From the NCBI GenBank assembly GCA_038062955.1, contig JBBTWE010000001.1, positions 554,271-618,270 on the forward strand: a DNA stretch of 64,000 nt, read 5' to 3'. The translations under genes and the position numbers were made by a program. This document shows positions 1 through 64,000 of the stretch, piece after piece. Under the pieces are notes generated by a model that worked only from the letters and a program-made list of their open reading frames with translations, had not been told where the DNA came from and ran no database searches. Source of the DNA: Patescibacteria group bacterium. Its GTDB lineage: Bacteria; Patescibacteriota; Minisyncoccia; Phycocordibacterales; BOKC01. Within the stretch, counting starts at the first letter, position 1. Each line of letters starts with the position of its first letter.

Positions 1-1163
1 ATGGTCCTTATGTTTACATCTTCAGCGAAAGTTTTTTTCCTTGAATGAATTTTTAAAATTTCTTCTCTATCATTTCTGTCCGGCAAATCCAAAGTAACTC
101 TCCTATCAAAACGTCCTGGACGAAGAAGCGCTGGGTCCAATACGTCCGGCCTGTTTGTTGCGGCCATGATTATCACTTTCTCATTCGGTTCAAATCCGTC
201 CATCTCAACTAGAATCTGGTTTAAAGTCTGTTCCCTTTCATCGTTTCCTCCACCAACTCCAGTACCACGAACACGGCCAACAGCATCGATCTCATCCATG
301 AAAATAATTGCTGGCGCAGCATGTTTGGCCATTTTAAAGAGATCGCGCACTCTTGATGCTCCAACACCCACAAACATCTCGACAAATTCTGAACCGGAAA
401 TTGAAAAGAATGCGACACCTGCCTCCCCCGCAACCGCTCTTGCAAGCAAAGTCTTTCCGCTTCCAGGAGGTCCCATCAAAATTATGCCCTTAGGAATTCT
501 TGCGCCGATATCAATAAATTTTTTCGGATTTTTTAGGAAATCAACAATTTCGGCTAGTTCTTCTTTCGCTTCTTTAACTCCAGCGACATCTTTGAAAGTG
601 ATCTTTTGTTTTGTATCGTCCGGCGAAGTCATCCGAGCTTTTGATTGTCCAAAAGTGAAAGCTTGCATCCCCGCCCCCTTAACTTGTCTTGTTAGAAACC
701 ACAAAATAAAAATTATAAAAAGAAATGGTAGAAGAAATGGCGCCAAATTCAAGAGCCAGTAACCCAAACCTGTTTGTCTTTTAATTTCAATTTTAACAGC
801 CGCAAGTTCTTTTGTTTCTACTCCGTAATTTTTGAGTGTCTCTGTAAGCGACGCATCAACTTCCTTTTTTGATTCTTTTTTTTCTTCTGTTTTATAATCA
901 ATCTCGAGTTTGTCGCCAAAAACTGTAATTTGCGTTACTAGCCCACTTTTTATATCCTGCGCTAAGTCGGAAATAGCAATATTGTTTGTAGCATCCCTTC
1001 GTTCAGAGATAGTAGAATAGATAGAAAGTAGAAGGAAAAAAACCAAGAAAGCAGTCAGAAAATTGGTCCAAAATTTGTTTCTGTCTGAACGTGCGGGTTT
1101 AATTTGACGCTTGGTCAAAATTACCTTCTTTTTTTCGTCTTTGTTGTGATTATTATTAGCCAT
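1..1163 (-). CDS. ftsH: ATP-dependent zinc metalloprotease FtsH (N-terminal part; gene continues past window start)
   Basis: Reverse-strand translation gives an N-terminal TM segment, an AAA+ domain ([20 protein letters not shown]..., [11 protein letters not shown]) and start ATG at 1161-1163. Absent from ORF track because it is truncated at the window edge. Confidence 0.85.
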
Positions 1164-1225
1164 TATTTATAGTCTTAATTAAGAGAAATCTAGTATAATC
1201 TATCGAGTCAGACAATACAATAAAT

Positions 1226-1663
1226 ATGCCTAATCTAATCCAAAACCGAAAAGCCCATTTTGACTATGAATTCCTTGAGAAAATCGAGAGCGGTATTGAG
1301 CTACATGGTTTTGAGGTGAAAGCGTTAAGAGAAAGCAAAGGGCGCTTGGATGGCGCATATGTAGTAACTCGTGGTGGCGAATCTTTTATTGTAAATTTTC
1401 ATATTTCTCCGTACCAACCAGGAAATACTCCAAAAGGCTACGATCCAGACCGAGTAAAAAAACTACTTTTAACTAAAAAAGAAATAGCCCATATTGCCGG
1501 CTTCGAAAAGCGTAAAGGCTTGACAATTGTGCCTATTTCGGTATATACTAAGAAGAGTAAGATCAAGATTGAACTCGCAATCGCAAAGGGAAAGAAAAAA
1601 TTTGATAAGCGAGAAACGCTTAAAAAGAGAGACGCGGAAAGAGACATGAGGAGGGATATGTAA
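1226..1663 (+). CDS. smpB: SsrA-binding protein SmpB
   Basis: 145 aa. N-terminus (NRKAHFDYEFLEKIESGIELHGFEVKALR) is typical of SmpB. Immediately upstream of tmRNA. Confidence 0.9.
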   Translation: MPNLIQNRKAHFDYEFLEKIESGIELHGFEVKALRESKGRLDGAYVVTRGGESFIVNFHISPYQPGNTPKGYDPDRVKKLLLTKKEIAHIAGFEKRKGLTIVPISVYTKKSKIKIELAIAKGKKKFDKRETLKKRDAERDMRRDM

Positions 1664-1730
1664 GATCTTTGAAATACTAGAATTCGGTCATTCGCGCAAA
1701 ATTTGTCGCCAAAACAAAGGTAAATTTTGC

Positions 1731-2127
1731 GGGGATGATCGGCCTAGACAGAAGAATAATTGGCTGCATGCAAAGCAGAGCTCCGAGAACTCTTAAAAAG
1801 CTCGGAAACACTAAGTGCAAACAACTTAGTTGCAAAAGCTAAATCTATCGTCTCTCCATATTTTGGAAACGAAAAATTGGCTTTCGTTTACGCTTAAAGC
1901 CTAAACGACGTCTCTTCTTTTGACTTCCGATAAGAAGCGAGAGGTGTCATAAAAATCGGGATAGAAAGTTATCTGCCTCAATAACTTTCGAAGTTTAGAG
2001 GCTAAGACATCGAGATGTTTTGTCTGTTTTTAAGTCTCTTTGTTTAAAATACAAAAACAAACTATGCCTTGTAGATTTGCATCCACTTACCTTTTGCACG
2101 GCGGTTCGATTCCGCCCATCTCCACAA
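1731..2127 (+). ncRNA. ssrA: tmRNA (SsrA)
   Basis: Starts GGGGATG... and ends with a tRNA-like T-arm/acceptor (GGCGGTTCGATTCCGCCCATCTCCACA). Internal tag-like ORF ends ...LAFVYA-TAA. Adjacent to smpB. Confidence 0.8.
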
Positions 2128-2138
2128 CAATGAACAAA

Positions 2139-2166
2139 ATGCTCAGAGTAACCCTCTGAGCATTTT
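2139..2166 (+). terminator. Rho-independent terminator after ssrA
   Basis: Hairpin GCTCAGAG-taaccc-TCTGAGC followed by ATTTTGT. Confidence 0.6.
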
Positions 2167-2226
2167 GTATATGGATTTGAGCGGGTTCTAATATTTCTAG
2201 ATTTCGGCAGAGATGACGAGGCTAAC

Positions 2227-2799
2227 TTAGAAATTAAATACCTTCCATTCACAGTCTTTAAGTAGAACTAATTCGAGATTAGTGGCCGTATTCTGCAAAA
2301 CAGTAACTGCTCCTGGGGCAGGCGGCAGTTCTAAGCTTTCGTAATGACAAACTACACGCAAAGGGGCAAGCCCGAGACCCTCGCGCATTACGTCCTCAGA
2401 GTGAGATGCGCCATATTTTGCGATTGCATATGCTCCGGCAGAAGAACCAGCGACTGTCTTATCTTGGATTAAAGGTCGAAGGGATGGGAATGTTCGCAAG
2501 ACGTCTAACAATTTGTTCGTGCTGCCTCCGTGCATATACACGGCATTAGATTTCTTAATTTCCTCCAAGAAACCGTCCTTGGTTGCGAGAATAAATTTAA
2601 TATCCTTGCCGTCTGCTTCAGATAGCATTCTTTCAGCAAGCTCTTTAAAAGTAGTAGAAGGGTCATTATCGCGCGAAGCAAAGAAAACCATAAGCACTGT
2701 TCCACTATTAGGAACGTCTGTCAAAAACTCTTTGAAGAAAAAGCGGTTTAATTCGTTGTCCTTGCGAGTAAATCCTCCGTGGAGAATAAATTTAGTCAT
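2227..2799 (-). CDS. Peptidase S51 family (dipeptidase E / cyanophycinase-like type-1 glutamine amidotransferase fold)
   Basis: 190 aa. Architecture of S51 peptidases (ILATKDGF..., YMHGGSTNKLL, GSSAGA catalytic Ser motif). Confidence 0.65.
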   Translation of the reverse strand: MTKFILHGGFTRKDNELNRFFFKEFLTDVPNSGTVLMVFFASRDNDPSTTFKELAERMLSEADGKDIKFILATKDGFLEEIKKSNAVYMHGGSTNKLLDVLRTFPSLRPLIQDKTVAGSSAGAYAIAKYGASHSEDVMREGLGLAPLRVVCHYESLELPPAPGAVTVLQNTATNLELVLLKDCEWKVFNF

Positions 2800-2842
2800 A
2801 AGAATATTATACCTTGTCTGTGACGGTTTTTTTATAATTAAA

Positions 2843-2871
2843 AACAGCTACTTCGAAAAGTAGCTGTTTTA
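2843..2871. terminator. Bidirectional hairpin terminator
   Basis: Perfect palindrome AACAGCTACTT-cgaa-AAGTAGCTGTT flanked by T/A runs. Confidence 0.6.
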
Positions 2872-2874
2872 GGA

Positions 2875-3135
2875 TCAGATGCCGGGAACACGAGGAACCT
2901 GTATGAGAGATGCGGGGTTTGGAAAATCCCGCACAGTTTGCTCGAACGTCGTGAAGGTAGACGTGAGCAAGCTCTCGAAGGCGCCGAACGGTTCCGACAT
3001 AAGAAACTTGAGAATGAGGATAGTCAGCAAGAGACCTATCGCACCTCGGATGCCAAATGTACGCATGAAAATGGTTCGAGGGGGAACCCTTATTGAGCCG
3101 ACTAAGCTCATTCTCACCCCCGACACTACTGACAT
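2875..3135 (-). CDS. Hypothetical small protein (hydrophobic core) in GC-rich island
   Basis: 86-aa ORF that ends just before the terminator at 2843-2871. Three overlapping ORFs occur here and this one best fits the terminator placement. Local GC is much higher than surroundings. Confidence 0.3.
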   Translation of the reverse strand: MSVVSGVRMSLVGSIRVPPRTIFMRTFGIRGAIGLLLTILILKFLMSEPFGAFESLLTSTFTTFEQTVRDFPNPASLIQVPRVPGI

Positions 3136-3302
3136 GCCATCTCTGGAACATGCCCCTAATGCCGGGGGTATTTCTTTTTTTGAAGAGCAATCTGTTTAAA
3201 AGCTAGCAAAAAATTCTCTTGTTGTCAAAGATAAAAAATTTTGACTTAAACACAGAAATAAGATATCTATATATCCGGACGATCTTACAAAAAAGGAGTC
3301 GC

Positions 3303-3692
3303 ATGATCAGACCCCGATGTCGCCACAGAAGGAGACAGCACATCGCTCAAGCTTTGGTGAAGCACCATGCTTCCCACACCCGCGGACACTGGTGGTGGAA
3401 ACAAACACACCAGAGCATCATGGTTAGATTCAGAGCGCGTTCATTGGTAAACGCAAGAGGTCAGACTTGGGGAAACATCCGCATGCCACGGGACTTAGTG
3501 GAGATCGGCTTCGGAAAGAAAGACGTGCGAGACCAATTCCCCATTGGCTCAGAAATCTATGTGGCCTTTTCGATTGTAGGAACGCGTAGTTCCCCCCAAT
3601 TTATCTGGGAGGGAGTGAAAAAGATCAAACCAGTTTCTTTTAGTAAGGAGAACTCCCAGCTCCAAGAAGCCCACAACGACAAACCGCGATAG
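3303..3692 (+). CDS. Hypothetical Arg/His-rich protein (GC-rich island)
   Basis: AAAGGAG Shine-Dalgarno 5 nt upstream of ATG at 3303. The upstream ATG at 3219 in the ORF track lacks an RBS. No recognisable domain. Confidence 0.5.
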   Translation: MIRPRCRHRRRQHIAQALVKHHASHTRGHWWWKQTHQSIMVRFRARSLVNARGQTWGNIRMPRDLVEIGFGKKDVRDQFPIGSEIYVAFSIVGTRSSPQFIWEGVKKIKPVSFSKENSQLQEAHNDKPR

Positions 3693-3718
3693 ATAATTGA
3701 ATCATCGCGGTTTTTTTT
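3684..3718 (+). terminator. Rho-independent terminator
   Basis: CCGCGAT-13nt-ATCGCGG followed by T8, overlapping the stop codon. Confidence 0.7.
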
Positions 3719-3810
3719 AATTTCCAAACGAATATTTTGACAGAAAATTTAATTTATGTTTATATAAACCAGGATTTTTTACAAATCGTTCTTCAACAAC
3801 TGGAGGTCTC

Positions 3811-4884
3811 ATGAAAGCTCTTTGGCAAGGTATTCTGGTCGTTGTGGCCATCGCGCTCGGTTTGTCTCTCTATTTCATCTATAACAAGACGGGGGCAAGG
3901 GGAAACTTTGTTCCTGCTGAGATTTCGGAAGAGGCTGTTGCTAGATCAGTCCTAAGCTACGCTATTGACCCGATGTTCTCCTCAAGTAATTTGCTTAGCG
4001 ACCTGAATGGTACAAAAGCAAATCTTGTGATGCACGTGTTGGACGAAGACAAGCTTTACTTCTCTCTTCCAAATACCGAAGATTGGGCACTTGCTAGAGA
4101 TTGTTTGACGAAACAACCGGAGAAGATCGAGTTCAGCAGATCAACCGAGGCACCATACAAACTCGGAAGTCTCATCCTGAAGAAAAGAGACGTCTATTTT
4201 TTCCGGATCGACGCGGATGATTTCAAGATTGAGCCGAACGCCCGTCTTCATATCCCATTCAGACAAGCAGTCTACGATCCAACAGCACGCGAACTTGCGA
4301 AGTTCATCACGAATGAAGTGATTATGTGTGGTAGAGAGTATTTTGCCGCAGAAAAGGTGGGTAAGCGGACTGTTTACGCGGCAAACTTCGGCGCCAGAGT
4401 TACCGTTCCGCGCGAATCATCTCTAACCAGACTTGCGAAAGCAATCGTAGGTGAAGAGAAAGATCAAAGTCGCGCTGTTCAGAAGCTTCTCGATTTTGTG
4501 ACGAATGAGATCGAGTATGACAAGGATGAACGCGAATGGGCGGGCAACAGTCAAGTGGTGAAGCGCGCGAATGAAGTCTTGATGACAAAAAGAGCGACTT
4601 GCGCCAGTAAGGCGGCGCTCTATGCGAGTCTGCTCGAACAAATCGATGGGGACTACATCTTCGCGTACTATCCGAAGCACTTGACCGTGTTTGTTTACGG
4701 ACAATATTCGGATTCAAACGGCCACTCGATAGTATACGAAGGGAAACGCTATCATCTGGCTGAAACGACCAATCCCGGTTTCGTAATAGGCTACACCAAA
4801 ATGGAGCCTGAGTTTTCTCCAGAAAACGACTGGACACATCTCCAGAGACCAAAAGACAGGGACGTCCCGAAAGCAAAGAAGTGA
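3811..4884 (+). CDS. Membrane-anchored protein, possible transglutaminase-like cysteine protease fold
   Basis: 357 aa. N-terminal TM/signal (ILVVVAIALGLSLYFIY). C-terminal region with Cys...His spacing (KRATCASKAALYASLLEQ ... YYPKHLTVFV) reminiscent of transglutaminase-like cores. Fold assignment is tentative. Confidence 0.45.
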   Translation: MKALWQGILVVVAIALGLSLYFIYNKTGARGNFVPAEISEEAVARSVLSYAIDPMFSSSNLLSDLNGTKANLVMHVLDEDKLYFSLPNTEDWALARDCLTKQPEKIEFSRSTEAPYKLGSLILKKRDVYFFRIDADDFKIEPNARLHIPFRQAVYDPTARELAKFITNEVIMCGREYFAAEKVGKRTVYAANFGARVTVPRESSLTRLAKAIVGEEKDQSRAVQKLLDFVTNEIEYDKDEREWAGNSQVVKRANEVLMTKRATCASKAALYASLLEQIDGDYIFAYYPKHLTVFVYGQYSDSNGHSIVYEGKRYHLAETTNPGFVIGYTKMEPEFSPENDWTHLQRPKDRDVPKAKK

Positions 4885-4912
4885 GTTTCGTAATCCTCAC
4901 TTCCCCCTCAAA

Positions 4913-4948
4913 GTCACACACCCACACTGTATCGTGGGTGTTTTTTTA
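4913..4948 (+). terminator. Rho-independent terminator
   Basis: CACACACCCACAC-tgtatc-GTGGGTG followed by T7. Confidence 0.7.
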
Positions 4949-4967
4949 TTACCAAAAAAATCTTGCG

Positions 4968-5402
4968 ATGGTACTCTCTTTATGTTTACATAAACGTAGA
5001 TCCAACCCATTTCGGTTTGGACAGTTCTTGGGGAGACAAAACGTGGACGCCACATTCGAACAAATGCTCATAGAAGCGGAACGTATCAGGGCATCGAGAA
5101 AAACACGTGATTTTATCCTTAGACCCTACCAAAGGCATTTTCATTCAATGAGTGAATATGTCCACAAGCAAGGGTTTATCCCGCGCAGAATAGAAGATTG
5201 GTCAGCTAATGATGAGTACCTCGCATTGTGTACAGAACTGGCCATCTATTTTCTAGAGGAAGACCTTGCCGAGGAAATTGGTTCAGTGCTAGACCTATCC
5301 ACCGAGGAAAAGGTTTCGCTTATCGAACGCGTAAGAAGCAAACTTGAACAAGGGATGAGATTTCATGTATGCGTGGTCCGCGGAGATTCAGACACCGAAT
5401 GA
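4968..5402 (+). CDS. Hypothetical protein (GC-rich island); start uncertain
   Basis: ORF track start 4881 overlaps the upstream terminator. First ATG after the terminator is 4968; alternative start about 5063. No recognisable domain. Confidence 0.4.
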   Translation: MVLSLCLHKRRSNPFRFGQFLGRQNVDATFEQMLIEAERIRASRKTRDFILRPYQRHFHSMSEYVHKQGFIPRRIEDWSANDEYLALCTELAIYFLEEDLAEEIGSVLDLSTEEKVSLIERVRSKLEQGMRFHVCVVRGDSDTE

Positions 5403-5597
5403 AATCCTGAAGTCTCCCCTACCCCATAACGCTCCAAGAACATTCGTCAAACGAATCGTTCTGGGGTGTTTTTTATTCCGGCTAGCGAGCGCTATCGCGA
5501 GAATTTATTCTCATGATCCGCGATCAAAGACGGGGTCGACGGGTTTGGTGTCGACACCTGTAGACGGTCAAAGGGTTTTTACCCTTTATTATCAAAT

Positions 5598-6377
5598 TTA
5601 CTCCCCTAAGAAAAACATAAGTAGAACTCCAACAATAATCGAAATAAATTGGATCAAAGATTTTTTAGCACTATGGGTTTTGTGAAGTTCGGGAACCAAA
5701 TCAGAGCCAGCGATGTAGATAAATGCTCCGGCGGCAAAAGCGGCGATAAAAGGATTTACTCCACTAATAAAGTTAGAAGCCAAAATTGCAACCCCCGCAC
5801 CCAAAACGGCAAATAAAGCACTGGCAAAATTAAACCAAAGAGCTTTGGCTTTGCTCATACCTGAATGAAGCAAAAGGGCGAAATCCGCGACTTCTTGAGG
5901 AATTTCGTGGAGAGCGATCGCGATTGTTGTCGCAATCCCAACTTCAACACTTATACCGAAACTGGCCGCGATAACAACACCATCAACAAAGTTATGAATC
6001 GAGTCAGAGATTAAAATTAGAAAACCGAGTGGTTTTATTTTCTTGCTTGGCAAATCAACCATCTCGAGTGCATGACCTTCTTCCACTTCTTCTCCCCCTG
6101 CATGGTGGTGATGCCAATGAAGAAACTTTTCCAAAACAAAAAAGATTAAAATCCCCCCGATAACAAAAAGAGAAATTATTTCTGCATTTTCTACAGCTTC
6201 GAATGATTCAGGAATGAGATGTAAAAAAGCATTACCAAAAAACGCTCCAGCCGCAAGCCCCACAAAAATAAAAAGTGCTTTCTGTAAAAACTCTGCCTTA
6301 AAAGACAGGGCAAAAATGCCGATTAGGGAAATAAGGCTGATTCCAAAGACACTTAGTAAGATGTATAAAGAAAGCAT
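5598..6377 (-). CDS. zupT: ZIP-family zinc transporter ZupT
   Basis: 259 aa, 8 TM segments, His-rich loop (HWHHHHAGGEE), HNFVDGVVIA and HEIPQEVADFALL motifs. Confidence 0.85.
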   Translation of the reverse strand: MLSLYILLSVFGISLISLIGIFALSFKAEFLQKALFIFVGLAAGAFFGNAFLHLIPESFEAVENAEIISLFVIGGILIFFVLEKFLHWHHHHAGGEEVEEGHALEMVDLPSKKIKPLGFLILISDSIHNFVDGVVIAASFGISVEVGIATTIAIALHEIPQEVADFALLLHSGMSKAKALWFNFASALFAVLGAGVAILASNFISGVNPFIAAFAAGAFIYIAGSDLVPELHKTHSAKKSLIQFISIIVGVLLMFFLGE

Positions 6378-6455
6378 GGATGATAATAATTAATTTCAAT
6401 AATATTGGACAAATCCAATGTTAACATATACAAGAAATATGCTTAAATTAAAGAA

Positions 6456-7562
6456 ATGAAAAAAGTATCAAAAATATCATTACTTCTAATCAGCCTTGTC
6501 GCTCTAATATCGACCTTTTCTGGAGTTGAGACGGTTTTGGCCCAAGAACTTCAGCAAGACTTGCAGGGAGTTTGGCGAGCCGAAGTCTTGAAAATTATTA
6601 AAGAGGAAAAGAAGTTAATTGCGGGAACAGAGACAGAAGTAATCATACAAACTCTCGAAGCTAAAATCCTAGAGGGAGATAAAAGCGGCCAAACAGTTAC
6701 ATTGGTAAACGATTACCTACCACTTCAAGTTGGTGATTCTTTTTTCATGAATTATCTGATCACAATTGATGGCAATGAAATCTATTCAGTAAGAGACATA
6801 GACAGAAGGTCCGCACTCATATTTTTTACTTTGCTTTTTGTGGCAGTAATTATTTATTTTGGTAGGTGGCAAGGACTGCGTTCTATAATGAGCCTCTTTG
6901 GAACTTTTTTAGTAATAATTTATTTTTTACTCCCCCTCCTTCTTAAAGGATATCCTCCGGTTTTGACCAGCAGTTTAATTGCCGCGGCTATACTCTTTCT
7001 AGCAATCTTTCTAACCCACGGTTTTAATCGTGAATCAGGAGTAGCTTTTTCTGGCACAGTTATTGCGGTGATTTTAACCGGAATACTGGCTTCGGTAGCT
7101 GTGAGAATGACCAGGCTTACAGGTTTCGGCAATGAAGAGGCCGTCTATTTAAATTTTGCTACTCTCGGCAATTTAAATTTTTCTGGTCTCCTCTTGGGAG
7201 GAATTATCGTGGGAGTTTTAGGAGTCTTAGACGATATTGCTATTACCCAAGTTGCAGTTGTGCGCGAACTTAAAGAGAGTGTACACAACCTTTCAAAAAA
7301 AGAAATTTATCACAAAGCTATGAGAGTCGGACGAGAACATGCAGGAGCTTTAGTTAACACTTTGGCTTTAGCTTACGCCGGAGCAACTCTTCCATTACTT
7401 TTACTTTTTTCGGTATCCCAAATTGAATTTGGAATGATTTTAAATCAAGAAGCGGTCGCGACTGAAATTATAAGAACTATCATCGGAAGCATTGGACTTA
7501 TTCTCACAATTCCAATCACAACTACCTTGGCTGTTTATTTTCTAGGCCCGAGACACGATTAG
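6456..7562 (+). CDS. YibE/F family integral membrane protein
   Basis: 368 aa. Signal/anchor, an extracellular N-domain and a polytopic C-terminal half with YibE/F-like motifs (GVLDDIAITQV). Confidence 0.6.
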   Translation: MKKVSKISLLLISLVALISTFSGVETVLAQELQQDLQGVWRAEVLKIIKEEKKLIAGTETEVIIQTLEAKILEGDKSGQTVTLVNDYLPLQVGDSFFMNYLITIDGNEIYSVRDIDRRSALIFFTLLFVAVIIYFGRWQGLRSIMSLFGTFLVIIYFLLPLLLKGYPPVLTSSLIAAAILFLAIFLTHGFNRESGVAFSGTVIAVILTGILASVAVRMTRLTGFGNEEAVYLNFATLGNLNFSGLLLGGIIVGVLGVLDDIAITQVAVVRELKESVHNLSKKEIYHKAMRVGREHAGALVNTLALAYAGATLPLLLLFSVSQIEFGMILNQEAVATEIIRTIIGSIGLILTIPITTTLAVYFLGPRHD

Positions 7563-7637
7563 TATATCGGTGCTTGACTTTCTATAACACTAGTAGTACC
7601 TTTTATCAAGGTAGTTCTTTAAAAATTGATCACCAAA

Positions 7638-7753
7638 TGAGACGAGCTTTAAGTGGCTTATATTAAGGTCGAAAATTTCTCATAACTTCGTTATTCGAAA
7701 TCTTTCGACATGATTTTTAAAGTGTAAAAATCAGCCTTTTAAAGCTCGTCTCA
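7638..7753. repeat. Perfect 14-bp inverted repeat (GAGACGAGCTTTAA / TTAAAGCTCGTCTC) enclosing an 88-bp spacer
   Basis: Direct reading. Spacer contains a CGACATGATTTTTAAAGTGTAAAAATCAG palindromic module related to repeats at 19988 and 39700. Abuts the GC-rich island. Confidence 0.7.
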
Positions 7754-7833
7754 TCCCCGAGATAGCGCACCCGTCTGCATCCCGCAGACAACCCGGATCA
7801 GTTCGCTGATCCATGTTCCAGGAGTTGGATCTC

Positions 7834-8430
7834 ATGCTCAACAAACTTCTCTCGGTCATGGTCTTCATGGCGTGGCTCGTTTGCCCCGCCGTGATCGCCC
7901 AGGCGCCGCATCTCCACGCGTTCGTGGATCCGGTGAACCAGTCGGTGAACACGATCAACGTCAGTTGGTTCGTCGAAACAGGAGAGCTCCTGATGTCGAC
8001 AGCCATCAGCCGTGCTCCAATGATGGAGTTCAACTGGAATGAAGAAGACGGCACCCACAACACGCTCACGACCGAAGTCAGCAACACCAAGGAATGGGTC
8101 TTCGAGATCACATCGATCACCGGCCTCGGAGCGTTCGAGAACGGCAAGATCGTCCCGCAAGGACAAGGCCAGGGTCCGGCTCAGAGTTCCTACACAACCT
8201 CATGGGTCGATTCGAATGGTTCAACATGGACAGTGCTCACGCTACGCACCTCAACCACTGCTGCAGGAAGGAAAGAAGAACTCCGAAACCACCTCGAACA
8301 AGTAAGGGAGATGCAATCAGCATTCCCCCCAAGACCCGTGACGCCACCGCCCGAACCGGAGCCGGAGGAAGCGTTCCTCTCCCCGCCACCCAGGTGGCAC
8401 CGATCCGAGGTACGACTCGCGCTTGTCTAG
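7834..8430 (+). CDS. Secreted Pro-rich hypothetical protein (about 60% GC)
   Basis: AGGAG RBS, then ATG at 7834. Signal peptide MLNKLLSVMVFMAWLVCPAVIAQA with AxA site. C-terminus PPRPVTPPPEPEPEE. GC about 60% against a 35% background. ORFs on other frames and the opposite strand overlap it. Confidence 0.5.
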   Translation: MLNKLLSVMVFMAWLVCPAVIAQAPHLHAFVDPVNQSVNTINVSWFVETGELLMSTAISRAPMMEFNWNEEDGTHNTLTTEVSNTKEWVFEITSITGLGAFENGKIVPQGQGQGPAQSSYTTSWVDSNGSTWTVLTLRTSTTAAGRKEELRNHLEQVREMQSAFPPRPVTPPPEPEPEEAFLSPPPRWHRSEVRLALV

Positions 8431-8520
8431 CCCCGATAAGTTGGGCTCAACAAGTGTGACCGAACCAACCTCGGAGGTGATCAACGTCTGTGCTTAGGCA
8501 ATTGTGCCTACAGCACCAAT

Positions 8521-8574
8521 CGACCTTCCAATCATATGTCACATCGTGGCAGATGAGTGGAAGGTCGTTTTTTT
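8521..8574 (+). terminator. Rho-independent terminator
   Basis: CGACCTTCCA ... TGGAAGGTCG followed by T8. Confidence 0.65.
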
Positions 8575-8646
8575 GTGCCAAACTTGCTTTAATATGCACT
8601 ATGTGTTAATTTTTATTGATAAAGCGTTAGGAAATAAAGATCAACC

Positions 8647-9162
8647 TTGATTCAAAAACCAAGAATAAACAATCAAATAAGGGCCAAAGAACTCCGAGTT
8701 ATCGGTCCGGAAGGAGAAAACTTAGGTGTTTTGGTGTTCGGGGAAGCTCTTAAAAAAGCTCACGAATTACAACTTGATCTGATTGAAATTTCACCTAATG
8801 CCGTTCCTCCAATTGCGAAAATAGCCGATTTTGGCAGATTCCAATATGAGGAGAAGAAGAAGCAGAAGTTAGCCAAAACCAAGGCTCACACCGTTGAGGT
8901 AAAAAGTATTCAGGTAAAAGTCGGGACTGGCGAACATGATTTGGCTTTAAAAGCCAGAAAAGCTAGTGAATGGCTTGCTGAAGGAAACCGTGTAAGAGTG
9001 GATTTATTTTTACCGGGAAGATCCAAATATCTTGATTTCAAATTTCTTAAGGAAAGATTGGATCGGATCTTGAAATTAGTAGAGATCCCATATAAGGTAA
9101 CTGAAAGTCCTAAAAAAAGTCCGAAGGGATTGACAGTTGTTATAGAGAAGGCGAATGCATGA
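8647..9162 (+). CDS. infC: Translation initiation factor IF-3
   Basis: INNQIRAKELRVIGPEGENLGVL matches the IF-3 N-domain. Non-ATG start (TTG/ATT) is typical of infC. Confidence 0.85.
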   Translation: MIQKPRINNQIRAKELRVIGPEGENLGVLVFGEALKKAHELQLDLIEISPNAVPPIAKIADFGRFQYEEKKKQKLAKTKAHTVEVKSIQVKVGTGEHDLALKARKASEWLAEGNRVRVDLFLPGRSKYLDFKFLKERLDRILKLVEIPYKVTESPKKSPKGLTVVIEKANA

Positions 9163-9301
9163 ATCCTGTAGTAGAATTTCAGGTTGCAAATAGTTAGAGT
9201 GGAAAATGTGTAAAAAATAATTTAATTTTATTATAGCAAAACCATCAATTTCGAGGATAGTTCTGAGCTTTGCGAGGAACGACCTGAAATTTCACTACGG
9301 G

Positions 9302-18919: not shown

Positions 18920-19369
18920 TTATTTTACAGAACCTTGCGCTTTGATTAGTTTGGCTTTTGCCACTTCAGAAATTAAACATCCTTCCAGAGTGAATTTTTT
19001 AGTTATTTCTCCAGTTCCCAAAATTTTTACTTTTGGGAGTTTGCCGGCTTCTGCTTTAAGCAAACCTTTTTCTGCCAAAGTTTTAGGATTTATTACATCT
19101 CCAGATGAAAAAGCCTTTTCTAGATCAACCAAATTTATAACCTTTGGTTTAACTACCGCGTCATTGACGCTTTCCGCTCGATTTTTTCCATGCCCTCGTA
19201 ATTTTGGAATTCTTTTAATAACGTCCCTGATTTCAGGTCTGATTTTCCTTCCAGTTCTAGAGTTTTGGCCTTTAGTACCACGCCCAGAAGTCTTTCCACG
19301 CTTTCCTCCACGGCCAACTTTAATAGACCTTTTTCTTTTAAATTTAGATTTTATTTGATGAATTTGCAT
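18920..19369 (-). CDS. rplO: 50S ribosomal protein L15
   Basis: Gly/Arg-rich N-terminus typical of L15. Confidence 0.9.
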   Translation of the reverse strand: MQIHQIKSKFKRKRSIKVGRGGKRGKTSGRGTKGQNSRTGRKIRPEIRDVIKRIPKLRGHGKNRAESVNDAVVKPKVINLVDLEKAFSSGDVINPKTLAEKGLLKAEAGKLPKVKILGTGEITKKFTLEGCLISEVAKAKLIKAQGSVK

Positions 19370-19374
19370 AAAAT

Positions 19375-19953
19375 TTAGTTAGATTTTTTGGAAAAGCGGG
19401 AAAGAAGCTCCACCGTAGCCTTAGCGTTATTTAGTCGATTTTTGCTTCGAGAAAAAATCTTGGCGCTGATATTTTTAATACCGGCAAGTTCGATTACGTC
19501 TTTAACAGAACTTCCTGCCAAAACTCCCCTTCTGCCTGTTGGTCTTAGAAAGACATCTGAAGCGCAAAGTTTGCCTCTAACTTCGTATGGAATGGAAGAA
19601 TCTTTTGTGAGATTCAAGGAAACCATATTTTTTCTGGCATCTCTAAAAGCTTTTTCAATAGCAAGTGGCGTATCGGTAGCTTTACCCACACCCACACCCA
19701 CAGATCCTTTTCTGTTTCCAGCAACTAGAGACACGCTGAAACTAAAACGACGTCCTCCAGCAACCACACGGGCTACTCGTCTGATACTTATGATTTTTTG
19801 ATCAAATTCAGGTTTGGTTCGACTTTCTCTTCTTACAGATTTGCTAAATTTCTTCTGTGTTTTGTTGTCTTCGCCGCCAGCATTTCCACGACTAAAAGGC
19901 TGTTTAGCTACAGTTCCAGGCGCTTTAAATTCTTTTTTAATTTTTTCTTCCAT
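19375..19953 (-). CDS. rpsE: 30S ribosomal protein S5
   Basis: VVAGGRRFSF...VGVG motif. Followed directly by rplO with no rpmD between them. Confidence 0.9.
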   Translation of the reverse strand: MEEKIKKEFKAPGTVAKQPFSRGNAGGEDNKTQKKFSKSVRRESRTKPEFDQKIISIRRVARVVAGGRRFSFSVSLVAGNRKGSVGVGVGKATDTPLAIEKAFRDARKNMVSLNLTKDSSIPYEVRGKLCASDVFLRPTGRRGVLAGSSVKDVIELAGIKNISAKIFSRSKNRLNNAKATVELLSRFSKKSN

Positions 19954-19980
19954 TTTGATTTTTTATTTTTAGTCAGAAAT

Positions 19981-20012
19981 TTTATTCCGACATGATTTCT
20001 GTGGTGCAGAAA
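19981..20012. repeat. Palindromic module CCGACATGATTTCTGTGGTGCAGAAATCAG
   Basis: Same module at 39690-39720 and a variant at 7698-7728. Confidence 0.6.
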
Positions 20013-20360
20013 TCAGAACTCAAGTCCTCCGGCTCGTAGTGCTTCAGCCAAAGCTTTAACTTTACCAGTATATATAAATCCACCACGATCAAAAACAACT
20101 TTTTTGATACCTTTTTTAATCGCATCGCTCGCCAAAGTCTTTCCCATTAACTGCACTTTTTCCATCACAGAAGATCCTTTAAGTTCTTTGGTTGTACCAG
20201 CAGCTAAAGTTTTACCAACTTCATCATTGATGACTTGGGCTGACAAATATTTATTAGACCTGAAAACAGCCACGCGTGGACGTTCATTTGTACCAGAGAT
20301 TTTAGCTCTAATTTTTTTCTGGCTTCTTTTTCGAGGTGATGTATGTATTAATTTTGCCAT
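20013..20360 (-). CDS. rplR: 50S ribosomal protein L18
   Basis: Sequence and order. Confidence 0.9.
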   Translation of the reverse strand: MAKLIHTSPRKRSQKKIRAKISGTNERPRVAVFRSNKYLSAQVINDEVGKTLAAGTTKELKGSSVMEKVQLMGKTLASDAIKKGIKKVVFDRGGFIYTGKVKALAEALRAGGLEF

Positions 20361-20366
20361 GAAATT

Positions 20367-20900
20367 TTAAGTTGATTTTTTACCTTGCTTTCTACGTACG
20401 GTCTCACCAGAATATCTTATACCTTTACCCTTATATGGCTCTGGTTTTTTGATTTCTCTCACCTTTGCGGTAAATTGCCCAACTAATTCTTTATCAATCC
20501 CAGCAACAAGAATGGAATCTTTTTCAGTTTTTACTTTTAAGTCTTTTGGAACAATTAATTCAATTGGGTGCGAGAAACCAAGATTCATCACGAGCTTGTC
20601 CCCTCTCATCTCTGCCTTAAAACCAATTCCTTCTATAACTAATTTTTTCTCGTATGGTTTATTCACTCCCTCGATCATATTAGAGATATGAGAAGCGTAT
20701 GTTCCCCAAAGAGAAGCGGTGAAAGGATTGTTTTTGACTGGTTTTAAAGTGATTGTCTTATCCGTAATCGCAATATCAATGAGTGGCTTGAATTCTTTAG
20801 AAATTTCTCCCTTAGGACCTTTGATAGTCAAAACCCCCTCTTTCATTGAAGCGGTTGTGTTTGCAACTAAAGTTATTGGTTTTTTTCCTATTCTAGACAT
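20367..20900 (-). CDS. rplF: 50S ribosomal protein L6
   Basis: Sequence and order. Confidence 0.9.
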   Translation of the reverse strand: MSRIGKKPITLVANTTASMKEGVLTIKGPKGEISKEFKPLIDIAITDKTITLKPVKNNPFTASLWGTYASHISNMIEGVNKPYEKKLVIEGIGFKAEMRGDKLVMNLGFSHPIELIVPKDLKVKTEKDSILVAGIDKELVGQFTAKVREIKKPEPYKGKGIRYSGETVRRKQGKKST

Positions 20901-20923
20901 GATGATTTTTTACAGACAAACAT

Positions 20924-21316
20924 TTACCATATTTCAAACAATACTTCACCGCCCAAATTCAAAGATTTAGCTTCATTTCCAGTTAAAATTCCTTTGGAAG
21001 TTGAAAGTATTAGTTTTCCGAAACCATTCTTCACCGGCTTTATCTCTCTTGATTTAATATAAATTCTTCTTGAAAACTTTGAAACTCTTCTTACCCCCTT
21101 AACACGAGGCTTTTTGTCTGCATCAATTAAAAGCTCAACTTCGATAGTTTTATTTATTTTTTTGCCTCCCTTAGAAACATTTTTGAGAAAACCGTGATTC
21201 TTGAGCAAGGTGACCAAAGCCATCTTTATTTTTGAGTATGGAAAAGAAATAACACTACGGCCAGCGTCTCCGGCATTTTTTATTCTAACAATCATGTCTG
21301 CTATTGGATCGTTCAT
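20924..21316 (-). CDS. rpsH: 30S ribosomal protein S8
   Basis: MNDPIADMIVRIKNA... Confidence 0.9.
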   Translation of the reverse strand: MNDPIADMIVRIKNAGDAGRSVISFPYSKIKMALVTLLKNHGFLKNVSKGGKKINKTIEVELLIDADKKPRVKGVRRVSKFSRRIYIKSREIKPVKNGFGKLILSTSKGILTGNEAKSLNLGGEVLFEIW

Positions 21317-21366
21317 TTTTTTGAAAAGGCAGTATAGAGTTTGTTCTACTTACCTTCTTTTTTTAT

Positions 21367-21552
21367 TTACCAGCTCGATTTTTTAACTCCAGGTATCATC
21401 CCCTCATTTGCTAATTCACGGAAACAGATTCTGCAAAGACCGAAATCTCTCATAAATCCCCTTCTGCGGCCACACTTGAAGCAACGCCTAATAACCCTCG
21501 AAGGATATTTTGGTGTCTTTTTTGCTTTTGCAATCAGGGCCTTTGTTGCCAT
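21367..21552 (-). CDS. rpsZ: 30S ribosomal protein S14 type Z (zinc-binding)
   Basis: 61 aa [12 protein letters not shown]...[26 protein letters not shown] track extension to 21660 runs into a MITE and is rejected. Confidence 0.85.
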
Positions 21553-21562
21553 TTTGGGTGAT

Positions 21563-21682
21563 AAACTCCATATTTGGCCAATTTCTTTGCTAAAACCTCC
21601 GCTTCTCACTCGCCGTATCATTAAATACGTCTCGTTTCGATGCTCAGTTTTATCAAACAACTTGTCTCAAATCTGGAAGTTT
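21563..21682. mobile_element. MITE-like mosaic element (family with GAACTTTCAGATTYG termini)
   Basis: Terminal inverted repeats AAACTCCATATTTGGCC / CAAATCTGGAAGTTT. Internal ACGTATTTAATGATACG-type palindrome module. Confidence 0.5.
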
Positions 21683-21834
21683 ATAATTTATAAGAAAGTT
21701 TTATATGAAAAAAGCTTTTAGAAGCTAGGTAAGAAGCATATCAAAAGCCCGAAAGAAGTCAAGAATGAGGGAGGAGGAAAGTTATAATGTTAAAAGTCCC
21801 TTATAAATAAAAAATGAGCAGTGGAATGGTTACC

Positions 21835-22195
21835 ACCGCTCTCGGTCAGCTTGGGATGTCTCACCCTTTCGCTGGGGTAGCTTGCATACCCGTGGATTTC
21901 TCCACCTGTTGTTTTCCTAATCCCCTACAATAGCAAGAATAGGACGCTAATGAAACATTCCTCGGGGGAACAACAGCAATTCCACACGCGGTCTGCGTTT
22001 CTGTACCTACTGGTCTGGAGGTCTCCACGCATATAGTTTTACCGAGAAATGCCGCTTCCACTAACCCGCTCGGAGAGCCTTCTTTTGTTCGCCTAGAAGG
22101 AATCCGTAGGAAGCCCGGAGGCCAGATTTCAGGCGATGATGGTACTGATTGTTGCACCTCCTTTTAAAAGGTTCATCCATTCAGAGTATACCATA
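21835..22195 (-). ncRNA. Candidate structured RNA of unknown identity (GC-rich, no ORF)
   Basis: About 360 nt at about 50% GC inside an AT-rich operon. No plausible ORF on either strand. GNRA-closed hairpins on the minus strand (GTGGA-GAAA-TCCAC, CTGTTGTT...AACAACAG). Loose resemblance to RNase P P10-P12 segments but no P4/CR-I/CR-V, so not called RNase P. Confidence 0.3.
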
Positions 22196-22247
22196 ATAGA
22201 AATCGCCCTACTCAAAAGATATACATTGCGTGGCTAAAAACAAGAGG

Positions 22248-22796
22248 CTATTTAGCAATCTTCTTAAAAGGAAAACCAAGATAATCAAAGAATGATTTGG
22301 CTTCGTCTTTGTTGCGGGCAGTTGTAACAATTGTGATTGCAAGTCCAAAAACGTCTTTTAGATCTTCATCGGAAGTTTCCGGGAAAATAGTATGCTCTTT
22401 TATGCCGATAGTTAAATTACCAATCTCATCCAAAGATTTTGGTGAAAGTCCTCTAAAATCTTTTGATCGTGGCAAAGAAACATTTAATAATCGGTCCAAA
22501 AAATCAAACATTTTCGCTCCCCGAAGAGTTACTTGATATCCAACAACATCCCCTTCTCGAGACTTAAAGCTAGCAATAGAAATTTTAGCAGGACGTGGAG
22601 AAGGTTTTTGTCCTGTAATTTTTGCTAAACGGTCAGCAACCAGCTCAACTTTCTTTTTATCTTTGATAGAGCCAACACCAACGTTTAAAACCACTTTTAA
22701 AACTTTAGGAACCTGCATAGGATTTTTATATCCACTTATTCCTTTAAAATCCTTAAAAGATTTTTCTAATTTTTCTTTAACTAGTATTGTTGTCAT
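22248..22796 (-). CDS. rplE: 50S ribosomal protein L5
   Basis: Sequence. Confidence 0.9.
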   Translation of the reverse strand: MTTILVKEKLEKSFKDFKGISGYKNPMQVPKVLKVVLNVGVGSIKDKKKVELVADRLAKITGQKPSPRPAKISIASFKSREGDVVGYQVTLRGAKMFDFLDRLLNVSLPRSKDFRGLSPKSLDEIGNLTIGIKEHTIFPETSDEDLKDVFGLAITIVTTARNKDEAKSFFDYLGFPFKKIAK

Positions 22797-22823
22797 GATT
22801 TTAGATATTAGGTAGAACTCGGT

Positions 22824-23042
22824 CTATTTTTTCAGTTTAACATTGGAAACATGTATTGGCATGCTCTTATCGACTAATTGACCCTTTTCTCCGCTCTTCC
22901 GAGGTCTTTGGTGGAATTTATTTATATTTAAACCAGAAACAATAAGCTTATCCGCTTTTGGAAAAACTTTTGTAACTTGCCCGGTTTTACTTTTATCTTT
23001 ACCGGCAATTATTGTAACTTCGTCTCCTTTTTTTATTTTCAT
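22824..23042 (-). CDS. rplX: 50S ribosomal protein L24
   Basis: MKIKKGDEVTIIAGKDK... Start trimmed from the track ORF (23144) to 23042. Confidence 0.85.
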   Translation of the reverse strand: MKIKKGDEVTIIAGKDKSKTGQVTKVFPKADKLIVSGLNINKFHQRPRKSGEKGQLVDKSMPIHVSNVKLKK

Positions 23043-23046
23043 AATT

Positions 23047-23418
23047 TTATACAACCTCTGGCGCCAGGGAAATAATCTTTTGGAACCCTCGCTCTGCCAA
23101 CTCTCTAGGTATTGGTCCGAACACACGTCCAGCCAAAGGCTCATCTTTATCTTTTTCCAGAATCACTACGGCATTATCATCAAAACGAATATAAGAACCA
23201 TCTTCTCTTCTGAATGGGGCTTTTTGTCTTACAACCACTGCTCGCAAAACATCCTTTTTCTTTACTCTTTTTCGAGGTTCAGCTTTTTGAACGGATAACA
23301 CCAAAATATCACCGATACGAGCATATCGTCTCATAGATCCTCCAAGCACCTTGAAAACTCTACCGATTTTGGCACCGGAATTATCTGCAATATTCACAAT
23401 GGATCTAGGTTGTAACAT
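23047..23418 (-). CDS. rplN: 50S ribosomal protein L14
   Basis: MLQPRSIVNIADNSGAK... Confidence 0.9.
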   Translation of the reverse strand: MLQPRSIVNIADNSGAKIGRVFKVLGGSMRRYARIGDILVLSVQKAEPRKRVKKKDVLRAVVVRQKAPFRREDGSYIRFDDNAVVILEKDKDEPLAGRVFGPIPRELAERGFQKIISLAPEVV

Positions 23419-23424
23419 ATTTTT

Positions 23425-23676
23425 TTAAGCTACTACTTTGAAATGCTTGTCTTTTGATAATGGGCGACATTCTTCGATTGTAACTTGAGCGCCTATTTTA
23501 TGGAGATTTCCAGCATCATGAGCCTTATACCTTTTTTTCTCTTTTATATACTTACCATATTTTCCATGTTTAACAAACCTTTGCACAGCAACTACCACAG
23601 TGTCTTTCATTTTGTCTGACACGACAATTCCTTTGAGTTTTTTTGGTCTGCTAATGTTTTTATTTGTAGATTCCAT
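23425..23676 (-). CDS. rpsQ: 30S ribosomal protein S17
   Basis: Sequence and order. Confidence 0.9.
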   Translation of the reverse strand: MESTNKNISRPKKLKGIVVSDKMKDTVVVAVQRFVKHGKYGKYIKEKKRYKAHDAGNLHKIGAQVTIEECRPLSKDKHFKVVA

Positions 23677-23723
23677 ATTTTTTCTTAACTATTTGTTTTT
23701 ATTTTTTCTTCCTTTTCTAAATC

Positions 23724-23743
23724 CCTGCCTGCCGGCAGGCAGG
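23724..23743. repeat. Perfect 20-bp palindrome CCTGCCTGCCGGCAGGCAGG
   Basis: Identical palindrome inside MITE copies at about 46082 and about 51812. Confidence 0.7.
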
Positions 23744-23935
23744 TTAAATCTTTTGTGAGCTGTTTAAGGCTGTTAAAATTCTGGCAATTTCTTTCTTGAG
23801 TTTCTTTCCTTCTTTTACATCCCTGGTTTTGCTGCCCGAAATACCAAAATGGAAATTACGGATATTTTCCTTCTTTTCTTTGAAAAGATTAATCAATTCT
23901 GTCTTATTTTTGGTTTTAAAATCAGTCTTTTTCAT
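23744..23935 (-). CDS. rpmC: 50S ribosomal protein L29
   Basis: 63 aa, order L16-L29-S17. Confidence 0.85.
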   Translation of the reverse strand: MKKTDFKTKNKTELINLFKEKKENIRNFHFGISGSKTRDVKEGKKLKKEIARILTALNSSQKI

Positions 23936-24026
23936 AGATTTACGATTTACGATATAAGATTTATGATTTTCGGTTATAAATTCTATTTTTTCTGTCTTAC
24001 AAATCTGAAATCTTACATCTGATATC

Positions 24027-24446
24027 TTAAATGCGACTTATCACTTTGGTTTTAACCGGCAACTTCGCTCCAGCCGCAACAAGAGCTGCTATCGCGGTCT
24101 TACTATCCACTCCGTCTACTTCAAACAAAACTCTTCCTGGCTTAACTGGGACACAATAGCCCTGTATATCGCCCTTACCCTTACCCATTTTTACTTCAGC
24201 AGGTTTTGAGGTAAAAGGCATATCAGGAAATACTCTGATCCATGATTTTCCGAACTTACCAACTTGTTTTGAAATGACTTTTCTTGCGGCTTCTAGTTGG
24301 TTTGAACGAAGTCTGCCTGGAGTGAGTGCTTTCAGCCCAAAAGATCCAAAAGAAACTCTTGTGCCTCTGGTAGCTAGGCCAACCTTATTCGGATTCTTCC
24401 TTAAGGTGTGCCATTTTCTGTATTTTACTTTTTTTGGGACTAACAT
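24027..24446 (-). CDS. rplP: 50S ribosomal protein L16
   Basis: MLVPKKVKYRK... Confidence 0.9.
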   Translation of the reverse strand: MLVPKKVKYRKWHTLRKNPNKVGLATRGTRVSFGSFGLKALTPGRLRSNQLEAARKVISKQVGKFGKSWIRVFPDMPFTSKPAEVKMGKGKGDIQGYCVPVKPGRVLFEVDGVDSKTAIAALVAAGAKLPVKTKVISRI

Positions 24447-24485
24447 GATAAAAATTTAAGATATACGATTTAAGATTTATGATTT

Positions 24486-25157
24486 CTACTCTCCTTGTTT
24501 TTTGGCAAAAATTTCTCCTTTATAAATCCAGACTTTTATGCCGATTTTTCCATAAGGCAACATCGCCTCAACGCGAGCAAAATCAATATCGGCTCTAAAA
24601 GTTTGAAGTGGGATTCTACCTACTTTACGGTGCTCAATTCTCGCCATAGTAGCTCCGCCCAATCTGCCGGCGAGAAGGATTTTTACTCCCAAGACATTTC
24701 TATTAGCAACAACTTTGCTAATGATTTGCTTCATAACTCTTCTAAACGGCATTCTTTTTTCCAATCCTTCAGCCACCATTTGGCCAACAATTGCGGCATT
24801 GGATTCAGGAGCCTTCACTTCTCTAATATCAATCTTAACTTCCTGTTTTATTTCAGTGCCAGAAAGACGCTTTAATTCTTTTAAAAGTTCGTCCTTAAGC
24901 TTTGTGGCACCTTCACCATTTCGGCCAATAATAACGCCCGGTCTTGAGGTGTCGATAATTATTTTTAAAGCTTTTTGACCACGTTCGATAGAAACCAAAC
25001 TTATAAAAAATCCTTTTAGTCTTTTATTTAAAAATGCTCTAATAAGCAAATCTTCTTTGAGAAGTTCTTTGTATTTCGGTTTAACGCTAAACCAACGAGA
25101 TTTCCAGTCTCTGATTATTCCTAGTCTATGGGAGTATGGGTGTACTGTATGTGACAT
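24486..25157 (-). CDS. rpsC: 30S ribosomal protein S3
   Basis: KH domain and S3 C-terminus. Confidence 0.9.
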   Translation of the reverse strand: MSHTVHPYSHRLGIIRDWKSRWFSVKPKYKELLKEDLLIRAFLNKRLKGFFISLVSIERGQKALKIIIDTSRPGVIIGRNGEGATKLKDELLKELKRLSGTEIKQEVKIDIREVKAPESNAAIVGQMVAEGLEKRMPFRRVMKQIISKVVANRNVLGVKILLAGRLGGATMARIEHRKVGRIPLQTFRADIDFARVEAMLPYGKIGIKVWIYKGEIFAKKQGE

Positions 25158-25177
25158 TTTAATTTAAGATATAAGAT

Positions 25178-25552
25178 TTAAGATTTTATTGGTTTCTTGT
25201 TTTTTATTGAAACTGTTTTTTCTCCGAGTACCAAGATTACCTTACTTGTTCTCTTTCTTATCGGCACCACTCGGCCCCTTGCTCTAAAACGTCTTCGATA
25301 AAGAATGGCTCCCCCATCAACAGATAATCTCTTTATGTAAAGCGTGTCGGCGGTAACATTCTGGCTCTTGGCGTTAGCTAAAGCTGATTTAATCAGTTTG
25401 GTAAGCGGCGCAGAAGATTTTTTTGGAAGCAAACTTAATTCAACCAAAGCACGTTCAGCATTCTTGCCTTTAAGCAAACTTGCAACCAATCTCATCTTTC
25501 GTGGAGATTGTCTGAAGTCATTCAATTTTGCTGTGATTGTTTTTTGTTCCAT
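25178..25552 (-). CDS. rplV: 50S ribosomal protein L22
   Basis: Sequence and order. Confidence 0.9.
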   Translation of the reverse strand: MEQKTITAKLNDFRQSPRKMRLVASLLKGKNAERALVELSLLPKKSSAPLTKLIKSALANAKSQNVTADTLYIKRLSVDGGAILYRRRFRARGRVVPIRKRTSKVILVLGEKTVSIKNKKPIKS

Positions 25553-25560
25553 TGCCTTTT

Positions 25561-25920
25561 TTATTTAGGTTTAGCAGCAGCGTTCGGAGCGGCAACAGCG
25601 GCTTTAGCGCTTTGTGCTGCTGCGATCTCGGACTCTTTCTTCTTCTGCTCGAGTTCCTTCTGCATCTTTCCTCCATGTCTTAAGAATTTTCTGGTTGGAG
25701 AGAATTCGCCCAATCTGTGTCCCACCATGTCTTCGGTAACTCTCACTTCTACATGTTCTTTACCGTTATGCACACCAAAGAGATAACCCACCATTTCTGG
25801 CGCTATCTGGCTGCTACGAGCCCATGTTTTAACCATTCCGACTTCGTCTGGCTTCTTTCCAGAAATTTTCTTTAAAAGCCGTTCGTAGACGTATGGACCT
25901 TTTTTAAGTGATCGTACCAT
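25561..25920 (-). CDS. rpsS: 30S ribosomal protein S19 with Ala/Lys-rich C-terminal extension
   Basis: [13 protein letters not shown]... motif. About 25-aa low-complexity tail. Confidence 0.9.
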
Positions 25921-26005
25921 ATTGTTTAAAAAAAATTACGCTCAAAAGGCGTACTAAGATGTTAGCAGAACACAGCCGTTTGTCAAATTTCCCTGCTCTA
26001 AAGCA

Positions 26006-26491
26006 CTAATTGCAGTCCCGTGGCAGAACTGGCATTGGTTCACCTTCCTTACGAAGGGAAATATTGAGTCTTATTTCCGCACATTTTTCTTGTTGTTTTT
26101 GTTCTAAATCTATTCGCCCCTGCTCCATTTGAGCATTAAATTCTGAATAGGTTCTAGGCCTAGAATCAGGATTAAAAAACAGAATAGACAACCAAATACA
26201 GTAAGGAAATACGAATACGACTGTACCTAGTATTAGCAAAGTAGAGCGAAACACTTTATGGATGTCTTTTCTATAAAACCTGGAAATAATCACGAGAATT
26301 AGAGATAGACCTAATAAAACTAAAGCAGGAATTCCCAAAGCTAGTAATATTCCACCAAATGCAAAGGCATCGCAGTAGAATGCTGAATGGGTTTGAAAAC
26401 ATCTAAACCACCAATAACCTATTACAAGAATATTAAAAATACTTAGCAGTAAAAAAGTAATTCCCAATTTCAATAAAGATTTATTCCACAT
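26006..26491 (-). CDS. Hypothetical 4-TM membrane protein inserted between rplB and rpsS
   Basis: 161 aa, AT-rich like the host, good hydrophobic profile. A candidate internal promoter (TTGACA, 16 nt, TAACAT) lies between it and rpsS. Confidence 0.5.
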   Translation of the reverse strand: MWNKSLLKLGITFLLLSIFNILVIGYWWFRCFQTHSAFYCDAFAFGGILLALGIPALVLLGLSLILVIISRFYRKDIHKVFRSTLLILGTVVFVFPYCIWLSILFFNPDSRPRTYSEFNAQMEQGRIDLEQKQQEKCAEIRLNISLRKEGEPMPVLPRDCN

Positions 26492-26620
26492 AACTAAATT
26501 ATATCACGGAGTCAAGCATTTATTTTGTAGGGGGTTGCGAGCACGACTGGTGCGAGCACTTCAGTTATTTTTTCAGCAGAAAAAATAACGTACCCGGAAA
26601 AATAAAAGCTTGACGAAAAA

Positions 26621-27487
26621 CTACCCTTGTTGCATTCGCTTAGGTTTCCTTCTAGCCACAATCGATCTATTAGAATACTTCTTTGGAGTTCTGGTTTTTT
26701 GGCCAATACCGCTTGGTTTACCCCATTTGGTCTTAGCGCGGCGAAGTCCTCTACCCGATCTACCTTCTCCTCCTCCATAAGGATGATCTACTGGGTTCAT
26801 AGCAGAACCTCTAACCTTTGGTCGAATACCGAGCCATCTGCTTCTTCCAGCCTTTCCTAGATTTACCAAACGATTTTCTTCGTTACTTACTTCCCCAATC
26901 GATGCCCAAACTTTTTCACTCACTCTTCTGATTTCTCCTGATGGCATTTTCAAATCCGCATAGCCTCCGTCTTTGGCAACAAGTTCAGCAAAACAACCAG
27001 CAGATCTGATAAGTTTGGCTCCGTCTCCAGGTTTTAACTCAACATTATAAATAAAAGTTCCAACGGTAAGGCTCTTGAGAGGCAATCTATTACCAATTTT
27101 CATTGGAGCGTTTGCAGAAATCATAAATTGTTCGTCTCTTCCAAACTTTTGAGGAAGAAGCATATATCTTTTTTCTCCATCAGCAAAGACAGCAAGTCCG
27201 ATAAAACCAGTTCTGTTTGGATCGTATTCAACAGAAATAATTTTATAAGGAACTTCTTTTTTATCCAAAACAAAATCCACCATTCTAAAGCTTCTCTTGT
27301 GACCACCACCTTTGTGGCGAACGCTTATTTTACCATCGCTATTGCGGCCAACTCGGCGTTTAAAGCCAGAAACTAAAGATTTTGTGGGTTTGGTTCCAGT
27401 CAAAAGCTGACTGTAATTAATTCCAGTCATCCCCCTTCGGCTCTTGGTTGTTGGTTTATAAAATTTCATAGATTTAGACGGTTTCAA
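26621..27487 (-). CDS. rplB: 50S ribosomal protein L2
   Basis: Sequence. Confidence 0.9.
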   Translation of the reverse strand: MKPSKSMKFYKPTTKSRRGMTGINYSQLLTGTKPTKSLVSGFKRRVGRNSDGKISVRHKGGGHKRSFRMVDFVLDKKEVPYKIISVEYDPNRTGFIGLAVFADGEKRYMLLPQKFGRDEQFMISANAPMKIGNRLPLKSLTVGTFIYNVELKPGDGAKLIRSAGCFAELVAKDGGYADLKMPSGEIRRVSEKVWASIGEVSNEENRLVNLGKAGRSRWLGIRPKVRGSAMNPVDHPYGGGEGRSGRGLRRAKTKWGKPSGIGQKTRTPKKYSNRSIVARRKPKRMQQG

Positions 27488-27851
27488 TCTTGTCTCCTTC
27501 TTTTAAGTAAATATAAGCCTTCTTCACACCTTTTTTTACTCCTCTCTTGCCTCTTATTACAACATTCTTAGCAGGGTTTTTTACAATATTAACCTTAATC
27601 GGAATAATTTTATAAATCTTGGCAAAAGCCAGTCTTACTTCGTTTTTATTGGCCTTAGAATTTATCTCAAAAACATACACATTATTTCCTTGAAGATCTG
27701 TGGCTTTTTCCGTAACTCTTGGCTTTAAAATAATATCGGATGGTTCTTTACTTATTCTAGTAGACAAAACTGAAGTATCTTTTAAAACAGGAGAAATTTT
27801 CTCTGTTGCGACTTTCACTTTTTTTTCTTTTGTTTTTCCAAATAAAGCCAT
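27474..27851 (-). CDS. rplW: 50S ribosomal protein L23 (N-terminal extension)
   Basis: Sequence and order. Confidence 0.85.
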   Translation of the reverse strand: MALFGKTKEKKVKVATEKISPVLKDTSVLSTRISKEPSDIILKPRVTEKATDLQGNNVYVFEINSKANKNEVRLAFAKIYKIIPIKVNIVKNPAKNVVIRGKRGVKKGVKKAYIYLKEGDKIETV

Positions 27852-27861
27852 GTTTGTAGAT

Positions 27862-28572
27862 TTAAGATTTCAGATTTACTTTCGTTTTTTTGTTTTTACC
27901 TGATTCCGAAACAGGGAGTTTATCAGATATACTTTTCAGTGCAACTTTTGGATCAACAACCACCAAATATTTATACTGTAAGAGCATAAGAGGGTTTACA
28001 TTTCTTAGCTCTTCTATTGTTATATTACTGAAATTTCTAAGGCTCATCTCCGCATTTTTATTGCTTTTACTTAAAGCGATAATAGCGTTATTATTTTTCT
28101 TCTCTGAAATTCCTTTAAAACCTTCTACTTTACCTAAATTATTTAAAACTTTTTTAGCATCTTTCGTTTTTGGTTTATCAAAATTTATAGCATCTACAAA
28201 AAGAATTTCATTATCCTTTAGTTTTCTCGAAAGAATTGAGTATAGAGCTTTAGATTTTTTCTTTTTATTGATTTTTTGTGAATAGTCTTTGTCATTACGT
28301 GGACCATGAGAAACTCCTCCACCAACCCAAATAGGAGATCTTGTAGAACCGTGTCTAGCGCGGCCTGTACCCTTTTGTTGCCAAGGTTTTTTACCTCCTC
28401 CACTTACATCCCCTCTGCCTTTAGTGTGAGCTGTTCCACGTCGCATATTTGCTGTCATGCCTAGAGTAACTTCTTTTACCAAATCAGAAGCCCAGGCAAC
28501 ACCAAAAACATCAGTCGGTAAATTTACCTTATCAATCGCTTTTCCTTCCTGGTTGTAAACTACGGATTCCAT
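27862..28572 (-). CDS. rplD: 50S ribosomal protein L4
   Basis: Sequence and order. Confidence 0.9.
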   Translation of the reverse strand: MESVVYNQEGKAIDKVNLPTDVFGVAWASDLVKEVTLGMTANMRRGTAHTKGRGDVSGGGKKPWQQKGTGRARHGSTRSPIWVGGGVSHGPRNDKDYSQKINKKKKSKALYSILSRKLKDNEILFVDAINFDKPKTKDAKKVLNNLGKVEGFKGISEKKNNNAIIALSKSNKNAEMSLRNFSNITIEELRNVNPLMLLQYKYLVVVDPKVALKSISDKLPVSESGKNKKTKVNLKS

Positions 28573-28629
28573 ATTTTTAATTTATTATTTCTTGTTAGAA
28601 CTTTCAGATTTGAGATTTTAGATTACAAT

Positions 28630-29253
28630 CTATATCCCTCTAATTTCTAACAGTGTTCCTCTTCTTCCGGGCACTGCCCCTTTCACAAAAATATAGTTTT
28701 CTGTCTCATTTAAACCGATAACAACCAAATTTTTGACTTTAACTCTATCTCCCCCCATACGTCCTGCCATTCTCATACCCTTAGCAACACGCCCTCCCGC
28801 ACGCCCTCCACCTCCGATAGATCCTGGTTCACGTTCCGAATGTTTCTGACCGTGAGTTCGAGGTCCTCCTCTAAATCCATGTCTTTTTACCACTCCCTGA
28901 AAACCTTTCGATTTAGATATAGCGGCAACTGACACCATATCACCCAAAGAAAAAATGGATGAGTTAATTTTGTCCCCGACTTTATATTTTGATGATTCTT
29001 CCGGAGACACTCTTTCTTCTTTTAAATATTTAAAATTACCGAGTTTTTTCAAATGGCCCATTTGAGGCTTTTTGATGTTTTTAGATTTCCTAAACCCCCC
29101 ACCAATCTGAACAGCGGTGTAGCCATCTTTCGCATCAGTTTTTAGTTGAACAACAGTAACAGGCTCTGTTTTTATAACAGAAGCAGGATAAGACTTACCG
29201 TCTTTCTCAAAAATTTGAGTCATTCCTATTTTTTCTCCTAAGATGAATTTCAT
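28630..29253 (-). CDS. rplC: 50S ribosomal protein L3
   Basis: MKFILGEKIGMTQIF... Start trimmed from the track (29313). Confidence 0.85.
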   Translation of the reverse strand: MKFILGEKIGMTQIFEKDGKSYPASVIKTEPVTVVQLKTDAKDGYTAVQIGGGFRKSKNIKKPQMGHLKKLGNFKYLKEERVSPEESSKYKVGDKINSSIFSLGDMVSVAAISKSKGFQGVVKRHGFRGGPRTHGQKHSEREPGSIGGGGRAGGRVAKGMRMAGRMGGDRVKVKNLVVIGLNETENYIFVKGAVPGRRGTLLEIRGI

Positions 29254-29360
29254 ATCGGCTATAAAAGTTATATATGTCTGCAGCAGATTATAAGTTTTCA
29301 CGCTATAAGTCAATGACTTAGGGCAAATTTACAGAAGGTCATCAATAATCTCTGTTTCTA

Positions 29361-29482
29361 AAACTTTCAGATTTGAGTGCAGTACTAGGCGCGAGCGAGG
29401 AGCGAACCGAGGCCTATTTGGCAATAGGACGAGGGAGCACCGGAGCAAAGTAACGACGTAATGCACTAAATGTGGAAGTTTT
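29361..29482. mobile_element. MITE-like element (same family), abutting rpsJ stop
   Basis: TIR AAACTTTCAGATTTGAG / AAATGTGGAAGTTTT. Internal core is the reverse complement of the core at 36855-36976. Confidence 0.55.
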
Positions 29483-29861
29483 AGATAATTTTGACATCTA
29501 TATCAACCCCTGAAGGCAAACTCATATTCGTAAGCGATTCGATAATCGCAGGCGCCGGGTTAATGATATCTATCAGTCTTTTGTGCACCCTCATTTCAAA
29601 CTGCTCTCTTGCGTTCTTATAAACGAAAGCCGCCCTGTTAACAGTGTACTTTTTTATTTCTGTTGGGAGAGGGATCGGCCCCAACACTTTGGCATCAAAC
29701 CGAAGAGCTGTGTCGATTATTTGTTTAACCGATAAATCTAATACTTTATATTCATAAGCTCTCACTCGGATGCGAAGCTTGGTGATAGCATTCAAGCCTC
29801 CAGCATTTTTTATGGATGCAGCTTTGGTTTTTTTTGTCGTTACTTTTTTAGTGGTAGGCAT
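29481..29861 (-). CDS. rpsJ: 30S ribosomal protein S10 (N-terminal Lys-rich extension)
   Basis: GPIPLPT...HKRLIDI motifs. Confidence 0.9.
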   Translation of the reverse strand: MPTTKKVTTKKTKAASIKNAGGLNAITKLRIRVRAYEYKVLDLSVKQIIDTALRFDAKVLGPIPLPTEIKKYTVNRAAFVYKNAREQFEMRVHKRLIDIINPAPAIIESLTNMSLPSGVDIDVKII

Positions 29862-29909
29862 ATGAATATTTTATTTGTAAAAGTACCAGATAAATCAACT
29901 AGGAGAACG

Positions 29910-31100
29910 TTAGGCAGCTATTTTTGTTACCACACCTGCTCCTACAGTCTTTCCTCCCTCTCGGATAGCAAATCTTTGCTGAACTTCTAGGGCAATTGGA
30001 GCAACCAATTTAACTTTAAATTTAACTGTGTCTCCTGGCATAACCATCTCTACTCCTTCTGGCAAAGTAGCTTCTCCAGTAACGTCAGTAGTTCTCATGT
30101 AAAACTGTGGCTTGTAACCTGAAAAGAATGGGGTGTGTCGTCCGCCTTCTTCTTTCTTAAGAACGTAGATTTCAGCTTCAAATTCTGTATGAGGAGTCAC
30201 TGAACCTGGTTTAGCCAAAACTTGTCCACGATGAACATCTTCTTTCTTGAGACCTCGGAGAAGAATTCCGGCGTTATCTCCAGCCAAACCTTCTGAAAGA
30301 GATTTGTTGAACATTTCAATTCCAGTCACAACAGTTTTAGCTGTTGGATGAAGACCGATAATTTCAATTTCTTCACCAACTTTTACTGTACCTCTTTCGA
30401 TTCTTCCGGTAACCACAGTTCCTCGGCCTTCAATTGAGAAGATGTCTTCAACTGGCATAAGGAATGGCTTATCTACCTCTCTCTTTGGCATTGGAATATA
30501 TTCATCAAGAGTGTTGGCAAGTTCCAAAACCTTCTTTGACCAATCATCATTATTATCTTTAGCTTCGAGCGCTTTAAGAGCAGAACCTCTTATAATCGGA
30601 GCAGTTTTTCCATCAAAATCATACTTGGAGAGTAATTCTCTAACTTCTTCTTCCACGAGATCAATAAGTTCAGGATCAGGAACCATATCGCACTTATTCA
30701 AGAAGACGATAATCTTTGGCACACCAACTTGTTTTGCAAGAAGAATATGTTCTCTGGTCTGTGGCATAACACCGTCAGTTGCGGCAACAACCAAGATCGC
30801 ACCGTCCATTTGGGCGGCACCAGTAATCATGTTCTTGATGTAATCAGCATGTCCTGGAGCATCAATGTGAGCATAGTGTCTTTTAGCTGTTTCGTACTCG
30901 TTGTGAGAAAGAGCAATAGTAATACCTCGAGCTTTTTCTTCTGGAGCGGAGTCAATTTGGTCTACTCCTTTTATTTTTACGTCAAAACCAGCTCGGTGAA
31001 GAACGTTTAAAATAGCTGCTGTTAAAGTAGTTTTCCCGTGATCAACGTGACCGATGGTTCCTACGTTAACATGGGGTTTGCTTCTATTAAATTCTGCCAT
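29910..31100 (-). CDS. tuf: Elongation factor Tu
   Basis: [25 protein letters not shown]... Track start 31127 runs into the MITE, so trimmed to 31100. Confidence 0.95.
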
Positions 31101-31108
31101 AGTGTTAT

Positions 31109-31261
31109 AACTTTCACATTTGGCCAATTACTTTGCTAAAATCTGCGCTTCGATGCTGATTTCTACATCATAGAAATCATGTCGGAAGATTTTTTATCAC
31201 GAAGTGATATAAAATTTCTGACTCAGTTTTATCAAAGAACTTGTCTCAAATCTGGAAGTTC
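31109..31261. mobile_element. MITE-like element immediately upstream of tuf
   Basis: TIR AACTTTCACATTTGGCC / CAAATCTGGAAGTTC. Contains the GAAATCATGTCGGAAGATTTTTTATCACGAAGTGATATAAAATTTC module shared with 50371 and 62280. Confidence 0.55.
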
Positions 31262-31394
31262 TAAGTTATTAGTAAATAATTATTAAAATTTTATCAAAAT
31301 TTAAATCAAATTGATTATTTTTGCTTACATACAAAAACAAAAATAGCGCAAAAGCGTTATCTGACATATTAACAAACATAATAAAAGAGTCAAC

Positions 31395-31459
31395 CCCGTA
31401 GTAGATTTTGGCATAGCAACTTCGTTGCGACAGCAACAATGCCAAAATCTACTACGGGG
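31395..31459. repeat. Long hairpin repeat (family B): CCCCGTAGTAGATTTTGGCAT ... ATGCCAAAATCTACTACGGGG
   Basis: Perfect 21-bp arms. Homologous copy at 63245-63301. The CTACTACGGG motif recurs at 9292, 36493, 54370 and 54466. Confidence 0.7.
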
Positions 31460-31487
31460 TCAAGGGATGATTTAGTTTTATAGGTTA

Positions 31488-31560
31488 ACCCGCCTAAATT
31501 TTTCTTGAAAAACTTTGGCGGGTAAAAGAAAAGACCCGTACCGAAGTACAGGCCCCATTT
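31488..31560. repeat. About 70-bp repeat (family C) at the 3' end of a GC-rich gene
   Basis: TTAACCCGCCTAAATTTTTC...GGCGGGTAAAAGAAAAGACCC. Homologous copy at 42762-42835 in the same position relative to another GC-rich minus-strand gene. Confidence 0.65.
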
Positions 31561-32072
31561 TAGGCTTTGGAATGCACTTGGCGAGAGAACACTCGACAAT
31601 TGCCAAAGCCCCTGTGAGACCACTTGAATGAACTGTGTGTGGTCATAGCGCCAATACGCCAACTACCATCAATCCAGGACACGTAGACAGTACGAAGCGT
31701 ACCTGCAACATCTCTGACATAGAAAATGTTGGCCATGGCATTTGTAAGAAGAACACCACGTTCACGATTCTCTTGCATCTTCATGAGAGAAGACATCACC
31801 GTCAAGGTGGTTTCAGCTTTTGCTTCACCACCAAGTTCATCTATGATGGAACTGTTGCAACAGGGCTGACACAATTCGTGATAACAGAGAGTCTGTTCGT
31901 CTTGTGGCTCCTCAACCTTGCCGTCACCCGCGAAAAACCAAATGTTGAAATTTTTTCTGGGGCAGTTTGGTCTTGCCTTAACTTCTCCACGACCGAACTT
32001 GGTCTTGGCAACCAACTTTTCAGCACTTGCAGACATGACAATCGTCCCAACAGTCTTGAGAATTGCAGACAT
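31560..32072 (-). CDS. Hypothetical Cys-containing protein (GC about 50%) inserted between fusA and tuf
   Basis: 170 aa. AGGAGG RBS 7 nt upstream of ATG. No recognisable domain. ORFs on the opposite strand overlap it. Confidence 0.5.
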   Translation of the reverse strand: MSAILKTVGTIVMSASAEKLVAKTKFGRGEVKARPNCPRKNFNIWFFAGDGKVEEPQDEQTLCYHELCQPCCNSSIIDELGGEAKAETTLTVMSSLMKMQENRERGVLLTNAMANIFYVRDVAGTLRTVYVSWIDGSWRIGAMTTHSSFKWSHRGFGNCRVFSRQVHSKA

Positions 32073-32319
32073 GACACACCTCCTAGATGTGTTTTGAATT
32101 GGATTTGTGACTTAGCGAAGTTGCTTTGCCACAGCAGGAGAAAGCCCAGGTTTTGGGCTGCATTCTGCTGTGGCAAACACGTATTTCTAACAAAGAACAA
32201 TCAAATATAGTATACACCCTTGCAGTATTTTTGTCAAGAACAAATTAGCCCTAGAAACAAGGTTAGTTTATGTATAAACAGGGTAAATAAGGAAAAAATA
32301 GTAGCAAATCAAAATTCTT

Positions 32320-34464
32320 TTACTTGCGAGATTCGATGATTTCAAGAGCTACGTTTTGAGGCACAATAGCATAATGATCAAATTCCATTGTTGAAGTACC
32401 ACGGCCAGAGGTCATAGAGCGTAGGGTTGTAACGTAACCGAACATTTCAGAGAGAGGAACAGTTGCTTTGATAGTTTTAAGATCACCTCGTTCTTCCATT
32501 CCTTCAATCTGTCCGCGTCTTCCACTCAAATCACCAGAAATATCACCCATGAATTTCTCTGGAGTAACGACTTCAACTCTCATGATTGGTTCAAGTAAAA
32601 CTGGCTTTGCTTTTTTGGCAGCTTCCTGAAAAGCTTGGGAGGCAGCAATTTTGTAGGCAATTTCTGAAGAATCAACATCGTGGTAAGAACCGAAAAGAAG
32701 ATCGCAAGAAATATTTGTCATCTTGAAACCAGCCACAATTCCCCTCTCGGTTGCTTCTTTAAGACCCTTTTCTACAGCTGGAATAAATTCTTGTGGAATA
32801 GCGCCTCCTTTGATGGAATCAATGAATTCAAAATCTCCAGTTCTCTTAACATTTTTAGGCACTTTCTTTTCTGGATCAAGTTTCTCCATTGGGGCAATCT
32901 TGATTTTAACGTGACCGTACTGTCCCTTACCTCCGGATTGCTTAATGTATTTAACTTCAGCTTCAGCGGTTCCAGTCACAGTTTCTTTGTAAGCTACTTG
33001 AGGTTTACCAACAGCTGTCTCAACAGAAAATTCTCTTTTCATACGATCAACCAAAATTTCTAGGTGAAGCTCTCCCATACCCATGATGATAGTTTCCCCA
33101 GTTTCGGCATCACTTTTAATTCTGAATGTTGGGTCTTCATCCGAAAGACGTTTAAGAGCCATACCCATTTTTTCTTGGTCGGCTTTTGTTTTAGGTTCAA
33201 TACGAAGAGAAATAACTGGCTCTGGAACAACAATTTTATCCAAAATAATCGGATTTTTCTCATCACAAAGAGTGTGAGAGGTTTTAGCTTCTTTAAGACC
33301 CACAGCGGCGGCAATTTCTCCGGAATAAACCTTCTTTACCTCCTCTCTCTTGTCTGCCTGAAGTCTCACGATACGGCCTAAGCGCTCGGTCTTTCCGGTT
33401 GAGGAATTGTAAATATAGGTACCGGCTTCCACTACTCCAGAATAAACTCTAAAGAATGCGAGTTGGCCCACGAATGGATCGTTTTGCAGTTTAAACACAA
33501 GAGCAGAAAGAGGCTCTTCATCGGATGGATGCCTCAACACTTCTTCATTGGTGTCAGGATGAACTCCCTTTACCGCTTTAATATCAAGCGGAGACGGCAA
33601 ATACTCGGTAACTGCATCGAGAACGAGCTGAACTCCTTTATTTTTAAGAGCGGAGCCAGTAAATACTGGAAAGAGACTACTACTGATTGTTGCTTTTCGA
33701 ATTGTTTTCTTCAAATCCTCGATTGAAATTTCTTTCCCTTCGAGATATGCGCTCATAAGGACATCATCAAATTCAACTACCTTCTCAACTAATTCTGCTC
33801 GGTATTTTTTTGACTCTGCGAGCATATCGGCCGGAATTTCTTTCTCGATAATGTTTATTCCTTTTTCACCGTCAAAATAATAGGCCTTCATCTTGAGGAG
33901 ATCAATCACTCCTTCAAAATTTTCTTCAGAGCCGATTGGCAACTGCATTCTTACAGCATTTTTATTCAAACGATCAAGAATTGAAGCGAAAGATTTATTG
34001 AAACTCGCTCCCATTCTATCGAGCTTATTGATGAAACAGATTCTTGGCACTTTTCCTTCATCGGCATATCGCCAATTAGTTTCTGATTGCGGTTCTACGC
34101 CGGCGACACCGTCGAACACCACGACCGCGCCGTCTAGTACACGGAGAGATCTTTTTACTTCAATTGTAAAATCAATGTGTCCTGGAGTATCGATAATATT
34201 GAAACGAAATTTCTTCGAATCATCCCCTTTTGGCATGTAGGTTGGATTCCAAAAACAAGTAATAGCGGCGGCGGTAATAGTAATACCTCTTTCTCTTTCT
34301 TGTTCCATCCAATCAGTGGTGGTTTCGCCCTCATGAACTTCACCGATCTTATGAATCATTCCGGTGTAATACAAAATACGCTCACTGGTTGTGGTTTTCC
34401 CAGCATCAATGTGCGCGATAATACCGAAATTACGTACTTTTTCTAGAGGATAATCACGATTCAT
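32320..34464 (-). CDS. fusA: Elongation factor G
   Basis: 714 aa, GTPase motifs [17 protein letters not shown]. Confidence 0.95.
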
Positions 34465-34755
34465 ATGATTTAAGATTTACGATTTATGATTTAAGAAATC
34501 AGTTAATTACTTTTTAAAAATTGTTCGAGCGATTATTATTATCGCATGAAATGGGCGATCCCAGTTCTAATTTTAATTGTAAATCAACTAGCAAAGCGCT
34601 TCGCCCATACAAGGAAGCGCTATTCGCGCACGCGCTTTGCGTGAGAAAGTGATTGAGCTTCTTTCAATTACGTTCTGTAAAAATAACTTGGTAAAATTAG
34701 AACAGGATGCTCCATTTTGCTAAGTAATTTTTCGACGGCAAAAGCCGTCTAAAAA

Positions 34756-35226
34756 TTACCAAGCAAAATGGGCAAACGCCTTGTTCGACTCCGCCATTCT
34801 GTGAGTATTTTCCCTCTTTTTCATAGCTTCACCCTCACTCTTGCTTGCCGCAATGAGCTCATCAGCAAGCTTCATGGCCATAGGAACTCCTTTTCGGCTT
34901 CTAGCAGCCTCAATTATCCATTTCATAGACATTGCTTGTCTGCGTTCTGGTCTAACTTCTCTTGGAATCTGATAATTAGCTCCTCCAACACGGCGAGATC
35001 TAACTTCCATAGAAGGACTAGTGTTTTTTATAGCAGTATCAAAAATTTCTAGAGGATTTTCTGTTTTGGCCTTTTCTTTTATGAGATCCATCGCTTCATA
35101 GACAACTTTCCTGGCAACTTCTTTTTTGCCGTCGTTCATCACGTAATTTATAAATTTATCCACCTTAACGGAGTTAAATTTAAAGTCTGGATGAATTTCT
35201 CTTTTTGTTCTGATTTTTCTTCTCAT
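34756..35226 (-). CDS. rpsG: 30S ribosomal protein S7
   Basis: Sequence and order. Confidence 0.9.
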
Positions 35227-35247
35227 AATTTTAGATTTTTAGTGATT

Positions 35248-35664
35248 CTATTTAGCAGCCTTCGGTTTTTTAGCTCCGTACTGGCTTCTGCCTTTCATTC
35301 TTTTCTCTACACCTGTTGCATCAAGCACACCTCTTACGATGGTATACCGGAGACCAACGTCTTTTACTCTACCACCGCGGATCATAACCACTGAATGCTC
35401 TTGGAGATTGTGTCCAATACCTGGAATGTACGCAGTTACTTCCATACCATTTGTGAGTCGAACTCTCGCAATTTTTCGAATAGCGGAGTTTGGTTTCTTA
35501 GGAGTTTTAGTTGTTACTTTAATACATACACCTCTTTTAAAAGGAGCTGGAAAATAAACCGGTCGATTTTTTAAAGTATTAAAACCACGAGCCAAAGCAA
35601 CGGCCTTTGATTTTTTATATACTTTTATTCTTTTTCTTCGGACTAATTGATTTATTGTCGGCAT
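35248..35664 (-). CDS. rpsL: 30S ribosomal protein S12
   Basis: [10 protein letters not shown]... Confidence 0.95.
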
Positions 35665-35751
35665 GTTTCAATCTTAAATCTGAAATCTTCGATCTCAAAT
35701 CTGTTTATACGAATAGGCAATACTTTAATACTTTTCCTATAAAAATGCAAA

Positions 35752-36384
35752 TCAAAATGGTAGGCCGGTTAAAAGACCATAAAGCCAGCCGATGAGTGGA
35801 GAAACGAAATCCCATAAAAAGAAAACGAAAAAAAGAACAATCACGAATCCGAATTGTTCCAAGCGATCTTTGAGACCTTGAAATCGCAAAGGCAAAATTG
35901 AAAATAAAATCTTCGAACCATCTAGAGGCGGAATTGGGATTAAGTTAAAAAGGCCTAAAACTATATTTAAAATAACGATAGAGCTTCCTAAATTTATAAA
36001 TGCTGGAGAAACACCAAAATTTATTCCAAACCTTATTACCAAGCCAAAAATTACTGCTAAAAATAAATTGGTGATAGGACCTGCCGCCGCAACAATTAAT
36101 TCTCCCCACTTTTGATTTCGAAGATTGTACGGATTATAAGGAACGGGTTTGGCCCAACCAAAAATTATGCCGGTGCCCAAAATTTGAAGCATTAAAGGGA
36201 TAAATATTGAACCGACAGGATCAATATGCTTTATTGGATTCAAAGTAAGCCTGCCGGCGTGTTTGGCAGTATTGTCCCCCAAGAAAAGCGCGGCATAACC
36301 ATGAGAAAGTTCGTGGAGAATGACCGACATTATGAGGATTATGATTATAAAAATGAAATCCATCCCGTTAGTGAAAAATGGCAT
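35752..36384 (-). CDS. Site-2 protease family (M50) zinc metalloprotease
   Basis: HELSH within TM1, polytopic, LDG motif. Confidence 0.75.
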   Translation of the reverse strand: MPFFTNGMDFIFIIIILIMSVILHELSHGYAALFLGDNTAKHAGRLTLNPIKHIDPVGSIFIPLMLQILGTGIIFGWAKPVPYNPYNLRNQKWGELIVAAAGPITNLFLAVIFGLVIRFGINFGVSPAFINLGSSIVILNIVLGLFNLIPIPPLDGSKILFSILPLRFQGLKDRLEQFGFVIVLFFVFFLWDFVSPLIGWLYGLLTGLPF

Positions 36385-36615
36385 TATTTGCTCGCCATTA
36401 TCAATTTAATTTATAAACAATATATTAAAACTATATAAATTATATTATTCTTAATTATCTTTCTCGCAAATAAATAAGAGCTATGCCATTTTCTACTACG
36501 GGATCCATACTAAAAGTGTAAATATTCTCCTATTTGATTTTTAACCAGCTTATGATAACATGCCAGAACATATTTTAAGTCCTTATAACCTACAAACTTA
36601 TAACTTTTAAACAAT

Positions 36616-36855
36616 ATGAGAGTCTGTCCAATAACAAATAAAAAAACAATTGTCGGCGGGGGTTACAGTAACAGAACTCGTGCTACCCAGTTTAATCCAA
36701 CTGGTAAAAGAACCAAAAAACCTAATATCCAAAGAAAAAGGATCTATATTCCTGAACTCAAAAAAACTATTTCTATAAATATTTCAACTAAAGGCCTCCG
36801 AACTATCAATAAGAACGGGGCCTACATCACCCTCAAAAAAGCCGGCATCATATAG
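36616..36855 (+). CDS. rpmB: 50S ribosomal protein L28
   Basis: MRVCPITNKKTIVGG... Confidence 0.85.
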   Translation: MRVCPITNKKTIVGGGYSNRTRATQFNPTGKRTKKPNIQRKRIYIPELKKTISINISTKGLRTINKNGAYITLKKAGII

Positions 36856-36976
36856 AACTTGTAATTTTGACGCAACTTCGTCGTTACTTCGCTCCGGTGC
36901 TCCCTCGTCCTATTTATTAATAGGCCTCAGTTCGCTCCTCACTCGCGCCTAGAATTGCATCCAAAATTACAAGTTC
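36855..36976. mobile_element. MITE-like element with perfect 15-bp TIR (GAACTTGTAATTTTG / CAAAATTACAAGTTC)
   Basis: Abuts rpmB stop. Internal sequence is the reverse complement of the 29361 copy's core. Confidence 0.6.
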
Positions 36977-37015
36977 TAAGGAAAAAGAAGGCCTCTGCAG
37001 TAAAGCGAGGTTTTT

Positions 37016-37885
37016 TTATTTATTAGAAAAAGAACGAACGTCTAAATTTTTTCCATCAGACTCAATCAAAATCGTTCCTAAATCATAAGTTCCTAAAATT
37101 TCTATATTATGAGAGTTTAAAATATCAATCACTTCCTTATGGGGATGGCCGTAACTATTATCTTTTCCTGCTTGAATTACTGCGTATCTCGGATTTACCG
37201 TCTCAATAAATGAAGTTGCACTTGAAGTTCTCGAGCCATGATGACCGATCTTTAAAACATCGCTTTCTAAATTTTCACCATCTAAATACACTAAATATTC
37301 TTCAATTGATTGAGGAGAATCTCCGGTAAGTAGGAAGCTCTTTTCTCCATACACCAATTTACCAACAATTGAGGCAACATTTGTTTCGACATCCAACACA
37401 TCTCTATCTGGAAAAAGAATAATAAACTTTGCCCCTCCCCCCAAATCAACAGTCACTCCCCTCCGCGCAACAATTCTTTTAGTGTCTTTTTTTGATAGGG
37501 CAACTTCAAAATTTCCAAGAACCGCGGTTTCAGCGTTAACATTTGGATCTATTTCAAAATCAACATCGTAATTTTTCAAAACCTCGACCAGCCCGCCTAT
37601 ATGATCTTTGTCTGGGTGTGTCGACACAACTACATCAATTTTTCTATCATGAAAAGGAAGAACTTTTGATAATTCTTGAAGAACAGTTTTTCCTGGACCC
37701 CCATCAACGATCATTTTATTGCCAGATGGAGATTTAATAAAAATCGAATCTCCTTGCCCTATATCTAGAAAATAAACTAAAAGTTTGTCGTTTTGCTCCC
37801 AAGCGACCACATACCAAACAAAAACATTCACTAAAATCAAAAGGCTGACAAGATATTCTTTGGAATGTCTAGCTAGTTTTTGCAT
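37016..37885 (-). CDS. ComEC/Rec2-type metallo-beta-lactamase domain protein (stand-alone)
   Basis: N-terminal TM anchor then MBL motifs (HPDKDHIGG, GHHGS). Matches the C-terminal domain of ComEC. Confidence 0.7.
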   Translation of the reverse strand: MQKLARHSKEYLVSLLILVNVFVWYVVAWEQNDKLLVYFLDIGQGDSIFIKSPSGNKMIVDGGPGKTVLQELSKVLPFHDRKIDVVVSTHPDKDHIGGLVEVLKNYDVDFEIDPNVNAETAVLGNFEVALSKKDTKRIVARRGVTVDLGGGAKFIILFPDRDVLDVETNVASIVGKLVYGEKSFLLTGDSPQSIEEYLVYLDGENLESDVLKIGHHGSRTSSATSFIETVNPRYAVIQAGKDNSYGHPHKEVIDILNSHNIEILGTYDLGTILIESDGKNLDVRSFSNK

Positions 37886-38048
37886 TGTAATGATTATATT
37901 TCAATAAAGAAAATAGATATAATATATTTAAATTAAGTCAAAACTCAAAAGGCAAAAATCAAAATTTAAAGTAAAAAGTGTTAAATTTAATAATATTAGA
38001 TTCTTTTTTGACTTTTGGATTTTTAATTGCAATTTTGACCTTTGAATT

Positions 38049-39563
38049 TTGCCTTTTAACTTTACTTTTATGAAACGTCCCTCTAATTGGGTCCTAGGCT
38101 TCATCTCCGCATTTATTATCGGAGTATTCATTCAATCTTTCCTAAATTTCACAGGTCTTTATCTTTTTTTTCTCGAACTAGCCTTAATATTTGGGGGAAT
38201 TTCACTTCTCCATTTCTTTCAAAAAAATAGAATCTCTCTCACTTTTGGTTTTTTAACACTAATACTTATCGCTTCCTCTTTAGGGATTCTTAGAACAGAA
38301 AAAGTTCTATTACCAAAAGATAATCTAGAAAAATCTCGTGATACTGGAGAAATTATAACCTTTATCGGAACTATCGTAGAAGAACCTGACATAAGAGACA
38401 CCAACATAAAATACACCGTTTTAGTTGAAGAAATTGATGAGAGAATCTTAATTACTGCTAAAATTTTTCCAGAGTTAGAGTACAAAGATAGAATAAAGTT
38501 GTCTGGAAAATTAGAAACACCGAAAGAATTCCCAGAATTTAACTATCGAGAATTCTTAATTAAAGACAAAATACACACCGTTTTATACGATCCAGAAATT
38601 GAGTTAATCGAAAAAAAGAATTTTTCTTTTTATCAAAAAATTCTAGACATTAAAAATATTTTAAGACGCTCCACAGAAAAAATTCTGCCTTATCCATACA
38701 GTGAAATTTTAAAAGCGATGATGCTCGGCGATACCAGTTCTCTTCCTCAAGATGTAAAAGATATTTATAAAAATGTTGGTTTAAGCCATATTCTGGCAAT
38801 TTCCGGAAGTCACATCACTATAATTGCCGGAATTTTATTTTCTCTCTTAAACCTTACTAGATTTAGAAAAAAATCTTTTTACATAATTTTGAGCGTGCTC
38901 ATTTTCTATATCGTACTAATCGGGTATCCTGCTTCCGCGGTAAGAGCTGGTATTATGGCCGGAATTTTACTCTTGGGTGAAAAATTAAAACGGCCTTACT
39001 TTATAGAAAGAGGTCTTTTGGTCGCAGCCTTTTTAATGCTTATAATAAATCCTTTGTTCTTACGATACGACATTGGATTTCAGTTATCTTTTCTCGCAGT
39101 TCTAGGCATATCGCAAACCCAAAATATTTTTAAAGATTTTTTCAATAAATTTTTCCGAGGAAAATTACTGTGGTTTCAGGATGTTTTGGCGATCACTTTG
39201 GCTGCTCAAATCTACACTTTACCACTTGTTATATATAACTTTGGTTTCTTTTCTTTATTCTCTCCTCTGGTCAACATTCTAGTTGTTCCAACCTTGCCGA
39301 TGCTCACAATTTTGAGTTTTATCGCGATCTTTGCCGGCGTAATCTGGAGTTTCTTGGGAATTCTCCTTGCTCTGCCTGTTTATCTAATTCTGGTTTACAT
39401 ACAAAAAATAAGTATCTTTTTCGGAAGCATTCATTTAAATTCAATAACAATAGAATCTTTGAGCTTCTTTTGGGTGATTATTCTTTACCTCGTTATTGGA
39501 CTAACAGTCTGGCGTCTCAAAAAGCGGAATAAACGTGCATTACAAAACTCGTCTAATCAATAG
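38049..39563 (+). CDS. comEC: ComEC/Rec2 competence channel domain protein (DUF4131 plus competence domain, no MBL domain)
   Basis: 504 aa polytopic. Competence-domain motifs (LGDTSSLP..., LSHILAISGSHITI). Confidence 0.75.
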   Translation: MPFNFTFMKRPSNWVLGFISAFIIGVFIQSFLNFTGLYLFFLELALIFGGISLLHFFQKNRISLTFGFLTLILIASSLGILRTEKVLLPKDNLEKSRDTGEIITFIGTIVEEPDIRDTNIKYTVLVEEIDERILITAKIFPELEYKDRIKLSGKLETPKEFPEFNYREFLIKDKIHTVLYDPEIELIEKKNFSFYQKILDIKNILRRSTEKILPYPYSEILKAMMLGDTSSLPQDVKDIYKNVGLSHILAISGSHITIIAGILFSLLNLTRFRKKSFYIILSVLIFYIVLIGYPASAVRAGIMAGILLLGEKLKRPYFIERGLLVAAFLMLIINPLFLRYDIGFQLSFLAVLGISQTQNIFKDFFNKFFRGKLLWFQDVLAITLAAQIYTLPLVIYNFGFFSLFSPLVNILVVPTLPMLTILSFIAIFAGVIWSFLGILLALPVYLILVYIQKISIFFGSIHLNSITIESLSFFWVIILYLVIGLTVWRLKKRNKRALQNSSNQ

Positions 39564-39589
39564 TTTTTGAGAGACATTGCGGAGGCGAG

Positions 39590-39720
39590 TCAGAAATTTT
39601 ATATCACGAAGTGATATAAAATCTTCCGACATGATTTCTGTAGTGCAAATCGCGTCGTAAATTTTACACAACTACGTTGTGAAAAATCTTCCGACGTGAT
39701 TTCTGTAGTGCAGAAATCAC
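39590..39720. repeat. Two inverted-orientation copies of the ATCACGAAGTGATATAAAAT / CCGACATGATTTCTGTAGTGCA modules
   Basis: Shared with MITE internal modules (31161, 50455, 62366) and with 19981. Confidence 0.6.
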
Positions 39721-40460
39721 CACCCCTTAAGAACTTCTCTTTCTTCCTCCTGATTCGCAACTTTTTTAAACTTAGCCCCTTTAACCCCCAAAACTATTCT
39801 TTTGCATTCATCCCAAGTCTTATGAGTCATTATTTTTCCATCAACCTTACTTAGATAATATCCAATTTTCGGGGCACGAGATTTTGATTTCTTTTTTAAC
39901 GCAGTTTTAATCTTAATATCGAAAATATCTTTAATTTTATAATCTTTAAAATCGCCAGAAAAAAGTTCGGGAATTTTACCTTCTGCAAAACCCCCAGCAA
40001 TTTCATCTACTCTTTCATTACCCGGAATTCCACTATGACCGGCGACATGTATCCATTCCACGGGTCGGATTTTGGTTTGCTCTAAAAGCTCCTCCCACAA
40101 ATCTTTATTTAAAACCGGCTCTTTATTCATCGTAACCCAATTGCGCCTCTCCCATGAGAAGACCCATTTGGTAATGCCGTTTATAACATAACTTGAATCA
40201 GTGTGGACTTTGATAGAATGCCGCGTCGCCAAATTAGACGCATGCAATAATTCTAAACCTTTTATCGCAGCCATAAGTTCCATTCGGTTATTGGTAGTAT
40301 GCTTCTCTCTCCCACCCACTTCTTTCACTGTGTAATCATTTTCTTTTGGAATCAAAACAACTGCCCCATAACCTCCTGGCCCAGGATTACCTAATGACGC
40401 ACCATCAGCAAAAATAACAATACTATCTGAACTATTTTGAATATTTTTTTTCTTAATCAT
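39717..40460 (-). CDS. rnhA: Ribonuclease HI with C-terminal hybrid-binding-domain-like extension
   Basis: RNase H catalytic residues (FADGASLGNPG..., TNNRMEL, HTDS, HSG..NE.VD). C-terminal YYLSKVDGKIMTHKTWDECKRIVLGVKGAKFKKV resembles the HBD/caulimovirus-viroplasmin motif normally N-terminal in RNase H1. Track start 40535 lies in a repeat, so trimmed to ATG 40460. Confidence 0.75.
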   Translation of the reverse strand: MIKKKNIQNSSDSIVIFADGASLGNPGPGGYGAVVLIPKENDYTVKEVGGREKHTTNNRMELMAAIKGLELLHASNLATRHSIKVHTDSSYVINGITKWVFSWERRNWVTMNKEPVLNKDLWEELLEQTKIRPVEWIHVAGHSGIPGNERVDEIAGGFAEGKIPELFSGDFKDYKIKDIFDIKIKTALKKKSKSRAPKIGYYLSKVDGKIMTHKTWDECKRIVLGVKGAKFKKVANQEEEREVLKGW

Positions 40461-40474
40461 AAATTTCTTTGAAT

Positions 40475-40595
40475 TACAAAACTCGTCGAAATCATAGTTT
40501 TTGAGAGACATTGCGCAGGCTGGCGAGCCGAGCATAGCAAAAATCTAGCAAGATTTTATGCGCGTCTATCAAAAACTTATGATGAGAAAGGGTTT
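40475..40595. repeat. Dispersed repeat family D
   Basis: Near-identical to 62478-62630 except that the latter carries a 32-bp insert also present at 5540-5570. Partial copy at 39555-39583. Confidence 0.7.
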
Positions 40596-40611
40596 TGTAA
40601 TTCAAGGTAAT

Positions 40612-42324
40612 TTATAAAAATACGTCGATAATCCTCAACCTTAATTCTTTTCTTCCTCCAAAAGAAGATTTTTCGAGCGAAGCTACCAGATTCACTTTAG
40701 CATCTGGAAGCAGGAGCCCCAACTTATCTGTACTTACAAAAAAACAAATTCCTTTTACTCTTGTGCCTTTTAAGCCTAGTTCCAAATGATTTTTCTGCTT
40801 TCCAAAAATCTTAACATACCCCACCTCTGCCTGCTCAATTAAAAAAATCGGTTTGGGATTGCTCATTCCAAAGGGGGCGAGCTTATCAATCAAATCAAAT
40901 GTCTTCCAAGTAAGATCGGTGAGAGATAATTTTTCATCTATCGGTGTTTTTGCTCTTTCTCTTCCAGAGGAAGCTTCCTCGGCACAAATTGATTCGTAAG
41001 ATTTCAAAATTGCTTCTGGGAGTGTATGTATTTTTTCAAAAGAAACAGAAAATCCTCCAGCCGCTTTGTGTCCCCCAAATTGCAAAAATTCTCCCGAAAT
41101 TCTCTCCATTATAGCGAGCGTGTTTATCTTTCCATCCCCCCTACATGATCCTTTAATAATTTCCTCCCCATCACGGCCCCAGAGAAACACTGGTTTGCAA
41201 AAATCTTCCACCAAAGAGCCTGCGACTAGCCCCAAAAGAGACGGTCGCCACTTTGGGTTCCCAAGCACTATAACTTTTTCGAAACGCCCAGTATCTTCTT
41301 TGATTCTTGCTCTAACTTCTTTGGCCATTCCTGCGACCACCCCTTTCCTCTCATCATTTATTTTATTTAAAATGTCAGTCTTTTCCCAAGCAATTGTTTC
41401 ATCTGTCGTGGATAAAAGGTGGAAAGCGTCCCGAGGGTTCCCCATCCGACTTGCGGCATTTATCCGGGGCGTGATCATAAATCCAATATCATCTTCAGAT
41501 GCCGAAGATTGATTCACTCCAACTTTTCGAAACAGTCGCTTGAGCCCAGGACGACGAGATTTTCGCAGGACCTTAAGCCCAAAATAAGCCAAAATTCTGT
41601 TTTCACCCAAAAGTGGAACCATATCTGAAAGTGTTGCGAGCCCGGCCATATCGAGAAACCATTTTTCGGCACCCTCTTTCCAAGGAAAAACTTTTTGACC
41701 TGATGCAAGTACTCCTTGGACCAATTTAAAAGCTGTAGCGGCCCCGCAAATCATTGTAAAAGGATATTTAGAGTCTGGATGTTTGGGATTTATAACTGCG
41801 AACGCCTCCGGCAATTTTGTTTTTGGCTCATGATGGTCAGTGATAATCACATCGATGCCAGAATCCTGGGCCATTCTCACTTGCTCTATGTCCGCAATCC
41901 CGCAATCAATCGTGATAATTAATTTGACCTCATCTTTGGAAAAATTTTCAATCGCTTTGAGATGGAATCCGAACCCTTCTAAATGTCGGTCTGGAATATA
42001 GTTGGTAAAATTCTCGTGCCCTGCCGCCCTAAAAAAATCATGGAGAATTACCGCGCCAGGAATTCCGTCAGCATCATAATCGCTATAAATAACTATTTTT
42101 TCTTTCTTTTCGATCGCTTGGAGAATTCTTTTAACCGCCTTTTCCATATCAGCGAGCAAATACGGGTCATGCAAACTGGCATAATCAGGATTTAAAAAAG
42201 TTTCGATTTCTTTTTTTTCCGTAATACCTCGGATGGAAAGCAATTTTCTAAGTAATGGAGATAAATTATCCTCTTTTAAATTATTGGATGTAAAGACATC
42301 GGTATTTAAGGAGTATTTATCCAT
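40612..42324 (-). CDS. recJ: Single-stranded-DNA-specific exonuclease RecJ
   Basis: DHH (ITDHHEP) and DHHA1 motifs, 570 aa. Confidence 0.85.
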   Translation of the reverse strand: MDKYSLNTDVFTSNNLKEDNLSPLLRKLLSIRGITEKKEIETFLNPDYASLHDPYLLADMEKAVKRILQAIEKKEKIVIYSDYDADGIPGAVILHDFFRAAGHENFTNYIPDRHLEGFGFHLKAIENFSKDEVKLIITIDCGIADIEQVRMAQDSGIDVIITDHHEPKTKLPEAFAVINPKHPDSKYPFTMICGAATAFKLVQGVLASGQKVFPWKEGAEKWFLDMAGLATLSDMVPLLGENRILAYFGLKVLRKSRRPGLKRLFRKVGVNQSSASEDDIGFMITPRINAASRMGNPRDAFHLLSTTDETIAWEKTDILNKINDERKGVVAGMAKEVRARIKEDTGRFEKVIVLGNPKWRPSLLGLVAGSLVEDFCKPVFLWGRDGEEIIKGSCRGDGKINTLAIMERISGEFLQFGGHKAAGGFSVSFEKIHTLPEAILKSYESICAEEASSGRERAKTPIDEKLSLTDLTWKTFDLIDKLAPFGMSNPKPIFLIEQAEVGYVKIFGKQKNHLELGLKGTRVKGICFFVSTDKLGLLLPDAKVNLVASLEKSSFGGRKELRLRIIDVFL

Positions 42325-42391
42325 AATGTGAGAGATTATAGCACGGTCAAATAGCGATTTTTCATTAATTTGGTATTATTTACCCAAACAA

Positions 42392-42760
42392 ATGGAGGAT
42401 AAAAACTGTATTTTTTGTAAAATAGTTAAAAAAGAAATTCCAGCAAATATTGTCTATGAAGACAATGATTTTCTAGCCTTTTTGGATATTCACCCACAAT
42501 CCCCTGGGCACACCCAAGTGATTCCCAAAAAACATTTTAGATATGTATGGGATGTTCCGAATGCCGGAGAATATTTTGAAATAGCAAAAAAAGTGGCTCT
42601 AGCCCAGAGAAAAGCATTTAAGACTGACTGGATTTTAAGCAAAATTGTTGGAGATGAAGTTGAACACGCACACATTTGGGTTTTTCCCGGAAACGATGCG
42701 ATTGGAGACAAAAACGACTTCAAACAAAACGCCGAGGAAATTATTAAAAATTTGGATTAA
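42392..42760 (+). CDS. HIT family (histidine triad) hydrolase
   Basis: HAHIWVFP triad, 122 aa. Confidence 0.8.
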   Translation: MEDKNCIFCKIVKKEIPANIVYEDNDFLAFLDIHPQSPGHTQVIPKKHFRYVWDVPNAGEYFEIAKKVALAQRKAFKTDWILSKIVGDEVEHAHIWVFPGNDAIGDKNDFKQNAEEIIKNLD

Positions 42761-42761
42761 C

Positions 42762-42835
42762 CCGCCAAAATTTTTGCGGAGCAAAAACTTAGGAGGGTAA
42801 AAGAAAAGCCCCACACCAAGTGTGGAGCCGGAGTT
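42762..42835. repeat. Family C repeat copy 2
   Basis: TTAACCCGCCAAAATTTTTGC...GGAGGGTAAAAGAAAAGCCCC. Confidence 0.65.
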
Positions 42836-42855
42836 CAACGCATATCTCCAAAGCG

Positions 42856-43512
42856 TTAGTAGCAGAACCAGATTGCCGTCGTGACGAGCCAGCTCAATTC
42901 ATTGCCTGACTCGCCGATTAGCATTCCTTGGTTCTTCTTGTTCCAACCATCCTGTCGTGCCGCGAGCCAAATCTCAACTAGCCTCGTGCAAACAGTGATG
43001 TGACCTATCGTGAGAGTCGCACCTGCCAAACCGTCTTTTCGACCTGCAACGATGATGCAGTACCCGATAAACAGTTGAGGCACACTCTTGAGTAGCAACG
43101 CGATAATGCCTCTGGTGATCGGTTCAGAAACTGTCGCAACGAGCGACCCTTTCCGTCGTGTTACCAGTAGCACCGCGAGACTAACGAGAATCAAAATGGT
43201 GAGTATCGTGTCTTGTCTCGACCACGTGCCCTTGATGGCGATGATGGCGAACAAAGTAAGCCAGAGCAGCAACCAGTTTGCATACACGAGCACCACCTGA
43301 CCAGCCTTTCGACTCTTCGACTGTTCATAAGCTCCGAGAGCCAAGAACAAATTGATGAGAACGAATGCCGAGCAGAACATGGTCCATGTAATGGTCATGC
43401 CCGCAGTGCTCTCAAGAGAACGGATGACTTGCGGCACAGTGAAGGCCCAAGCCATTGATAGCTGGAACCAGAAAAGCAGGTCGCCAGCTAGCCGCTTGTT
43501 TTCGGCAGACAT
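42856..43512 (-). CDS. GC-rich polytopic membrane protein, possible PQ-loop repeat family
   Basis: 218 aa, about 7 TM. Two PQ motifs (VPQVIR, VPQLFI) about 110 aa apart. Local GC about 52%. Confidence 0.4.
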   Translation of the reverse strand: MSAENKRLAGDLLFWFQLSMAWAFTVPQVIRSLESTAGMTITWTMFCSAFVLINLFLALGAYEQSKSRKAGQVVLVYANWLLLWLTLFAIIAIKGTWSRQDTILTILILVSLAVLLVTRRKGSLVATVSEPITRGIIALLLKSVPQLFIGYCIIVAGRKDGLAGATLTIGHITVCTRLVEIWLAARQDGWNKKNQGMLIGESGNELSWLVTTAIWFCY

Positions 43513-43653
43513 TGGAAACCTCTTTCGGTTGATTGTTTGAAGGAACTCAAATCCTTTACTAGGATAGCATACTTGCTACTTGTTTGTCAATAGAATCTTA
43601 TGGCTTTAAATAAGGCCTGATTTGGCAAGATATGCTGAAAAAGAGCTCAGAAT

Positions 43654-44046
43654 TTACTTAGGGATATAGTATAAATCCTCTTCAAATTCATAACCAATTG
43701 ATTCCTGACCCCATTCTTTTGCCCAAACTGCTATTCGTTCGAAAAGTTTGTTTTGATTTTTCTTGAATGCTTCATCTGTAGCAAAAGATACTACACGTAC
43801 AAAATGTTCTTTTATAATTTTGTCTTCTCCTTTTTTACGAATCACATATCCCCCCGTGAGATCATACACATTGTATCCGCCAAAGAGACTAGCCAAAAAT
43901 GAACAGACCTCGTCAACTCTTTGAATAAGCTTTTCACGAGAAAGTTGTTCAGAAATATTACTAGTTGATGGGACATATACTGCCTGTTGTATAGGCAAAT
44001 GTATAAATTTACTTTCTTGTTCTTTCGTTAAATTTAGAACTACCAT
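43654..44046 (-). CDS. Hypothetical protein
   Basis: 130 aa, no recognisable motif. Confidence 0.4.
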   Translation of the reverse strand: MVVLNLTKEQESKFIHLPIQQAVYVPSTSNISEQLSREKLIQRVDEVCSFLASLFGGYNVYDLTGGYVIRKKGEDKIIKEHFVRVVSFATDEAFKKNQNKLFERIAVWAKEWGQESIGYEFEEDLYYIPK

Positions 44047-44076
44047 AAGTTTGTATAATTAACTTATAAATACATC

Positions 44077-45210
44077 TTAGTCCCTCATTAGAACTTCGAT
44101 GCCAGGCAGTGTTTCTTTCAGGAGAAATTCCAACATTGCGCCTCCGCCGGTAGATATAAACTTGAATTTATCTTGAAGATTGAGAGTTGAAATAGCGGCT
44201 AAAGTATCCCCCCCTCCTACCACTGCTTCCACTTTACTTTCGGCAATTATTTTGGCTAATTCCGAAGTTCCTTCGATATACCCTTCTTCATAATTCCCTA
44301 TGGGCCCATTCCAAACCACAATCTTGGAATTTTTTATTACCTTCTTTAGATTTAAAATGGTTTCCGGTCCTGCATCTTCTATTATTTCATCAGCTAAAAC
44401 ATTTTCTGATTTTTTTATTTCTTTTTGACCTTTTTTATTTTTAACCACCACATCAATTGGTAAAATAATTCGTTTACTTTCCAATATTTCTTTTAAGTCA
44501 AAATTACCTTCCGAAACTAGTGATTTTCCAATTTCAAGACCTTTTTCTTTAAAAAAATTATGAGCTAATGCCCCGCCGACAAATACCTTATCAAAGTGTT
44601 TTAAAACTTTCTTGATTAAAGGAATTTTAGTCTCAAACTTTGACCCACCCAGAATAAACAGAGATGGGTGAGCCGGATTAAAAGCTTCCGACAGATTTTC
44701 AACTTCATTTTGAAACAAGAAGCCAGCAAATGAGGGTAGATATTTAGAAATCCCAACTATCGAAGCATGATTTCGATGCGAAACTGAAAATGCTTCGTTC
44801 ACAAAAATATCTCCAAACGATGAGAGTTTTTTGGCAAATTCAGGATCGTTTGTTTTTTCGCCAGGATTGAATCTTAAATTCTCAAAAAGCACTGTGTCCC
44901 CTTCTTTCGTTTTTGAAATAGATGTCTCAAGTTCTGAAAAATCAGAAGCAAACGCAATTCGGGGTATATATTTCTTTAAAAACTCAAATATTGGTTTTAG
45001 ACTTCCCGGCTTGCCTGATTTTTCTTCGAAATGGCTAAGTAAAATAATCTTAGCCTTGTTTTTTATTAAAAAATTTATTGTTGGCAAAGTTTGCTTGATC
45101 CTAAAATCATCTCTTATCTTTCCATTTTGAACGGGCACGTTCAAATCAACTCGGAGGAGAATCCTTTTACCAGTTAAATTTGTTCCATCTTTGAGGCTTC
45201 TTATCTGCAT
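44077..45210 (-). CDS. pgk: Phosphoglycerate kinase
   Basis: RVDLNVP, GGGA motifs. Confidence 0.9.
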   Translation of the reverse strand: MQIRSLKDGTNLTGKRILLRVDLNVPVQNGKIRDDFRIKQTLPTINFLIKNKAKIILLSHFEEKSGKPGSLKPIFEFLKKYIPRIAFASDFSELETSISKTKEGDTVLFENLRFNPGEKTNDPEFAKKLSSFGDIFVNEAFSVSHRNHASIVGISKYLPSFAGFLFQNEVENLSEAFNPAHPSLFILGGSKFETKIPLIKKVLKHFDKVFVGGALAHNFFKEKGLEIGKSLVSEGNFDLKEILESKRIILPIDVVVKNKKGQKEIKKSENVLADEIIEDAGPETILNLKKVIKNSKIVVWNGPIGNYEEGYIEGTSELAKIIAESKVEAVVGGGDTLAAISTLNLQDKFKFISTGGGAMLEFLLKETLPGIEVLMRD

Positions 45211-45986
45211 TATATTATAGACAAAATATCTAGAATTTCAGCGATCTTTTGAGACTCCAAACTAGATCTTCCTGCTAATATACCGCTAACATGGCCTTCA
45301 GAAATGATATCTTTCACATTAAAAGGAGAGACTGAACCACCATAAACTATCGGGGTTTTAAAAGCTTCAACTTGACCAAACATTTCGGAGAGTATTTTTC
45401 TTATAAAAATGGCCATTTGATAAAGATCTTCGCCTTTCATTGATTCACTTTCATTTTTACCTATAGCCCAAATTGGTTCGTAGGCGATAATAATCTTTTG
45501 TAGATCCGATTTTTTAATTTTGTTTAGAGTGTCTTTTATTTGAATTTTCAGTGTTTCAAAAAATTTGCCATCAATATCATGTTCCTTTTCACCAATACAA
45601 ATTATCGGAGTAAGCCCTGCCCCAAGCGCAATTTTTATTTTTTTATTCACTTCCTCATTAGTTTCTCCCATAGATCGTCTCTCCGAATGGCCCAAAATAA
45701 CATATTTCACACCAGCGTCTCTAAGCATCGAAGCGCTTATTTCTCCAGTAAAAGGTCGGCTGCCTGTTTCTGGATTGTCCCAAAAAACATCCTGGGCGCC
45801 GAGTTTTAAGGAAGAAACCTTGTCTATTTTATTTTTAAGATCCGAGAGATATACAAATGGAGGACAAACGACGATATCGATTTTAGGAAATTTCTTAGAT
45901 AATTTCTTAATTTCTGAAAAAATCTTCCTGGCTAAAATCAGGTTTTCAGGATTCATCTTCCAATTACCGATTATAATTTTCTTCAT
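45210..45986 (-). CDS. tpiA: Triosephosphate isomerase
   Basis: NWKMN, AYEPIWAIG, YGGSV motifs. Confidence 0.9.
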   Translation of the reverse strand: MKKIIIGNWKMNPENLILARKIFSEIKKLSKKFPKIDIVVCPPFVYLSDLKNKIDKVSSLKLGAQDVFWDNPETGSRPFTGEISASMLRDAGVKYVILGHSERRSMGETNEEVNKKIKIALGAGLTPIICIGEKEHDIDGKFFETLKIQIKDTLNKIKKSDLQKIIIAYEPIWAIGKNESESMKGEDLYQMAIFIRKILSEMFGQVEAFKTPIVYGGSVSPFNVKDIISEGHVSGILAGRSSLESQKIAEILDILSII

Positions 45987-46066
45987 ATGAGTTTAGGTTA
46001 ACTTCGTAACTTACGGAATATTTTAGCACGTTTTTATAGTTATTGAAGAAAAAATAGAGAATATTA

Positions 46067-46208
46067 AAACTTTCAGATTCCTGCCTGCCGGCAGGCAGGT
46101 GAGACAAGTTTTTTAATAAAACCGAGCACCGAAACGAGACGTATTACCTATACGATGAAGTGAGGCGCGGAGGTTTTAGTAAAAAAATTGGCCAAATATG
46201 GAAGTTCT
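46067..46208. mobile_element. MITE-like element abutting a pilin-like gene stop
   Basis: TIR AAACTTTCAGATTC / CCAAATATGGAAGTTC. Contains the 20-bp CCTGCCTGCCGGCAGGCAGG palindrome and a GACGTATTACCTATACG module. Confidence 0.55.
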
Positions 46209-47751
46209 AAAGCTCTTCCCAAGAAATGGTGGAATACTGATCCGATGTAAGTGGAAAACTAGGCGGTGGACCAAACAATAGATTGGCGTCATAAACAATA
46301 TTCCTTGTGCAGTAACCACTACCTATATTTCCGATTGTTCCTCCACAGTTCCAATTAGATCCAGTGTAGGTAAAACCGTATCGCTGACTAGTTGCAATCA
46401 TGCCGTACAAATTGATTTGTTGTCTATGATAACTGCTACTACAACTAGTATTGTAATAGTAACGCCCAACCCTTCCACTTTGAGCAATTAATGCGGCATC
46501 AATATCTAGAGAATCGGCGCTATAAAGACCGATGTTTATATTATTTTGTGCAATTAAAGCAATAACATCGGTTCCGTTAGTATTCGTATAATTTAAACTA
46601 TCAGTCATTGTGATACTGGTCCTGGTTGCCGCCACATCCGGAAATCTACCCGAAGCAACCGTAACTCTATCTCCGTTTATAGTACCTGAAACCCAAGCAT
46701 GATCTTCAACAAAAATTAAACCGTTCGAGGGAATTTGGTAAGTTCCGATTAAGGTTGTAGATCCTCCGGTTGTGCCGATACTCCAAGTTCCCCAACCTAT
46801 CTGGGTGTCGGTAGCAGGTGGAGCTGGCGCTGCTGGTTTAGTGCATCCACCAGGTGGGTTTCTTAATGTGTTGATTCTATAAATTGAAAAAGTATCCGTC
46901 CCATTTGAAACTGGATTAAAAACTATTCTATATCCAAGCCCGCCAGACGCGGCAAAATAACGCCCGGAAGATTGAGCGCTAGCCTTAATTTGAGCTAGAT
47001 CAGTTGTAAGCCCGACGAAATCCACTGCTGGCACTGGAAATTGCCGGCCGGCTTCAAAAACGTCAGGACGATATGGCACAGGAGTTGTTGGTGGCGCTTC
47101 ATTTGGTCGAAAAGTATCATTTATACCTGTTCCCGGAGGAGCGTTCACATGAGTATGCACACCAAATTCATTTCCACCAGCATGATCTGGATCGTCATAA
47201 TCCGATCGAGCACTTGAGATTATGTTGTGAGATAGACCATCAAATCGAATACCGCCATTTGAATGTATCTGACCAAAAATTTCCGTACCAGCACCAAAAC
47301 GCATATCGCTATTCGAAACAAAAGCATATTTTGCTAAAGATGGAATAGCGAGTCTGGTGCGAATTGTTCTTTGTATCGAAAGATCTTCTACCACAGTACC
47401 TGTAGATTCAATTGTAACAATGGTCGAACCTGATAGCGGAGGTGTAATTGAGAGTGAGAAAGTGCCAATTTTAACACCGTTTTTATCATTAAAATCGTGG
47501 ATGTAAGGGCCGGGATTCCCTGTTCCATCTGTGAAGTCTTGGGGGTCGTGTGCCAAATGCCAACGGTAATAATCAACACCGGCTTCAGCAATTTGAATAG
47601 ATTTTTCTCTTAAAATTGATCTTTTTGCTAATTTTATATTTGCTCCGCTCCAAGAAGAAAGCCCTCCTATGATTAAAACCGCCAAGGCGGCAAATATCAC
47701 TGTTTGGACGAGCATGAAACCTGAATTAGCATTAGAATTAAAAGTTTTCAT
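46207..47751 (-). CDS. Large type IV pilin-like (pseudopilin / minor pilin) protein
   Basis: Class III signal NSG|FMLVQTVIFAALAVLIIGG, then a 480-aa Gly/Thr/Ser-rich beta-rich domain. Confidence 0.65.
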   Translation of the reverse strand: MKTFNSNANSGFMLVQTVIFAALAVLIIGGLSSWSGANIKLAKRSILREKSIQIAEAGVDYYRWHLAHDPQDFTDGTGNPGPYIHDFNDKNGVKIGTFSLSITPPLSGSTIVTIESTGTVVEDLSIQRTIRTRLAIPSLAKYAFVSNSDMRFGAGTEIFGQIHSNGGIRFDGLSHNIISSARSDYDDPDHAGGNEFGVHTHVNAPPGTGINDTFRPNEAPPTTPVPYRPDVFEAGRQFPVPAVDFVGLTTDLAQIKASAQSSGRYFAASGGLGYRIVFNPVSNGTDTFSIYRINTLRNPPGGCTKPAAPAPPATDTQIGWGTWSIGTTGGSTTLIGTYQIPSNGLIFVEDHAWVSGTINGDRVTVASGRFPDVAATRTSITMTDSLNYTNTNGTDVIALIAQNNINIGLYSADSLDIDAALIAQSGRVGRYYYNTSCSSSYHRQQINLYGMIATSQRYGFTYTGSNWNCGGTIGNIGSGYCTRNIVYDANLLFGPPPSFPLTSDQYSTISWEEL

Positions 47752-47912
47752 ATTATTTGAGTCTTCAGAAATTTAATACTTAGTATGCTGAGAGTAAGAA
47801 TTTTCAATTTTCCAATGACCAATTATCAATAGTTTGGTAATTGAGATTTGGAGCTTGATTGATAATTGTGTATTGATAATTGATAATTTTGTCTTAAATC
47901 TTGAATCATAAC

Positions 47913-48533
47913 TTAGGAATTATCCTTCAAGTTCCTGAGCGTCACTTGTGAAGTGAAAGTAAGCGGTGCCGGCAACTTATTTGAATTATTATCAATAACA
48001 ACAGTTACTTTTATAAGTCTGATGGAAAGCAAATCAATCGGAGTAGAAAGTGGCGCGGAAGTGCCGTCATAATTAGTGTCGTAGTACTCAAAAATTGGAG
48101 TGCTAGTTGAGTTGGCAATATCTGTCGCAAGTACAGATACGACTTCAGAGGCTGGATTATAAACAAGCGGAGAACCAACAGGGTTAATGACCCCTTTCAT
48201 GATTGTGCTTCCCTGCTTATAATACCGCACTTGTTCTATAATCGGATCATCGTCAACATCAGAAAAAAAAGTAATCGAGGAAGTTGCGACACTCACGATC
48301 GGAAAAGCACCAAGATTTGAAGAAGCCGATTTACGAAGTTCTGGAATAATAGTTCTCATTACGTTTTGACCTTGAAAATGGGAATTAAGACTAGACTGGC
48401 TCAATCCATTTAAAACAAATATGTCGCTCTCCAAACGAAACACCATAAATACAACGAAAGAAAGAATGCCAATAACCACAACTAATTCCAGTAAGGTGAA
48501 TCCGTTTTGTTTATTTTTATAATACTTAAACAT
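47913..48533 (-). CDS. Type IV pilin-like protein
   Basis: KNKQNG|FTLLELVVVIGILS prepilin motif with Glu+5. Start trimmed to MFKYY. Confidence 0.7.
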   Translation of the reverse strand: MFKYYKNKQNGFTLLELVVVIGILSFVVFMVFRLESDIFVLNGLSQSSLNSHFQGQNVMRTIIPELRKSASSNLGAFPIVSVATSSITFFSDVDDDPIIEQVRYYKQGSTIMKGVINPVGSPLVYNPASEVVSVLATDIANSTSTPIFEYYDTNYDGTSAPLSTPIDLLSIRLIKVTVVIDNNSNKLPAPLTFTSQVTLRNLKDNS

Positions 48534-48550
48534 TTGTAATTGATTGATTT

Positions 48551-50341
48551 TTATAAAGGGGAAAGCAATACCTCTTGTTGTTGCCAATTATTAGAAACAG
48601 AAACCTGTGTGGAGGATGTCGCATAATCTTCGTGTGAAATCGTAAGATCATAAGTGCCAGAACCAAGACCGTTAAAAAGAACTTGTCCTGGAGGAATACA
48701 GCTTGAAGTGAAGGTGAATGAAATATTTGAAACATTTGGAGAAATGCTCGTGTCGGCGGTAGAAAGATATAATTTATATCTCAAGAATTGATTGCTATTA
48801 TGAACTGAACTGATATTAGTATTTGATGTCGTGTAAAATGTGCTGGCTGTGCCGTCCGGACCCAAGAAATTCCACGTTTCTGTATCGTTATTGGTGGCAA
48901 TTTGATACTTAACACTGTCTACTCCGCTTAAAATTGGCTGATCTCCAGGTTGCCACAACAATTGCTGAAAATTATTTGGCGCCCCAGTATCAAAAGTAGA
49001 AGAAGTTAAAGTGCCAGATCCATCGTAAGTCCCAAGAAAATTAGTGAGCTTGAGTTCCCCGCTTGGATTGTCAATATCAACATTGGAAGAAGAAAAATAC
49101 ATGCTTGGGTCGCTTGACGTTGCTTGCCCAGAACCACCGTCCCAGTTAGTTTGTGAGATAAACCCAAGCCCTGTCATAAGAGTTTCATCGTAACCGGTTT
49201 TTTCTAGTCTGACAGTTGCATTAGCAAGAGGTAATCCTGTAGCCAAATCTTTAACAACCGCTAGAAGATTGCGTGGATTTGTTGGAGCAACAACCAACAT
49301 GACTTCTTGTAAAGCGTTCGGCACCAAAGATACTGGGAAAATAGGGTTTGTGCCAGCTAAATCATAAGACGTGTCTGTGAGCAAAAGAGAGTAGGTGTCC
49401 CATTCAAGACCAGATACTGTTTTGGTCCCTGCCCCGCCCGTAATATAATTTTGATCAAATTTAAAAACATCTGGATTGGTACCAATGAGCCGATCGCCCT
49501 TGAGAGAAAAATCTACCGATGACACAGGTGAGCAGGTCTGCGTAACTGTAGAGATATTCATTGTGCTCTCTTCATCAATTATAAAACTTATTTGGGTGAC
49601 TTGTTGTAATGCGACCGTTGCATGCGGTTTAATCGGATTTGGGTTCCCCACTGCCCCGGGCGTGTATGTTTGATCTGAAGTGTATCCACTCTTTGTAATT
49701 GTAATTTCATAGGCTGTATCCCCAGGTGGGACATCCACAATCTGAAGCATCCCTGAAATATTTGTGCTGTCATCGATTATCACAGCAGGGTTAATTTGAT
49801 TGTTTTCAATATGCACAGAAGCATCTTCCACAGGTTGACCATTCGCATTAAAAACTCGCACAAAAAGCGCGCCATTACTTGAAGTAGTTTCAAGATTCTT
49901 TGGGGCTACTTTAGTATTAACAAAAATAGAATTAAAACTGCCACAGAGAGAACATCCGATCTCAAGTTCTACCAGTTTATAATCTGCTGGTGACAAATCA
50001 TTTGGACTACCTCCAAGAGTGCCGTCGTAAGAATCATCAATGTTTCTGATCGTAGCTGTTACGCTAAAAGTAACATTGCTTCTCGTTAGAGTCTGGACAT
50101 GGGGAATCTTTCCGCTGGGTATACCACTCACAACTCCAACATCGACATACGGCAAATTGCGAATAATTTCAAATTGCTCGTTGGCCAAAGCCATGGCAAT
50201 AACCCTATTTCTCGAAACATTTATAACTTTTATGATCTCGGAAAAAGCTTGGAAAGCGCTTATCGCAACAACAGAAAAAAGAGCTACGCTAACGACTAGC
50301 TCCACGAGAGTCAGACCTGATTTATTGCGTAACTTTTTCAT
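48551..50341 (-). CDS. Large type IV pilin-like protein (596 aa)
   Basis: KSG|LTLVELVVSVALFSVV prepilin motif. Confidence 0.7.
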   Translation of the reverse strand: MKKLRNKSGLTLVELVVSVALFSVVAISAFQAFSEIIKVINVSRNRVIAMALANEQFEIIRNLPYVDVGVVSGIPSGKIPHVQTLTRSNVTFSVTATIRNIDDSYDGTLGGSPNDLSPADYKLVELEIGCSLCGSFNSIFVNTKVAPKNLETTSSNGALFVRVFNANGQPVEDASVHIENNQINPAVIIDDSTNISGMLQIVDVPPGDTAYEITITKSGYTSDQTYTPGAVGNPNPIKPHATVALQQVTQISFIIDEESTMNISTVTQTCSPVSSVDFSLKGDRLIGTNPDVFKFDQNYITGGAGTKTVSGLEWDTYSLLLTDTSYDLAGTNPIFPVSLVPNALQEVMLVVAPTNPRNLLAVVKDLATGLPLANATVRLEKTGYDETLMTGLGFISQTNWDGGSGQATSSDPSMYFSSSNVDIDNPSGELKLTNFLGTYDGSGTLTSSTFDTGAPNNFQQLLWQPGDQPILSGVDSVKYQIATNNDTETWNFLGPDGTASTFYTTSNTNISSVHNSNQFLRYKLYLSTADTSISPNVSNISFTFTSSCIPPGQVLFNGLGSGTYDLTISHEDYATSSTQVSVSNNWQQQEVLLSPL

Positions 50342-50370
50342 TTAAAATATTTTAACTCAACCAAATTTTA

Positions 50371-50549
50371 GAACTCTCAAATTCGGTGCATACCTTTGTT
50401 ACTTCGCTCCGAGAGCCTCCCTCAACGTATTATTAAATACGTCTCGTTATGGTTCACCATAGAAATCATGTCGGAAGATTTTTTATCACGAAGTGATATA
50501 AAATTTCCGACTCGCTCGTACCTCGGTCTGCATCCGAATTTGAGAGTTC
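50371..50549. mobile_element. MITE-like element between pilin gene and pilC
   Basis: TIR GAACTCTCAAATTCGGTGCA / TGCATCCGAATTTGAGAGTTC (20 bp, one mismatch). Modules: CGCTCCGAGAGCCTCCCTCAACGTATTATTAAATACGTCTCG, and GAAATCATGTCGGAAGATTTTTTATCACGAAGTGATATAAAATTTCCGACTC. Confidence 0.65.
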
Positions 50550-50552
50550 TAA

Positions 50553-51776
50553 CTAGATAGCGTCGGCGAGGGAGTAAATCGGCCCCAACATGGAAACTGC
50601 AAAAATCCCAACAAAAAGACCGATGCAGACCATCAAGAGAGGTTCTATGATCGTTGAGAAATTTTTAGTTTTCTGGTTAACTTCATCCTCATAAAAATCA
50701 GCGACATTTGAAAGCATGACAGACAATTTTCCTGTTTCTTCACCAATACTTGCCATTTCTCCAACAAACGGCGGGTAGAGATTTTGAACATCCGGTCTTA
50801 GAAAAATAGCTGAAATAACATCCCCTTTTTGAACGCCTTCTTCGGCTTGTTTCAGGACCTTTCTATAAAATGGATTTTGGACTACATCTCGAGTAATTCT
50901 TATCGCAACAAGAAAATCAACTCCAGAAGAAAGAAGGGAGGATAAGGTTCTCGCAGTTTTAGCTGAATTGCTTTCTTTAATAAGGGTCGAGGCAATCGGC
51001 ATTTTAAGTGCTATGAAGCTAAAGAATTTTTTTCCACCTTTGGTTTTTAAAACGAAAGAAAAAGCGGTAATAAAAAGTAAAATTGCTCCAGCCACTACAA
51101 TGTAGTGATTTTTTAGAAAATCGCTTAATTTTATAATTATTCTGGTAGAAAGAGGTAGCTCAACATTTAAATCTTTGAAAGTGGCAGTCAAGGAAGGCAC
51201 CAAAAAAATTAAAAGTAAAACACCAATTATAACCATAACTGTTATGACTATGGCGGGATAGATCATCGCTCCCCGAAGTCTTTTCATCAACATATAGATT
51301 TTTTCCATCTGATCAGAAATAGATTTGAGAGACTTTGCTATTGTACCGCTTTCCTCTCCAGCTTTAACCATAGAGACAAATATTGGAGGAAAAACCTTCG
51401 GGAAACCGGCGAAGCTTTGGCTTAAAGAGTCACCTTTATTAATATTATTTTGCATCGTAACAAAAATATCCTTCAATTTTGGGTTCTTAGTTTGTCTCTC
51501 TAACACTGAAAGAGAGCGAATGAGTGGAAGCCCTGATTCAAGCATTGAACCTAAATTTCTAGCAAAGCTGATTTTGTCATTAGTGCTTATGCGATGAAAA
51601 AAACCTTCCAATTTAAGCTTTAACTTATTATTAGAATTTGATTTTTCTTCTGTAACAGAAATAACTGTATCACCGCTAATCCGAAGATCATGAAAAATGG
51701 AGTTTTTATCCGAAGCCTCTCGAACTTCTTCGTATCGTCCGCCATTGTTTTTTATTGCTATGATTTTAAATTTCAT
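50553..51776 (-). CDS. pilC: Type IV pilus assembly platform protein PilC (GspF family)
   Basis: Two GspF repeats, 3 TM. Confidence 0.85.
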   Translation of the reverse strand: MKFKIIAIKNNGGRYEEVREASDKNSIFHDLRISGDTVISVTEEKSNSNNKLKLKLEGFFHRISTNDKISFARNLGSMLESGLPLIRSLSVLERQTKNPKLKDIFVTMQNNINKGDSLSQSFAGFPKVFPPIFVSMVKAGEESGTIAKSLKSISDQMEKIYMLMKRLRGAMIYPAIVITVMVIIGVLLLIFLVPSLTATFKDLNVELPLSTRIIIKLSDFLKNHYIVVAGAILLFITAFSFVLKTKGGKKFFSFIALKMPIASTLIKESNSAKTARTLSSLLSSGVDFLVAIRITRDVVQNPFYRKVLKQAEEGVQKGDVISAIFLRPDVQNLYPPFVGEMASIGEETGKLSVMLSNVADFYEDEVNQKTKNFSTIIEPLLMVCIGLFVGIFAVSMLGPIYSLADAI

Positions 51777-51798
51777 GTTTGTTGCTTAAATTTTTGTA

Positions 51799-51874
51799 GA
51801 ACTTTCAGATTCCTGCCTGCCGGCAGGCAGGTGAGACAAGTTTTAGTAAAAAAATTGGCCGAATCTGGAAGTTC
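51799..51874. mobile_element. Short MITE-like element between pilC and pilB
   Basis: TIR GAACTTTCAGATTC / GAATCTGGAAGTTC enclosing the CCTGCCTGCCGGCAGGCAGG palindrome. Confidence 0.55.
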
Positions 51875-51875
51875 T

Positions 51876-53624
51876 TTACTCTGATACTACTCTAAGTATC
51901 TCCTCAAGCGTCGTAAGCCCCTGAACCGCTTTAAAAACACCGTCTTCAATCATTGTAATCATACCTTCTTCTTTGGCTTGTTTCTCAATAATTTTATCAG
52001 CTTTTTCTTGAAGAATCAGTTCTTTTATCGCGGGTGATACTTTCAAAATTTCATAAATTCCCATTCTACCGGAGTAACCATCTTCAGAATCTTCAGTTAT
52101 TTTGGGTTTGTAAAAAGGGATTTTGTCCCACTCTGCACCAGGAGGAACTATTGATTCCATCTTTAAAAACTTGAGAACTCTTTTTAGATCCACCGCTTTG
52201 CTTAAAGTATCAAGTTCTTCTTTTTTGAGAAAATATTTTTCTTTTTTTTCAGTAAGTTTTCTCACCAACCTCTGCCCAATGATAACATTCACGGTAGAAA
52301 CTATTAAGAATGGCTCCGCTTTCATATCAATAAGTCTTGGGATAGCGCCAGCCGCTGAATTGGTGTGGAGGGTCGATAAAACCAAGTGCCCAGTGAGAGA
52401 CGCATTTATGGCAAGAGAAGCGGTTTCATTGTCTCTAATTTCTCCCACCATAATAATATCGGGGTCTTGTCGGACCAGAGCTCTTAGTCCGTTTGAAAAT
52501 GTGAGTCCAATTTCAGGCTTAACTTGAGTTTGGTTGACTCGGTTTATCTGATATTCAACTGGGTCCTCAATCGTGGAAATATTCACTCTCGGCACATTCA
52601 GAATCTCAAGAACCGTGTAAAGTGTGGTGGTTTTCCCTGATCCTGTTGGGCCAGTAGTCAAAATCATTCCTGTAGTAGCTCGAGTAGCGCTATGAAGTTT
52701 TTCCAGGCCTTCTCCATGAAAACCGAGAGCTTCTAATGTAAACCCAGAGGCATCTTCCCGTAGTAATCGCATAACCGCTTTTTCACCAAAATATATTGGC
52801 AATGTTGAAACACGAAAAGAAACCTTTTCGCCGTTCATATCTATTTTAAACCTCCCGTCTTGCGGCAATCTTTTCTCATCAAGTTTTAGATTAGACAAAA
52901 CCTTTATGCGAGCAATTATACTTAGAGCGACATTTTTAGGGAGAATCATAGCATCTCGCAGAATTCCATCAATGCGATACCTTACCACGACTTTTTCTTC
53001 TGTTGGTTCAATATGAATATCGGAAGCATTTTGGATAATCGCATGTTTTAGCAAAGTGTCGACTATTCTGACAACAGGCAAATCTTCCGCGAGTTTTTTA
53101 AGATCACTTCCTGAAAGATCTTCCTGCCCTTCTGGAATAGATTTCAAAGAAACTGCTTCTTTTTGAATAATATCTCCGAACTCCGCTCTTAAACTTTTTT
53201 GATACTGCAGTAAAACGCTTTTTATTGATTCAGCATCTGTTAACCTAGGAAGAATCCGAAGCGCAACTTTTTTCCTTACAAAATCAATAGCTGACAAATC
53301 AGTTGAGTCGAGCATAGCGACCTCAAGAAAATCTGGCCCTTTCTTAAAAGCGATAATGTTGTGGTTACGAGCAACTGGCTCCGGAATAAGTGACAATATT
53401 TCAAAATCTATTTTTTGATTCTTTAAATCAACAAAAGGGATACCGAGGATCATTGCTTGAACCCGTCGGAGTTCATTCTGATCAATCTTACCCTTACGAA
53501 GAAGCACTTTCTCTAAGTTTTCATTCTTTTCCAGAGATTCTTTTTCCACTTCCTTAAAATCTTTTAAGGAAATTAAACCTGAATCTATAATGAATTCTTT
53601 GAGTTGTTGATCAGTAACTTGCAT
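51876..53624 (-). CDS. pilB: Type IV pilus assembly ATPase PilB/GspE
   Basis: Walker A GPTGSGKTTTLY, Asp/His boxes, N-terminal GSPII domain. Confidence 0.9.
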   Translation of the reverse strand: MQVTDQQLKEFIIDSGLISLKDFKEVEKESLEKNENLEKVLLRKGKIDQNELRRVQAMILGIPFVDLKNQKIDFEILSLIPEPVARNHNIIAFKKGPDFLEVAMLDSTDLSAIDFVRKKVALRILPRLTDAESIKSVLLQYQKSLRAEFGDIIQKEAVSLKSIPEGQEDLSGSDLKKLAEDLPVVRIVDTLLKHAIIQNASDIHIEPTEEKVVVRYRIDGILRDAMILPKNVALSIIARIKVLSNLKLDEKRLPQDGRFKIDMNGEKVSFRVSTLPIYFGEKAVMRLLREDASGFTLEALGFHGEGLEKLHSATRATTGMILTTGPTGSGKTTTLYTVLEILNVPRVNISTIEDPVEYQINRVNQTQVKPEIGLTFSNGLRALVRQDPDIIMVGEIRDNETASLAINASLTGHLVLSTLHTNSAAGAIPRLIDMKAEPFLIVSTVNVIIGQRLVRKLTEKKEKYFLKKEELDTLSKAVDLKRVLKFLKMESIVPPGAEWDKIPFYKPKITEDSEDGYSGRMGIYEILKVSPAIKELILQEKADKIIEKQAKEEGMITMIEDGVFKAVQGLTTLEEILRVVSE

Positions 53625-53767
53625 AAGTTTAGGTTTTGGGAGATTACCTGCCTGCTGACAAGGGCACTAGGCACTAGGAAACTTTAAAATCCAACCAGAA
53701 AAAACGGTGTGATACTCACAAAAGGAGAATTAACTACAAAAAATTAAAAAATCTTAAAAAATGATTT

Positions 53768-54365
53768 TTATTCTGGAAGTTGAGCTGGAAACAGAAACTC
53801 GCAGCAAACCACAAAGGCAGTAACTGGTACTGATTCTTGACATGTTACGCTCCACTCGTCATCACCTACTGGTTCTGAAATTTCAATTGAAGAATTTGGG
53901 CATGATCCTCCACCTCCAGTTCTCGCTTTTGGCAAACTTCCACATTCAGCGGTAACACTACCAACACCACTAGCACTTCCTGTGGTGCAAGACAGACTAG
54001 AAGCGACAAGGCTAGTTGACCATCCAAGAGTTCCTTCGTTGTCAGTAGCCACCAAAGCCTTGCCGGTCGAAGGAGAACCGCTGGTTATTTTTAGAGTACC
54101 TCCAATTTCAAAGTTGCTGTTAATAAACCCCCCTCCAGTAGAACCTAAAAATCCTCCCCAAAAAGAATCGATTACATTGAATTTGCCAAGTTTAGTCTGT
54201 TCAGAACTCCCCGCATTTATTGGAGCTTCAACGTTTCCACCAAAAGGAGCGGCGGTTGGTCCTGTCCAACCATATACAATACTTATTCCAGCACTCAATA
54301 TAACGGCGAGTGCAATAATTTTTGCAGTTGTGAGATATTTATTGATTTTTTTTGTTAATTTCATC
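53768..54365 (-). CDS. Secreted/anchored Gly/Ser/Thr-rich hypothetical protein
   Basis: Start MKLTKKINKYLTTAKIIALAVILSA (signal anchor). The 26 nt before ATG are identical to the 26 nt before rpmI ATG at 9302. Confidence 0.5.
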
Positions 54366-54475
54366 CCGTAGTGAAATTTCAGGTCGTTCCCACAGAACAC
54401 GCGAGAACTATCCTAGAAATTTGTTTATTATTTTATACCCGCAATTAGTATTTTAAACCTGAAATTCTACTACGG
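54364..54475. repeat. Inverted repeat CCCGTAGTGAAATTTCAGGT ... ACCTGAAATTCTACTACGGG flanking about 70 bp
   Basis: Family B-related. One arm doubles as the 5' leader of gene 53768-54365. Confidence 0.65.
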
Positions 54476-54483
54476 GATCATGT

Positions 54484-54828
54484 TTATAGATTTTGTTGTG
54501 CTTGCAATCGCGATTCTATCGAACTTTTTTCTTCGGTCGATAATTCTTGAACTTCGGTTTCCAACTCTTTTTCAATATTTTCTCTGTCTTCTAAGCCAAG
54601 TTCTTTTTTAGCCCAGCTGCCCAAAACCCTCTTCTCAATACTTATTCTTTTTTCGGCCGAAAACCCAGGATGTTTAGTTTCGAAGTCAAGAAATAGGTTT
54701 GTTTCTGTGTTAATTATAACAAGGAGTCCGATAATTGCTAGGGAGAAGCTCACTATAAAAAACAACCAGTACAGTTGGCTTTTTCTGGCCTTCTTCTCAA
54801 TCTCTTCAATATAAAAATAATGTGACAT
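54484..54828 (-). CDS. Small single-TM hypothetical protein
   Basis: 114 aa, one TM, Glu-rich C-terminus. Confidence 0.4.
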   Translation of the reverse strand: MSHYFYIEEIEKKARKSQLYWLFFIVSFSLAIIGLLVIINTETNLFLDFETKHPGFSAEKRISIEKRVLGSWAKKELGLEDRENIEKELETEVQELSTEEKSSIESRLQAQQNL

Positions 54829-54848
54829 TGTATTTTTTTAAACTAATC

Positions 54849-56114
54849 CTAAAATTCAAGCATTTGAAAAACTCTAGGAATTATATTTACAATCGGACAA
54901 TCACTAAAAGAAACTCCATTATTTATAGACACTTTTGGTTTCTTCGGACCAATAGTAGAGTAAGAAACCTCACAAATGTCTGACAGACAGCTATCTGTTT
55001 CTGCATCGCTCCACAAAAACTCCTCATCGCCTATTGGATTTGTAATTGTTGCCTGATAAGTAACCGTTTGGCCAGGATAAAATACAACTTCATCCACGTC
55101 ACAAGAAACTTCTGGATCAGGTATCGGCGGAATCACTTTGAATTTAACTTCTGTTGTTCGTACTATCTCGCTCAAACTAGAAACTCCTCCAATCGTAAAT
55201 TCATATTGGCCGGTCGAAGCTTCTGGTTCAACTTCTATTGTAACCGAACTAGCGCAATTTGGATTAAGCCAGCTTATACTGCACGGATTGTTTGAAACAA
55301 TAGTAATAGTTACGGGAGAACCAGCTCCTGAAACCACTGAAAGAGTTATAGATTCTTGTGTCATACCGGCAAGCAATTCTCTATCAACGCTAATATTCCC
55401 AGTATTTCCCTGCTCTATCTCTAACTCATAATCTGGACTGGTGTTTGAAAGATCATAATCAAAATCTTCATCTTCCGGAGGACCGAACGAAACATTGTAA
55501 AAATTAATCCAGCCCACAACATCACTCCCCCAAGCACTACCTACCAGTTTTTTTATTTCTTCATCGTAAGTCACTCCACCTGTTCCACTAAACTGCGGAG
55601 AAGGATAATTGGTCTTATTAGACAAACTTATCCAACCATCCCAACCATCAGTGCGAGATGTCATAGAACTACAATTGCCACTTGCTGTGCCAGCACAAGC
55701 CCTAACCCAACCTTCAACTTTACCTTCTTCAGATCCATTAAACTTAATCAGAGCATTACTACCTTGATCAGTGGAAGGAAATCCCGACAACCCATCAAAT
55801 TTTATCCAACCAATATTGTCAGACCATGCTGATCCAGACATTAAGCCGGTTTTATTGTTTACTTTGACTGAATAATCTACCGCCCCGCAATTTTCCGAGC
55901 CTTCTGTTGGGCAATTGTTGAAACTTACCCATCCGATATTGTCAGACCATGCTTGCCCATAAAGAGTTGTTTCGCTAGGTGCGGCTTCAACTTGTTGTTC
56001 TAAATTAAAAATTGGCAAAAAACTAATTACTGTAAGTAAAGTAAAAGTGATCAAAAGAAAAAGAGGTGGATTTAAAAATCTGCCTTTTGTGATTCTCACA
56101 TGGAGCTTAGACAT
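54849..56114 (-). CDS. Secreted repeat protein (AWSDNIGW motif repeats)
   Basis: Signal anchor. Three copies of G-x-AWS-D-N-I-G-W-[VI]-x-F and a related WDGWISL. Cys-rich C-terminal half. Confidence 0.5.
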   Translation of the reverse strand: MSKLHVRITKGRFLNPPLFLLITFTLLTVISFLPIFNLEQQVEAAPSETTLYGQAWSDNIGWVSFNNCPTEGSENCGAVDYSVKVNNKTGLMSGSAWSDNIGWIKFDGLSGFPSTDQGSNALIKFNGSEEGKVEGWVRACAGTASGNCSSMTSRTDGWDGWISLSNKTNYPSPQFSGTGGVTYDEEIKKLVGSAWGSDVVGWINFYNVSFGPPEDEDFDYDLSNTSPDYELEIEQGNTGNISVDRELLAGMTQESITLSVVSGAGSPVTITIVSNNPCSISWLNPNCASSVTIEVEPEASTGQYEFTIGGVSSLSEIVRTTEVKFKVIPPIPDPEVSCDVDEVVFYPGQTVTYQATITNPIGDEEFLWSDAETDSCLSDICEVSYSTIGPKKPKVSINNGVSFSDCPIVNIIPRVFQMLEF

Positions 56115-56187
56115 TTTATAATTATAAAAGAATAGAAGAAAAAACCCTAATGGGGTTTATTAACATTAAACAAATCTTAAGGTATGA

Positions 56188-56304
56188 AAGAATCGATCGC
56201 TACTCGATCATTCCCCTTGTTGGATAAATTTTCGTTTTTCAAACTCAAATTTATGCTCAACAAGGCTTCGATTCTCTAAACATGCGATTAAGATCGCATG
56301 TTTC
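56188..56304 (-). other. tRNA-linked composite structured element, copy 1 (90-nt element plus hairpin) downstream of tRNA-Pro
   Basis: Minus-strand: tRNA-Pro, then GAACGAAGTGA, then hairpin AAACATGCGAT-ctta-ATCGCATGTTT, then 90-nt element closed by GAGAATCGA/TCGATTCTT. 62-nt core identical to the copy at 57689-57778. Flanking stems differ by compensatory changes. Confidence 0.6.
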
Positions 56305-56318
56305 GCTCTCACTTCGTT

Positions 56319-56388
56319 CGGGGCGCCGAGAATCGAACTCGGGCCACATGATCCCAAATCATGTATACTACCGCTATACTACGCCCCG
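56319..56388 (-). tRNA. tRNA-Pro (anticodon UGG)
   Basis: Manual cloverleaf: acceptor CGGGGCG/CGCCCCG, anticodon loop UUUGGGA, T-arm CCGAG-UUCGAUU-CUCGG. Confidence 0.7.
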
Positions 56389-56479
56389 TTTTTAAACAAA
56401 CAAAACTTATACTTAATGCGACATCGAAATAAATGTTATGTTATGCTAGCATATTCCTGTTCGGTAATGAAATTCCAAA

Positions 56480-56797
56480 ATGAAAATTGATAGGAAGTTT
56501 CAAAGAACAGTTGAAGATTTTAAATGCACACATTGTGGAGCTGAAATTAAAGGAAATGGCTACACAAATCATTGTGAGAACTGTCTCTGGAGTAAACATG
56601 TAGACAAAAACCCAGGCGATAGGTCTTCAAATTGCAATGGCGAAATGCCACCATTGAGTGTATTCCAAAGAAAAGGAAACTATTTTTTGGTTCATAAATG
56701 CACGAAATGTGGTTTAGAGAAAAACAATAAAGTGTCCGGCAAAGATGATTTTGAAAAGGTGCTTCATCTTTCAAGTGGTATAGAAAAGAAAAAGTAA
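56480..56797 (+). CDS. RNHCP-domain zinc-ribbon protein
   Basis: CTHCG...NHCENC...CTKCG motifs. Confidence 0.6.
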   Translation: MKIDRKFQRTVEDFKCTHCGAEIKGNGYTNHCENCLWSKHVDKNPGDRSSNCNGEMPPLSVFQRKGNYFLVHKCTKCGLEKNNKVSGKDDFEKVLHLSSGIEKKK

Positions 56798-56807
56798 AAA
56801 ATGTAAA

Positions 56808-56881
56808 GCGGGATTAGTTAAATGGTATAACTCCAGTTTTCCAAACTGGTGTCGGGAGTTCGATTCTCCCATCCCGCACCA
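56808..56881 (+). tRNA. tRNA-Gly (anticodon UCC), CCA encoded
   Basis: GCGGGAT acceptor, anticodon stem CCAGU / loop UUUCCAA, T-arm GGGAG-UUCGAUU-CUCCC, 3' ATCCCGCACCA. Confidence 0.8.
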
Positions 56882-56896
56882 ATAGAGCGAAGCTGG

Positions 56897-57026
56897 GCGG
56901 GATAGAACGTGCCTGCGCACGTTCGTGGGAGAATCGAAAGGGTTTTCGATGTTTCTGAAAAGCTTTGTTTTGAGGAAACCGAAAACCACCTGACTACGTG
57001 ATAGCCGATTCTCTCACCCCGCACCA
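56897..57026 (+). other. tRNA-like composite element, copy 3, downstream of tRNA-Gly(UCC)
   Basis: Begins GCGGGATAG (same as the tRNA 5' end). Then 8-bp hairpin GAACGTGC-ctgc-GCACGTTC. Then long element closed by GAGAATCG...CGATTCTC. Ends CCCCGCACCA (copy of the tRNA 3' end). Confidence 0.5.
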
Positions 57027-57042
57027 ATTTAGTATCAGTTCC

Positions 57043-57438
57043 CTACTCCGGCACCACATCTTCAATAATTTTTACTCGAGCAACTTTCTTAATCGGGTCA
57101 AAAAGAATTGAAATGACTAAGAAATTCCAATCCGAATCTTCTTTGTGTTTGCTCCATAAGTAAACCTGGATTGTTTTAGAAATTCGACGAAGTTTCCCCG
57201 CATTTACTTTTTCTTCCGGACGAGGACGATTTATCAAAGACAAAGATTCTAATTGTTTTAAATCCACCGTTTCTGTTTTTACCTCAACAAAACATATTTG
57301 TTTGTCTTTTTCAGCAACTATATCGATTTCGCCGCATTTTTTAGAATAATTCCTATCTAAAATTTTATATCCTTTTTCTATAAGGATTTTGCAGGCTATA
57401 TCCTCACCTTTATTCCCTGTTTTCTTTTTCTCAAACAT
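57043..57438 (-). CDS. yraN: YraN family (UPF0102) endonuclease-like protein
   Basis: GEIDIVA...FVEVK core. Confidence 0.7.
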   Translation of the reverse strand: MFEKKKTGNKGEDIACKILIEKGYKILDRNYSKKCGEIDIVAEKDKQICFVEVKTETVDLKQLESLSLINRPRPEEKVNAGKLRRISKTIQVYLWSKHKEDSDWNFLVISILFDPIKKVARVKIIEDVVPE

Positions 57439-57676
57439 TAATTAGAAATAAAAAAACAATTTTTTAGACCTTTTTAAACAGACTAAATGACCAGAATAAC
57501 CTTAAGGGACTGCTTTTTGTCTTTAAATACACATTTCCACAGACTTATCCACAGTTCCTAAACAAACTTTTTAGATTAAATTTTTCAAAGAGGGCTTATT
57601 TTATAAACTTTCCAAAAAAATTATTTTTAATTTATACCTTAATATTGCCTAATCAATATTTTTAAGGACATTTTTT

Positions 57677-57803
57677 GGTGCGGGTGCCGGGAATCGACCG
57701 TTACTCGGTCAGTCCCCTTGTTGGATAAATTTTCGTTTTTCAAACTCAAATTTATGCTCAACAAGGCTTCGATTCCCTGAAAAAGTGCTTCCGAGCACTT
57801 TTT
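57677..57803 (-). other. tRNA-linked composite structured element, copy 2, downstream of tRNA-Gly(GCC)
   Basis: Minus-strand: tRNA-Gly, then GAACGAAGTGA, then hairpin AAAAGTGCTCGGAAGCACTTTT, then 90-nt element (GGGAATCGA...TCGATTCCC), then GGCACCCGCACCA. The last 22 of 24 nt match the tRNA-Gly(GCC) 3' end GGTTCGATTCCCGGTACCCGCAC. Confidence 0.6.
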
Positions 57804-57835
57804 CTACCCTTTCTAATTTCACTTCGTTCAATTTG

Positions 57836-57906
57836 TGCGGGTACCGGGAATCGAACCCGGGTCTCGTCCTTGGCAAGGACGTGTCATACCATTAAACTAT
57901 ACCCGC
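57836..57906 (-). tRNA. tRNA-Gly (anticodon GCC)
   Basis: GCGGGTA acceptor, anticodon stem CGUCC / loop UUGCCAA, T-arm CCGGG-UUCGAUU-CCCGG. Confidence 0.8.
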
Positions 57907-58029
57907 TTTTTTTTAAGTGCTACTCGAAAAGAATAGCAAAGATTTGCGTTTGTTTCTAGTTAGAAATTTACTAGTAAATAAAAAGAGCCTAAAGCTAGAA
58001 CTTAGGGCCCTGTGATTTGTATACGCTTC

Positions 58030-58295
58030 TCAAGAACAAGTTTTGGGACAGTTATGTGTCTCACCAATCTGAAACTTTGCGCCGCAGAGATTGCAGATCT
58101 GTAGTGGAAGCATATGTCCTGTCATGAATATTGCACCACAACAATCGCAGCCATAAGCGGTGGCATCATCCCACAAGTCACGGCTCCCACACTTCATGCA
58201 CCTACCAGTAAAGTGTCCTGTGGGCAAATTGTTAGGATTATTAGTCATCTGAAGCTGGGCCAGTTCATTCACGTCTGTGATTGGTGTCTTCATTA
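58030..58295 (-). CDS. Small Cys-rich (10 Cys) zinc-ribbon-like protein, GC-rich
   Basis: GAGAGG RBS then ATG (MKTPITDV...). CxxC...CxCC...CxxC...CxxxC pattern. GC about 50% against AT-rich flanks. Confidence 0.45.
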
Positions 58296-58396
58296 TTTCC
58301 TCTCTTTTGAAAGAACAGAGATATTGGTAGTTTTGAGAGACACACCAATAATCTATTTTCATACTCGCATACAAACACCAAGAGGTCAAAATTTTG

Positions 58397-58468
58397 TGCG
58401 CCCGGCAGGACTCGAACCCGCAATAACGGTTCCGAAGACCGTTGTGATATCCATTTCACCACAGGCGC
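58397..58468 (-). tRNA. tRNA-Arg (anticodon UCG; anticodon call tentative)
   Basis: Acceptor GCGCCUG/CGGGCGC (one G-U), D-arm GUGA...UCAC, anticodon loop CUUCGGA, T-arm GCGGG-UUCGAGU-CCUGC. Confidence 0.6.
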
Positions 58469-58539
58469 AGTACATAATGTGAATTTAAGATTATAATGAA
58501 AAATTAGTAAAAAGACAAAGAATGTAATAAAATTCAGCT

Positions 58540-60006
58540 ATGAAATTTGAAATTCCAAAAGAAATTTTGAGCATCTCTCAAAAAATAAAAGAAGCTGGAT
58601 TTGAGGCTTATTTAGTTGGCGGATGTGTCAGAGATTTAATTTTAGGCAAAAAGCCTAAGGATTGGGATTTTGCAACTAATGCTAAACCGGAAGATATAGT
58701 TTTACTTTTTACGAAGACTTTTTATGAGAACGAATACGGCACGGTTGGAATAGTAAACGAGGGTGTTTCAGATGAAACCTTAAAAATCGTCGAAATAACT
58801 CCTTTCAGAACAGAATCAGAATATTCAGATTCAAGACGACCCGACAAAGTAAGTTTTGGAGCAACACTTGAAGAAGATCTGAAAAGACGTGACTTTACAA
58901 TCAATGCAATAGCCCTAGATGCTGATAAAGGACATTTATACGATCCACATAAAGGACAAGAAGATATAAAGGACAGAATTATAAAAACTGTTGGAGATCC
59001 TAGAGTAAGATTTGGAGAAGACGGTCTACGAATATTACGAGCAATTAGGTTTAATGCCGAGCTTGGTTTCATGATTAACGAGGAGACAAGTCAAGCAATA
59101 AAAGCCCGCGCTTCCCTACTTCAAAATATATCTAAAGAGAGAATAAGGGATGAATTTATTAAGATCATCATGTCTGATCGTCCGATGGAAAGTATTATTT
59201 TAAGCCAAGAATTAGGAATCTTAAAGATTATAATCCCGGATTTAGAATCGACAATTGGAATAGAACAGAACCAAGCCCACTCTTTCGATGTTTGGCTTCA
59301 TCTACTGAAGTCCTTAAATCATGCGGTCAAGAAAAAAATGTCTCTAGATTTACGTTTGGCGGCCTTATTCCACGATATTTCTAAGCCGGAAACCAGAAGA
59401 TGGTCACCCGAAAAGAAAGATTGGACATTCTATGGCCACGACGTAGTCGGCGCCAAAAGAGCCGTCAAAATCCTTAAAGATTTGAGGTTTTCAAACGATT
59501 TAATAGAAAAAGTAGAGAAGTTAGTCAGATGGCATATGTTTTTCTCTGATACTGAACAAATTACTCTTTCGGCCGTTAGAAGGCTCATTGTTAACGTTGG
59601 AAAAGAAAACATTTGGGATCTAATGAACGTGAGAATTTGCGATAGGATAGGCACCGGTAGGCCCAAAGAAAGCCCTTACAGGCTAAGAAAGTACCGTTCT
59701 ATGATTGACGAAGTGTTAACAGACCCAATATCCGTAGGAATGTTAAAAGTGGATGGTGGTAAAGTTATACGTGTAACCAAACTGTCTCCAGGACCAAAAA
59801 TTGGTTATATTCTTCATGCTCTACTAGAAGAAGTACTGGAAGATCCGAGTTTAAACACCGAAGAATACTTAGAAACCAAAGCACTTAAATTAGCTGAATT
59901 GCCTGAAAACGAATTAAAAATTCTAGGAGAAAAGGCCAAAGAAAAGAAAGAATTGGAAACGGAAAAGAAAATAACCGAGATTCGTGATAAGCATTGGGTT
60001 AAGTAG
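58540..60006 (+). CDS. cca: CCA tRNA nucleotidyltransferase (PolyA-pol head plus HD domain)
   Basis: GGCVRDLILGKKPKDWDFAT and RDFTINA motifs. C-terminal HD-like region. Confidence 0.8.
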   Translation: MKFEIPKEILSISQKIKEAGFEAYLVGGCVRDLILGKKPKDWDFATNAKPEDIVLLFTKTFYENEYGTVGIVNEGVSDETLKIVEITPFRTESEYSDSRRPDKVSFGATLEEDLKRRDFTINAIALDADKGHLYDPHKGQEDIKDRIIKTVGDPRVRFGEDGLRILRAIRFNAELGFMINEETSQAIKARASLLQNISKERIRDEFIKIIMSDRPMESIILSQELGILKIIIPDLESTIGIEQNQAHSFDVWLHLLKSLNHAVKKKMSLDLRLAALFHDISKPETRRWSPEKKDWTFYGHDVVGAKRAVKILKDLRFSNDLIEKVEKLVRWHMFFSDTEQITLSAVRRLIVNVGKENIWDLMNVRICDRIGTGRPKESPYRLRKYRSMIDEVLTDPISVGMLKVDGGKVIRVTKLSPGPKIGYILHALLEEVLEDPSLNTEEYLETKALKLAELPENELKILGEKAKEKKELETEKKITEIRDKHWVK

Positions 60007-60087
60007 CAGATAACACTAATTTGTAATTTTAGGTATTTTAGCCAAAAATTATAGTTTCATAAGAAACAATTAATGCACTCAATTTAC

Positions 60088-60122
60088 CTATTAGGTTTAG
60101 ACATTATCAACAAAACTGGTAT
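60088..60122 (+). promoter_or_regulatory. Strong sigma70-type promoter with extended -10
   Basis: TTAGAC, 17 nt, TGG-TATAAT. Confidence 0.5.
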
Positions 60123-60124
60123 AA

Positions 60125-60290
60125 TTTTTGGAATCTTTTAGAAGATAATTATTCAAAAGAAAGCGATATTTTGTGATTTTCTTGGTTTTATACAGATAAC
60201 CCAACCATCTAGTTTAATCTAATACTTTAGAGCTAAAATAGAAAATACGTTTCATGAATAACCGCCAAGCGCGGTTATTTTATTATTAGC
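60125..60290 (+). ncRNA. Candidate small RNA between promoter and terminator
   Basis: Promoter at 60088-60122, then about 160 nt with no ORF, then terminator ATAACCGC-caag-GCGGTTAT followed by TTT at about 60262-60290. Confidence 0.3.
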
Positions 60291-60479
60291 TCGAACCGAA
60301 ACACGATCTTCAAGTTTAGAAAAATTTAAAAATTATTTTTTGACTTTTTTTTTAAATTAAGATGCAAATAATTTTTAGTGGTGTTGGTTACTATTTAACT
60401 TTTTAGATGTTTCATAAGAAACTTTTTGAGTTTTTATAAATTTGAAACTTTTTGACAAAACTTTTTTATATTGGGAAAT

Positions 60480-60900
60480 TAAATTTAGAAAAAATTTGGA
60501 AACGAAAAGTCCACATCGAGCAGAGGGCTTGACATGGACTTCGGAGCGATCGGAAATAATCAGAGAGATAACCTACCACTAGTTTTAGTTTATTTGTGGA
60601 TGGTTGGTAGTTATCTATCGGACATTTCTTCCTGCTTAATGGAGACCCTTTGGTGTCTCCTGAGAAGAACAAATATCCTCAAACACTCGAGAGGACATCT
60701 GACACTATTATACATGAATATTATAAAGGACAAAAACTGTCTGTGGATAACCCCCACACCTATCAAGACATCTCGAGAGATTTTTTAAAAAATTATGATT
60801 TTAAGCTAGATTTCAGGCTAAATTTTGGATATTTCCCGAATTGTGGTCTCGCAGAAAAATCCATGCCTTGATAGGTATGGGGGATAACTGTCCTTTATAA
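60480..60900. other. Structured non-coding region with nested long inverted repeats
   Basis: GATAACCCCCACACCTATCAAG / CTTGATAGGTATGGGGGATAAC (about 23-bp arms, 105 nt apart), GGAGACC...GGTGTCTCC, AAGTCCA...TGGACTT. No credible ORF. Confidence 0.3.
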
Positions 60901-60911
60901 TTTAAGATTGA

Positions 60912-61694
60912 CTAAATTTTGATTTTTAAAGAGATAGGACAATGATCCGAACCATATATTTTACTTAGAATTTCAGTCGAAACCAGATGAGGAATTGTTT
61001 CTTTACTTACAAAAAAATAATCTATTCTCCATCCGACGTTTCTTTCTCTAGCAAAAGTTTTCATATCCCAGTATGTGTATGTATCTTTCAGATTAGGAAA
61101 ATAATACCGAAAAACATCAACATACCCCTTATTTACCAACGTATCGATCCATGCCCTTTCTTCTGGCAAAAAACCTGTGTTTTTGGAATTTTCTTTTGGC
61201 CTAGCTAGATCTATTTCTTTGTGAGCAGTATTTATATCTCCACAGAAAATAATATTTTTATATTTTTTTCTTAATTTTTCAACAAATTTTAAAAAAATTT
61301 CATAAAATTCAAGTTTATACTTTAGTCTAATTGGCCCACCTCCACCATTAGGGAAGTAAACATTTAAAAGAACAAAATCCTTATAATAGGCCGTTATTAA
61401 GCGTCCTTCTTGATCAAATTCTTTACTATCCATACCTTCTTTTACACTTTCTGGCTTTTCCTTAGAATAAATAGCAACACCGCTGTAGCCTTTTCTGCCT
61501 TTGGAGTGATCAAAAAAACTGTAGTAACCTTTTGGATTTCTTACTTCTTCTGGGAGCTGTTCTGGCAAACTTTTAGTTTCTTGAAGACAGAGAATATCTG
61601 GATTTGCAGAAATGATTTCTGTAAAACAACCTTTTTTATGGCAGGCTCGAAGTCCGTTTACATTCCATGAGATTATGTTGAGGTTTTTTTCCAT
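60912..61694 (-). CDS. xth: Exodeoxyribonuclease III
   Basis: ISWNVNGLRA, CLQETK, GDINTAH, SDHCPI motifs. Confidence 0.85.
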   Translation of the reverse strand: MEKNLNIISWNVNGLRACHKKGCFTEIISANPDILCLQETKSLPEQLPEEVRNPKGYYSFFDHSKGRKGYSGVAIYSKEKPESVKEGMDSKEFDQEGRLITAYYKDFVLLNVYFPNGGGGPIRLKYKLEFYEIFLKFVEKLRKKYKNIIFCGDINTAHKEIDLARPKENSKNTGFLPEERAWIDTLVNKGYVDVFRYYFPNLKDTYTYWDMKTFARERNVGWRIDYFFVSKETIPHLVSTEILSKIYGSDHCPISLKIKI

Positions 61695-62010
61695 TTGACC
61701 CAGTCTCAAAAATAACCTCTAGTAATAAAGTTATAAACGCTTGAACAACCAAATGTCCAAATTTCGGCAAAAAACCAAGTTTCGACAGTCACCTTACTAT
61801 AAGTAGGTTTCCTGTCTCATCCTTGATTTTTTCCTTCGAAATTTTGCCATTTGTTTAGTTCATTATTTTTGAGACTGGCTCTTAATTCTACTTTTATCTC
61901 CCAAATATTCCAAATAATCTTGACCCTTAAAAAGCCTGAATTTCTGGCTTTTATAGCCCATTGGAGCATAAGACTGGTCAAAAAAATTGTTTTATGATAA
62001 AATGGGAGCC

Positions 62011-62280
62011 ATGTTAGCTAAAACCAAAAAACAAAAAATCATCAAGCTTGTTAAAGTTCATGATACAGACACAGGATCTCCAGAGGTTCAAGTTGCAGTT
62101 TTGACCAAAAGAATTGAAGAACTATCAAAACATTTAAAGAAAAACACCACGGATAAGCATTCGAGGAGAGGGCTTTTAGGATTGGTAGCCAAAAGACAGA
62201 AACAAATGAACTATCTTCTCAAAAGTAGCCCTCGAAGATTTAATTCTTTAGTTAAAAAGTTAGAACTCAAGAAGAAGTAG
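62011..62280 (+). CDS. rpsO: 30S ribosomal protein S15
   Basis: TKKQKIIK...DTGSPEVQVA...HSRRGLLGLVAKRQKQMNYL. Confidence 0.85.
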   Translation: MLAKTKKQKIIKLVKVHDTDTGSPEVQVAVLTKRIEELSKHLKKNTTDKHSRRGLLGLVAKRQKQMNYLLKSSPRRFNSLVKKLELKKK

Positions 62281-62466
62281 AACTTTCACATTCGGCGTAT
62301 CTCTGCGTTACTTCGCTCCGAGCCTCCCTCAACGTATTATTAAATACGTCTCGGTACGGTTCTGATTTCTACACCATAGAAATCATGTCGGGAGATTTTT
62401 TATCACGAAGTGATATAAAATTTCCGACTCGCTCGCGCCTTGATCTGCATCCGAATCTGAAAGTTC
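62280..62466. mobile_element. MITE-like element overlapping rpsO stop
   Basis: TIR GAACTTTCACATTCGG / CCGAATCTGAAAGTTC. Module content near-identical to the 50371 copy. Confidence 0.65.
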
Positions 62467-62477
62467 TATAAGAAACT

Positions 62478-62630
62478 CATTGAAATCATAGTTTTTGAGA
62501 GACATTGCGCAGGTCGACAGGTTAGGTGTCGACACCTGTAGACGGGCTGGCGAGCCGAGCATAGCAAAAATCTAGCAAGATTTTATGCACGTCTATCAAA
62601 AACTTATGATGAGTAAGAGTTTCGAGATAA
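62478..62630. repeat. Family D repeat with 32-bp insert
   Basis: See 40475-40595. Insert TCGACAGGTTAGGTGTCGACACCTGTAGACGG also at 5540-5570. Confidence 0.7.
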
Positions 62631-62646
62631 GGTTAAATAAAAAATT

Positions 62647-63222
62647 ATGGCAGTCATTAAACACGCTGATCAAAAAGTAGGGGTCTTTATAGATTCTCAA
62701 AATCTCTATCATAGCGCTAAAAACTTATATAAATCTAAGGTTAATTTTGGGCAAGTTTTAAAAGATGCTGTGGCAGACAGGCTCCTAATCAGGGCCATAG
62801 CTTATGTTATAACGACAGAATCTGGCGAAGAAAAAGCTTTTTTTGAAGCTCTGGTTAAGTTAGGAATAGAGACCAAGACAAAAAATCTTCAAGTATTTTT
62901 TGGTGGCGCCAAAAAAGGGGATTGGGACGTAGGAATAGCAGTAGATGCTATAAAATTTGCTCCGAAGCTTGATACAATCATATTAGCCTCCGGAGATGGG
63001 GATTTTGTTCCTCTAGTAGAATATTTAAAAGTTAACCAAGGATGCCAAGTGGAAGTCGTTGCTTTTGGACGTTCGTCGTCAAGTCGTTTGATAGAAGCCG
63101 CAGATGATTTTACCGATTTAGATAAAAATCCTAAAAAATACTTAATTTCCCGAAATCCTGTGAGACCAGGAAAACAATCACCTAAAAATAAACCAATTCC
63201 TCCTTTAGAAATCAAAAGCTAA
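62647..63222 (+). CDS. NYN-domain (LabA-like, PIN-related) protein
   Basis: VFIDSQNLY...ILASGDGDF. Confidence 0.7.
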   Translation: MAVIKHADQKVGVFIDSQNLYHSAKNLYKSKVNFGQVLKDAVADRLLIRAIAYVITTESGEEKAFFEALVKLGIETKTKNLQVFFGGAKKGDWDVGIAVDAIKFAPKLDTIILASGDGDFVPLVEYLKVNQGCQVEVVAFGRSSSSRLIEAADDFTDLDKNPKKYLISRNPVRPGKQSPKNKPIPPLEIKS

Positions 63223-63244
63223 AGACGGGGTTGACCCCTGAGTT

Positions 63245-63301
63245 TCTTTTGGCATCGTCACATTCGCAACGGAAGTTGCTATGGCAAAATCTACTACGGG
63301 G
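63245..63301. repeat. Family B hairpin repeat copy
   Basis: TTTTGGCATCGTCACATTCGCAACGGAAGTTGCTATGGCAAAATCTACTACGGGG, homologous to 31395-31459. Confidence 0.65.
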
Positions 63302-63454
63302 TTGACTGGAACACTATAAATAATATACAATTGGGTACTAATGGTTCGCCCGCAAGGCGAGCCAAATTTTTTAGAAAAATAAGACGCAAAGCGACTATAT
63401 TTTTCTTAACCCTAAATAAGGTGTTCTAGAAATTAATCGCTTATTACAAAATTA

Positions 63455-63575
63455 GAACTTTCAGATTTGAGACAAGTTTGTTGGAAAAACTGAGCACCGA
63501 AACAAGACGTATTTAATAATACGATGAAGTGAGGAGCGGAAGTTTTTACGACAAAATTGGCCGAATGTGAAAGTT
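63455..63575. mobile_element. MITE-like element upstream of nusA
   Basis: TIR GAACTTTCAGATTTGAG / CCGAATGTGAAAGTT. GACGTATTTAATAATACG palindrome module. Confidence 0.6.
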
Positions 63576-63583
63576 ATAACATC

Positions 63584-64000
63584 ATGTTTGATTTAAAAGT
63601 AATAAATTCAGTCATCCATCAATTAGAAGAGGAAAGAGGAATTCCTAAAGAAAAAACCATTGAAGCGGTTGAGGTTGCTTTGGCTACCGCTTATAAAAAA
63701 GAATATGGTAGCCGAGGACAAATTATAAAAACAAAATTTGATCCTAAAGAAGCTTCGGCTAGTTTTTATCAAATAAAGGTTGTGGTAGATGAAAAAAATA
63801 CTTATGCCGACAAGGAAGAGTGGATGAAAGCTCGAGAAGCCAGCTTGAAAGAGAAGACCGAAAAAGAGGGAACGGATTCTCCTCTAGAAATAAAGGAATT
63901 ATTTAATCCAGAACATCACATCTGGCAGAGTGATGCTCAAAAAATCAAAAAGGGGGCTATGGTTGGCGATGAAATGATTTTCCCTTTGGAATCAAAACAT
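63584..64000 (+). CDS. nusA: Transcription termination/antitermination factor NusA (N-terminal part, continues past window end)
   Basis: MFDLKVINSVIHQLEEERGIPKEKTIEAVEVALATAYKK... matches the NusA N-domain. Not in the ORF track because no stop occurs in the window. Confidence 0.8.
   Translation, partial: MFDLKVINSVIHQLEEERGIPKEKTIEAVEVALATAYKKEYGSRGQIIKTKFDPKEASASFYQIKVVVDEKNTYADKEEWMKAREASLKEKTEKEGTDSPLEIKELFNPEHHIWQSDAQKIKKGAMVGDEMIFPLESKH

Follow-up and report, generated by a model that had tools for sequence, protein, structure and literature searches.

The locus lies within a 64,000-nucleotide stretch of DNA, the window, from a groundwater Patescibacteria MAG with a genome of about 0.70 Mb. 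The same sequence is found with 100% identity in four independent contigs or assemblies, identical apart from a run of N, which excludes an assembly artefact. The tmRNA gene and smpB stand on one side, with an S51 peptidase gene between the locus and the tmRNA, and a convergent zip gene, coding for a zinc transporter, forms the right flank; the Pfam matches in the flanks included Peptidase_S51, Zip and YibE/F. The first coding unit occupies positions 2875-3199. Three ORFs follow on the plus strand, at 3303-3692, 3811-4884 and 5043-5402, and code for proteins of 129, 357 and 119 aa. The three palindromic terminators originally described (here 2841-2870, 3681-3718 and 4918-4948) all fold stably, at −16, −16 and −13.5 kcal/mol, with z-scores of −6, −4.7 and −2.8, respectively. 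Beyond these, we found a fourth terminator after the 119-aa gene (5428-5478) and a further hairpin with a T-run at 3116-3181. The original description of terminators followed by the ribosome-binding site and start codon of the next gene does not hold as written: each terminator is separated from the following start by about 90 nt, with a promoter-like site in between.

A gene for a 63-aa small protein with an N-terminal hydrophobic helix (GAIGLLLTILILKFLM) is located at 2875-3066 on the minus strand. Public gene calls choose an overlapping plus-strand ORF instead (2879/2903-3199). In an alignment of three genomes of the lineage (the window and its relatives L005 and L057), the variable sites of the 63-aa gene are distributed over the codon positions as 8/5/27 (chi-square p = 2e-5), with zero indels and with conserved start and stop codons. 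The dN/dS ratio is 0.10-0.23 in the minus frame, as befits a small ORF with one hydrophobic helix under purifying selection, versus 0.14-0.31 in the plus frame. These differences are modest; the minus strand is the most likely one for the first ORF, which would then code for a putative membrane protein and run opposite to the other genes. A perfect 13-bp palindrome at 2841-2870, unstranded, preceded by an A-run and followed by a T-run, accompanies the gene in each of the three genomes, where one pair is compensatory, and is most likely its terminator. The same hairpin also insulates the next minus-strand gene, that of the S51 peptidase here and smpB in L057.

The 63-aa gene has no Shine-Dalgarno sequence, unlike its neighbors. 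It is preceded on the minus strand by a conserved noncoding leader (3067-3190) in which 72% of the columns are invariant and the substitutions show no 3-base periodicity (12/11/12). Upstream of the leader is a promoter-like site (3200-3228, minus strand; TTGACA, 17 nt, TAGCTT) that a consensus scan missed, and whose −35 hexamer and spacing are conserved in the alignment with L005 and L057; this site and those of the other genes are predictions from sequence. Rfam searches of 2835-3236 at gathering thresholds gave terminator-like chance matches only, as did a search of 2700-5700 at E values up to 10. The 3-base periodicity of the core of 2835-3236 indicates that this core is coding rather than a known RNA family. 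A metagenome scan for further relatives of the gene returned just the L005 contig again.

A long hairpin within the leader resembles, on the plus strand (3116-3181), an intrinsic terminator with a T-run, and a 20-nt inverted repeat (3009-3028 and 3097-3116) flanks the start codon of the 63-aa gene. We therefore considered whether 2841-3230 might be a type I toxin-antitoxin-like, antisense-controlled locus marking the fixed border of a slot in which cargo is exchanged. The minus-strand mRNA would then code for a hydrophobic toxin, with its start codon sequestered by the structured leader, and an antisense RNA from the plus strand would end at the 3116-3181 hairpin. The single helix of the protein and the missing Shine-Dalgarno sequence fit such an arrangement, as do the conservation of the approximately 125-nt leader, the position of the start codon within a conserved helix with compensatory pairs, the fold z-score of −8 for the whole minus-strand unit, and the terminator-like hairpins with T-runs on both strands, which are kept in the three genomes. 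In addition, the relatives hold toxin-antitoxin genes in the neighboring slot. However, the consensus scan found no plus-strand promoter over the locus, and only 7 of the 125 predicted pairs covary among the three sequences, with an unfavorable RNAalifold covariation term. In database searches the protein resembled no known toxin and the locus no known RNA family, and the 40-residue tail of the protein exceeds that of most type I toxins. An antisense-controlled toxin at this site is thus quite unlikely. We know of no antisense-controlled type I toxin-antitoxin-like locus from the Patescibacteria radiation; if this were one, such an element would border a slot that exchanges a transglutaminase-like enzyme, a basic 129-aa family and classical toxin-antitoxin pairs.

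The next gene (3303-3692, plus strand), with AAAGGAG 6 nt before its ATG, codes for the 129-aa protein p129 (MIRPRCRHRRRQH...). This protein has a pI of 11.6, with 10 Arg and 7 His among its first 50 residues; its N-terminal 45 residues are rich in Arg, His and Trp, and its C-terminal part is predicted to be beta-rich. A protein search found no close homologue of p129 but six remote ones, with E values of 2e-9 to 3e-5, which have the N terminus in common, starting with MIRPRRR. The Arg/His-rich ORF first noticed in the window is thus a real gene. P0080, 44% identical to p129, sits in the same slot in L057. No match to p129 was found in Pfam, PDB, PHROG or PADLOC, a profile of the seven-member family matched nothing in PDB or Pfam, and an AlphaFold model computed without an alignment had a pLDDT of 50, too low to use. 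Judged by its sequence relatives, p129 is a member of a rare, tiny, uncharacterized family. The stop codon of the gene falls within the stem of its intrinsic terminator (3681-3718, plus strand), which is followed by 8 T.

The 357-aa protein (3811-4884, plus strand) matches PF01841 (Transglut_core) over residues 207-277, with 30.7 bits against a cut-off of 23; only this family and PF04473 were reported by the Pfam search. We found 77 homologues, most of which bear a precomputed PF01841 match. Its AlphaFold model (pLDDT 92.8) has a membrane helix at residues 2-27, followed by an N-terminal domain (residues ~40-200) and a catalytic domain (residues ~200-345). C264, H290 and E318 are each conserved in at least 90% of the homologues. 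In the model, Cys264 is placed at the N terminus of a helix and His290 and Glu318 at strand ends, which is the arrangement of a papain-like core fold, with the Cys at a helix N terminus and the His and acidic residue on the following strands. The conserved acidic residue is Glu318 and not Asp, the usual third residue of the transglutaminase-like triad. The Pfam match, the conserved residues, the model and its helix agree with the earlier description of an anchored protein with a transglutaminase-like Cys/His core: as modeled, it is a membrane-anchored transglutaminase-like Cys/His enzyme of predicted activity. Many of the homologues have a lipobox Cys and are lipoproteins, from which, rather than from a signal-peptide predictor, we infer that the enzyme probably faces outward.

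We compared the enzyme with its nearest known counterparts. It is 11% identical to LapG, of the bacterial transglutaminase-like cysteine proteinases (4fgo), from which it differs by an additional domain at the N terminus (about 160 residues), by the membrane anchor and by Glu as the third triad residue. The neighboring genes are unrelated, with no LapD- or LapA-type partner genes nearby. With this identity, these neighbors and Pfam matches limited to PF01841 and PF04473, we rejected an assignment to the LapG type (BTLCP). The putative cysteine proteases 3isr of Cytophaga and 3kd4 of Parabacteroides, from structural genomics, are 11-15% identical and likewise functionally uncharacterized; their query-normalized TM-scores are about 0.25 because the catalytic domain alone matches. 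The periplasmic domain of TgpA of Pseudomonas aeruginosa (6g4h) and the pseudomurein endoisopeptidases PeiW and PeiP (8jx4, 8z4f) are distant structural relatives with other domain architectures. CPR-C4, a cysteine protease of the Candidate Phyla Radiation (7pjo), has about 216 residues, a Cys-His-Leu(carbonyl) triad and vasohibin-like features (PMC9108980); the window enzyme, with its membrane helix and Cys-His-Glu pattern, is of a different family.

The promoter-like site of the enzyme gene (3737-3769, plus strand; TTGACA, 17 nt, TTATAT) includes a 17-mer, TTTATGTTTATATAAAC, that is repeated at 4979-4995, where the −10 region of the 119-aa gene nearly duplicates that of the enzyme gene. A related −10 region is present upstream of the enzyme orthologue in L005. 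The intrinsic terminator of the gene (4918-4948, plus strand) is followed by 7 T, and in L005 a similar terminator directly abuts zip.

The last gene (5043-5402, plus strand) has a GTG start codon after GGGGAG and codes for the acidic 119-aa protein p119 (pI 5.0). It has a promoter-like site (4963-4995, plus strand; TTGCGA, 17 nt, TTACAT) and a strong intrinsic terminator (5428-5478, plus strand; −22 kcal/mol, z −3.9); the gene, promoter and terminator are all missing between the enzyme gene and zip in L005. Searches of 5.8 billion proteins and of viral contigs found no homologue, and profile searches of p119 gave chance-level matches only. This, and the lack of polymorphism usable for a selection test in the four assemblies, would be expected if the small ORFs, notably that of p119, were not genes and the transglutaminase-like gene alone were real. 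Yet the p119 frame is open over 174 codons in DNA of 45% GC (roughly estimated at 5e-5 per frame) and comes with the ribosome-binding site, promoter-like site and terminator described above. The same MIRPRRR start in the remote homologues of p129 and the 3-base periodic substitutions of the 63-aa gene (p = 2e-5) also argue for genes, and it is unlikely that the small ORFs are spurious.

Intergenic repeats extend over 5467-5567 on the plus strand, comprising a 33-nt unit (5467-5499), which also occurs about 2 kb upstream of the window, and a 33-nt palindrome-containing element, GGTCGACGGGTTTGGTGTCGACACCTGTAGACGG (GGTCGAC...GTAGACGG; 5534-5567). Two exact copies of the 21-mer GGTGTCGACACCTGTAGACGG, where chance would give 0, lie at 5547-5567 and 62525-62545, and the similarity around them reaches 33-34 nt. 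Compared with the sister copies of the repeat, at 39.5 and 40.5 kb, the 62.5-kb copy is an insertion, and the motif does therefore recur inside a repeat family, as first reported. Its first copy falls beyond the end originally assigned to the island (5480). An 18-mer of the palindromic element had four matches in viral contigs, all of them within a single unrelated phage gene, which is about the number expected by chance on a rough estimate.

The GC content of the island had been given as 50-58%, which is overstated: the individual genes have 45-52%, the richest 300-nt window in the island 53%, and the whole island 46%, against 38% in the rest of the window. A foreign-looking composition was nevertheless confirmed by a GC3 of 0.44-0.60 in the island genes, compared with about 0.31 in core genes, and by a tetranucleotide robust z of 2.3. 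By this measure two other segments of the window deviate more strongly than the island, which comes third: 13-16 kb (z 5.5) and, in second place, 7-9 kb (z 2.8). The window has at least three other GC-rich patches. Orthologues of the island genes in L005, L007, L011 and L057 are similarly GC3-rich, which indicates that any acquisition is old.

We compared the content of the slot in the three genomes. Both relatives keep the 63-aa gene on the left, as the conserved border of a variable slot, and zip on the right, with different cargo in between. Between these two borders, L005 has a 54-aa ORF, NTP_transf_2 and FMN_red, with the transglutaminase-like gene last, next to zip; a tblastn search located neither p129 nor p119 in that genome. 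The cargo of L057 consists of a 137-aa p129 homologue, then a YafQ/RelB pair and, before zip, an ORF of 160 aa; it includes no transglutaminase-like gene. The island is thus atypical in GC3 and tetranucleotide composition and presence/absence-polymorphic with respect to L005 and L057. The genes do not move as a set, since L005 and L057 carry different subsets. In L005, where core genes have reached a dS of about 1, the enzyme gene adjoins zip and its GC3 is raised to the same level, which speaks against a recent acquisition.

These data bear on the original proposal that horizontal transfer brought in a single surface or effector module, with genes that arrived and work together. The contiguity of the GC-rich genes, the predicted surface exposure of the transglutaminase-like enzyme, the near-identical 17-nt −10 region shared by the enzyme and p119 genes, and the position beside the tmRNA, a classical integration site, are in its favor. 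However, each gene has its own terminator and the first is on the opposite strand, and the proposal is already largely refuted by what the relatives carry, L005 the enzyme but neither p129 nor p119, L057 a p129 homologue but no enzyme. The adjacency of the enzyme gene and zip is moreover older than the dS ~1 divergence. In a clustering of the neighbors of the enzyme family at 41 loci, which was searched for a functional partner, none was conserved across phyla; conserved neighbors occurred within the Ignavibacteria only and reflect plain synteny. No integrase or recombinase was found among the ORFs of 2800-5600 with Pfam, PHROG or NCBIfam, and a repeat search of 1600-6500 revealed neither att-like direct repeats nor a repeat of the tmRNA 3′ end. 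A coherent module is therefore very improbable, and nothing specific points to an effector role.

The only serine recombinase was in L057, on the other side of the tmRNA and overlapping its 3′ end. A phage origin was considered and rejected: PHROGs gave nothing significant, a tblastn search with the enzyme against 50,697 phage records had zero matches, p129 and p119 were absent from the IMG/VR search, and the viral structure matches were generic transglutaminase-like folds only. For a defense system, PADLOC gave only a 14-bit chance match. The locus resembles tmRNA-adjacent genomic islands or hot spots and the islands of groundwater Patescibacteria in its atypical cargo, its variable gene content and the toxin-antitoxin genes in the slot. 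It differs from tmRNA-adjacent islands in having no integrase, att duplication or phage genes in the window, and in the intervening S51 peptidase gene. Genomic islands and transferred genes account for up to 13% of groundwater Patescibacteria genomes (PMC12455944).

The composition might also have arisen in place, the genes being native and their GC kept high locally, for example through GC-biased repair at a hot spot of recombination or through selection acting on fast-evolving envelope genes; composition would then be uninformative on horizontal transfer. The enzyme gene has a GC3 of 0.52 in both the window and L005 despite saturated synonymous sites, and GC3 is also high in L057 for the 63-aa gene and the p129 family. 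For a neighboring gene, coding for a secreted 198-aa protein, GC3 is 0.70 (window) and 0.73 (L005), and this gene is itself fast-evolving (49% amino-acid identity); it and the slot genes evolve faster than core genes. Native genes do not readily account, however, for the patchy distribution of the enzyme family, with few members in Patescibacteria and many in DPANN archaea, Ignavibacteria and Bacteroidota, where the GC of the homologues matches that of the respective hosts. Nor do they account for the GC-richer contigs (44-55% GC) of the remote p129 homologues, or for slot content that shifts by gain and loss of whole genes. Polarized 4-fold changes likewise went more often from GC to AT (22) than from AT to GC (10), in a weak test that is biased by GC-rich outgroups. 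On balance, we regard a native origin as rather unlikely.

The smpB-tmRNA block and zip probably enclose a hypervariable slot for accessory genes, which holds four independent single-gene units. On this reading it is a patchwork of old gene gains and not a newly acquired effector module. Each unit would be expressed from its own promoter-like site and end at its own terminator. The first, the minus-strand gene for the putative 63-aa membrane protein with its long structured leader, would be the fixed left border; the second would supply the strongly basic protein of a very rare family, and the fourth an acidic protein without detectable homologue. The third would provide a Cys-His-Glu catalytic domain outside the cytoplasmic membrane, where it may act by cleavage or transamidation on an envelope protein or peptide, either of the cell itself or possibly of a host. 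The raised GC of the cargo would most simply reflect acquisition from GC-richer sources. The enzyme gene, the 63-aa gene and the 129-aa family may have been acquired before the lineages split and then decayed slowly toward host composition; we infer the direction and age of any such transfers. No mobility gene, att site or tRNA- or tmRNA-derived direct repeat bounds the region in the window, and the mechanism of gain is accordingly not visible. GC3 that stays raised past a dS of about 1 could equally reflect a locally different substitution regime.

Existing knowledge is unchanged by these findings, as compositional islands and the exchange of genes have been documented before in groundwater Patescibacteria (PMC12455944). 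What is gained concerns a family common to DPANN archaea, Ignavibacteria and Bacteroidota, whose fold can now be stated with confidence, and whose catalytic residues and location can be named as likely. In the window, the enzyme gene sits in a hot spot of gene turnover between close relatives, which is useful for annotation and for the choice of targets. Further points of interest are on which strand the 63-aa gene lies and how it is regulated, as well as the persistently raised GC3 of the fast-evolving genes of the locus. Given the tiny genomes of Patescibacteria and their presumed life attached to other cells, a surface enzyme of this kind is a candidate for host interaction or envelope remodeling.

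The sequence of the window belongs to a MAG of the Patescibacteria (Candidate Phyla Radiation), GCA_964363395.1, where it lies on a contig of 703,865 bp. The region was found at 100% identity in independent assemblies, from Hainich groundwater samples and a Logan run, and is therefore no assembly chimera. Genes for SmpB (1226-1663, plus strand), tmRNA (1731-2127, plus strand) and a Peptidase_S51 protein (2227-2799, minus strand) lead up to the GC-rich island (approx. 2843-5480), which is followed by genes for a ZIP zinc transporter (zip; 5598-6377, minus strand) and YibE/F (6456-7562, plus strand).

The ORFs of the initial annotation exist, and the three hairpins that it named are stable folds, each with a T-run behind it. 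A fourth terminator is present 3′ of the gene for an acidic 119-aa protein (5043-5402, plus strand), and a fifth hairpin with a T-run at 3116-3181. The GC content of 50 to 58% assigned to these genes was too high; we measured 45 to 52%, i.e., 52% for a 63-aa gene (2875-3066), 51% for the gene of the Arg/His-rich 129-aa protein (3303-3692, plus strand), 48% for that of a transglutaminase-like 357-aa enzyme (3811-4884, plus strand) and 45% for the 119-aa gene. The whole island has 46% GC, with a best 300-nt window of 53%, compared with 38% in the rest of the window, and GC3 values of 0.44-0.60 versus ~0.31 in core genes indicate an atypical composition. The proposed k-mer test agreed, giving a tetranucleotide distance of robust z 2.3, and ranked the island as the third strongest compositional outlier within the window. 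A near-identical 17-mer, TTTATGTTTAYATAAAC, forms the -10 region before the enzyme gene (3753-3769) and before the 119-aa gene (4979-4995) and occurs nowhere else in the window. It might act as a common operator or have arisen by copying of a promoter.

The strongest outlier is 13061-15917 (48-50% GC, tetranucleotide z up to 5.5), with genes for a GFO/IDH/MocA oxidoreductase, a DegT/DnrJ/EryC1 aminotransferase and a NUDIX hydrolase that look like a sugar-modification set. A patch at 7-9 kb (z 2.8) contains a gene at 7813-8430 (called as 7834-8430; 58% GC, GC3 0.70), whose product has no family match in a Pfam search, a proline-rich tail and a hydrophobic N-terminal stretch that we read as an apparent signal peptide. 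Its orthologue on L005, a related genome's contig with the same locus, has a GC3 of 0.73 and is only 49% identical, next to genes that are 88% identical. Another GC-rich ORF, of 218 aa (42856-43512, minus strand; GC3 0.62), stands isolated and has no Pfam match.

Comparison of the locus with two related genomes settled how it should be interpreted. On L005, zip and yibE/F show 79% nucleotide identity to the window (dS ~0.9-1.2). The enzyme gene (66-69% amino-acid identity) abuts zip directly there, as in the window, and the 119-aa gene is absent, the gap of 55 nt containing a shared terminator. The 129-aa gene is also absent, its position being taken by a 54-aa ORF, a nucleotidyltransferase gene and an FMN reductase gene. 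The contigs L057-L060, found by way of the remote homologue nearest to the 129-aa protein, carry in order a serine recombinase gene, tmRNA, smpB, the 63-aa gene, a 137-aa homologue of the 129-aa protein, YafQ/RelB, a 160-aa ORF, zip, fur and yibE/F, and lack a transglutaminase-like gene. These differences in cargo identify the stretch from the 63-aa gene to zip as a slot with cargo turnover. The comparison, suggested by the initial annotation, found the enzyme kept in L005 and the 129-aa homologue in L057-L060, with both together in neither relative; the four genes of the window form no unit.

The window also differs from both relatives to the left of the slot. Its smpB-tmRNA block (1224-2127) has the opposite orientation to that in L057 (1836-2740) and L005 (2-340), and the S51 peptidase gene between tmRNA and the 63-aa gene is found in the window and in neither relative. 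The tmRNA encodes an unusually long tag of 26 residues, ANNLVAKAKSIVSPYFGNEKLAFVYA, identical in L057. In L057, a large serine recombinase gene (289-1875; Resolvase, Recombinase and Zn_ribbon_recom domains) overlaps the 3′ end of tmRNA (1837-2231) by ~39 nt, a classical signature of a tmRNA-integrated element. Within the window we found neither an integrase nor an att repeat, and no signature of phage or defence genes.

Identity to L005 and L057 is 79-87% over the sequence at the left border (2835-3236), a conservation that equals or exceeds that of core genes. By codon position, the three genomes vary at 8/5/27 sites (chi-square p = 2e-5) there and at 12/11/12 in the adjoining 125 nt, showing that the core is coding and the adjoining segment non-coding. 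Two antisense ORFs with wobble positions in common are open there, and public gene calls place the gene on the plus strand. We consider the minus strand distinctly more probable, because its 63-aa product has constant length with start and stop conserved in the three genomes, its replacements are mostly conservative and it includes a hydrophobic helix, dN/dS in this frame falls below that of the plus frame in each of the three pairs (0.10-0.23 versus 0.14-0.31), and a perfect hairpin (2841-2870) stays downstream in all three genomes, whichever gene lies beyond it (S51, smpB or a 163-aa ORF). A minus-strand -35 element, TTGACA, is conserved upstream with proper spacing, and no Shine-Dalgarno sequence precedes the gene. 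The leader is strongly structured (fold z -8), and an inverted repeat with a few compensatory changes flanks the start codon on both sides; read on the plus strand, the long leader hairpin looks like a terminator with a T-run. In these features the locus resembles type I toxin-antitoxin loci. Such an identity is nevertheless improbable, as a search for a plus-strand promoter found none and the three sequences lend it weak support by covariation.

The 357-aa enzyme matches Pfam Transglut_core (30.7 bits; gathering score, 23), and a search of 5.8 billion proteins yielded 77 full-length homologues of ~350 aa. When 41 homologues were aligned, C264, H290 and E318 each showed conservation of at least 90%; the putative third catalytic residue is a Glu in place of an Asp. 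In an AlphaFold2 model built on this alignment (pLDDT 92.8, pTM 0.87), C264 begins a helix and neighbouring strands carry H290 and E318 at their ends; Foldseek matched the model to 3isr with a probability of 1.0. Thus, the Cys/His core had been rightly recognized as transglutaminase-like. A PDB sequence search gave no match, which places the relationship at the superfamily level only. The membrane anchor claimed earlier is supported by a predicted N-terminal helix (residues 2-27). In many homologues a lipobox cysteine follows the signal helix, so the family is extracytoplasmic; the window protein bears a plain hydrophobic helix in this place, and we therefore only infer that it is anchored facing outward.

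Homologues occur in Woesearchaeota, Pacearchaeota and other archaea, in many Ignavibacteria, and in Bacteroidota, Sumerlaeota, Verrucomicrobiota and Kiritimatiellae of the genome collection. No gene neighbour is conserved across phyla, indicating a stand-alone gene. In a neighbour-joining tree, the window enzyme clusters with four metagenomic sequences (L005, L007, L009 and L011), apart from the clades just named.

Word-indexed protein searches with the 129-aa and 119-aa proteins returned self matches only. When 1.84 billion representatives were searched exhaustively with HMMER, six remote relatives of the former came to light (126-169 aa, 31-44% identity, E-values 2e-9 to 3e-5), with an N-terminal motif, MIRPRRR..H..A.V..HT.HT.G.W, and a C-terminal block, P..E.EVGF...RD.YPIG.EVEV.FS, in common. 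These motifs fix the start at 3303 and define a real but very rare family, with no Pfam, PDB, PHROG or PADLOC match. The contigs that carry its more distant members have 44-55% GC; the surrounding genes there are small and unrelated, and the 63-aa gene is lacking. No homologue was detected for the 119-aa protein, but its ORF is probably a gene, given a long open frame, a ribosome-binding site, a promoter-like site and a terminator that is strong.

At the far end of the island, a 21-mer reported to recur is indeed present in exact copies at 5547-5567 and 62525-62545, with 0 expected by chance. It belongs to a 33-34-nt palindrome-containing element, GGTCGACRGGTTWGGTGTCGACACCTGTAGACGG (5534-5567 and 62512-62545), of modest hairpin potential. 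The second of these is a clean 33-nt insertion in one copy of a longer intergenic repeat, when this is set against its sister copies at 39536-39586 and 40470-40595. An inverted, diverged copy of the element is present ~2 kb before the window start, at 233-266 of L001, a contig that covers this upstream sequence. It adjoins another 33-nt unit, (T)TTTTATTCCGGCTAGCGAGCGCTATCGC, which directly follows a terminator T-run both there (199-231) and at 5467-5499; the two are near each other at both sites, in differing order and orientation. The palindromic element may be a very small mobile (miniature) repeat. Matches to viral contigs were due to chance. Intergenic repeats of 50-110 nt in many families occur at 21.5, 31.1, 36.9, 39.5, 40.5, 46.1, 50.4, 51.8, 62.3 and 63.5 kb, and the window holds at least 60 direct-repeat families at seed 12, an unusual density for a 0.7-Mb genome.

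In distant clades the GC content of the enzyme gene equals that of the host (mean difference, +0.012), whereas in the window's clade it is GC3-richer than neighbouring genes every time (L005, 0.52 versus 0.30-0.33; L007, 0.61 versus 0.35; L011, 0.63 versus 0.33). Raised GC3 marks the enzyme gene, the 63-aa gene and the 129-aa family alike in all genomes of the lineage that we examined; its cause therefore predates the divergence of these genomes (core dS ~1). At 4-fold sites of the enzyme gene polarised with two outgroups, 22 GC>AT and 10 AT>GC changes were counted, a count biased by the GC-rich outgroups; this is weakly suggestive of slow decay towards host composition. GC might instead be maintained locally at a recombination-prone locus, but the polarised changes and the patchy distribution lead us to favour an old horizontal acquisition. 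Of the horizontally acquired module first proposed, acquisition would thus stand, as an old event, and the module does not, given independent genes and relatives with different cargo. In groundwater Patescibacteria, earlier work described compositional islands and gene exchange that account for as much as 13% of the genome (PMC12455944), and the phenomenon itself is therefore not new. The region is an old patchwork accessory slot of independent genes, one of several GC-rich patches in the window.

Follow-up and report, generated by a model that had tools for sequence, protein, structure and literature searches.

A GC-rich gene for a putatively exported protein, possibly of phage ancestry, at a fixed locus in a narrow group of Patescibacteria

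A GC-rich coding gene in a low-GC genome

The gene at positions 7834–8430 of the 64-kb stretch of DNA analysed here (the window), part of a Patescibacteria MAG, differs strongly from its surroundings in base composition, with 58.0% GC in the ORF against 38.8% in the window as a whole, and raises the question of where it came from and how its composition has been kept. An initial annotation had placed it at about 60% GC, the most extreme value of the window, which is close to what was found: the interval 7753–8575 has 56.5% GC, and the best 597-nt segment of the window (58.6% at 7851) falls in this gene, the next elsewhere reaching 52.3% at 13541. The gene is flanked by a membrane-protein gene of the yibE/F type on one side and infC on the other, with rpmI, rplT and other housekeeping genes nearby. 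That a GC-rich piece was misjoined into a low-GC contig, as an assembly chimera or contamination, has a practically negligible probability. A run of N does connect two alleles within a related scaffold (L032), but the locus with its junctions is identical in five independent assemblies of the organism, and diverged relatives share the junctions, with conserved flanks on both sides.

The ORF was shown to be a real protein-coding gene. Its GC content at the three codon positions is 0.57, 0.47 and 0.69 (GC3 > GC1 > GC2), its reading frame is kept in six alleles in which all indels are multiples of three, and codon-position differences among the orthologs are most frequent at the third and least frequent at the second position. 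The dN/dS ratio is 0.28–0.40, compared to 0.04–0.07 in flanking genes. In AT-rich genomes, stable RNAs stand out by their high GC, and an alternative in which the segment encodes a structured non-coding RNA and the ORF is spurious would be in line with the conserved stems found in parts of the UTRs and with the long ORFs in several frames that are expected from GC-rich sequence here. This alternative is nevertheless extremely unlikely given the frame conservation, the third-position excess of change and the dN/dS below 1, together with protein-level homologs (E down to 2e-14), a confident AF2 domain in the product and folding of the window CDS equal to that of shuffled sequences (z = 0.06). 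Nor was there any Rfam match in the region: in the covariance search only tmRNA and four tRNAs in the window passed the gathering threshold, and a permissive search of 7500–8700 returned matches with E values of at least 0.37, far under the thresholds.

The GC-rich DNA at this locus opens long ORFs in several frames. Two antisense ORFs (7731–8147 and 7798–8166) have no Pfam match and a length usual for GC-rich DNA, and were not retained as genes.

Table 1. Features of the locus and copies of the dispersed repeat, in window coordinates.
Feature	Position	Strand	Evidence or remark
Putative sigma-70-type promoter (TTGACT 7574–7579, 17-nt spacer, TACCTT 7597–7602)	7574–7602	+	Ortholog conservation
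Conserved leader 5' end, AAGRTAGTTCYTTAAMAATTGATCAYY	7608–7636	+	Near-invariant in five aligned orthologs
Leader stem P1 (exact 16-bp arms 7637–7652 / 7739–7754, imperfect to 28 nt)	7637–7754	+	
67-nt two-hairpin dispersed repeat in P1 loop	7668–7734	+	nhmmer E = 8.5e-18
Leader hairpin P2 (GTCTGC...GCAGAC)	7773–7789	+	100% paired in five orthologs
Leader hairpin P3 (GGATCAG-TTCG-CTGATCC)	7795–7812	+	71% of cells pair across orthologs; weakly conserved
Shine-Dalgarno AGGAG, 9 nt 5' of ATG	7820–7824	+	GGAG kept at same place in orthologs
CDS, 198-aa secreted-protein precursor (putative export)	7834–8430	+	NCBI MEK7552331.1, hypothetical protein
Putative signal peptide, residues 1–22	7834–7899	+	Hydropathy; AF2 helix residues 2–16
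C-terminal beta-hairpin + helix domain, residues 119–165	8188–8328	+	HMM profile positions ~107–170; AF2
Pro-rich tail	8314–8427	+	11 Pro within last 38 residues
Super-Shine-Dalgarno-like element, GGAGGTGATCAA	8473–8484	+	Invariant in 5/5 orthologs, unique in window
3'-UTR hairpin	8490–8516	+	-14.6 kcal/mol in window
Intrinsic terminator (stem 8521–8567, T7 8568–8574)	8521–8574	+	-28.6 kcal/mol
67-nt repeat, full copy	31156–31222	-	
67-nt repeat, full copy	39589–39653	+	
67-nt repeat, full copy	39654–39720	+	
67-nt repeat, full copy	50445–50511	-	
67-nt repeat, full copy	62362–62428	-	
67-nt repeat, partial copy	19985–20016		

Leader, dispersed repeat and 3' untranslated region

The features of the locus are collected in Table 1. 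Upstream of the gene, we infer a promoter from the conservation of its parts: TTGAC is invariant in five aligned orthologs, and a TAYCNT hexamer is found 16–17 nt 3' of it in all five. A consensus promoter scan did not report the site because its -10 is weak. The stretch at the 5' end of the leader is also present in L034 and includes a 9-mer, TTGATCACC (7626–7634), complementary to GGTGATCAA in the 3' UTR; the variants of the 9-mer in L001 and L034 retain G-U pairing with the 3'-UTR element.

The gene had been described as bordered by a perfect 14-bp inverted repeat enclosing 88 bp. The repeat is exact and unique within the window (GAGACGAGCTTTAA at 7639–7652, its complement at 7739–7752; no other occurrence of the 14-mer in 64 kb with 2 mismatches allowed), but it truly measures 16 bp around an 86-bp spacer, and it does not border the gene, as both arms lie 5' of the ATG. 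It is the base of a conserved 5'-leader RNA stem, P1. The element folds with -48.2 kcal/mol (z = -9.4 vs shuffles), and in five orthologs 97.5% of the cells are paired, with compensatory changes in 5 of the 16 pairs and a near-invariant basal 11 bp that contains a single mispair, in L001. The arms thus form a covarying leader stem and not the border of a mobile element. Likewise, a transposable element or MITE is not what was found, as the arms do not flank the gene and only the module in the loop is repeated. All six orthologs have the base of the stem and differ only at its apex, so there is no presence/absence polymorphism of a repeat-bounded unit. A 17-nt inverted repeat around the whole unit (7605–7621 / 8635–8651) was, judged by eye, not conserved in the orthologs and was taken as chance. 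Further hairpins follow in the leader, of which P2 shows one compensatory change, from G-C to A-U, in L003.

The loop of P1 holds a 67-nt module that, as the initial annotation had proposed for the palindrome in the repeat spacer, is common to other loci: counting the copy in the P1 loop, nhmmer found it six times in full and once in part across the window. The module is inserted into the P1 loop in this genome. L030 has an ortholog of this copy, L002 has no copy and only a short P1 loop, and in L033 a further copy occupies a site where the window has none. The first hairpin of the module closes with a UUCG loop, most copies are sense-oriented to the neighbouring genes, and neither a target-site duplication nor terminal repeats could be made out. 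REP/BIME, Correia and RUP/BOX sequences are small dispersed palindromic, MITE-like repeats. Like them, the module is short, hairpin-forming, intergenic and multi-copy, and its copy positions vary between related genomes. The likeness is one of form, with no Rfam family match, and we know of no sequence relation between the module and these repeats.

At the other end of the unit, GGAGGTGATCAA is complementary both to the 9-mer of the leader and to the canonical 16S rRNA 3' end. STAB-SD, the mRNA stabiliser of Bacillus thuringiensis cryIIIA, is likewise a perfect, conserved Shine-Dalgarno-like sequence in an untranslated region with no start codon following. Unlike STAB-SD, which is near the 5' end, GGAGGTGATCAA is found in the 3' UTR just past the stop codon and is also complementary to a conserved 9-mer of the 5' leader. 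The hairpin at 8490–8516 forms in five out of five orthologs despite differing stem sequences (compensatory changes), and the strong terminator proposed downstream of the gene is borne out by its stem, the following T7 and compensatory changes in L001, L002 and L030.

Putative export signal, C-terminal domain and distant relatives

The 198-aa protein begins with MLNK followed by LLSVMVFMAWLVCPAVIA, with Lys4 in the n-region and a mean Kyte-Doolittle hydropathy of 2.44 over residues 5–22. The description as a secreted, proline-rich protein with a signal peptide is therefore supported by the hydrophobic N-terminus, which suggests export, and by the tail with its 11 prolines. The AxA cleavage site fared less well: AQA is found at residues 22–24, but it is followed by Pro and replaced by AQD, AQQ or AQS in orthologs. 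The possible cleavage sites are V-I-A/Q and A-Q-A/P, of which Ala-Gln is kept in orthologs; for the reasons just given, cleavage after the conserved Ala22, before Gln, is probably the likelier. A bacterial lipoprotein is not indicated, as the W-L-V-C sequence has Val at -1 in place of the lipobox L-[ASTV]-[GAS]-C, and its Cys is absent from the L002 and L003 alleles.

The protein is best explained as a variable, beta-rich N-terminal part preceding a conserved domain of about 50 residues. The domain was modelled by AF2 with pLDDT 95–98 as two strands (119–126 and 131–137) and a helix (143–163) in the second of two models, built from 19 sequences, while the first, built from 4 sequences, had pLDDT 39 and was unusable. 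The protein and its relatives have no match in Pfam, NCBIfam, PHROGs or PADLOC, a PDB profile search was also empty, and Foldseek of the predicted fold against PDB and BFVD gave no match with E < 0.07. An internal duplication, relating WNEEDGTH of the N-terminal region to WxDxxGVTH of the C-terminal domain, was considered, with the right register, and was rejected at E = 0.11.

A profile HMM returned 70 matches at E <= 1e-3, all of 99–198 aa except one of 391 aa that matched the signal-peptide region only. About 65 distant small signal-peptide proteins (clusters at 50% identity) share only the C-terminal domain of about 50 residues, and in the 29 members that were read the match consists of this domain behind an N-terminal hydrophobic segment. 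Most of the members outside Patescibacteria read a stop shortly after PPRPxPPP, the tail extension being particular to the Patescibacteria alleles. The domain defines an undescribed family of small signal-peptide proteins. Six genomic contexts of distant members were examined, three of them IMG/VR viral genomes; all are phage-like contigs of 51–69% GC with no assigned host, encoding DnaB helicase, family-A DNA polymerase, a PurZ-like gene and many tiny ORFs. A tblastn search with the protein and a phage-type relative against 50,697 deposited phage records gave no match, and a comparison with eight phage-like loci in search of a nucleotide-level donor gave only a 38-nt match.

Small envelope-acting exclusion proteins are encoded by phages, e.g. 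Ltp of TP-J34, Llp of T5 and Cor, and may offer an analogy, since the family studied here is also small, has phage-borne relatives and N-terminal export signals, and evolves fast, as expected at a phage or cell interface. It differs in having no lipobox, the WLVC sequence showing the Val and the variable Cys described above, and the family has no sequence or fold similarity to entries in the databases searched. A guess, which we hold as doubtful, would place its activity extracellularly at the envelope, either excluding phages or contacting a partner cell.

Origin and persistence of the gene

The close homologs all come from contigs of related, low-GC Patescibacteria, and most have yibE/F on one side and infC on the other. 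Four of the six alleles directly follow yibE/F, and infC comes next in all three with the downstream flank on the contig. With about 58–62% GC within flanks of 39–43%, the close homologs are equally GC-rich and confined to the clade, a distribution that the initial annotation had named as pointing to lineage-specific composition rather than transfer. When relatives were compared for presence or absence, the cassette was present in the syntenic orthologs and absent from the flanks examined in one more distant relative with 67% YibE/F identity, where the gene order is different. A scan of GTDB species representatives with protein patterns (specific to the Patescibacteria type) found no relative, a GTDB scan with a leader DNA pattern gave chance matches only, in unrelated phyla, and a metagenome scan returned the known loci only.

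The origin suggested by the annotation, read as a recent transfer in which a repeat-bounded element brought a surface or adhesion factor out of a GC-rich host such as an actinobacterium, is highly unlikely. It would suit the composition, foreign to the genome, the proline-rich and putatively exported product, and the group itself, as Patescibacteria are often episymbiotic, in keeping with the episymbiont-like genome that had been proposed. However, the searches made gave no homolog from a named cellular organism, and none from actinobacteria in a word search of 5.8 billion clusters, an HMM search of 1.84 billion representatives or the GTDB pattern scan; the BLAST and HMM check that had been suggested instead led to the distant relatives in GC-rich phage-like contigs. 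GC3 is 0.69, a value that very GC-rich actinobacterial genes usually exceed, and the repeat arms, both upstream and unique in the window, form the conserved RNA stem. Any transfer into this clade is also not recent, because the dS of the syntenic orthologs equals that of the flanks: between the window and L002 it is 0.89 for the gene and 0.89–1.86 for IF3, YibE/F, L20 and Zip. The gene has persisted through a divergence of dS about 0.6–1.3.

Divergence is unevenly distributed along the gene. Between the window and L030, identity is 87–93% in the leader and 32–57% in the mature-protein part, and at codons for identical residues synonymous differences amount to 79–83% in the C-terminal domain vs 18–50% elsewhere (p = 0.002–0.004). 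The coding region was thus shown to be a mosaic of segments differing in synonymous divergence, a pattern that would indicate intragenic recombination among divergent alleles. GC3 has remained near 0.7, with no decay toward the genomic 0.32. Third-position changes comprise 15 from GC to AT and 8 from AT to GC, which would put GC3 at about 0.73 at equilibrium (P = 4e-4 were the equilibrium host-like); these counts are small and polarised on an assumed tree, which recombination would violate.

These balanced substitutions also fit a native, lineage-specific gene whose high GC is due to selection on the mRNA or protein, the phage copies being captured or convergent. The same holds for the conserved, structured UTRs and for the confinement of all close, equally GC-rich homologs to one locus within the clade. 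We regard such an origin as unlikely, since diversity is far greater outside the clade (the approximately 65 clusters, against one locus inside), the outside members checked come from contigs with high GC along their whole length, and the L030 allele has more in common with phage members (37% identity over 119 aa) than with its syntenic counterparts (27%). RNA structure of the CDS was rejected as a cause of the high GC, the three z-scores (the window value given above, -4.2 and -1.7) being without consistent excess.

Phage morons are autonomous extra genes, e.g. lambda bor/lom and HK97-type morons. The locus resembles them in that a lone gene has a terminator and, as the conserved hexamers suggest, a promoter-like site to itself, in having a base composition unlike its surroundings, and in encoding a small, probably exported protein with relatives among small ORFs of phage genomes, in IMG/VR and in other phage-like contigs. 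Unlike morons, it is found on a cellular chromosome among housekeeping genes with no prophage around, and it has persisted over the divergence described above; morons are also not defined by a leader and 3' UTR that are long, conserved and structured, as they are here.

On balance we favour, as moderately probable, a moron-like cassette of ancient acquisition that encodes a recombining protein, either of the envelope or extracellular. The region 7574–8574 would then be one self-contained transcription unit with a promoter-like site, a structured leader of about 225 nt, a Shine-Dalgarno sequence, the ORF, two 3' hairpins and the intrinsic terminator, and its product would be exported by a Sec-type route. 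The ancestor of a narrow Patescibacteria clade would have acquired a phage 'moron'-type gene long ago, with vertical inheritance at a fixed locus afterwards. The non-coding ends, including RNA stems with compensatory changes, would have been kept since the acquisition, and the coding core would have evolved fast, as a mosaic via intragenic recombination; recombination of this kind, or selection, may hold GC3 at its high level. In this genome the 67-nt repeat has landed in the P1 loop. The direction of transfer, from a phage pool to Patescibacteria, is suggested by one consideration, namely where the family is diverse: the many distant C-domain homologs in high-GC phage-like contigs point to an old phage-associated gene pool and not to a host genome.

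A more elaborate version of this history, which we consider quite improbable, would make the locus a fixed chromosomal 'landing pad', with the leader (plus the signal peptide) and the 3' end serving as recombination arms by which an ultra-small episymbiont would time and again swap in segments of a secreted-protein gene from GC-rich phages, possibly those of a partner bacterium. If true, this would keep the gene GC-rich and hypervariable, and would amount to a three-way gene flow between CPR, host and phage that yields an interface protein.

None of these elements is a new kind of system; the 67-nt module would, if the pattern holds, be an undescribed RNA-like repeat dispersed in these genomes. 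Genes gained by horizontal transfer should gradually approach the base composition of the recipient, yet this foreign-looking gene, an apparently recombining mosaic, retains about 58–62% GC in genomes of approximately 40% GC through near-saturating synonymous divergence. To our knowledge, the cell-cell and phage interactions of Patescibacteria are almost unknown. If the pattern holds, the gene would represent an undescribed small secreted-protein family, set by its confidently predicted beta-hairpin/helix domain, as well as a candidate extracellular protein of Patescibacteria, and would provide a concrete locus for the study of gene flow between phages and these bacteria.

Gene, composition and locus history

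The product of the GC-rich ORF (MEK7552331.1) is annotated as a hypothetical protein and is encoded in a MAG named "Patescibacteria group bacterium" by NCBI (GCA_964363395.1), on a contig of 703,865 bp. Four further independent assemblies of the same groundwater site contain an identical copy of the locus, which rules out a chimeric assembly. The initial annotation had singled out the ORF for its base composition, and this was borne out: its GC content is 58.0% (56.5% for segment 7753-8575) compared to 38.8% for the window, and its region forms the GC peak of the window (58.6%, vs ≤52.3% elsewhere), with GC1, GC2 and GC3 of 0.57, 0.47 and 0.69. The predicted protein likewise fits the proposed secreted, proline-rich type, having a typical hydrophobic N-terminal leader and 11 prolines in its final 38 residues. 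The AxA cleavage site fared less well, as an "AQA" is present but is followed directly by proline and is not conserved.

Six alleles of the gene were compared, namely those of the window and of the orthologous loci L001, L002 (also recovered as L010/L011), L003 (L009), L030 (L031/L033) and the partial L034. The reading frame is kept in all six with indels in multiples of three, codon-position differences follow the order third > first > second, and dN/dS between alleles is 0.28–0.40. The L002 product is full length when read from an upstream ATG, the gene caller having started it too late. A non-coding RNA was considered and rejected, given the maintained frame, the dN/dS values, a folding energy of the window CDS at the level of shuffled sequence (z = 0.06) and the lack of a match in Rfam. 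The window allele carries an early TAG stop, all orthologs running on to a conserved ...GKWA end, and an insertion of ~20 nt (GCCCCGATAAGTTGGGC, a small hairpin) lies between this stop and the remnant AAGTGTGA.

The gene directly follows yibE/F in the window, L002, L030/L031/L033 and L034, with infC downstream in L002 and L030/L031/L033, while the L034 contig ends within the gene; the exception is L001, where the gene directly follows the Zip gene. Every allele has 58–62% GC in flanks of 39–43% GC, and the complete ORFs have a GC3 of 0.68–0.79. Between the window and L002, the dS of the cassette gene (0.89) is on par with that of its neighbours (IF3 0.89, YibE/F 0.99, L20 1.46, Zip 1.86), and the gene has therefore diverged together with the genomes. 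A more distant relative (GCA_020724885.1, YibE/F 67% identical) has another gene order and lacks the cassette in the flanks examined. Patterns built for this type of protein, and one for the leader DNA, gave no relative when scanned against GTDB at one genome per species. The initial annotation had named such an outcome, with equally GC-rich homologs restricted to low-GC genomes, as evidence against transfer. A recent, host-derived transfer is indeed refuted, all close homologs being equally GC-rich, confined to low-GC relatives and mostly syntenic, with dS matching the flanks; an actinobacterial origin failed every test.

Elsewhere in the window, a second GC-rich orphan gene (51.6% GC, GC3 0.62, no Pfam match) encodes a hydrophobic 218-aa product, probably a multi-pass membrane protein, with a TTGACA-type promoter-like site upstream and a hairpin downstream. 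A sugar-modification-type block (GFO/IDH/MocA oxidoreductase, DegT/DnrJ/EryC1 aminotransferase, NUDIX) stands out from the window average with 48.7% GC and may be another acquired island. The tmRNA gene (116 bits) encodes a 26-residue tag peptide, ANNLVAKAKSIVSPYFGNEKLAFVYA; tags in model bacteria are shorter, at ~10 residues.

Leader, dispersed repeat and 3′ untranslated region

In an alignment of five orthologous loci, the non-coding ends were more conserved than the protein. Upstream, an invariant TTGAC with a TAYCNT hexamer 16–17 nt further on forms a plausible but weak promoter, which a consensus promoter scan did not report. The 5′ end of the leader comprises ~29 nearly invariant nt closing in TTGATCACC. 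The inverted repeat said to border the gene is real and exact, with arms of 16 bp rather than 14 and a spacer of 86 bp rather than 88 (fold −48.2 kcal/mol, z = −9.4), but both arms lie upstream of the gene and form the base of a conserved stem, P1. Across orthologs, 97.5% of the cells of P1 pair, and compensatory double changes are seen at 5 of the 16 pairs. Its lowest 11 bp hardly vary, a single mispair in L001 being the exception. The apex of P1 varies, being a short loop in L002, an unrelated two-hairpin insert in L001, L003 and L034, and a 67-nt module in the window and L030. Pairing of a second leader hairpin, P2, is fully kept, with one compensatory change. The inverted repeat is thus a stem of the leader RNA whose loop has received a repeat element, and not the boundary of a mobile element; the locus failed every test for an element bounded by inverted repeats.

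The claim that the spacer module is shared with other loci was confirmed, the 67-nt module being a dispersed repeat of which the window contains five other full copies and a partial one. Each module folds into two hairpins, with a UUCG loop on the first; compensatory changes distinguish the copies, and Rfam has no matching family. Copies are mostly in the sense orientation of neighbouring genes. One lies between infC and rpmI in L033 and is absent from the same site in the window; module copies therefore come and go. A longer composite repeat (~150 nt) joins the module to a shared TACTTCGCTCCGAG..CCTCCCTCAACGTATTATTAAATACGTCTCG segment, and one of its two occurrences, at 50368-50552, sits by eye inside a 19-bp inverted repeat (TTAGAACTCTCAAATTCGG / CCGAATTTGAGAGTTCTAA).

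Downstream of the stop codon, orthologs share an invariant GGAGGTGATCAA, then a hairpin whose stem differs in sequence in each of the five orthologs yet always pairs, and then a long terminator. The latter is as strong as initially noted (−28.6 kcal/mol stem, then seven T), and its stem covaries across orthologs. The 9-nt TTGATCACC of the leader is complementary to the 12-mer GGAGGTGATCAA, and its variants in L001 and L034 retain G-U pairs with the 12-mer. GGAGGTGATCAA is complementary to the canonical 3′ end of 16S rRNA as well; no start codon consistently follows it. Pairing of the 5′ and 3′ ends, ribosome docking and a protein site are candidate meanings of this complementarity. Behind the terminator, L002 and L030 carry an extra insert of ~100 nt, absent from the window and rich in inverted short repeats of the CTAGTGCC/GGCGCTAGG type.

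Coordinates of the cassette, repeat copies and other features
Feature	Sequence	Coordinates	Strand
GC-rich ORF	window	7834-8430	+
Leader TTGATCACC	window	7626-7634	
P1 arms (inverted repeat)	window	7637-7652 / 7739-7754	
P2	window	7773-7789	
Early stop TAG	window	8428-8430	
Stop, insertion and remnant	window	8428-8447	
3′-UTR GGAGGTGATCAA	window	8473-8484	
67-nt module, full copy	window	31156-31222	-
67-nt module, full copy	window	39589-39653	+
67-nt module, full copy	window	39654-39720	+
67-nt module, full copy	window	50445-50511	-
67-nt module, full copy	window	62362-62428	-
67-nt module, partial copy	window	19985-20016	+
67-nt module, copy between infC and rpmI	L033	3127-3193	-
Composite repeat	window	50368-50552	
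Composite repeat	window	62300-62450	
Post-terminator insert	L002	5573-5700	
Post-terminator insert	L030	2111-2215	
Two allele types behind one leader	L032	4790-5150	
PurZ-like gene and adjoining gene	L022	635-2649	
PurZ-like gene and adjoining gene	L023	773-2802	
GC-rich orphan gene	window	42856-43512	-
Sugar-modification-type block	window	13061-15917	
tmRNA gene	window	1731-2127	

A phage-associated family and a mosaic coding region

A profile HMM of the four closest proteins was searched against 1.84 billion representative proteins and gave 70 matches at E ≤ 1e-3; leaving aside those from the clade itself, every match except one is a protein of 99–198 aa. The homolog search suggested at the outset did find distant relatives, in GC-rich phage-like contigs wherever the context was readable. 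All 29 members read have an N-terminal hydrophobic segment and match only in the C-terminal ~55 residues (consensus LTTSWxDxxGVTHxVxTPxxSTTxxGxxxAxxLHxxLVxxMQxxxPPRP). AF2 with 19 sequences predicted residues 119-165 (the C-domain) to form a beta-hairpin and a long helix (pLDDT 95–98), the N-terminal part being uncertain. The family has no match in Pfam, NCBIfam, PHROGs, PADLOC, PDB sequences, PDB folds or BFVD folds.

The readable contexts of the distant homologs are contigs of up to 61–64 kb with 51–69% GC along their whole length, encoding dense small same-strand ORFs, a DnaB-like helicase, a family-A DNA polymerase and other helicases; three are IMG/VR viral genomes. No match was found among deposited phages, and no host is named for any of these contigs. 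One lineage also encodes a PurZ-like adenylosuccinate synthetase. In the phage-like contigs L022 and L023 this protein is 35–40% identical to phage genes annotated "2-aminooxy adenylosuccinate synthetase" and its gene adjoins one for an AAA_33/dUTPase_2-type protein; contigs of this type may represent phages with 2-aminoadenine (Z-base) DNA. Since these GC-rich elements harbour a diverse family that a single low-GC clade has at one locus only, transfer from a phage pool to a Patescibacteria ancestor would be the parsimonious direction; no donor with nucleotide-level similarity was found.

The gene evolves faster than its neighbours: between the window and L001, Zip proteins are 96% identical (dN 0.03) and cassette proteins 72% (dN 0.21). 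Identity between the window and L030 is 80–90% in the flanks, 87–93% in the leader, ~75% in the signal-peptide region and 32–57% in the mature region (7928-8450), and the mature part of L030, although only 27% identical to the window protein, reaches 37% with proteins of the phage contigs (119 aa, E = 4e-20). Over the 52 residues of the domain, both L002 and L030 share 50–54% identity with some phage members and 31–44% with other clade alleles. A neighbour-joining tree does not group the clade alleles together, the alignment being short and of low resolution. Synonymous differences at identical-residue codons of the C-domain reach 79% between the window and L002 and 83% between the window and L030, compared to 18–50% in other segments (p = 0.0018 and 0.0035, respectively), and the corresponding values for the window and L001 lie, depending on the segment, between 9% and 55%. 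Recombination among divergent alleles could raise segmental synonymous divergence in this way; selection on the protein could not. In the related scaffold L032, a fragment of an L003-type allele, ten N and an L030-type allele stand behind one shared leader, and two allele types therefore occur together in one sample; the arrangement reflects either a strain mixture or a fusion made by the assembler at the conserved GCTCGTCTCAT.

Persistent GC content and the nature of the cassette

Third-position changes among the window, L001 and L003 were polarised with L002 as outgroup, giving 15 GC-to-AT and 8 AT-to-GC changes over 193 GC and 38 AT ancestral sites and implying an equilibrium GC3 of ~0.73. 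An equilibrium like that of the flanking genes (GC3 0.32) predicts 91.5% GC-to-AT changes, from which the observed split departs (P = 4e-4); the split was 6 vs 4 at strictly synonymous codons (P = 0.012) and 37 vs 35 at all positions. Few changes entered these tests and the assumed tree is violated by recombination, yet the result agrees with GC being maintained, as the uniformly high GC3 despite a dS of 0.6–1.3 also indicates. Recurrent input from GC-rich alleles and selection are candidate causes; excess mRNA structure in the CDS does not account for it, the fold z-scores of the alleles being inconsistent. For gene transfer and amelioration in Patescibacteria in general, see PMC12455944.

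The locus resembles a phage moron in being an autonomous single gene whose composition is odd and whose small product is putatively exported, and both its composition and its phage homologs agree with this; it does not lie inside a prophage, and of a moron promoter only the weak TTGAC/TAYCNT site was seen. Transcription would proceed from this site, with the conserved stems protecting or regulating the mRNA ends, and Sec export followed by cleavage near Ala22/Gln23 would place a mature protein of ~175 residues in the cell wall or beyond the cell. What the comparisons do show is a conserved, self-contained unit whose fast-evolving product belongs to a phage-associated family. That the protein acts at the interface with phages or partner cells would fit its fast, mosaic evolution and phage pedigree, and is suggested here with considerable doubt; the adhesion role initially envisaged is possible, as a prediction at most. 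The locus is most likely an old horizontally acquired ORFan cassette, of which both the protein family and the dispersed repeat of the leader were previously undescribed. Its persistent GC content is its least ordinary feature and, together with the mosaic dS, merits study at the population level, the remainder of the locus being ordinary.

Follow-up and report, generated by a model that had tools for sequence, protein, structure and literature searches.

A MITE-like family of long hairpins with a gene-facing end in the spacers of a Zambryskibacteria-like Parcubacteria genome

Introduction

What are the short inverted-repeat sequences that lie between the genes of this 64-kb window (the whole stretch of DNA analyzed here), and are they mobile? 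The window, part of a 704-kb contig, belongs to a groundwater (Hainich) bacterium with a tiny genome, and the elements occupy its spacers. An earlier note on the window had described nine copies and a fragment near 28.6 kb as a multi-copy, non-coding family of MITE-like elements with inverted ends. The family is genuine by both motif count and covariance model, and the copies and the fragment lie where that note placed them, to within 1–2 nt.

Results

A non-coding family with nine copies in the window

The terminal motif GAACTTTCAGATTYG, with at most two mismatches, matches the window 15 times, compared with 0.77 matches expected, and none of 100 shuffles reaches this count. These matches correspond to the paired ends of the nine copies and a solo arm at 28598. 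A covariance model built from copies of sub-family 1 alone recovers all nine (E 8e-32 to 2e-4), together with a weak, divergent tenth hairpin. The elements range from 76 to 187 nt in size, and the only ORFs overlapping them are artefactual extensions of flanking genes, as the earlier note had recognized (for tuf, a TTG start at 31127 versus the ATG at 31101). Rfam 15, searched for curated RNA families, gives no match at the gathering score. The 9–10 copies per 64 kb would correspond to ∼100 copies genome-wide, a figure extrapolated from one 64-kb window. Members and associated sequences are as follows, with element coordinates including the flanking TA.

21561–21684, minus strand: sub-family 1 element, A→B on minus; 126 bits; rpsZ ATG 10 nt downstream of the B end
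21694–21703, no strand assigned: solo-end scar GAAAGTTTTA (reverse complement TAAAACTTTC), where the L029/L053 element ends
23724–23743, no strand assigned: solo 20-bp palindrome CCTGCCTGCCGGCAGGCAGG, also nested in the 46065 and 51797 elements
28596–28630, plus strand: remnant between rplC and rplD, a solo A-type end, TAGAACTTTCAGATTTGAGATT...; motif match
29359–29484, plus strand: sub-family 2 element; 81 bits on plus versus 18 on minus
31106–31263, minus strand: sub-family 1 composite with nested ∼65-nt two-hairpin module; covariance model match
36853–36978, minus strand: sub-family 2 element, both ends altered in parallel (GAACTTGTAATTTTG / CAAAATTACAAGTTC)
39586–39719, plus strand: two-hairpin module (∼65 nt), two tandem solo copies, the second starting at 39651
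46065–46209, plus strand: sub-family 1 element; 20-bp palindrome inserted at 46080–46099
50369–50551, minus strand: sub-family 2 composite with nested two-hairpin module
51797–51876, plus strand: sub-family 1 element, internally deleted (76 nt); 20-bp palindrome at 51812–51831
61741–61863, minus strand: candidate divergent tenth member; 23 bits, E 0.003
62278–62468, minus strand: sub-family 2 composite with nested two-hairpin module
63453–63578, plus strand: sub-family 1 element; 143 bits; B-end TA 5 nt before the nusA ATG

The candidate at 61741 is a 120-nt hairpin, GAAC...GTTC, with a fold energy of −44 kcal/mol and without TA flanks.

Each element is one long hairpin with a polarity

The most striking feature of the family is its fold. 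Each copy in the window forms a single long imperfect hairpin (z-scores −2.8 to −9.4), in which ends of ∼27 nt are conserved across several Parcubacteria genomes and the interior is variable yet paired. The A end is GAACTTTCAGATTTGAGMCAAGTT and the B end GAACTTCCANATTYGGCCAATT or its sub-family 2 equivalent; the ends are of the GAACTT or GAACTTTCAGATT type and read TAGAAC...GTTCTA. A conserved bulge and mismatches interrupt the stem in which the two ends pair. The inverted ends noted previously are real, but the length given for them, 14–20 bp, falls short of the ∼27 nt of conservation, and the hairpin takes in the entire element. Likewise, the 29361 and 36855 copies, said to carry the same core in opposite orientation, are indeed oppositely oriented, but it is the whole element rather than a core that is inverted (100 nt, 84% complementary).

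Pairing was analyzed in 31 copies of sub-family 1, drawn from the window, from metagenomes, and from six further genomes. Paired cells amount to 95.8%, versus 88.8% in shuffles and 30%–51% with slid partners. Compensatory changes, with both sides changed, are found in 16 of 38 pairs, and there is hardly any variation in the terminal 27 nt. Read on the A→B strand, the copies contain 81 wobble G.U pairs versus 14 A.C mismatches. The sub-family 1 model matches sub-family 2 elements on one strand only (81 versus 18 bits and 63 versus 24 bits), and the two sub-families are homologous, with one common polarity. The sole constant property of the interior is that it completes one long hairpin.

The "mosaic" look of the family arises because other small palindromic elements invade the copies. 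The internal modules, previously taken as parts of the elements, also occur alone elsewhere in the window, which identifies them as separate, nested elements. The two-hairpin module is nested in the 31106, 50369, and 62278 elements and, in addition to the tandem pair at 39586, lies solo at 7665–7735 and 19969–20019; L050 lacks the spacer holding the tandem pair, its RNase H and ComEC ORFs overlapping there. The 46065 and 51797 elements are 91% identical and carry the 20-bp palindrome at the same point, so they were probably duplicated within the genome after nesting.

The B end faces the neighboring gene

Distances from element ends to ORFs bear out the observation that the elements abut stop and start codons, and they follow a rule. 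Of 77 elements, 67 have their B end against an ORF and 11 their A end; the median distance is 3 nt for the B end and 73 nt for the A end. In the 67, the B end is either flush with a stop codon, formed by the flanking TA and the first base of the element, or ∼5 nt before an ATG. An element that follows a stop is read B→A, and one that precedes a start is read A→B. The stop codon of rpsJ thus consists of the flanking TA and the first B-end base of the 29359 element, and those of rpmB (36853 element) and rpsO (a TAG; 62278 element) of TA and the G of the B end. The B end of the 46065 element is flush with the stop codon of a 514-aa gene beside the pilin genes, for which Pfam gives no match, and that of the 51797 element is 1 nt from the pilB stop. 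At tuf, the B-end TA of the 31106 element lies 5 nt before the ATG. The 50369 element is an exception, with its A end 1–3 nt from the pilC stop. Core genes, ribosomal ones among them, flank the elements, and their order is conserved. The placement rule appears to be new for this kind of element; the interior covariation, the homology and shared polarity of the sub-families, and the gene-facing end had all escaped the earlier note.

For tuf, nusA, and rpsZ, promoter-like sites lie ∼100 nt upstream of the A end (63302–63331 for nusA; 21762–21735 for rpsZ), and the three copies are predicted to sit in 5′ leaders, between promoter-like site and ATG. The proposal that the elements themselves double as terminators or promoters is not supported. 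Terminator-like sites (a G+C-rich stem followed by a T run) overlap none of the nine elements, and matches to sigma-70 promoters (−35/−10 hexamers) inside them are at background; promoter-like matches number 43 versus 35.8 expected and 45 versus 45.4 expected, two of them overlapping elements.

Relatives differ copy by copy

The earlier reading presumed that the terminal motif recurs beyond the window and that these spacers are not ancestral and conserved, and both presumptions are borne out. JGI and Hainich metagenome contigs hold 43 copies, 85%–95% alike, with sub-types and the same composite forms, and other Parcubacteria MAGs hold 8, whose ends are identical in type and whose interiors differ. 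In 398 kb of related loci, the covariance model finds 68 matches; searched in the same way, L016 and L019 have none, and relatives at ∼68% L3 protein identity have the same operons without elements.

Syntenic relatives that are 75%–90% identical in DNA differ copy by copy, and what a given spacer carries varies with the genome: either of the two sub-families, a solo-end scar, or no element at all. The site upstream of rpsZ, occupied by sub-family 1 in the window, carries sub-family 2 in L029/L053 and is empty in L042. The copies downstream of rpsO and between rpsJ and rplC (62278 and 29359) are missing in L039, where the spacer is 53 nt, and L042, respectively; L015 has a B-end fragment at the latter. 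The 46065 site is empty in L050 and L029, and the 51797 copy is absent in L050. The position before rpsC is filled in L049 and empty in both the window and L042, and the spacers before rpsZ and rpsC are repeatedly occupied, even in the distant genome L013. The 50369 site holds sub-family 1 at the identical point in L030 and L050, the nusA copy (63453) is of a different sub-type in L028/L039, and L042 and L049 have full sub-family 2 copies at the place of the solo end (28596). The 31106 element has a 33-nt internal deletion between GAAGCG repeats, its ortholog at tuf in L042 being 186 nt, and L030 retains a scar, TAGAAAGTTTTA, where L050 holds a 188-nt copy. Synteny breaks at an element-rich spacer in L029/L053.

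Because close relatives differ by site and more distant ones have no elements in the same operons, the copies are taken to be inserted and lost rather than ancestral. These comparisons show copies gained and lost over 10%–25% divergence, decaying through internal deletions bounded by short repeats or shrinking to a solo-end scar, and swapping interiors or being replaced at one site. In terms of the operational definition of a MITE, the elements are short (<300 bp) and non-coding, with terminal inverted repeats complementary over ∼27 nt, and their copies are dispersed, with presence/absence differences, in the window and syntenic relatives.

TA flanks and candidate enzymes

TA is present on both flanks of 48 of 76 elements, which fits a target-site duplication, although, TA being its own reverse complement, it could belong to the inverted ends rather than represent a duplication. 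The one usable empty site, from comparing L049 with the window and L042, would accord with a single TA but is blurred by divergence. Consistent with the earlier note, no transposase or integrase domain was found among the window ORFs checked. No end pair encloses an ORF in 473 kb, as an autonomous copy would, and viral contigs contain no copies. Ten selected ORFs of related loci, compared with Pfam, include no DDE transposase; the domains found are RAYT, reverse transcriptase, integrase, and GIY-YIG. The sole transposase-type genes found on element-bearing contigs are two RAYT-like Y1 genes (L043 and L025), of a type very common in Parcubacteria (1393 matches). The hairpins flanking these two genes, and the RAYT-like genes of L166–L170, are unrelated to the elements. 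One element-bearing contig (L040) carries a Xer-type integrase.

Discussion

We consider the family to be, probably though by no means certainly, a non-coding, non-autonomous mobile element of ∼120 nt in Zambryskibacteria-like Parcubacteria, MITE-like in behavior and REPIN-like in architecture. Copies would integrate at TA and duplicate it, using an enzyme supplied in trans, for which the TA flanks make an IS630/Tc1-mariner-type transposase the default guess; since the autonomous partner was not found, mobilization in trans is something we infer. The survivors would be copies that lie in a transcribed spacer and have their B end directly against an ORF. After a stop codon, the TA of that codon would be the insertion point, the first base of the element restoring TAG or TAA; before a start codon, the insertion TA would lie ∼5 nt upstream of the ATG, within the 5′ leader. 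Copies in transcribed spacers would therefore share transcripts with essential genes and form long RNA hairpins in them. Speculatively, hairpin and polarity may be kept because they serve transposition as a folded single strand, because they affect how the mRNA is processed or the neighboring gene translated, or for both reasons. Also against this explanation, a strong orientation rule is not what ordinary cut-and-paste insertion at TA, a palindromic target, would predict, and recurrent occupancy of one spacer could reflect site-specific recombination or conversion instead of transposition.

It is also conceivable, if unlikely, that the elements move as REPINs do, a folded single strand being mobilized by a Y1 enzyme (HUH, RAYT, or IS200-like) that recognizes the ends, with the interior as a pairing spacer. 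One strand does fold clearly better (G.T/G.U versus A.C), as a single-strand substrate would, and the abundance of RAYT-like genes, two of them on element-bearing contigs, fits as well. REPINs, REP doublets that form hairpins, are defined by conserved ends and a hairpin-forming spacer with compensatory changes (Bertels and Rainey, 2011; PMC3116915), and the elements have both. Like REPINs, they are non-coding, intergenic, and multi-copy, with two highly conserved ends, a spacer constrained in length and hairpin formation, common compensatory changes, and a within-genome population evolving with sub-types (PMC3116915). They differ, however, in their 27-nt inverted-repeat ends, which have TA at the flanks and lack the GTAG or CGTC tag, and in having one end flush with ORF boundaries. 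Moreover, a REPIN's RAYT gene is flanked by the same REP sequences, whereas the RAYT genes here, including those of L166–L170, have short hairpins of their own (CCGGAGGTGTCACC..., CAAGGCGACACC..., GGGTCAGGTACCC...) in place of the GAACTT ends. Two-sided TA flanks are not known as a feature of IS200/IS605-type insertion.

The fixed polarity, the end flush with stop or start codons, the bulge and mismatches conserved within otherwise invariant ends, and the strand asymmetry would all suit an attC-like or Xer-like site, in which a tyrosine recombinase acts on the folded hairpin and units are placed or exchanged at gene boundaries. Re-use of one position by different sub-families, the synteny break in L029/L053, and the Xer-type integrase of L040 point the same way. 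Integron attC sites likewise form imperfect palindromes of about this length, in which conserved ends enclose a variable center; they have conserved unpaired bases and one better-folding strand, and they lie directly after stop codons in fixed orientation. We nevertheless regard this as improbable. The neighbors are core genes in conserved order rather than cassettes, there is no one-site-per-gene array, integron integrase, or attI, and XerC/D-type genes are ordinary housekeeping genes. An attC assignment was rejected: the TAGAAC...GTTCTA ends depart from R″/R′ (RYYYAAC ... GTTRRRY; here GTTCTAA), and no integrase is found among the window ORFs checked. We think it no less improbable that the family is a passively duplicated, immobile cis-regulatory or processing RNA, for example an RNase III/E site or a leader hairpin controlling ribosomal-protein and translation-factor genes. 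In favor of such an RNA are the strong covariation, the conserved unpaired bases, the location of the elements in the transcribed leaders and 3′ regions of genes with high expression, and their recurrence across genomes ahead of rpsZ, rpsC, and tuf. On the other side, the elements are read in opposite senses after stops (B→A) and before starts (A→B), so no single constant RNA would be made; dozens of 85%–95% alike copies lie beside unrelated genes; presence varies among close relatives, the L016 and L019 operons being without an element; and Rfam gives no match even at E ≤ 1.

The preferred reading, a MITE-like mobile element, has counterparts in the TA-targeting long-hairpin MITEs: ERIC/IRU of enterobacteria and yersiniae, Correia/NEMIS of Neisseria, and IS630-derived families such as Nezha. 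Like the elements described here, these are 70–190 nt, with terminal inverted repeats, TA on both flanks, and an imperfect palindrome running the whole length; they have size variants with extra internal segments, are co-transcribed with their neighbors, and have copies near ORF ends. For none of the three families do we know of a description of a polarity rule like that of the B end (67 of 77). The mobile hairpin family appears new for Zambryskibacteria-like Parcubacteria and of a kind known elsewhere. Compared with ERIC, Correia, and Nezha, it has no known sequence similarity, an IS630-like partner was not identified, and the host has an ultra-small CPR genome. It differs, too, in that the interior is replaced wholesale between genomes with the pairing kept.

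Hairpin Elements of the Window

The nine paired copies listed in the earlier note, together with the solo arm at 28598, are the matches to the 15-nt end motif. Allowing at most two mismatches, this motif occurs 15 times in the window, against 0.77 expected, and no shuffle reaches 15. Each copy is a single imperfect hairpin that spans the entire length of the element. R1, a covariance model trained solely on sub-family 1 copies, recovers all nine copies, together with one weak, divergent hairpin at 61741–61863.

Sub-family 1 comprises the copies at 21561, 31106, 46065, 51797, and 63453, whose ends are A (GAACTTTCAGATTTGAGACAAGTT) and B (GAACTTCCANATTYGGCCAATT). Sub-family 2 comprises those at 29359, 36853, 50369, and 62278 and has one G-rich and one C-rich strand. 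R1 matches sub-family 2 copies on a single strand (81 versus 18 bits and 63 versus 24 bits); the two sub-families are therefore homologous and share the same polarity, with A matched by the end that has CAGATT and B by the end that has CAYATT. As proposed earlier, the copy at 29359 is inverted relative to that at 36853, but the inversion takes in the whole element and not just a shared core. Read from A to B, single copies fold better by 10–14 kcal/mol, and on this strand the aligned copies show 81 G·U pairs versus 14 A·C mismatches. In part this strand preference is circular, since the A-to-B strand was the one used to predict the structure. Neither the elements nor the ∼160-nt repeat described below match Rfam at the gathering score or at E ≤ 1.

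Conserved Ends Enclose a Covarying Interior

The family extends to other genomes. The B-end pattern, scanned against a genome collection that excludes the source genome, recovered complete elements from a Baikal Zambryskibacteria MAG (two contigs) and from five MAGs that are “uncultured Candidatus Saccharibacteria” by record label only; the ribosomal protein genes of locus L013 align to the window at 66%–70%. These copies keep both ends nearly letter for letter, with interiors that are different yet self-complementary. Independently, the A-end pattern identified 43 copies in 38 metagenome contigs, mostly 119–120 nt long and 85%–95% alike. They fall into three sub-types of the sub-terminal stem, distinguished by paired changes, and some are composites that carry a 65-nt module at one fixed internal point. 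In viral contigs, both end patterns gave no matches, and the 108 single matches to a looser 16-nt pattern were taken as chance.

The consensus of a 31-copy alignment is a single hairpin of 38 pairs, 16 of which have changed on both sides. Paired cells make up 95.8% of the alignment, versus 88.8% in shuffles and 30%–51% with slid partners. All five pairing measures lie above all 500 shuffles, counts that are not probabilities because the 31 sequences are interrelated. Pair 47–84 is C-G in 16 copies and U-A in 11, and pair 29–103 is U-A in 14 and G-C in 9, which shows that both have switched repeatedly. This is a real, structure-constrained family of hairpin repeats, mobile or at least rapidly turning over. 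With dozens of natural variants that combine frozen ends and a covarying interior, it should help to tell constraints on the RNA from those on the DNA.

The B End Usually Lies at Gene Boundaries

We oriented 77 elements from the window and the related loci, with identical sequences removed, by their better-scoring R1 strand. Of these 77, 67 have their B end at an ORF boundary, compared with only 11 for the A end, a count that uses simple ORF calls and treats some orthologous sites of related genomes separately; the boundary is a median of 3 nt away from the B end and 73 nt away from the A end. In 43 elements the B end meets a stop codon, which is mostly formed by the flanking TA and the first base of the element, and in 24 it precedes a start codon, mostly with the ATG 5 nt after the TA. 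The usual setting is a spacer between tandem genes, with B toward the upstream stop and A toward the downstream start in 34 elements and the reverse arrangement in 22. The metagenome loci were found via the A end, a selection that leaves the sequence beyond the B end unbiased. The rule also holds in the distant genomes L005, L008, L009, L011, L012, and L013.

An asymmetric target sequence, a constant transcribed strand, or a constant replication strand might each be proposed as the cause of this polarity. The flanks are roughly symmetric (T-TA-A), and transcription runs through the elements from B to A after stops and from A to B before starts, so that opposite strands are read in the two contexts; all three explanations therefore fail. 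Two features of the ends, read from the sequences, may bear on the polarity: at conserved positions the two ends differ, the B end having GGAAG instead of GAAAG ∼10 nt before the ATG, and the terminal base tends to C or T at stops, restoring TAG or TAA, and to A at starts. One conceivable mechanism, to which we give only a small chance, is one that would sense gene boundaries: a folded single-strand hairpin with conserved bulged ends would integrate directionally at a stop-codon TA or ∼5 nt before a start, bringing with it a stop-restoring base and start-proximal sequence. If so, the element would be a mobile “UTR module” that shapes essential-gene expression in ultra-small CPR genomes, with a targeting logic undescribed for MITEs, REPINs, or attC sites. 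The polarity raises the questions of what recognizes gene boundaries and whether translation or mRNA processing is affected by a hairpin of 120 nt located 5 nt ahead of the ATG of tuf, nusA, rpsZ, or rpsC.

TA is present at both flanks in 48 of 76 elements and at one flank in 54–56, far above the TA dinucleotide frequency. These counts fit a TA duplication, although TA is palindromic and might instead belong to the inverted ends. When the flanks of 59 elements were joined and searched against all loci, the matches were orthologous filled sites, spacers that had diverged, and a single scar; none was a clean empty site at high identity.

Elements Are Gained, Lost, and Replaced at Orthologous Sites

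At 75%–90% nucleotide identity, several metagenome loci keep synteny with the window and can be compared with it site by site.

Element content of orthologous sites in the window and related loci
tuf upstream: window, sub-family 1 composite with a 33-nt internal deletion; L042, orthologous copy of 186 nt
nusA upstream: window, sub-family 1; L028/L039, orthologous copy of another sub-type
rpsO downstream: window, sub-family 2 composite plus ∼160-nt element; L039, neither, with a 53-nt spacer
rpsJ/rplC: window, sub-family 2; L042, none; L015, B-end fragment
rpsZ upstream: window, sub-family 1 plus older scar; L029/L053, sub-family 2; L042, none
rplC/rplD: window, solo end only; L042 and L049, full sub-family 2 copies
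pilC downstream: window, sub-family 2; L030 and L050, sub-family 1 at the identical point (between ...TC and TAACTAGATAG)
pilB/pilC: window, 76-nt sub-family 1; L050, none
rpsC upstream: window, none; L049, sub-family 1, 5 nt before the ATG; L042, none
one L050 site outside the window: L050, 188-nt copy; L030, scar TAGAAAGTTTTA

These differences show that elements have been gained, lost, reduced to scars, and replaced. A deletion between the GAA of both ends would produce the scar in L030. The earlier note had taken the copies for insertions rather than ancestral spacers, and this reading holds, as the motif occurs beyond the window and relatives differ at site after site. The complete S10-spc operons of L016 and L019 (∼68% L3 protein identity) have short spacers with neither end motif nor R1 match, and no population polymorphism was seen between the window and L002–L004, which are from the same strain.

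The elements coincide with at least one synteny break. In L029/L053, the rpsZ-rpsH cluster follows PGK-TIM and not rplE, and the junction, which interrupts the spc operon at a spacer rich in elements, holds three elements and a conserved non-coding stretch. In L031, an element copy at 14726–14792 lies no more than 80 nt from the point where its 16-kb contig ends; such repeats probably break metagenome assemblies.

Search for a Mobilizing Enzyme

As the earlier note stated, the window has no transposase: no ORF contains a transposase or integrase domain. Nor is there an autonomous copy in the 473 kb searched, in which no end pair 0.3–7 kb apart encloses an ORF. The pairs that this search gave were all false, among them one in L050 spanning RNase H and ComEC, and the L031 end copy does not open into a gene, as the contig simply ends. 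RAYT-like Y1 genes are very common in Parcubacteria (1393 matches at E ≤ 1e-10) and were found here at L043 8848–9531 (motif search, Pfam-confirmed) and L025 761–1435 (Pfam). We rejected a link between the elements and these RAYT genes, as those in L043, L025, and L166–L170 are bracketed by their own unrelated, short G+C-rich hairpins. Such genes and their hairpins form a REP/RAYT system of their own in CPR genomes.

Near elements there are also a Xer-type integrase (L040) and a reverse transcriptase (L021), neither with a specific link to them. The latter is a stand-alone gene (RVT_1; L021 10220–11360) with a hairpin 17 nt after its stop. This variant hairpin has a sub-family 2 interior and different ends (GTTTTCATCCAATTTTAG), and we judged the proximity to be a chance neighborhood.

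The family is closest in behavior and flanks to TA-targeting MITEs, such as ERIC and Correia, but a cognate transposase, their defining feature, was not found in the sequence searched. It resembles attC sites in its fixed orientation at stop codons; the integron platform with core sites that defines these is missing. In architecture it comes closest to REPINs, whose ends are conserved and whose spacer pairs, with compensatory changes (PMC3116915); the RAYT with the same repeats that defines REPINs was not found here. Full-text literature searches returned no report of MITE-like repeats in CPR bacteria. The family is a new variation on the MITE/REPIN theme in Parcubacteria.

Nested Modules and Composite Copies

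The internal modules described in the earlier note are present in the longer copies but are separate small palindromic elements that also occur solo. A two-hairpin module of ∼65 nt (GTCAGAAATTTTATATCAC...GTGATATAAAATCTTCCGAC plus TGATTTCTG...CAGAAATCA), whose stems vary by paired changes among copies, is nested in longer copies and stands alone at 7665–7735, at 19969–20019, and in tandem at 39586–39719 (39586 and 39651). L050 lacks the spacer that holds the tandem modules at 39.6 kb; there the ORFs of RNase H and ComEC overlap. A 20-bp palindrome stands alone at 23724 and has also been inserted, with no duplication, at the same point in the elements at 46065 and 51797. Across the insertion these two elements share 91% identity, so the palindrome entered first and the composite was duplicated afterwards, inside this genome.

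Another repeat of ∼160 nt has its own inverted ends (GAATTACAAAAC...GTTTTGTAATTC):

40459–40615, copy
62464–62622, copy, with a further nested hairpin containing AGGTGTCGACACCT
39536–39586, fragment
L014, about 7750

L050 lacks it at the RecJ/RNase H junction. The two copies of a 41-nt inverted pair, 90% complementary, lie at 9276–9316 and 54350–54390; one sits within the infC-rpmI spacer, the other close to a gene of unknown function.

Genomic Setting and Leader Sequences

Stretches identical to the window are present in Hainich H43 groundwater assemblies. Ribosomal protein L3 has its best named relatives in Candidatus Zambryskibacteria and other Parcubacteria (60%–68% identity); the sole closer L3 (93%) is on a 1.4-kb contig. 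The minus strand at 17–36 kb carries the S10-spc-secY cluster with tuf, fusA, rpsG, and rpsL, and type IV pilus genes lie at 46–54 kb. CPR/Patescibacteria genomes are regarded as models of extreme streamlining, and a load of several small hairpin families, turning over fast in the spacers of the most conserved operons, is unexpected. The repeats occupy spacers of S10-spc, tuf, nusA, rpsO, and pilus genes, and the elements artefactually extend ORF calls.

The suggestion that the elements double as terminators or promoters found no support in the window: no terminator-like site overlaps any element, and promoter-like matches are at background, with two overlapping elements. At tuf, nusA, and rpsZ, a promoter-like TTGACT-N16–18-TAnnnT lies ∼100 nt (rpsZ, ∼50 nt) past the A end, which places these copies within 5′ leaders. 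The elements are probably co-transcribed as an RNA hairpin. The tuf and nusA leaders are alike beyond the element, sharing a 36-nt block (31388–31423 and 63272–63307, 97% identical) that ends in a −35-like TTGACT upstream of both genes; the nusA leader also contains a terminator-like hairpin at 63342–63364.

Between rplE and the element upstream of rpsZ lies a non-coding stretch of ∼390 nt (21806–22200, minus strand) that ends in a terminator-like hairpin (21841–21816) followed by a T run. It is 91%–93% identical in L029/L053, versus 78%–82% for the flanking genes, and is absent from L042. With a fold z-score of −2.6 and no Rfam match at the gathering score or at E ≤ 1, it is a candidate for an unknown RNA gene.

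Short AAATCTTAAATC-type repeats lie directly upstream of ribosomal protein starts at 23938, 24454, 25155, and 34468, sites at which no Shine-Dalgarno-like sequence is visible. The hosts seem to rely little on Shine-Dalgarno pairing. L042, L050, and L016 have TTTAGGCGCTAGG-type repeats where the window has the AAATCTTAAATC type.

Follow-up and report, generated by a model that had tools for sequence, protein, structure and literature searches.

What occupies the gap between rplE and rpsZ in this groundwater bacterium of the Patescibacteria (class Paceibacteria)? A sequence-only reading had singled out positions 21835-22195 of the 64,000-nt stretch of DNA analyzed here (the window) as an unassigned, structured segment of 50% GC with no acceptable open reading frame (ORF), lying inside an otherwise tightly packed operon, and had proposed that it could be a novel operon-embedded non-coding RNA (ncRNA), a regulatory leader or a degenerate intron. 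The composition was as described, with 49.9% GC against 38.8% for the whole window, in which equally GC-rich 361-nt windows make up only 3.6%. The motifs quoted are also all present on the minus strand: GTGGA-GAAA-TCCAC at 21905-21892, CCGAG/CTCGG at 22073-22069 and 22046-22042, CTGTTGTT at 21976-21969 with AACAACAG at 21913-21906, GCGAAAGGGTG at 21872-21862 and GGTGGTAACC at 21837-21828. The best 80 relatives of rplE are, all of them, metagenome-assembled genomes of Patescibacteria, and a protein identical to that of rplE is encoded by Hainich groundwater contigs and by the 704-kb NCBI contig CAYIIC010000001.1.

Another GC-rich island (56-61% GC in a genome of 39% GC) is located at 7750-8570 of the window. 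It has the look of foreign DNA, gave no Rfam match, and contains a 205-aa ORF (7813-8430, plus strand) whose N-terminus resembles a signal peptide and which matches nothing in Pfam; a palindrome (7636-7755) precedes it and a terminator (around 8520-8575) follows.

Layout of the rplE-rpsZ gap

From the end of rplE (22248) to the start of rpsZ (21552) the gap measures 692 nt on the minus strand. Its features and those of its borders are as follows.

22248..22796, minus strand: rplE (ribosomal protein L5, 182 aa; ORF list and Pfam L5 domains), closing the upstream ribosomal-protein transcription unit
22185..22193, minus strand: putative extended -10 element TGGTATACT of the RNA gene, read by eye as a consensus match only
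21806..22178, minus strand: predicted ncRNA of about 360-370 nt, its ends placed about 7 nt after the -10 element and at the end of the T-run
22081..22173, minus strand: 5' domain, about 93-95 nt, the most conserved part of the RNA, 97% identical between the two known variants and with an invariant run of 62 nt
22155..22164, minus strand: perfect 10-nt Shine-Dalgarno-like stretch AAAGGAGGUG inside the 5' domain, invariant in both variants
21981..22080, minus strand: central variable region, 91% identical, with both 1-nt indels and no folding signal
21842..21980, minus strand: 3' domain, 92% identical, with an 8-bp helix and hairpins
21816..21841, minus strand: intrinsic terminator stem-loop, 97% identical, nine pairs of which six are G-C; T-run at 21815-21806
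21735..21762, minus strand: predicted promoter of rpsZ-rpsH-rplF... (promoter scan): TTGACT, 16-nt spacer, TATGCT, with TG upstream
21707..21726, minus strand: conserved hairpin AGCUU-CUAA-AAGCU and U6, in the leader with which the rpsZ transcript would start
21562..21689, no strand assigned: copy of a dispersed, palindromic (MITE-like) repeat of about 130 nt, outside the RNA gene
21367..21552, minus strand: rpsZ (type Z S14, 61 aa)

Read along the minus strand, rplE is thus followed by a promoter, the ORF-free body of about 360 nt, a terminator, 53 nt, the rpsZ promoter, the leader hairpin, the repeat and rpsZ itself. The terminator scan detected one intrinsic terminator after rplE, the only one in the gap and on the minus strand, with its stem at 21841-21816 followed by ATTTTTTATT; a G.U pair of this stem is A-U in the second variant (contig type L085), so that pairing is kept. 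At the other end, TGGTATACT is a perfect extended -10 located 55 nt past the rplE stop, and the candidate -35 (TTGAGT, 22215-22210) is weak and separated from it by a 19-nt spacer. The stretch TTATTATGGTATACT with this -10 is invariant in L085, while the surrounding 50 nt, ahead of the inferred start, reach only 78% identity. A promoter and an intrinsic terminator, both recognized as consensus signals, thus lie on one strand around an ORF-free body, which is the arrangement of a generic stand-alone ncRNA gene.

The second set of signals belongs to rpsZ. Conservation of its promoter (TTGACT-16-TATGCT) and of the leader hairpin AGCUUCUAAAAGCU-U6 is about 90% across the four related lineages considered below; the block is found at 21707-21762 of the window, at 2867-2927 of L095 and at about 220-275 of L106, and the promoter is also conserved in L085. 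The leader hairpin with its U-run may be a small attenuator or operator of the rpsZ-rpsH unit. Judging from these signals, rplE and rpsZ are separate predicted transcription units in this clade, and the element lies at an operon boundary rather than inside a tightly packed operon, as had been assumed. A 24-nt inverted repeat around the rpsZ promoter was also seen; one of its arms is missing in L085 and it was treated as chance.

Across Paceibacteria the distance between rplE and rpsZ varies from about 130 to 2600 nt, and several of the ORF-free gaps consist of palindromic DNA with folding z-scores below -5 on both strands. In the next relatives (76-77% identity in L5) rplE is followed by a convergent rplT-rpmI-infC. 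The element occupies, then, an inter-operon gap that is tolerant of insertions. As a separate observation, the junction is a hot spot throughout the loci collected (L001-L080, L103 and L105), some gaps holding ORFs and others palindromic filler, and the S10-spc cluster is physically split at this point in some lineages, those in which rplE faces rplT-rpmI-infC.

The repeat next to rpsZ is a subject of its own. It is MITE/REP-like, intergenic, found in either orientation and bounded by terminal inverted repeats AACTTCCAKATTTG, with at least six more copies in the window besides that at 21562-21689 (63449-63580, 46100-46202, 31104-31275, 50417-50448, 62316-62371 and 51839-51873) and with copies at 1140-1262, 1968-2088 and 2880-3000 of L085. 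The copy at 21562-21689 folds as one long hairpin (z = -4.4). Metagenome contigs of the lineage tend to break or misjoin at this repeat, and many of them break at the copy just upstream of rpsZ. Close to another copy, the mir-31 model picked up a hairpin at 31388-31464 (30 bits, E = 0.011, well under the gathering score), which is almost certainly not a microRNA but a bacterial palindrome. Pairing of the invariant CUGAAAUCUGG of the element with the ends of the repeat was considered and dropped, the duplex energies being no better than those of random windows.

Homologues, conservation and predicted folding

A second lineage carrying the element was found by exact look-up of the rpsZ protein (L085, L087, L088, L089 and L097, later also L100 and L101). 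Contigs of the L085 type are mutually identical and come from at least three independent assemblies. The L085 copy sits just upstream of rpsZ and is 91% identical to positions 20-558 of the gap, counting along the minus strand from the rplE stop. In three independent assemblies its other side is occupied not by rplE but by tRNA-His, at a distance of 10 nt, together with a Cob adenosyltransferase gene and PGK. Two side observations concern this tRNA: a half-tRNA-like fragment whose 5' part resembles tRNA-His is present at about 2170-2215 of L085, some 45 nt upstream of the intact gene (2257-2328), and the window contains, 15 nt past the rplE stop, the heptamer TAGCCAC of the tRNA-His 3' acceptor strand, which at only 7 nt may be a rearrangement scar or chance.

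These two variants, that of the window and that of L085, are the only ones in everything searched. No homologue was found by blastn or nhmmer in 80 Paceibacteria loci of GTDB species anchored on rplE, and searching 89 sources with covariance models built separately on the 5' and 3' domains brought up the two variants already known and no others. In the JGI metagenome collection, from which contigs of the closest relative L095 were also obtained, a 20-mer taken from the longest stretch of invariant positions matched only L085-type contigs plus one chance match. Nothing similar was found in collections of viral contigs, phages and plasmids. In the closest relative (L095/L096; 97% amino-acid identity in L5 and 96% in S8, four-fold sites 63-75%) the gap between rplE and rpsZ is only 176 nt long and contains a plain terminator and then the shared promoter and leader of rpsZ (61 nt aligned at 90% identity), without the element. 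The more distant L106 (S8 86%) has the promoter and leader as well, the 220 nt upstream being unrelated and the element absent from the site, and in L098 (L5 93%) a plain terminator follows rplE. Going by the sequences at hand, the element is accessory and lineage-restricted, present in two of four close Paceibacteria lineages.

Between the two variants the RNA body is 93.6% identical (350/374 columns), compared with 79-86% nucleotide identity for the adjacent ribosomal-protein genes, whose four-fold degenerate sites are 44-56% identical. Differences amount to 24/374 positions in the body versus 11/51 in the upstream flank (Fisher p = 0.001). The element is therefore conserved above the neutral rate and, because the body stands at 93.6% against about 50% for four-fold sites and 78% for the upstream flank, the comparison indicates strong selection on the predicted RNA sequence, even if the high identity could be due in part to recent transfer between lineages and not to selection.

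Predicted folding gave a less uniform picture, and the claim that the segment is structured could be upheld in part. The whole-element z-scores on the minus and plus strands were -3.5 and -0.8 for the window copy, and -0.8 and -0.2 for the L085 copy, which is overall no better folded than its shuffles, so that significance is reached in the window copy only. The 5' domain behaved alike in both (z = -2.3 in the window, -2.2 in L085, +0.2 antisense), with an identical predicted fold consisting of a three-way junction and a long irregular hairpin (22136-22089) capped by UCCG. The central 100 nt or so showed z-scores of 0.0 and +1.1 in the two variants, and the 3' domain -1.9 in the window and 0.0 in L085. 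This last domain contains the helix CUGUUGUU/AACAACAG, the GAAA-capped hairpin (21905-21892), a further hairpin (21891-21875) and a GGGUG/CAUCC hairpin (21866-21854). Among the pairings put forward by the sequence-only reading, the CCCC/GGGG and CCGAG/CTCGG ones are disrupted in L085, and no substitution falls in the GAAA hairpin or the 8-bp helix, so that these two are neither supported nor contradicted.

With just two variants to compare, the RNAalifold consensus, a structure fitted to both sequences, has 107 pairs with nine one-sided changes kept through G-U and zero compensatory ones. As the nine G-U changes work only on the minus strand, they support the strand assignment. When the minimum free energy structure of the window copy was considered, the 23 substitutions of L085 broke eight pairs against 8.3 under the null, i.e. 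chance level. The 5' domain and the local hairpins may plausibly fold as modeled; for the element as a whole, structure is only weakly supported.

We regard a stand-alone ncRNA gene of about 360 nt on the minus strand, transcribed from its own extended -10 promoter and ended by a strong intrinsic terminator, as the best explanation of these data, at about even odds of being correct. The terminator found on the minus strand only, the separate rpsZ promoter downstream, the invariance of the extended -10 in the only homologue, the better folding of the minus strand, the conservation of the body and the lack of coding potential and of matches to known families speak for it; independence from the neighboring genes is suggested by the replacement of rplE by tRNA-His in L085 and by the retention of the rpsZ promoter without the element in L095 and L106. 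On the opposite side are the existence of just two variants with no compensatory changes, the chance-level breakage of predicted pairs, the z-score of -0.8 in L085, and a promoter that is a consensus match with a poor -35. The patchy distribution fits a dispensable or selfish element as well as it does a functional gene.

The alternative that fares best, although we hold it to be rather unlikely, is a cis-acting role, in which the element would be a long structured 3' end or terminator module of the rplE unit, possibly an insulator or a regulated attenuator that sends extra transcription into rpsZ and its followers, much as the S10 leader of E. coli is attenuated under the control of L4. It carries the sole terminator after rplE, its distance to the -35 of the downstream rpsZ promoter is 53 nt in both lineages despite the different upstream neighbors, and the 45-nt spacer that connects it to this promoter is 89% conserved. 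Nevertheless, L095 manages with a plain 30-nt terminator and L106 has the rpsZ promoter without the element, in L085 the element follows a tRNA gene and not an mRNA, and no alternative antiterminator is evident next to the strong terminator. The E. coli S10 leader and the S8 operator at rplE resemble it in their location in the S10/spc cluster and in having a terminator just before a ribosomal-protein unit, and differ in that here rpsZ has an independent promoter, the element is dispensable in relatives and three to five times longer, and no ribosomal-protein leader family of Rfam matches it. A riboswitch or T-box was rejected along with such leaders, on account of the lack of Rfam matches and of the strong terminator and separate conserved promoter that precede rpsZ. 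The proposal of a regulatory leader is not supported, given that this promoter stands between the element and rpsZ and is kept by two close relatives devoid of the element.

We also hold it unlikely that mobile or foreign DNA left the element behind, as a relic or passenger that does nothing for the cell; recent spread or relocation between related lineages would then account for the high identity. Such an origin would agree with its presence in two of four close lineages and absence from the closest one, with the different left-hand context in each lineage, with the dispersed palindromic repeat on the right flank where assemblies break, and with the insertions that the rplE-rpsZ gap gathers throughout Paceibacteria; moreover, by our own estimate the 62-nt invariant run is not significantly longer than a uniform divergence of 9% would give (about P = 0.16). 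Yet the window has a single copy of the core (spacer positions 20-540, the count running along the minus strand from the rplE stop), the ends of the block show no terminal inverted or direct repeats nor mobile-element signatures, and the phage, plasmid and viral collections had nothing to offer. Multiple copies with terminal inverted repeats, as expected of a MITE/REP-like element, are a property of the adjacent 21562-21689 alone. Conservation is uneven, with 94% in the body and 78% just upstream (p = 0.001), and both the -10 and the terminator are intact in the two variants. This pattern is that expected from selection on a transcribed RNA, and argues against a neutral relic.

Known RNA families, RNase P and coding potential

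The element was compared with Rfam 15 at the gathering score, at E<=10 over 801 nt and at E<=10 with the 371-nt element alone, and the window was searched at E<=1. No family matched it at the gathering score or at E<=10 in either search, barring a match to rnk_leader in the 801-nt search that scored 22.7 bits against a gathering score of 50 and was discarded as noise; nor was there anything relevant in 20 related loci. The description of the segment as unassigned is in keeping with these searches. In the whole window, Rfam at E<=1 reported tmRNA, four tRNAs and chance matches only; the tmRNA (1731-2127) is a standard one-piece molecule scoring 116 bits, with the tag peptide ANNLVAKAKSIVSPYFGNEKLAFVYA. 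ARAGORN with introns allowed detected no tRNA, split tRNA or tmRNA in the element. A degenerate (group I) intron was dismissed, there being no host gene, no Rfam intron match and no split tRNA, and the element having its own predicted promoter and terminator.

Stand-alone bacterial ncRNA genes of 200-400 nt with a sigma-70-type promoter and an intrinsic terminator include 6S RNA, mycobacterial Ms1 and CsrB. Like them, the element has a promoter, a non-coding body and a Rho-independent terminator, is intergenic, 200-400 nt long, conserved and GC-enriched in an AT-rich genome; unlike them, it shows no match to their sequence or structure, does not form a single rod (6S, Ms1) and is not enriched in GGA (CsrB). 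A sponge of the CsrB/RsmZ type was in fact rejected on counts, with ten GGA against 7.1 +/- 2.2 in shuffles (P = 0.14) and two ANGGA against 1.9. Large RNAs such as raiA, OLE, ROOL and GOLLD, all of them in Rfam and several often adjoining tRNA genes, share with the element the signature of a GC-rich, ORF-free intergenic region; its own terminator, the tRNA-His neighbor in one lineage and the patchy distribution also recall them. The element differs from these families in matching none of them, in being much rarer (two variants) and in having no covariation support.

It is improbable that the element is the founding member of a new structured RNA class in Patescibacteria, i.e. a ribozyme or an RNP- or ribosome-associated RNA whose activity would reside in the invariant 5' domain and its perfect anti-16S (Shine-Dalgarno-like) sequence, or a radically rearranged RNase P RNA.

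More improbable still is an extremely divergent housekeeping RNA, for which RNase P RNA would be the obvious candidate by size. A length of about 360 nt, the GC enrichment, an rRNA-like conservation, GNRA-capped hairpins and the short echoes GAAAGGGUG and GGUGGUAACC already noticed by the sequence-only reading all fit, and no RNase P RNA match was obtained elsewhere in the 64-kb window, even at E<=1. Sub-threshold RNase P RNAs are known from CPR bacteria, lowered thresholds having been needed for detection in 10 of 35 circular genomes (Lui et al., 2021; PMC8172020). On the other hand, when the element was searched alone at E<=10, none of the RNase P models (RF00010, RF00011, archaeal, nuclear and type T) matched. 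In RNase P RNA, CR-I (GGAAAGUCC) and CR-V (ACAGAAnnnGGCUUA) form the long-range helix P4, with the 3' strand of P4 near the 3' end. CR-I and CR-V are absent here and no such strand lies near the 3' end; the sole ACAGAA is mid-molecule and reads AUAGAA in L085; the echoed motifs are in the wrong order, and with GAAAGGGUG some 40 nt before the 3' end the 3' half of a catalytic domain could not be accommodated. An essential gene such as that of RNase P RNA would be expected in every close relative. At the corresponding site L095 and L106 lack the element, and the 20-mer scan of the JGI metagenome collection retrieved no further copy. In addition, the window is 9% of the 704-kb contig and a conventional RNase P gene can sit elsewhere. 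The decision of the sequence-only reading not to call RNase P was a sound one.

As a protein-coding gene, decayed or very small, the element is scarcely credible, and this reading is largely refuted: ORFs of 98, 39 and 35 aa and the strong Shine-Dalgarno-like sequence at 22164-22155 are present, but the 98-aa frame is broken in L085 by two 1-nt indels, a comparison of the window with L085 reveals no bias towards synonymous change in any frame, the Shine-Dalgarno-like AAAGGAGGUG has no start codon at a usable distance other than an AUC opening a frame of six codons, and a pseudogene is not expected to outdo ribosomal-protein genes in conservation. The protein-level search against 1.84 billion representatives produced for the 98-aa ORF one marginal match (E = 5e-7) to a repetitive, low-complexity protein of 662 aa, and Pfam produced none; the only ORF equally long in both variants, of 39 aa, is antisense and has five amino-acid changes. 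The element is, on this comparative reading of its frames, non-coding, and the earlier finding of no acceptable ORF was borne out.

A candidate RNA gene at an operon boundary

Returning to the stand-alone ncRNA gene, the proposal of a novel operon-embedded ncRNA retains its core, namely a non-coding, Rfam-unknown, conserved body on the minus strand with its own predicted promoter and terminator, and loses only the embedding. The RNA gene, running from about 22178 to 21806, would lie between the units ...rplX-rplE and rpsZ-rpsH-rplF... Because no other terminator follows rplE, the terminator of the RNA gene would also end the rplE unit, and read-through from rplE would carry the RNA as a 3' tail. 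We infer that the gene is expressed and that its product may be a stable trans-acting RNA. The 5' domain, which hardly varies and contains AAAGGAGGUG, could be its functional core and possibly a protein- or ribosome-binding site; a Shine-Dalgarno-like stretch lacking a usable start codon would be here a lead and not evidence.

Orphan ncRNA genes are common in bacteria, and in that respect the significance of this one is modest: it is a real, unclassified, lineage-restricted ncRNA gene candidate, and not yet a discovery. To our knowledge, almost nothing has been established on regulatory or structural RNAs in Patescibacteria, a very large and uncultured group. The locus indicates that the textbook S10-spc cluster consists, in this clade, of two predicted units cut at the rplE-rpsZ junction, with a gap that is favored by extra DNA. 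At about 0.7 Mb, the genomes of these bacteria leave little DNA to spare, and a non-coding gene of 360 nt that is conserved above its ribosomal-protein neighbors in such a genome is therefore probably doing something.

Follow-up and report, generated by a model that had tools for sequence, protein, structure and literature searches.

A gene-turnover slot between rplB and rpsS and a conserved promoter-hairpin module before rpsS in a lineage of Patescibacteria

Introduction

Gammaproteobacteria and Bacilli are known to have insertions between the operons of the ribosomal protein gene cluster (PMC6735719, PMC8046335). Attenuation by ribosomal proteins has been described for single units of such clusters, with L4 acting in a NusA-dependent manner at the S10 leader of E. 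coli, and with L20 and L10 acting in B. subtilis (PMC3616713, PMC1865079, PMC4538822). In Patescibacteria each genome is reported to contain about 63 clade-restricted novel protein families, and 56% of these carry transmembrane (TM) segments or signal peptides (10.1101/2022.01.26.477801).

Here we describe the junction between rplB and rpsS in a window of 64,000 nucleotides from a Patescibacteria group bacterium (contig JBBTWE010000001.1, positions 554,271 to 618,270). The junction holds an open reading frame of 161 codons, termed ORF161, and a predicted promoter followed by a hairpin and a T-run, termed the boundary module. As in the known insertions between operons, unrelated genes gather here at a unit boundary of the most syntenic cluster and the units stay intact. 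In contrast to those cases, the boundary falls within a stretch that forms one single S10 operon in E. coli, it bears a conserved promoter and hairpin module, and even species with 94-99% identical L2 differ in its content. The module shares with the S10, L20 and L10 leaders a hairpin and then a U-tract placed between the promoter and the first ribosomal protein gene of the unit. Unlike these leaders, it has just one hairpin of 5-7 bp, starting at about +1, and neither a larger protein-binding fold nor an alternative structure, and no Rfam model matched it. Stabilising stem-loops at the 5' terminus of mRNA are known as the ompA type of E. coli and as the 5' stabilisers of B. subtilis, and these are not known to need a following U-tract. 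The predicted CPR transcript would resemble the ompA type in that it would start with the stem, with essentially no single-stranded 5' tail when +1 is placed from the -10 position, but differs in that the hairpin carries a U-tract. ORF161 itself is, like the novel TM families of Patescibacteria, an orphan, membrane-embedded and confined to a narrow CPR lineage, and is distinctive among them by its location alone. In the literature searched, neither the junction nor the module was found described for CPR, although absence there is not proof. The object of interest is the junction with its boundary module, and ORF161 is a local instance of a general pattern.

Materials and Methods

The window was compared with the 80 species-level genomes closest to it in L2 (61-69% identity), which were labelled Paceibacterota, Parcubacteria, Nomurabacteria, Taylorbacteria, Adlerbacteria and similar. 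Seventy-two of them were informative for the rplB-rpsS junction, 58 with a measured gap and 14 without rpsS nearby. A sister species was represented by the contigs L007-L010, L095 and L096 from several Rifle-type samples, with an L2 protein 95% identical to that of the window (amino acid identity, L007), and an independent assembly, L012, originated from Hainich groundwater. A covariance model (CM) was built from the module sequences upstream of rpsS in the relatives. All coordinates refer to the window, and all features with coordinates lie on its minus strand.

Results and Discussion

The rplB-rpsS slot

The ribosomal protein cluster of the window runs in the order tuf, rpsJ, rplC, rplD, rplW, rplB, ORF161, rpsS, rplV, rpsC and onward, and according to open reading frames and Pfam matches the order rpsJ-rplC-rplD-rplW-rplB-rpsS-rplV-rpsC-rplP-rpmC-rpsQ is that of E. 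coli. The upstream unit, tuf-rpsJ-rplC-rplD-rplW-rplB, starts with tuf (about 31100-29910) and ends with rplB (26621..27469; Pfam Ribosomal_L2_N/C, E 5e-25 and 6e-49). The next unit, rpsS through rplE, is opened by rpsS (25561..25920; Pfam Ribosomal_S19, E 1.6e-31), which encodes 119 amino acids with a C-terminal extension rich in Ala and Lys, and which has a dN/dS of 0.02 against the sister species. The junction of rplB and rpsS measures 16 nt in E. coli; instead of the tight junction of an E. coli-type S10 operon, the window has a gap of 700 nt in total, holding a gene and a promoter-hairpin module. ORF161 (26006..26491; 161 amino acids, ATG start) has the same orientation as both neighbours and is separated from rpsS by a spacer of 85 nt.

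Among the relatives compared, the slot between rplB and rpsS is clade-wide, specific to this junction, and shows a fast turnover of cargo. The original prediction started from the view that the L2 and S19 genes are adjacent in essentially all bacteria, and the synteny comparison contradicted this for the present clade, since the two genes were more than 200 nt apart, up to more than 3.4 kb, in 57 of the 72 informative relatives. The spacer had a median of 672 nt and a range from 3 to 2689 nt where it could be measured (n=58; more than 200 nt in 43), and at 14 further loci no rpsS was found within about 3.4 kb after rplB. Seven other junctions were measured, S10-L3, L3-L4, L4-L23, L23-L2, S19-L22, L22-S3 and S3-L16; their medians lay between -59 and 33 nt, and at each of them 0-6 spacers were longer than 200 nt. 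Cargo genes were mostly singletons, the commonest named tenant being DagK (9 loci). Other tenants were OMP decarboxylase (pyrF), a phosphoribosyltransferase, a histidine kinase, DUF1189, a mechanosensitive-channel-like protein, FtsW/RodA, FolD, ComEC, HlyD, a glycosyltransferase and one IS200-type transposase. No tenant of the relatives was related to ORF161, and many of the short open reading frames in the gaps may not be genes. Pairs of genomes with 94-99% identical L2 had gaps of 96 and 1286, 188 and 1537, 787 and 1460, 336 and 132, and 608 and more than 3473 nt, respectively.

The slot has a practical side. The syntenic block of 16 ribosomal proteins, L2 and S19 among them, serves as the standard set of markers when CPR genomes are placed. 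The variable length of the slot in the middle of this block, from 0 to more than 3.4 kb, affects marker recovery from contigs and checks for chimeric assemblies.

The boundary module

The TTGACA and TAACAT boxes 16 nt apart, and the hairpin with a run of eight T, had been predicted in the 85-nt spacer, and their coordinates were confirmed. The predicted promoter is of sigma-70 type (25959..25986), with TTGACA at 25986-25981, a 16-nt spacer, TAACAT at 25964-25959 and TG at -15/-14, and it was the best site in 11 kb in the promoter scan (10/12). The hairpin TACGC-CTTTTGA-GCGTA with T8 (25928..25953), a match in the scan for terminator-like structures, occupies 25953-25937, and the T8 occupies 25935-25928. 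Its stem has 5 bp with 3 G-C pairs, the T8 lies one nt past the stem, and it begins about 6 nt past the -10, i.e., at or beside the +1 predicted from the -10 position. It has the form of an intrinsic terminator, a stem of at least 5 bp with G+C followed by a U-tract, and is weak (-5.6 kcal/mol, z = -2.15). The block from -35 to -10 was identical to L007 at 28 of 28 nt, at a divergence of synonymous sites of about 0.6-0.9 substitutions per site, and the stem of the hairpin was retained while its loop was rewritten. The last 42 nt of ORF161 and the promoter were unusually conserved together between the two species which carry the gene. The 42 nt were given little weight as a regulatory signal, as distant homologues elsewhere also keep 78% identity.

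A promoter of the form TTGAC(A/T)-16/17-TAnnAT was found upstream of rpsS in 54 of the 58 loci, usually with TTTGC (extended -10), and was followed after 6-9 nt by a hairpin of 5-7 bp and then a T-rich run. Other operon genes reached the same promoter criterion in 0-21% of cases, and shuffled sequences in 9%. By a strict rule the full module was present before rpsS in 37 of 58 loci, compared to 0-4% for other operon genes and 0.7% for shuffles. The covariance model placed it directly before rpsS in 53 of 58 loci, whatever the cargo, and in 28 related loci it placed the module at a second site as well, which lies upstream of tuf. Its matches were all on the operon strand, and L016 was the only one with a match away from the rpsS and tuf positions. 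Cargo, where present, always lay between rplB and the module, and 11 loci with spacers of 80-190 nt had the module and no open reading frame. In an alignment fitted to the model, all seven pairs of the hairpin (7/7) had double-sided changes, and the compensatory cells amounted to 75 compared to 26.7 +/- 4.4 in shuffles (0/500). Pairing was 78%, compared to 25-51% with the partner slid, and G-U pairs were on the sense strand. The distance from the -10 to the stem was 6 nt in 38 of 56 rpsS leaders and 20 of 29 tuf leaders, the first stem base being mostly A. The stem consensus differed by unit, being AAGCTCG/CGAGCTT ahead of rpsS and AACTGCA/TGCAGTT ahead of tuf, and the U-tract of rpsS leaders ended 5-40 nt before the ATG.

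In the window the rpsS module matched the model with 40.2 bits, and two further copies were found, one before tuf (31327..31393; CM R1, 40.8 bits) and one before rpsN, encoding S14 (21695..21762; CM R1, 33.6 bits). Because this architecture is also found upstream of tuf and rpsN, the cluster of the window is therefore split as tuf...rplB, rpsS...rplE and rpsN onward. The significance of the module comes from its conservation across species and not from the count in one window, where the promoter-plus-hairpin pattern occurred at 3 sites compared to 0-3 in shuffles, i.e., not above chance. Of the 55 promoter-like sites in the window, those with a hairpin were the ribosomal protein boundary sites and one likely chance site. 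Between 21000 and 32000 no Rfam family matched, whether the gathering threshold or E<=1 was applied. Apparent miRNA matches near the locus were set aside, as they merely reflect a long hairpin.

Origin of the break and role of the hairpin

We consider it probable that the S10 operon of this CPR lineage (Paceibacteria; Taylorbacteria-like) is built of two units, tuf-rpsJ...rplB and rpsS...rplE, with the boundary module directly before rpsS, consisting of a near-consensus sigma-70 promoter with extended -10, a 5-7-bp hairpin at or beside +1 and a U-tract. No co-translation or tight coupling would be needed across this boundary, and for that reason DNA could be inserted between the rplB stop codon and the module without harm to the expression of ribosomal proteins. 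The slot would then serve as a site of fast turnover for unrelated genes, with ORF161 as one tenant, which would have entered in the common ancestor of the two sister species. The original prediction had the opposite order of events, with rplB and rpsS once adjacent and the arrival of ORF161 bringing or creating the promoter and terminator, and so splitting the operon. The promoter and hairpin do lie immediately downstream of ORF161, and the joint conservation of the end of the gene and the promoter in the two carrier species would agree with such an arrival. However, the 53 relatives with the module before rpsS have no homologue of ORF161 there, and in 11 of them the spacer holds the module alone. 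The module was not found downstream of ORF161 family members elsewhere, and tuf and rpsN are preceded by the same architecture. Since the module precedes rpsS whatever the cargo, and even without cargo, the break is older than the insertion of ORF161 and was not created by it, which makes the splitting of an intact operon by ORF161 extremely unlikely. The pre-existing break probably permitted the insertion.

As for the hairpin, a dual role is proposed. With its U8 it would stop or attenuate transcription coming from upstream (rplB or cargo), and on transcripts from the rpsS promoter it would form a 5'-terminal stem-loop protecting the mRNA. The predicted transcript would begin with the hairpin, because the stem starts 6 nt past the -10 and mostly with A. 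The copy before rpsN has a strong terminator 54 nt ahead of its -35, so the mere ending of the unit before it would not require the hairpin there; this speaks for a role on the transcript that starts at the promoter itself. The two roles are in tension, as a hairpin with U8 should partly terminate its own transcript. It could alternatively be that the hairpin and U-tract act primarily as a regulated attenuator, responding to a ribosomal protein, a Nus factor or NTP levels, and not as a 5' stabiliser or insulator. The canonical shape of an intrinsic terminator agrees with this, the unit-specific stem consensus hints at unit-specific recognition, and the L20, L10 and S10 leaders offer precedents. 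Against it, there is no room for an antiterminator between a hairpin at about +1 and a U-tract that ends shortly before the rpsS ATG, no Rfam leader was matched, and the strict placement at +1 is expected of a 5'-terminal stem-loop and not of an attenuator. From these features we infer a ranking with the dual insulator and 5' stem-loop placed before the regulated attenuator, the latter being a possible but rather doubtful primary function.

A wider idea is offered tentatively, as one that we hold to be unlikely in its full extent: the junction would be a conserved, promoter-insulated "landing pad" of Paceibacteria within the most syntenic bacterial operon, where genes are repeatedly gained, tried and lost, and the module shared by tuf, rpsS and rpsN would be an undescribed class of control element of ribosomal protein genes, a combined insulator, 5' stabiliser or attenuator, whose unit-specific stems are maybe read by ribosomal proteins. 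The junction implies that even the most conserved operon of bacteria is open to re-partitioning and that a point with an internal promoter becomes a site of gene turnover, and it offers a natural experiment on the limits that operon architecture sets to insertion. For organisms with scant experimental genetics, the conserved promoter and hairpin also offer a concrete way to test transcription signals.

ORF161

The prediction of a membrane-protein gene of native composition between rplB and rpsS agreed with the coordinates and with base composition, ORF161 having a GC content of 34.8% and a GC3 of 27%, compared to 38.8% GC for the window and 23-42% GC3 for the neighbour genes. The coding signature was likewise present, with a dN/dS of 0.22 at a dS of 0.94 between the window and the sister species; for the neighbouring ribosomal protein genes of the same pair dS was 0.5-0.9 and dN/dS 0.02-0.20. 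As for absent or frameshifted alleles, the frame was intact in L012, with 99% identity and at the same position. The copy of the sister species, 64-67% identical and likewise located between rplB and rpsS, carries one in-frame TGA at codon 126 (CGA to TGA), after which the frame runs on to the same stop codon, with a dN/dS of 0.087 beyond the TGA. This points to a recent truncation with loss of the C-terminal tail, and because of the in-frame TGA the full-length protein would be dispensable in the sister species. Recoding of TGA was not supported for that species, as its ribosomal protein genes read normally. On the sequence evidence ORF161 is a genuine gene, kept by purifying selection in two sister species.

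Four TM helices had been predicted for the product. Both hydropathy, with hydrophobic peaks at 5-27, 41-69 and 81-105, and the AlphaFold model (pLDDT 91.6; helices 4-34, 37-72 with a kink, 79-106 and a soluble helix 115-145) gave three TM helices and a soluble C-terminal helix instead. By the positive-inside rule, the N-terminus and the K/R-rich loop 70-83 would lie inside, and both Cys pairs would for that reason be outside, in loop 1 (C31, C40) and in the C-terminal helix and tail (C137, C160). Conserved features of the family are an N-terminal M(W)NK..LLK, a loop RCxQTxSxFYCD, GIPAL in TM2, Cys in the C-terminal helix and a terminal (G/D)C(N) motif. The search for homologues and structures was successful in part. 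Nine homologues were found by word-indexed search and about 29 homologous clusters by an HMM scan of all 1.84 billion representatives, nearly all of 100-200 amino acids, and besides the L012 copy they included homologues of 45-67% identity. No match above noise was obtained in Pfam, NCBIfam, PADLOC or the PDB sequence profile, and the fold had no match in PDB (best Foldseek E = 4.2). Anti-phage defence was not indicated either, with 0 PADLOC families for ORF161 and two homologues. The most defensible reading of these sequence features is a lineage-specific envelope protein, a kind that is common in Patescibacteria (10.1101/2022.01.26.477801). On its own this is a modest finding, which adds another orphan to the envelope proteins of a CPR lineage. 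DagK (PF01219), the commonest named tenant, is likewise a small inner-membrane protein with 3 TM helices (about 130 amino acids), encoded on the operon strand just after rplB, but ORF161 differs from it by four conserved Cys and an outside tail of 55 amino acids. Homology to DagK was rejected, since ORF161 had no PF01219 (DAGK_prokar) match at E<=1 and the HMM of its family retrieved none of the DagK proteins of the gaps.

ORF161 was located between L2 and S19 only in the species of the window and L012 and in the sister species. The homologues of 45-52% identity were found in at least 8 unrelated contexts, none of them with L2 or S19 within 3 kb. One adjoins GtrA/S20/RuvA in Candidatus Taylorbacteria GCA_001822755.1, and neighbours of others were a methyltransferase and a pseudouridine synthase, an acylphosphatase and a prenyltransferase, CutA, and several more. 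Because only two sister species have a copy in the gap and the homologues sit elsewhere, the gene was therefore probably relocated recently into the rplB-rpsS gap, and the link to ribosomal genes is not a trait of the family. The window held no paralogue of ORF161 and no ancestral locus, and the neighbour genes of the homologues were also absent from it. A mobile element was rejected as the vehicle, as no repeats flank ORF161, and so was a MITE, as the terminal repeats of the MITE family of the window are absent from 25900-26700. Among the relatives an IS200-like gene occurred in only 1 gap.

Two other explanations of ORF161 have to be weighed against that of a genuine gene which was relocated into the slot. 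One is a functional tie to the ribosome, for instance as a membrane tether or assembly factor, with the position selected for co-expression with ribosomal proteins. The gene is indeed co-oriented with and embedded among ribosomal protein genes, and it was retained in two species. The many contexts of its family, most members being outside ribosomal protein clusters, the nonsense codon in the sister species and the functionally unrelated cargo in the slot of relatives make such a tie very unlikely. The other is a decaying or spurious frame in junk DNA accumulated in the spacer. This would account for the absence of a known domain, for the truncation by TGA in the sister species, and for the orphan state of many short open reading frames in the gaps of relatives. 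It is, however, hardly credible in view of the low dN/dS overall and still lower past the stop codon of the sister species, the motifs and Cys residues kept down to 23% identity, the AlphaFold model of high confidence, and the intact frame in an independent assembly.

A relocated gene in this slot could be expressed by read-through from rplB or from its own start signals. No Shine-Dalgarno sequence was found upstream of its ATG, and an extended -10-like element, TGaTATAAT (26498..26506), was read from the sequence 6 nt before the ATG. The arrangement TATAAT-6 nt-ATG was the sole part of the rplB-ORF161 spacer conserved in L007, and the distant homologue in L011 has TATAAT-7 nt-ATG. The lack of a Shine-Dalgarno sequence together with a TATAAT 6 nt before the ATG, conserved in the sister species, suggests that ORF161 may have its own promoter and a start of leaderless type.

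The rplB-ORF161 spacer, which as a whole was only 31% alignable to L007, also contains a nested inverted-repeat element of 104 nt (26511..26614). It has outer arms of 16 nt (26614-26599 and 26526-26511), an inner perfect hairpin of 11 bp (26589-26579 / 26574-26564) and a direct repeat, GTGCTCGCA, which occurs twice (26559-26551 and 26544-26536). The spacer folds with -36.9 kcal/mol, compared to -19.1 +/- 2.9 for shuffles (z = -6.1). The element is single-copy in the window and was present only there and in L012, and absent from the sister species (L007). It is possibly a barrier, a terminator-like structure or a small insertion.

Repeated elements and a candidate RNA gene among the ribosomal protein genes

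The window carries a family of MITE-like repeats, with copy lengths from 74 to 185 nt and terminal inverted repeats AACTT[C/T]CAGATTTG. An internal GC hairpin, CCTGCCTGCCGGCAGGCAGG, is optional and was found in some copies only. Copies were located at 21563-21681, 29362-29480, 31109-31260, 46068-46206, 51800-51873, 62281-62465 and 63456-63575, together with a solo end at 28599-28612, and one copy was recorded in the sister species (L007:5297-5430). The family pattern gave 28 matches, compared with 13 ± 3.7 in shuffled sequences, and a search of the family against Rfam returned no match. Each of rpsN, tuf and a nusA-like gene has a copy immediately 5' of its start codon, and one copy occupies the spacer between the genes for S10 and L3. 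Between rplV and rpsC the sister species has a copy, whereas the window has only 20 nt there; judged from this comparison, the family is mobile, or at least polymorphic, within ribosomal protein operons.

A long near-perfect inverted repeat, ccccgtagtagattttggcat...atgccaaaatctactacgggg, was observed on the minus strand at 31464-31388, adjoining the -35 element of the tuf promoter module. The miRNA-family matches reported by Rfam at this position were rejected as spurious, being caused by the inverted repeat itself.

Between the rplE stop codon and the promoter module of rpsN there is a stretch of approximately 400 nt (22215-21815, minus strand) with G+C content above that of its surroundings. 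A TATACT -10-like box stands before it, and at its end is a strong terminator, GAGCGGTGG...CCACTGCTC and then T6 (21841-21816). The fold z-score of the stretch is -2.8. The gene caller placed no gene here in the independent assembly L012, and no Rfam match was obtained at E<=1. We consider the stretch a candidate for a new non-coding RNA gene that entered the spc region by insertion. Genes in the window for a tmRNA (116 bits) and four tRNAs (1731-2127; 56318-58468) are ordinary.

The sister-species copy of ORF161 and tenants of the rplB-rpsS slot

The sister-species copy of ORF161, the orphan membrane-protein gene between rplB and rpsS, contains one in-frame TGA at codon 126, derived from CGA (L007:4376-4480; also in L008-L010, L095 and L096). 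This allele is fixed among the sister-species contigs, which come from several samples. The 35 codons past the TGA have kept the frame and are conserved, with a dN/dS of 0.087. Either the gene was truncated recently, or the TGA is read through at a low level.

Among the 58 related genomes measured, the most recurrent tenant of the slot is a diacylglycerol kinase gene (PF01219, 3 TM, ~130 aa), found in the gap after rplB in nine (L019, L033-L037, L048, L067 and L076), often with pyrF and a phosphoribosyltransferase gene downstream.

S19 itself (25561-25920) is 119 aa long, and its C-terminus carries an Ala/Lys-rich extension of ~27 aa past the Pfam domain; this extension is common to the window and the sister species.
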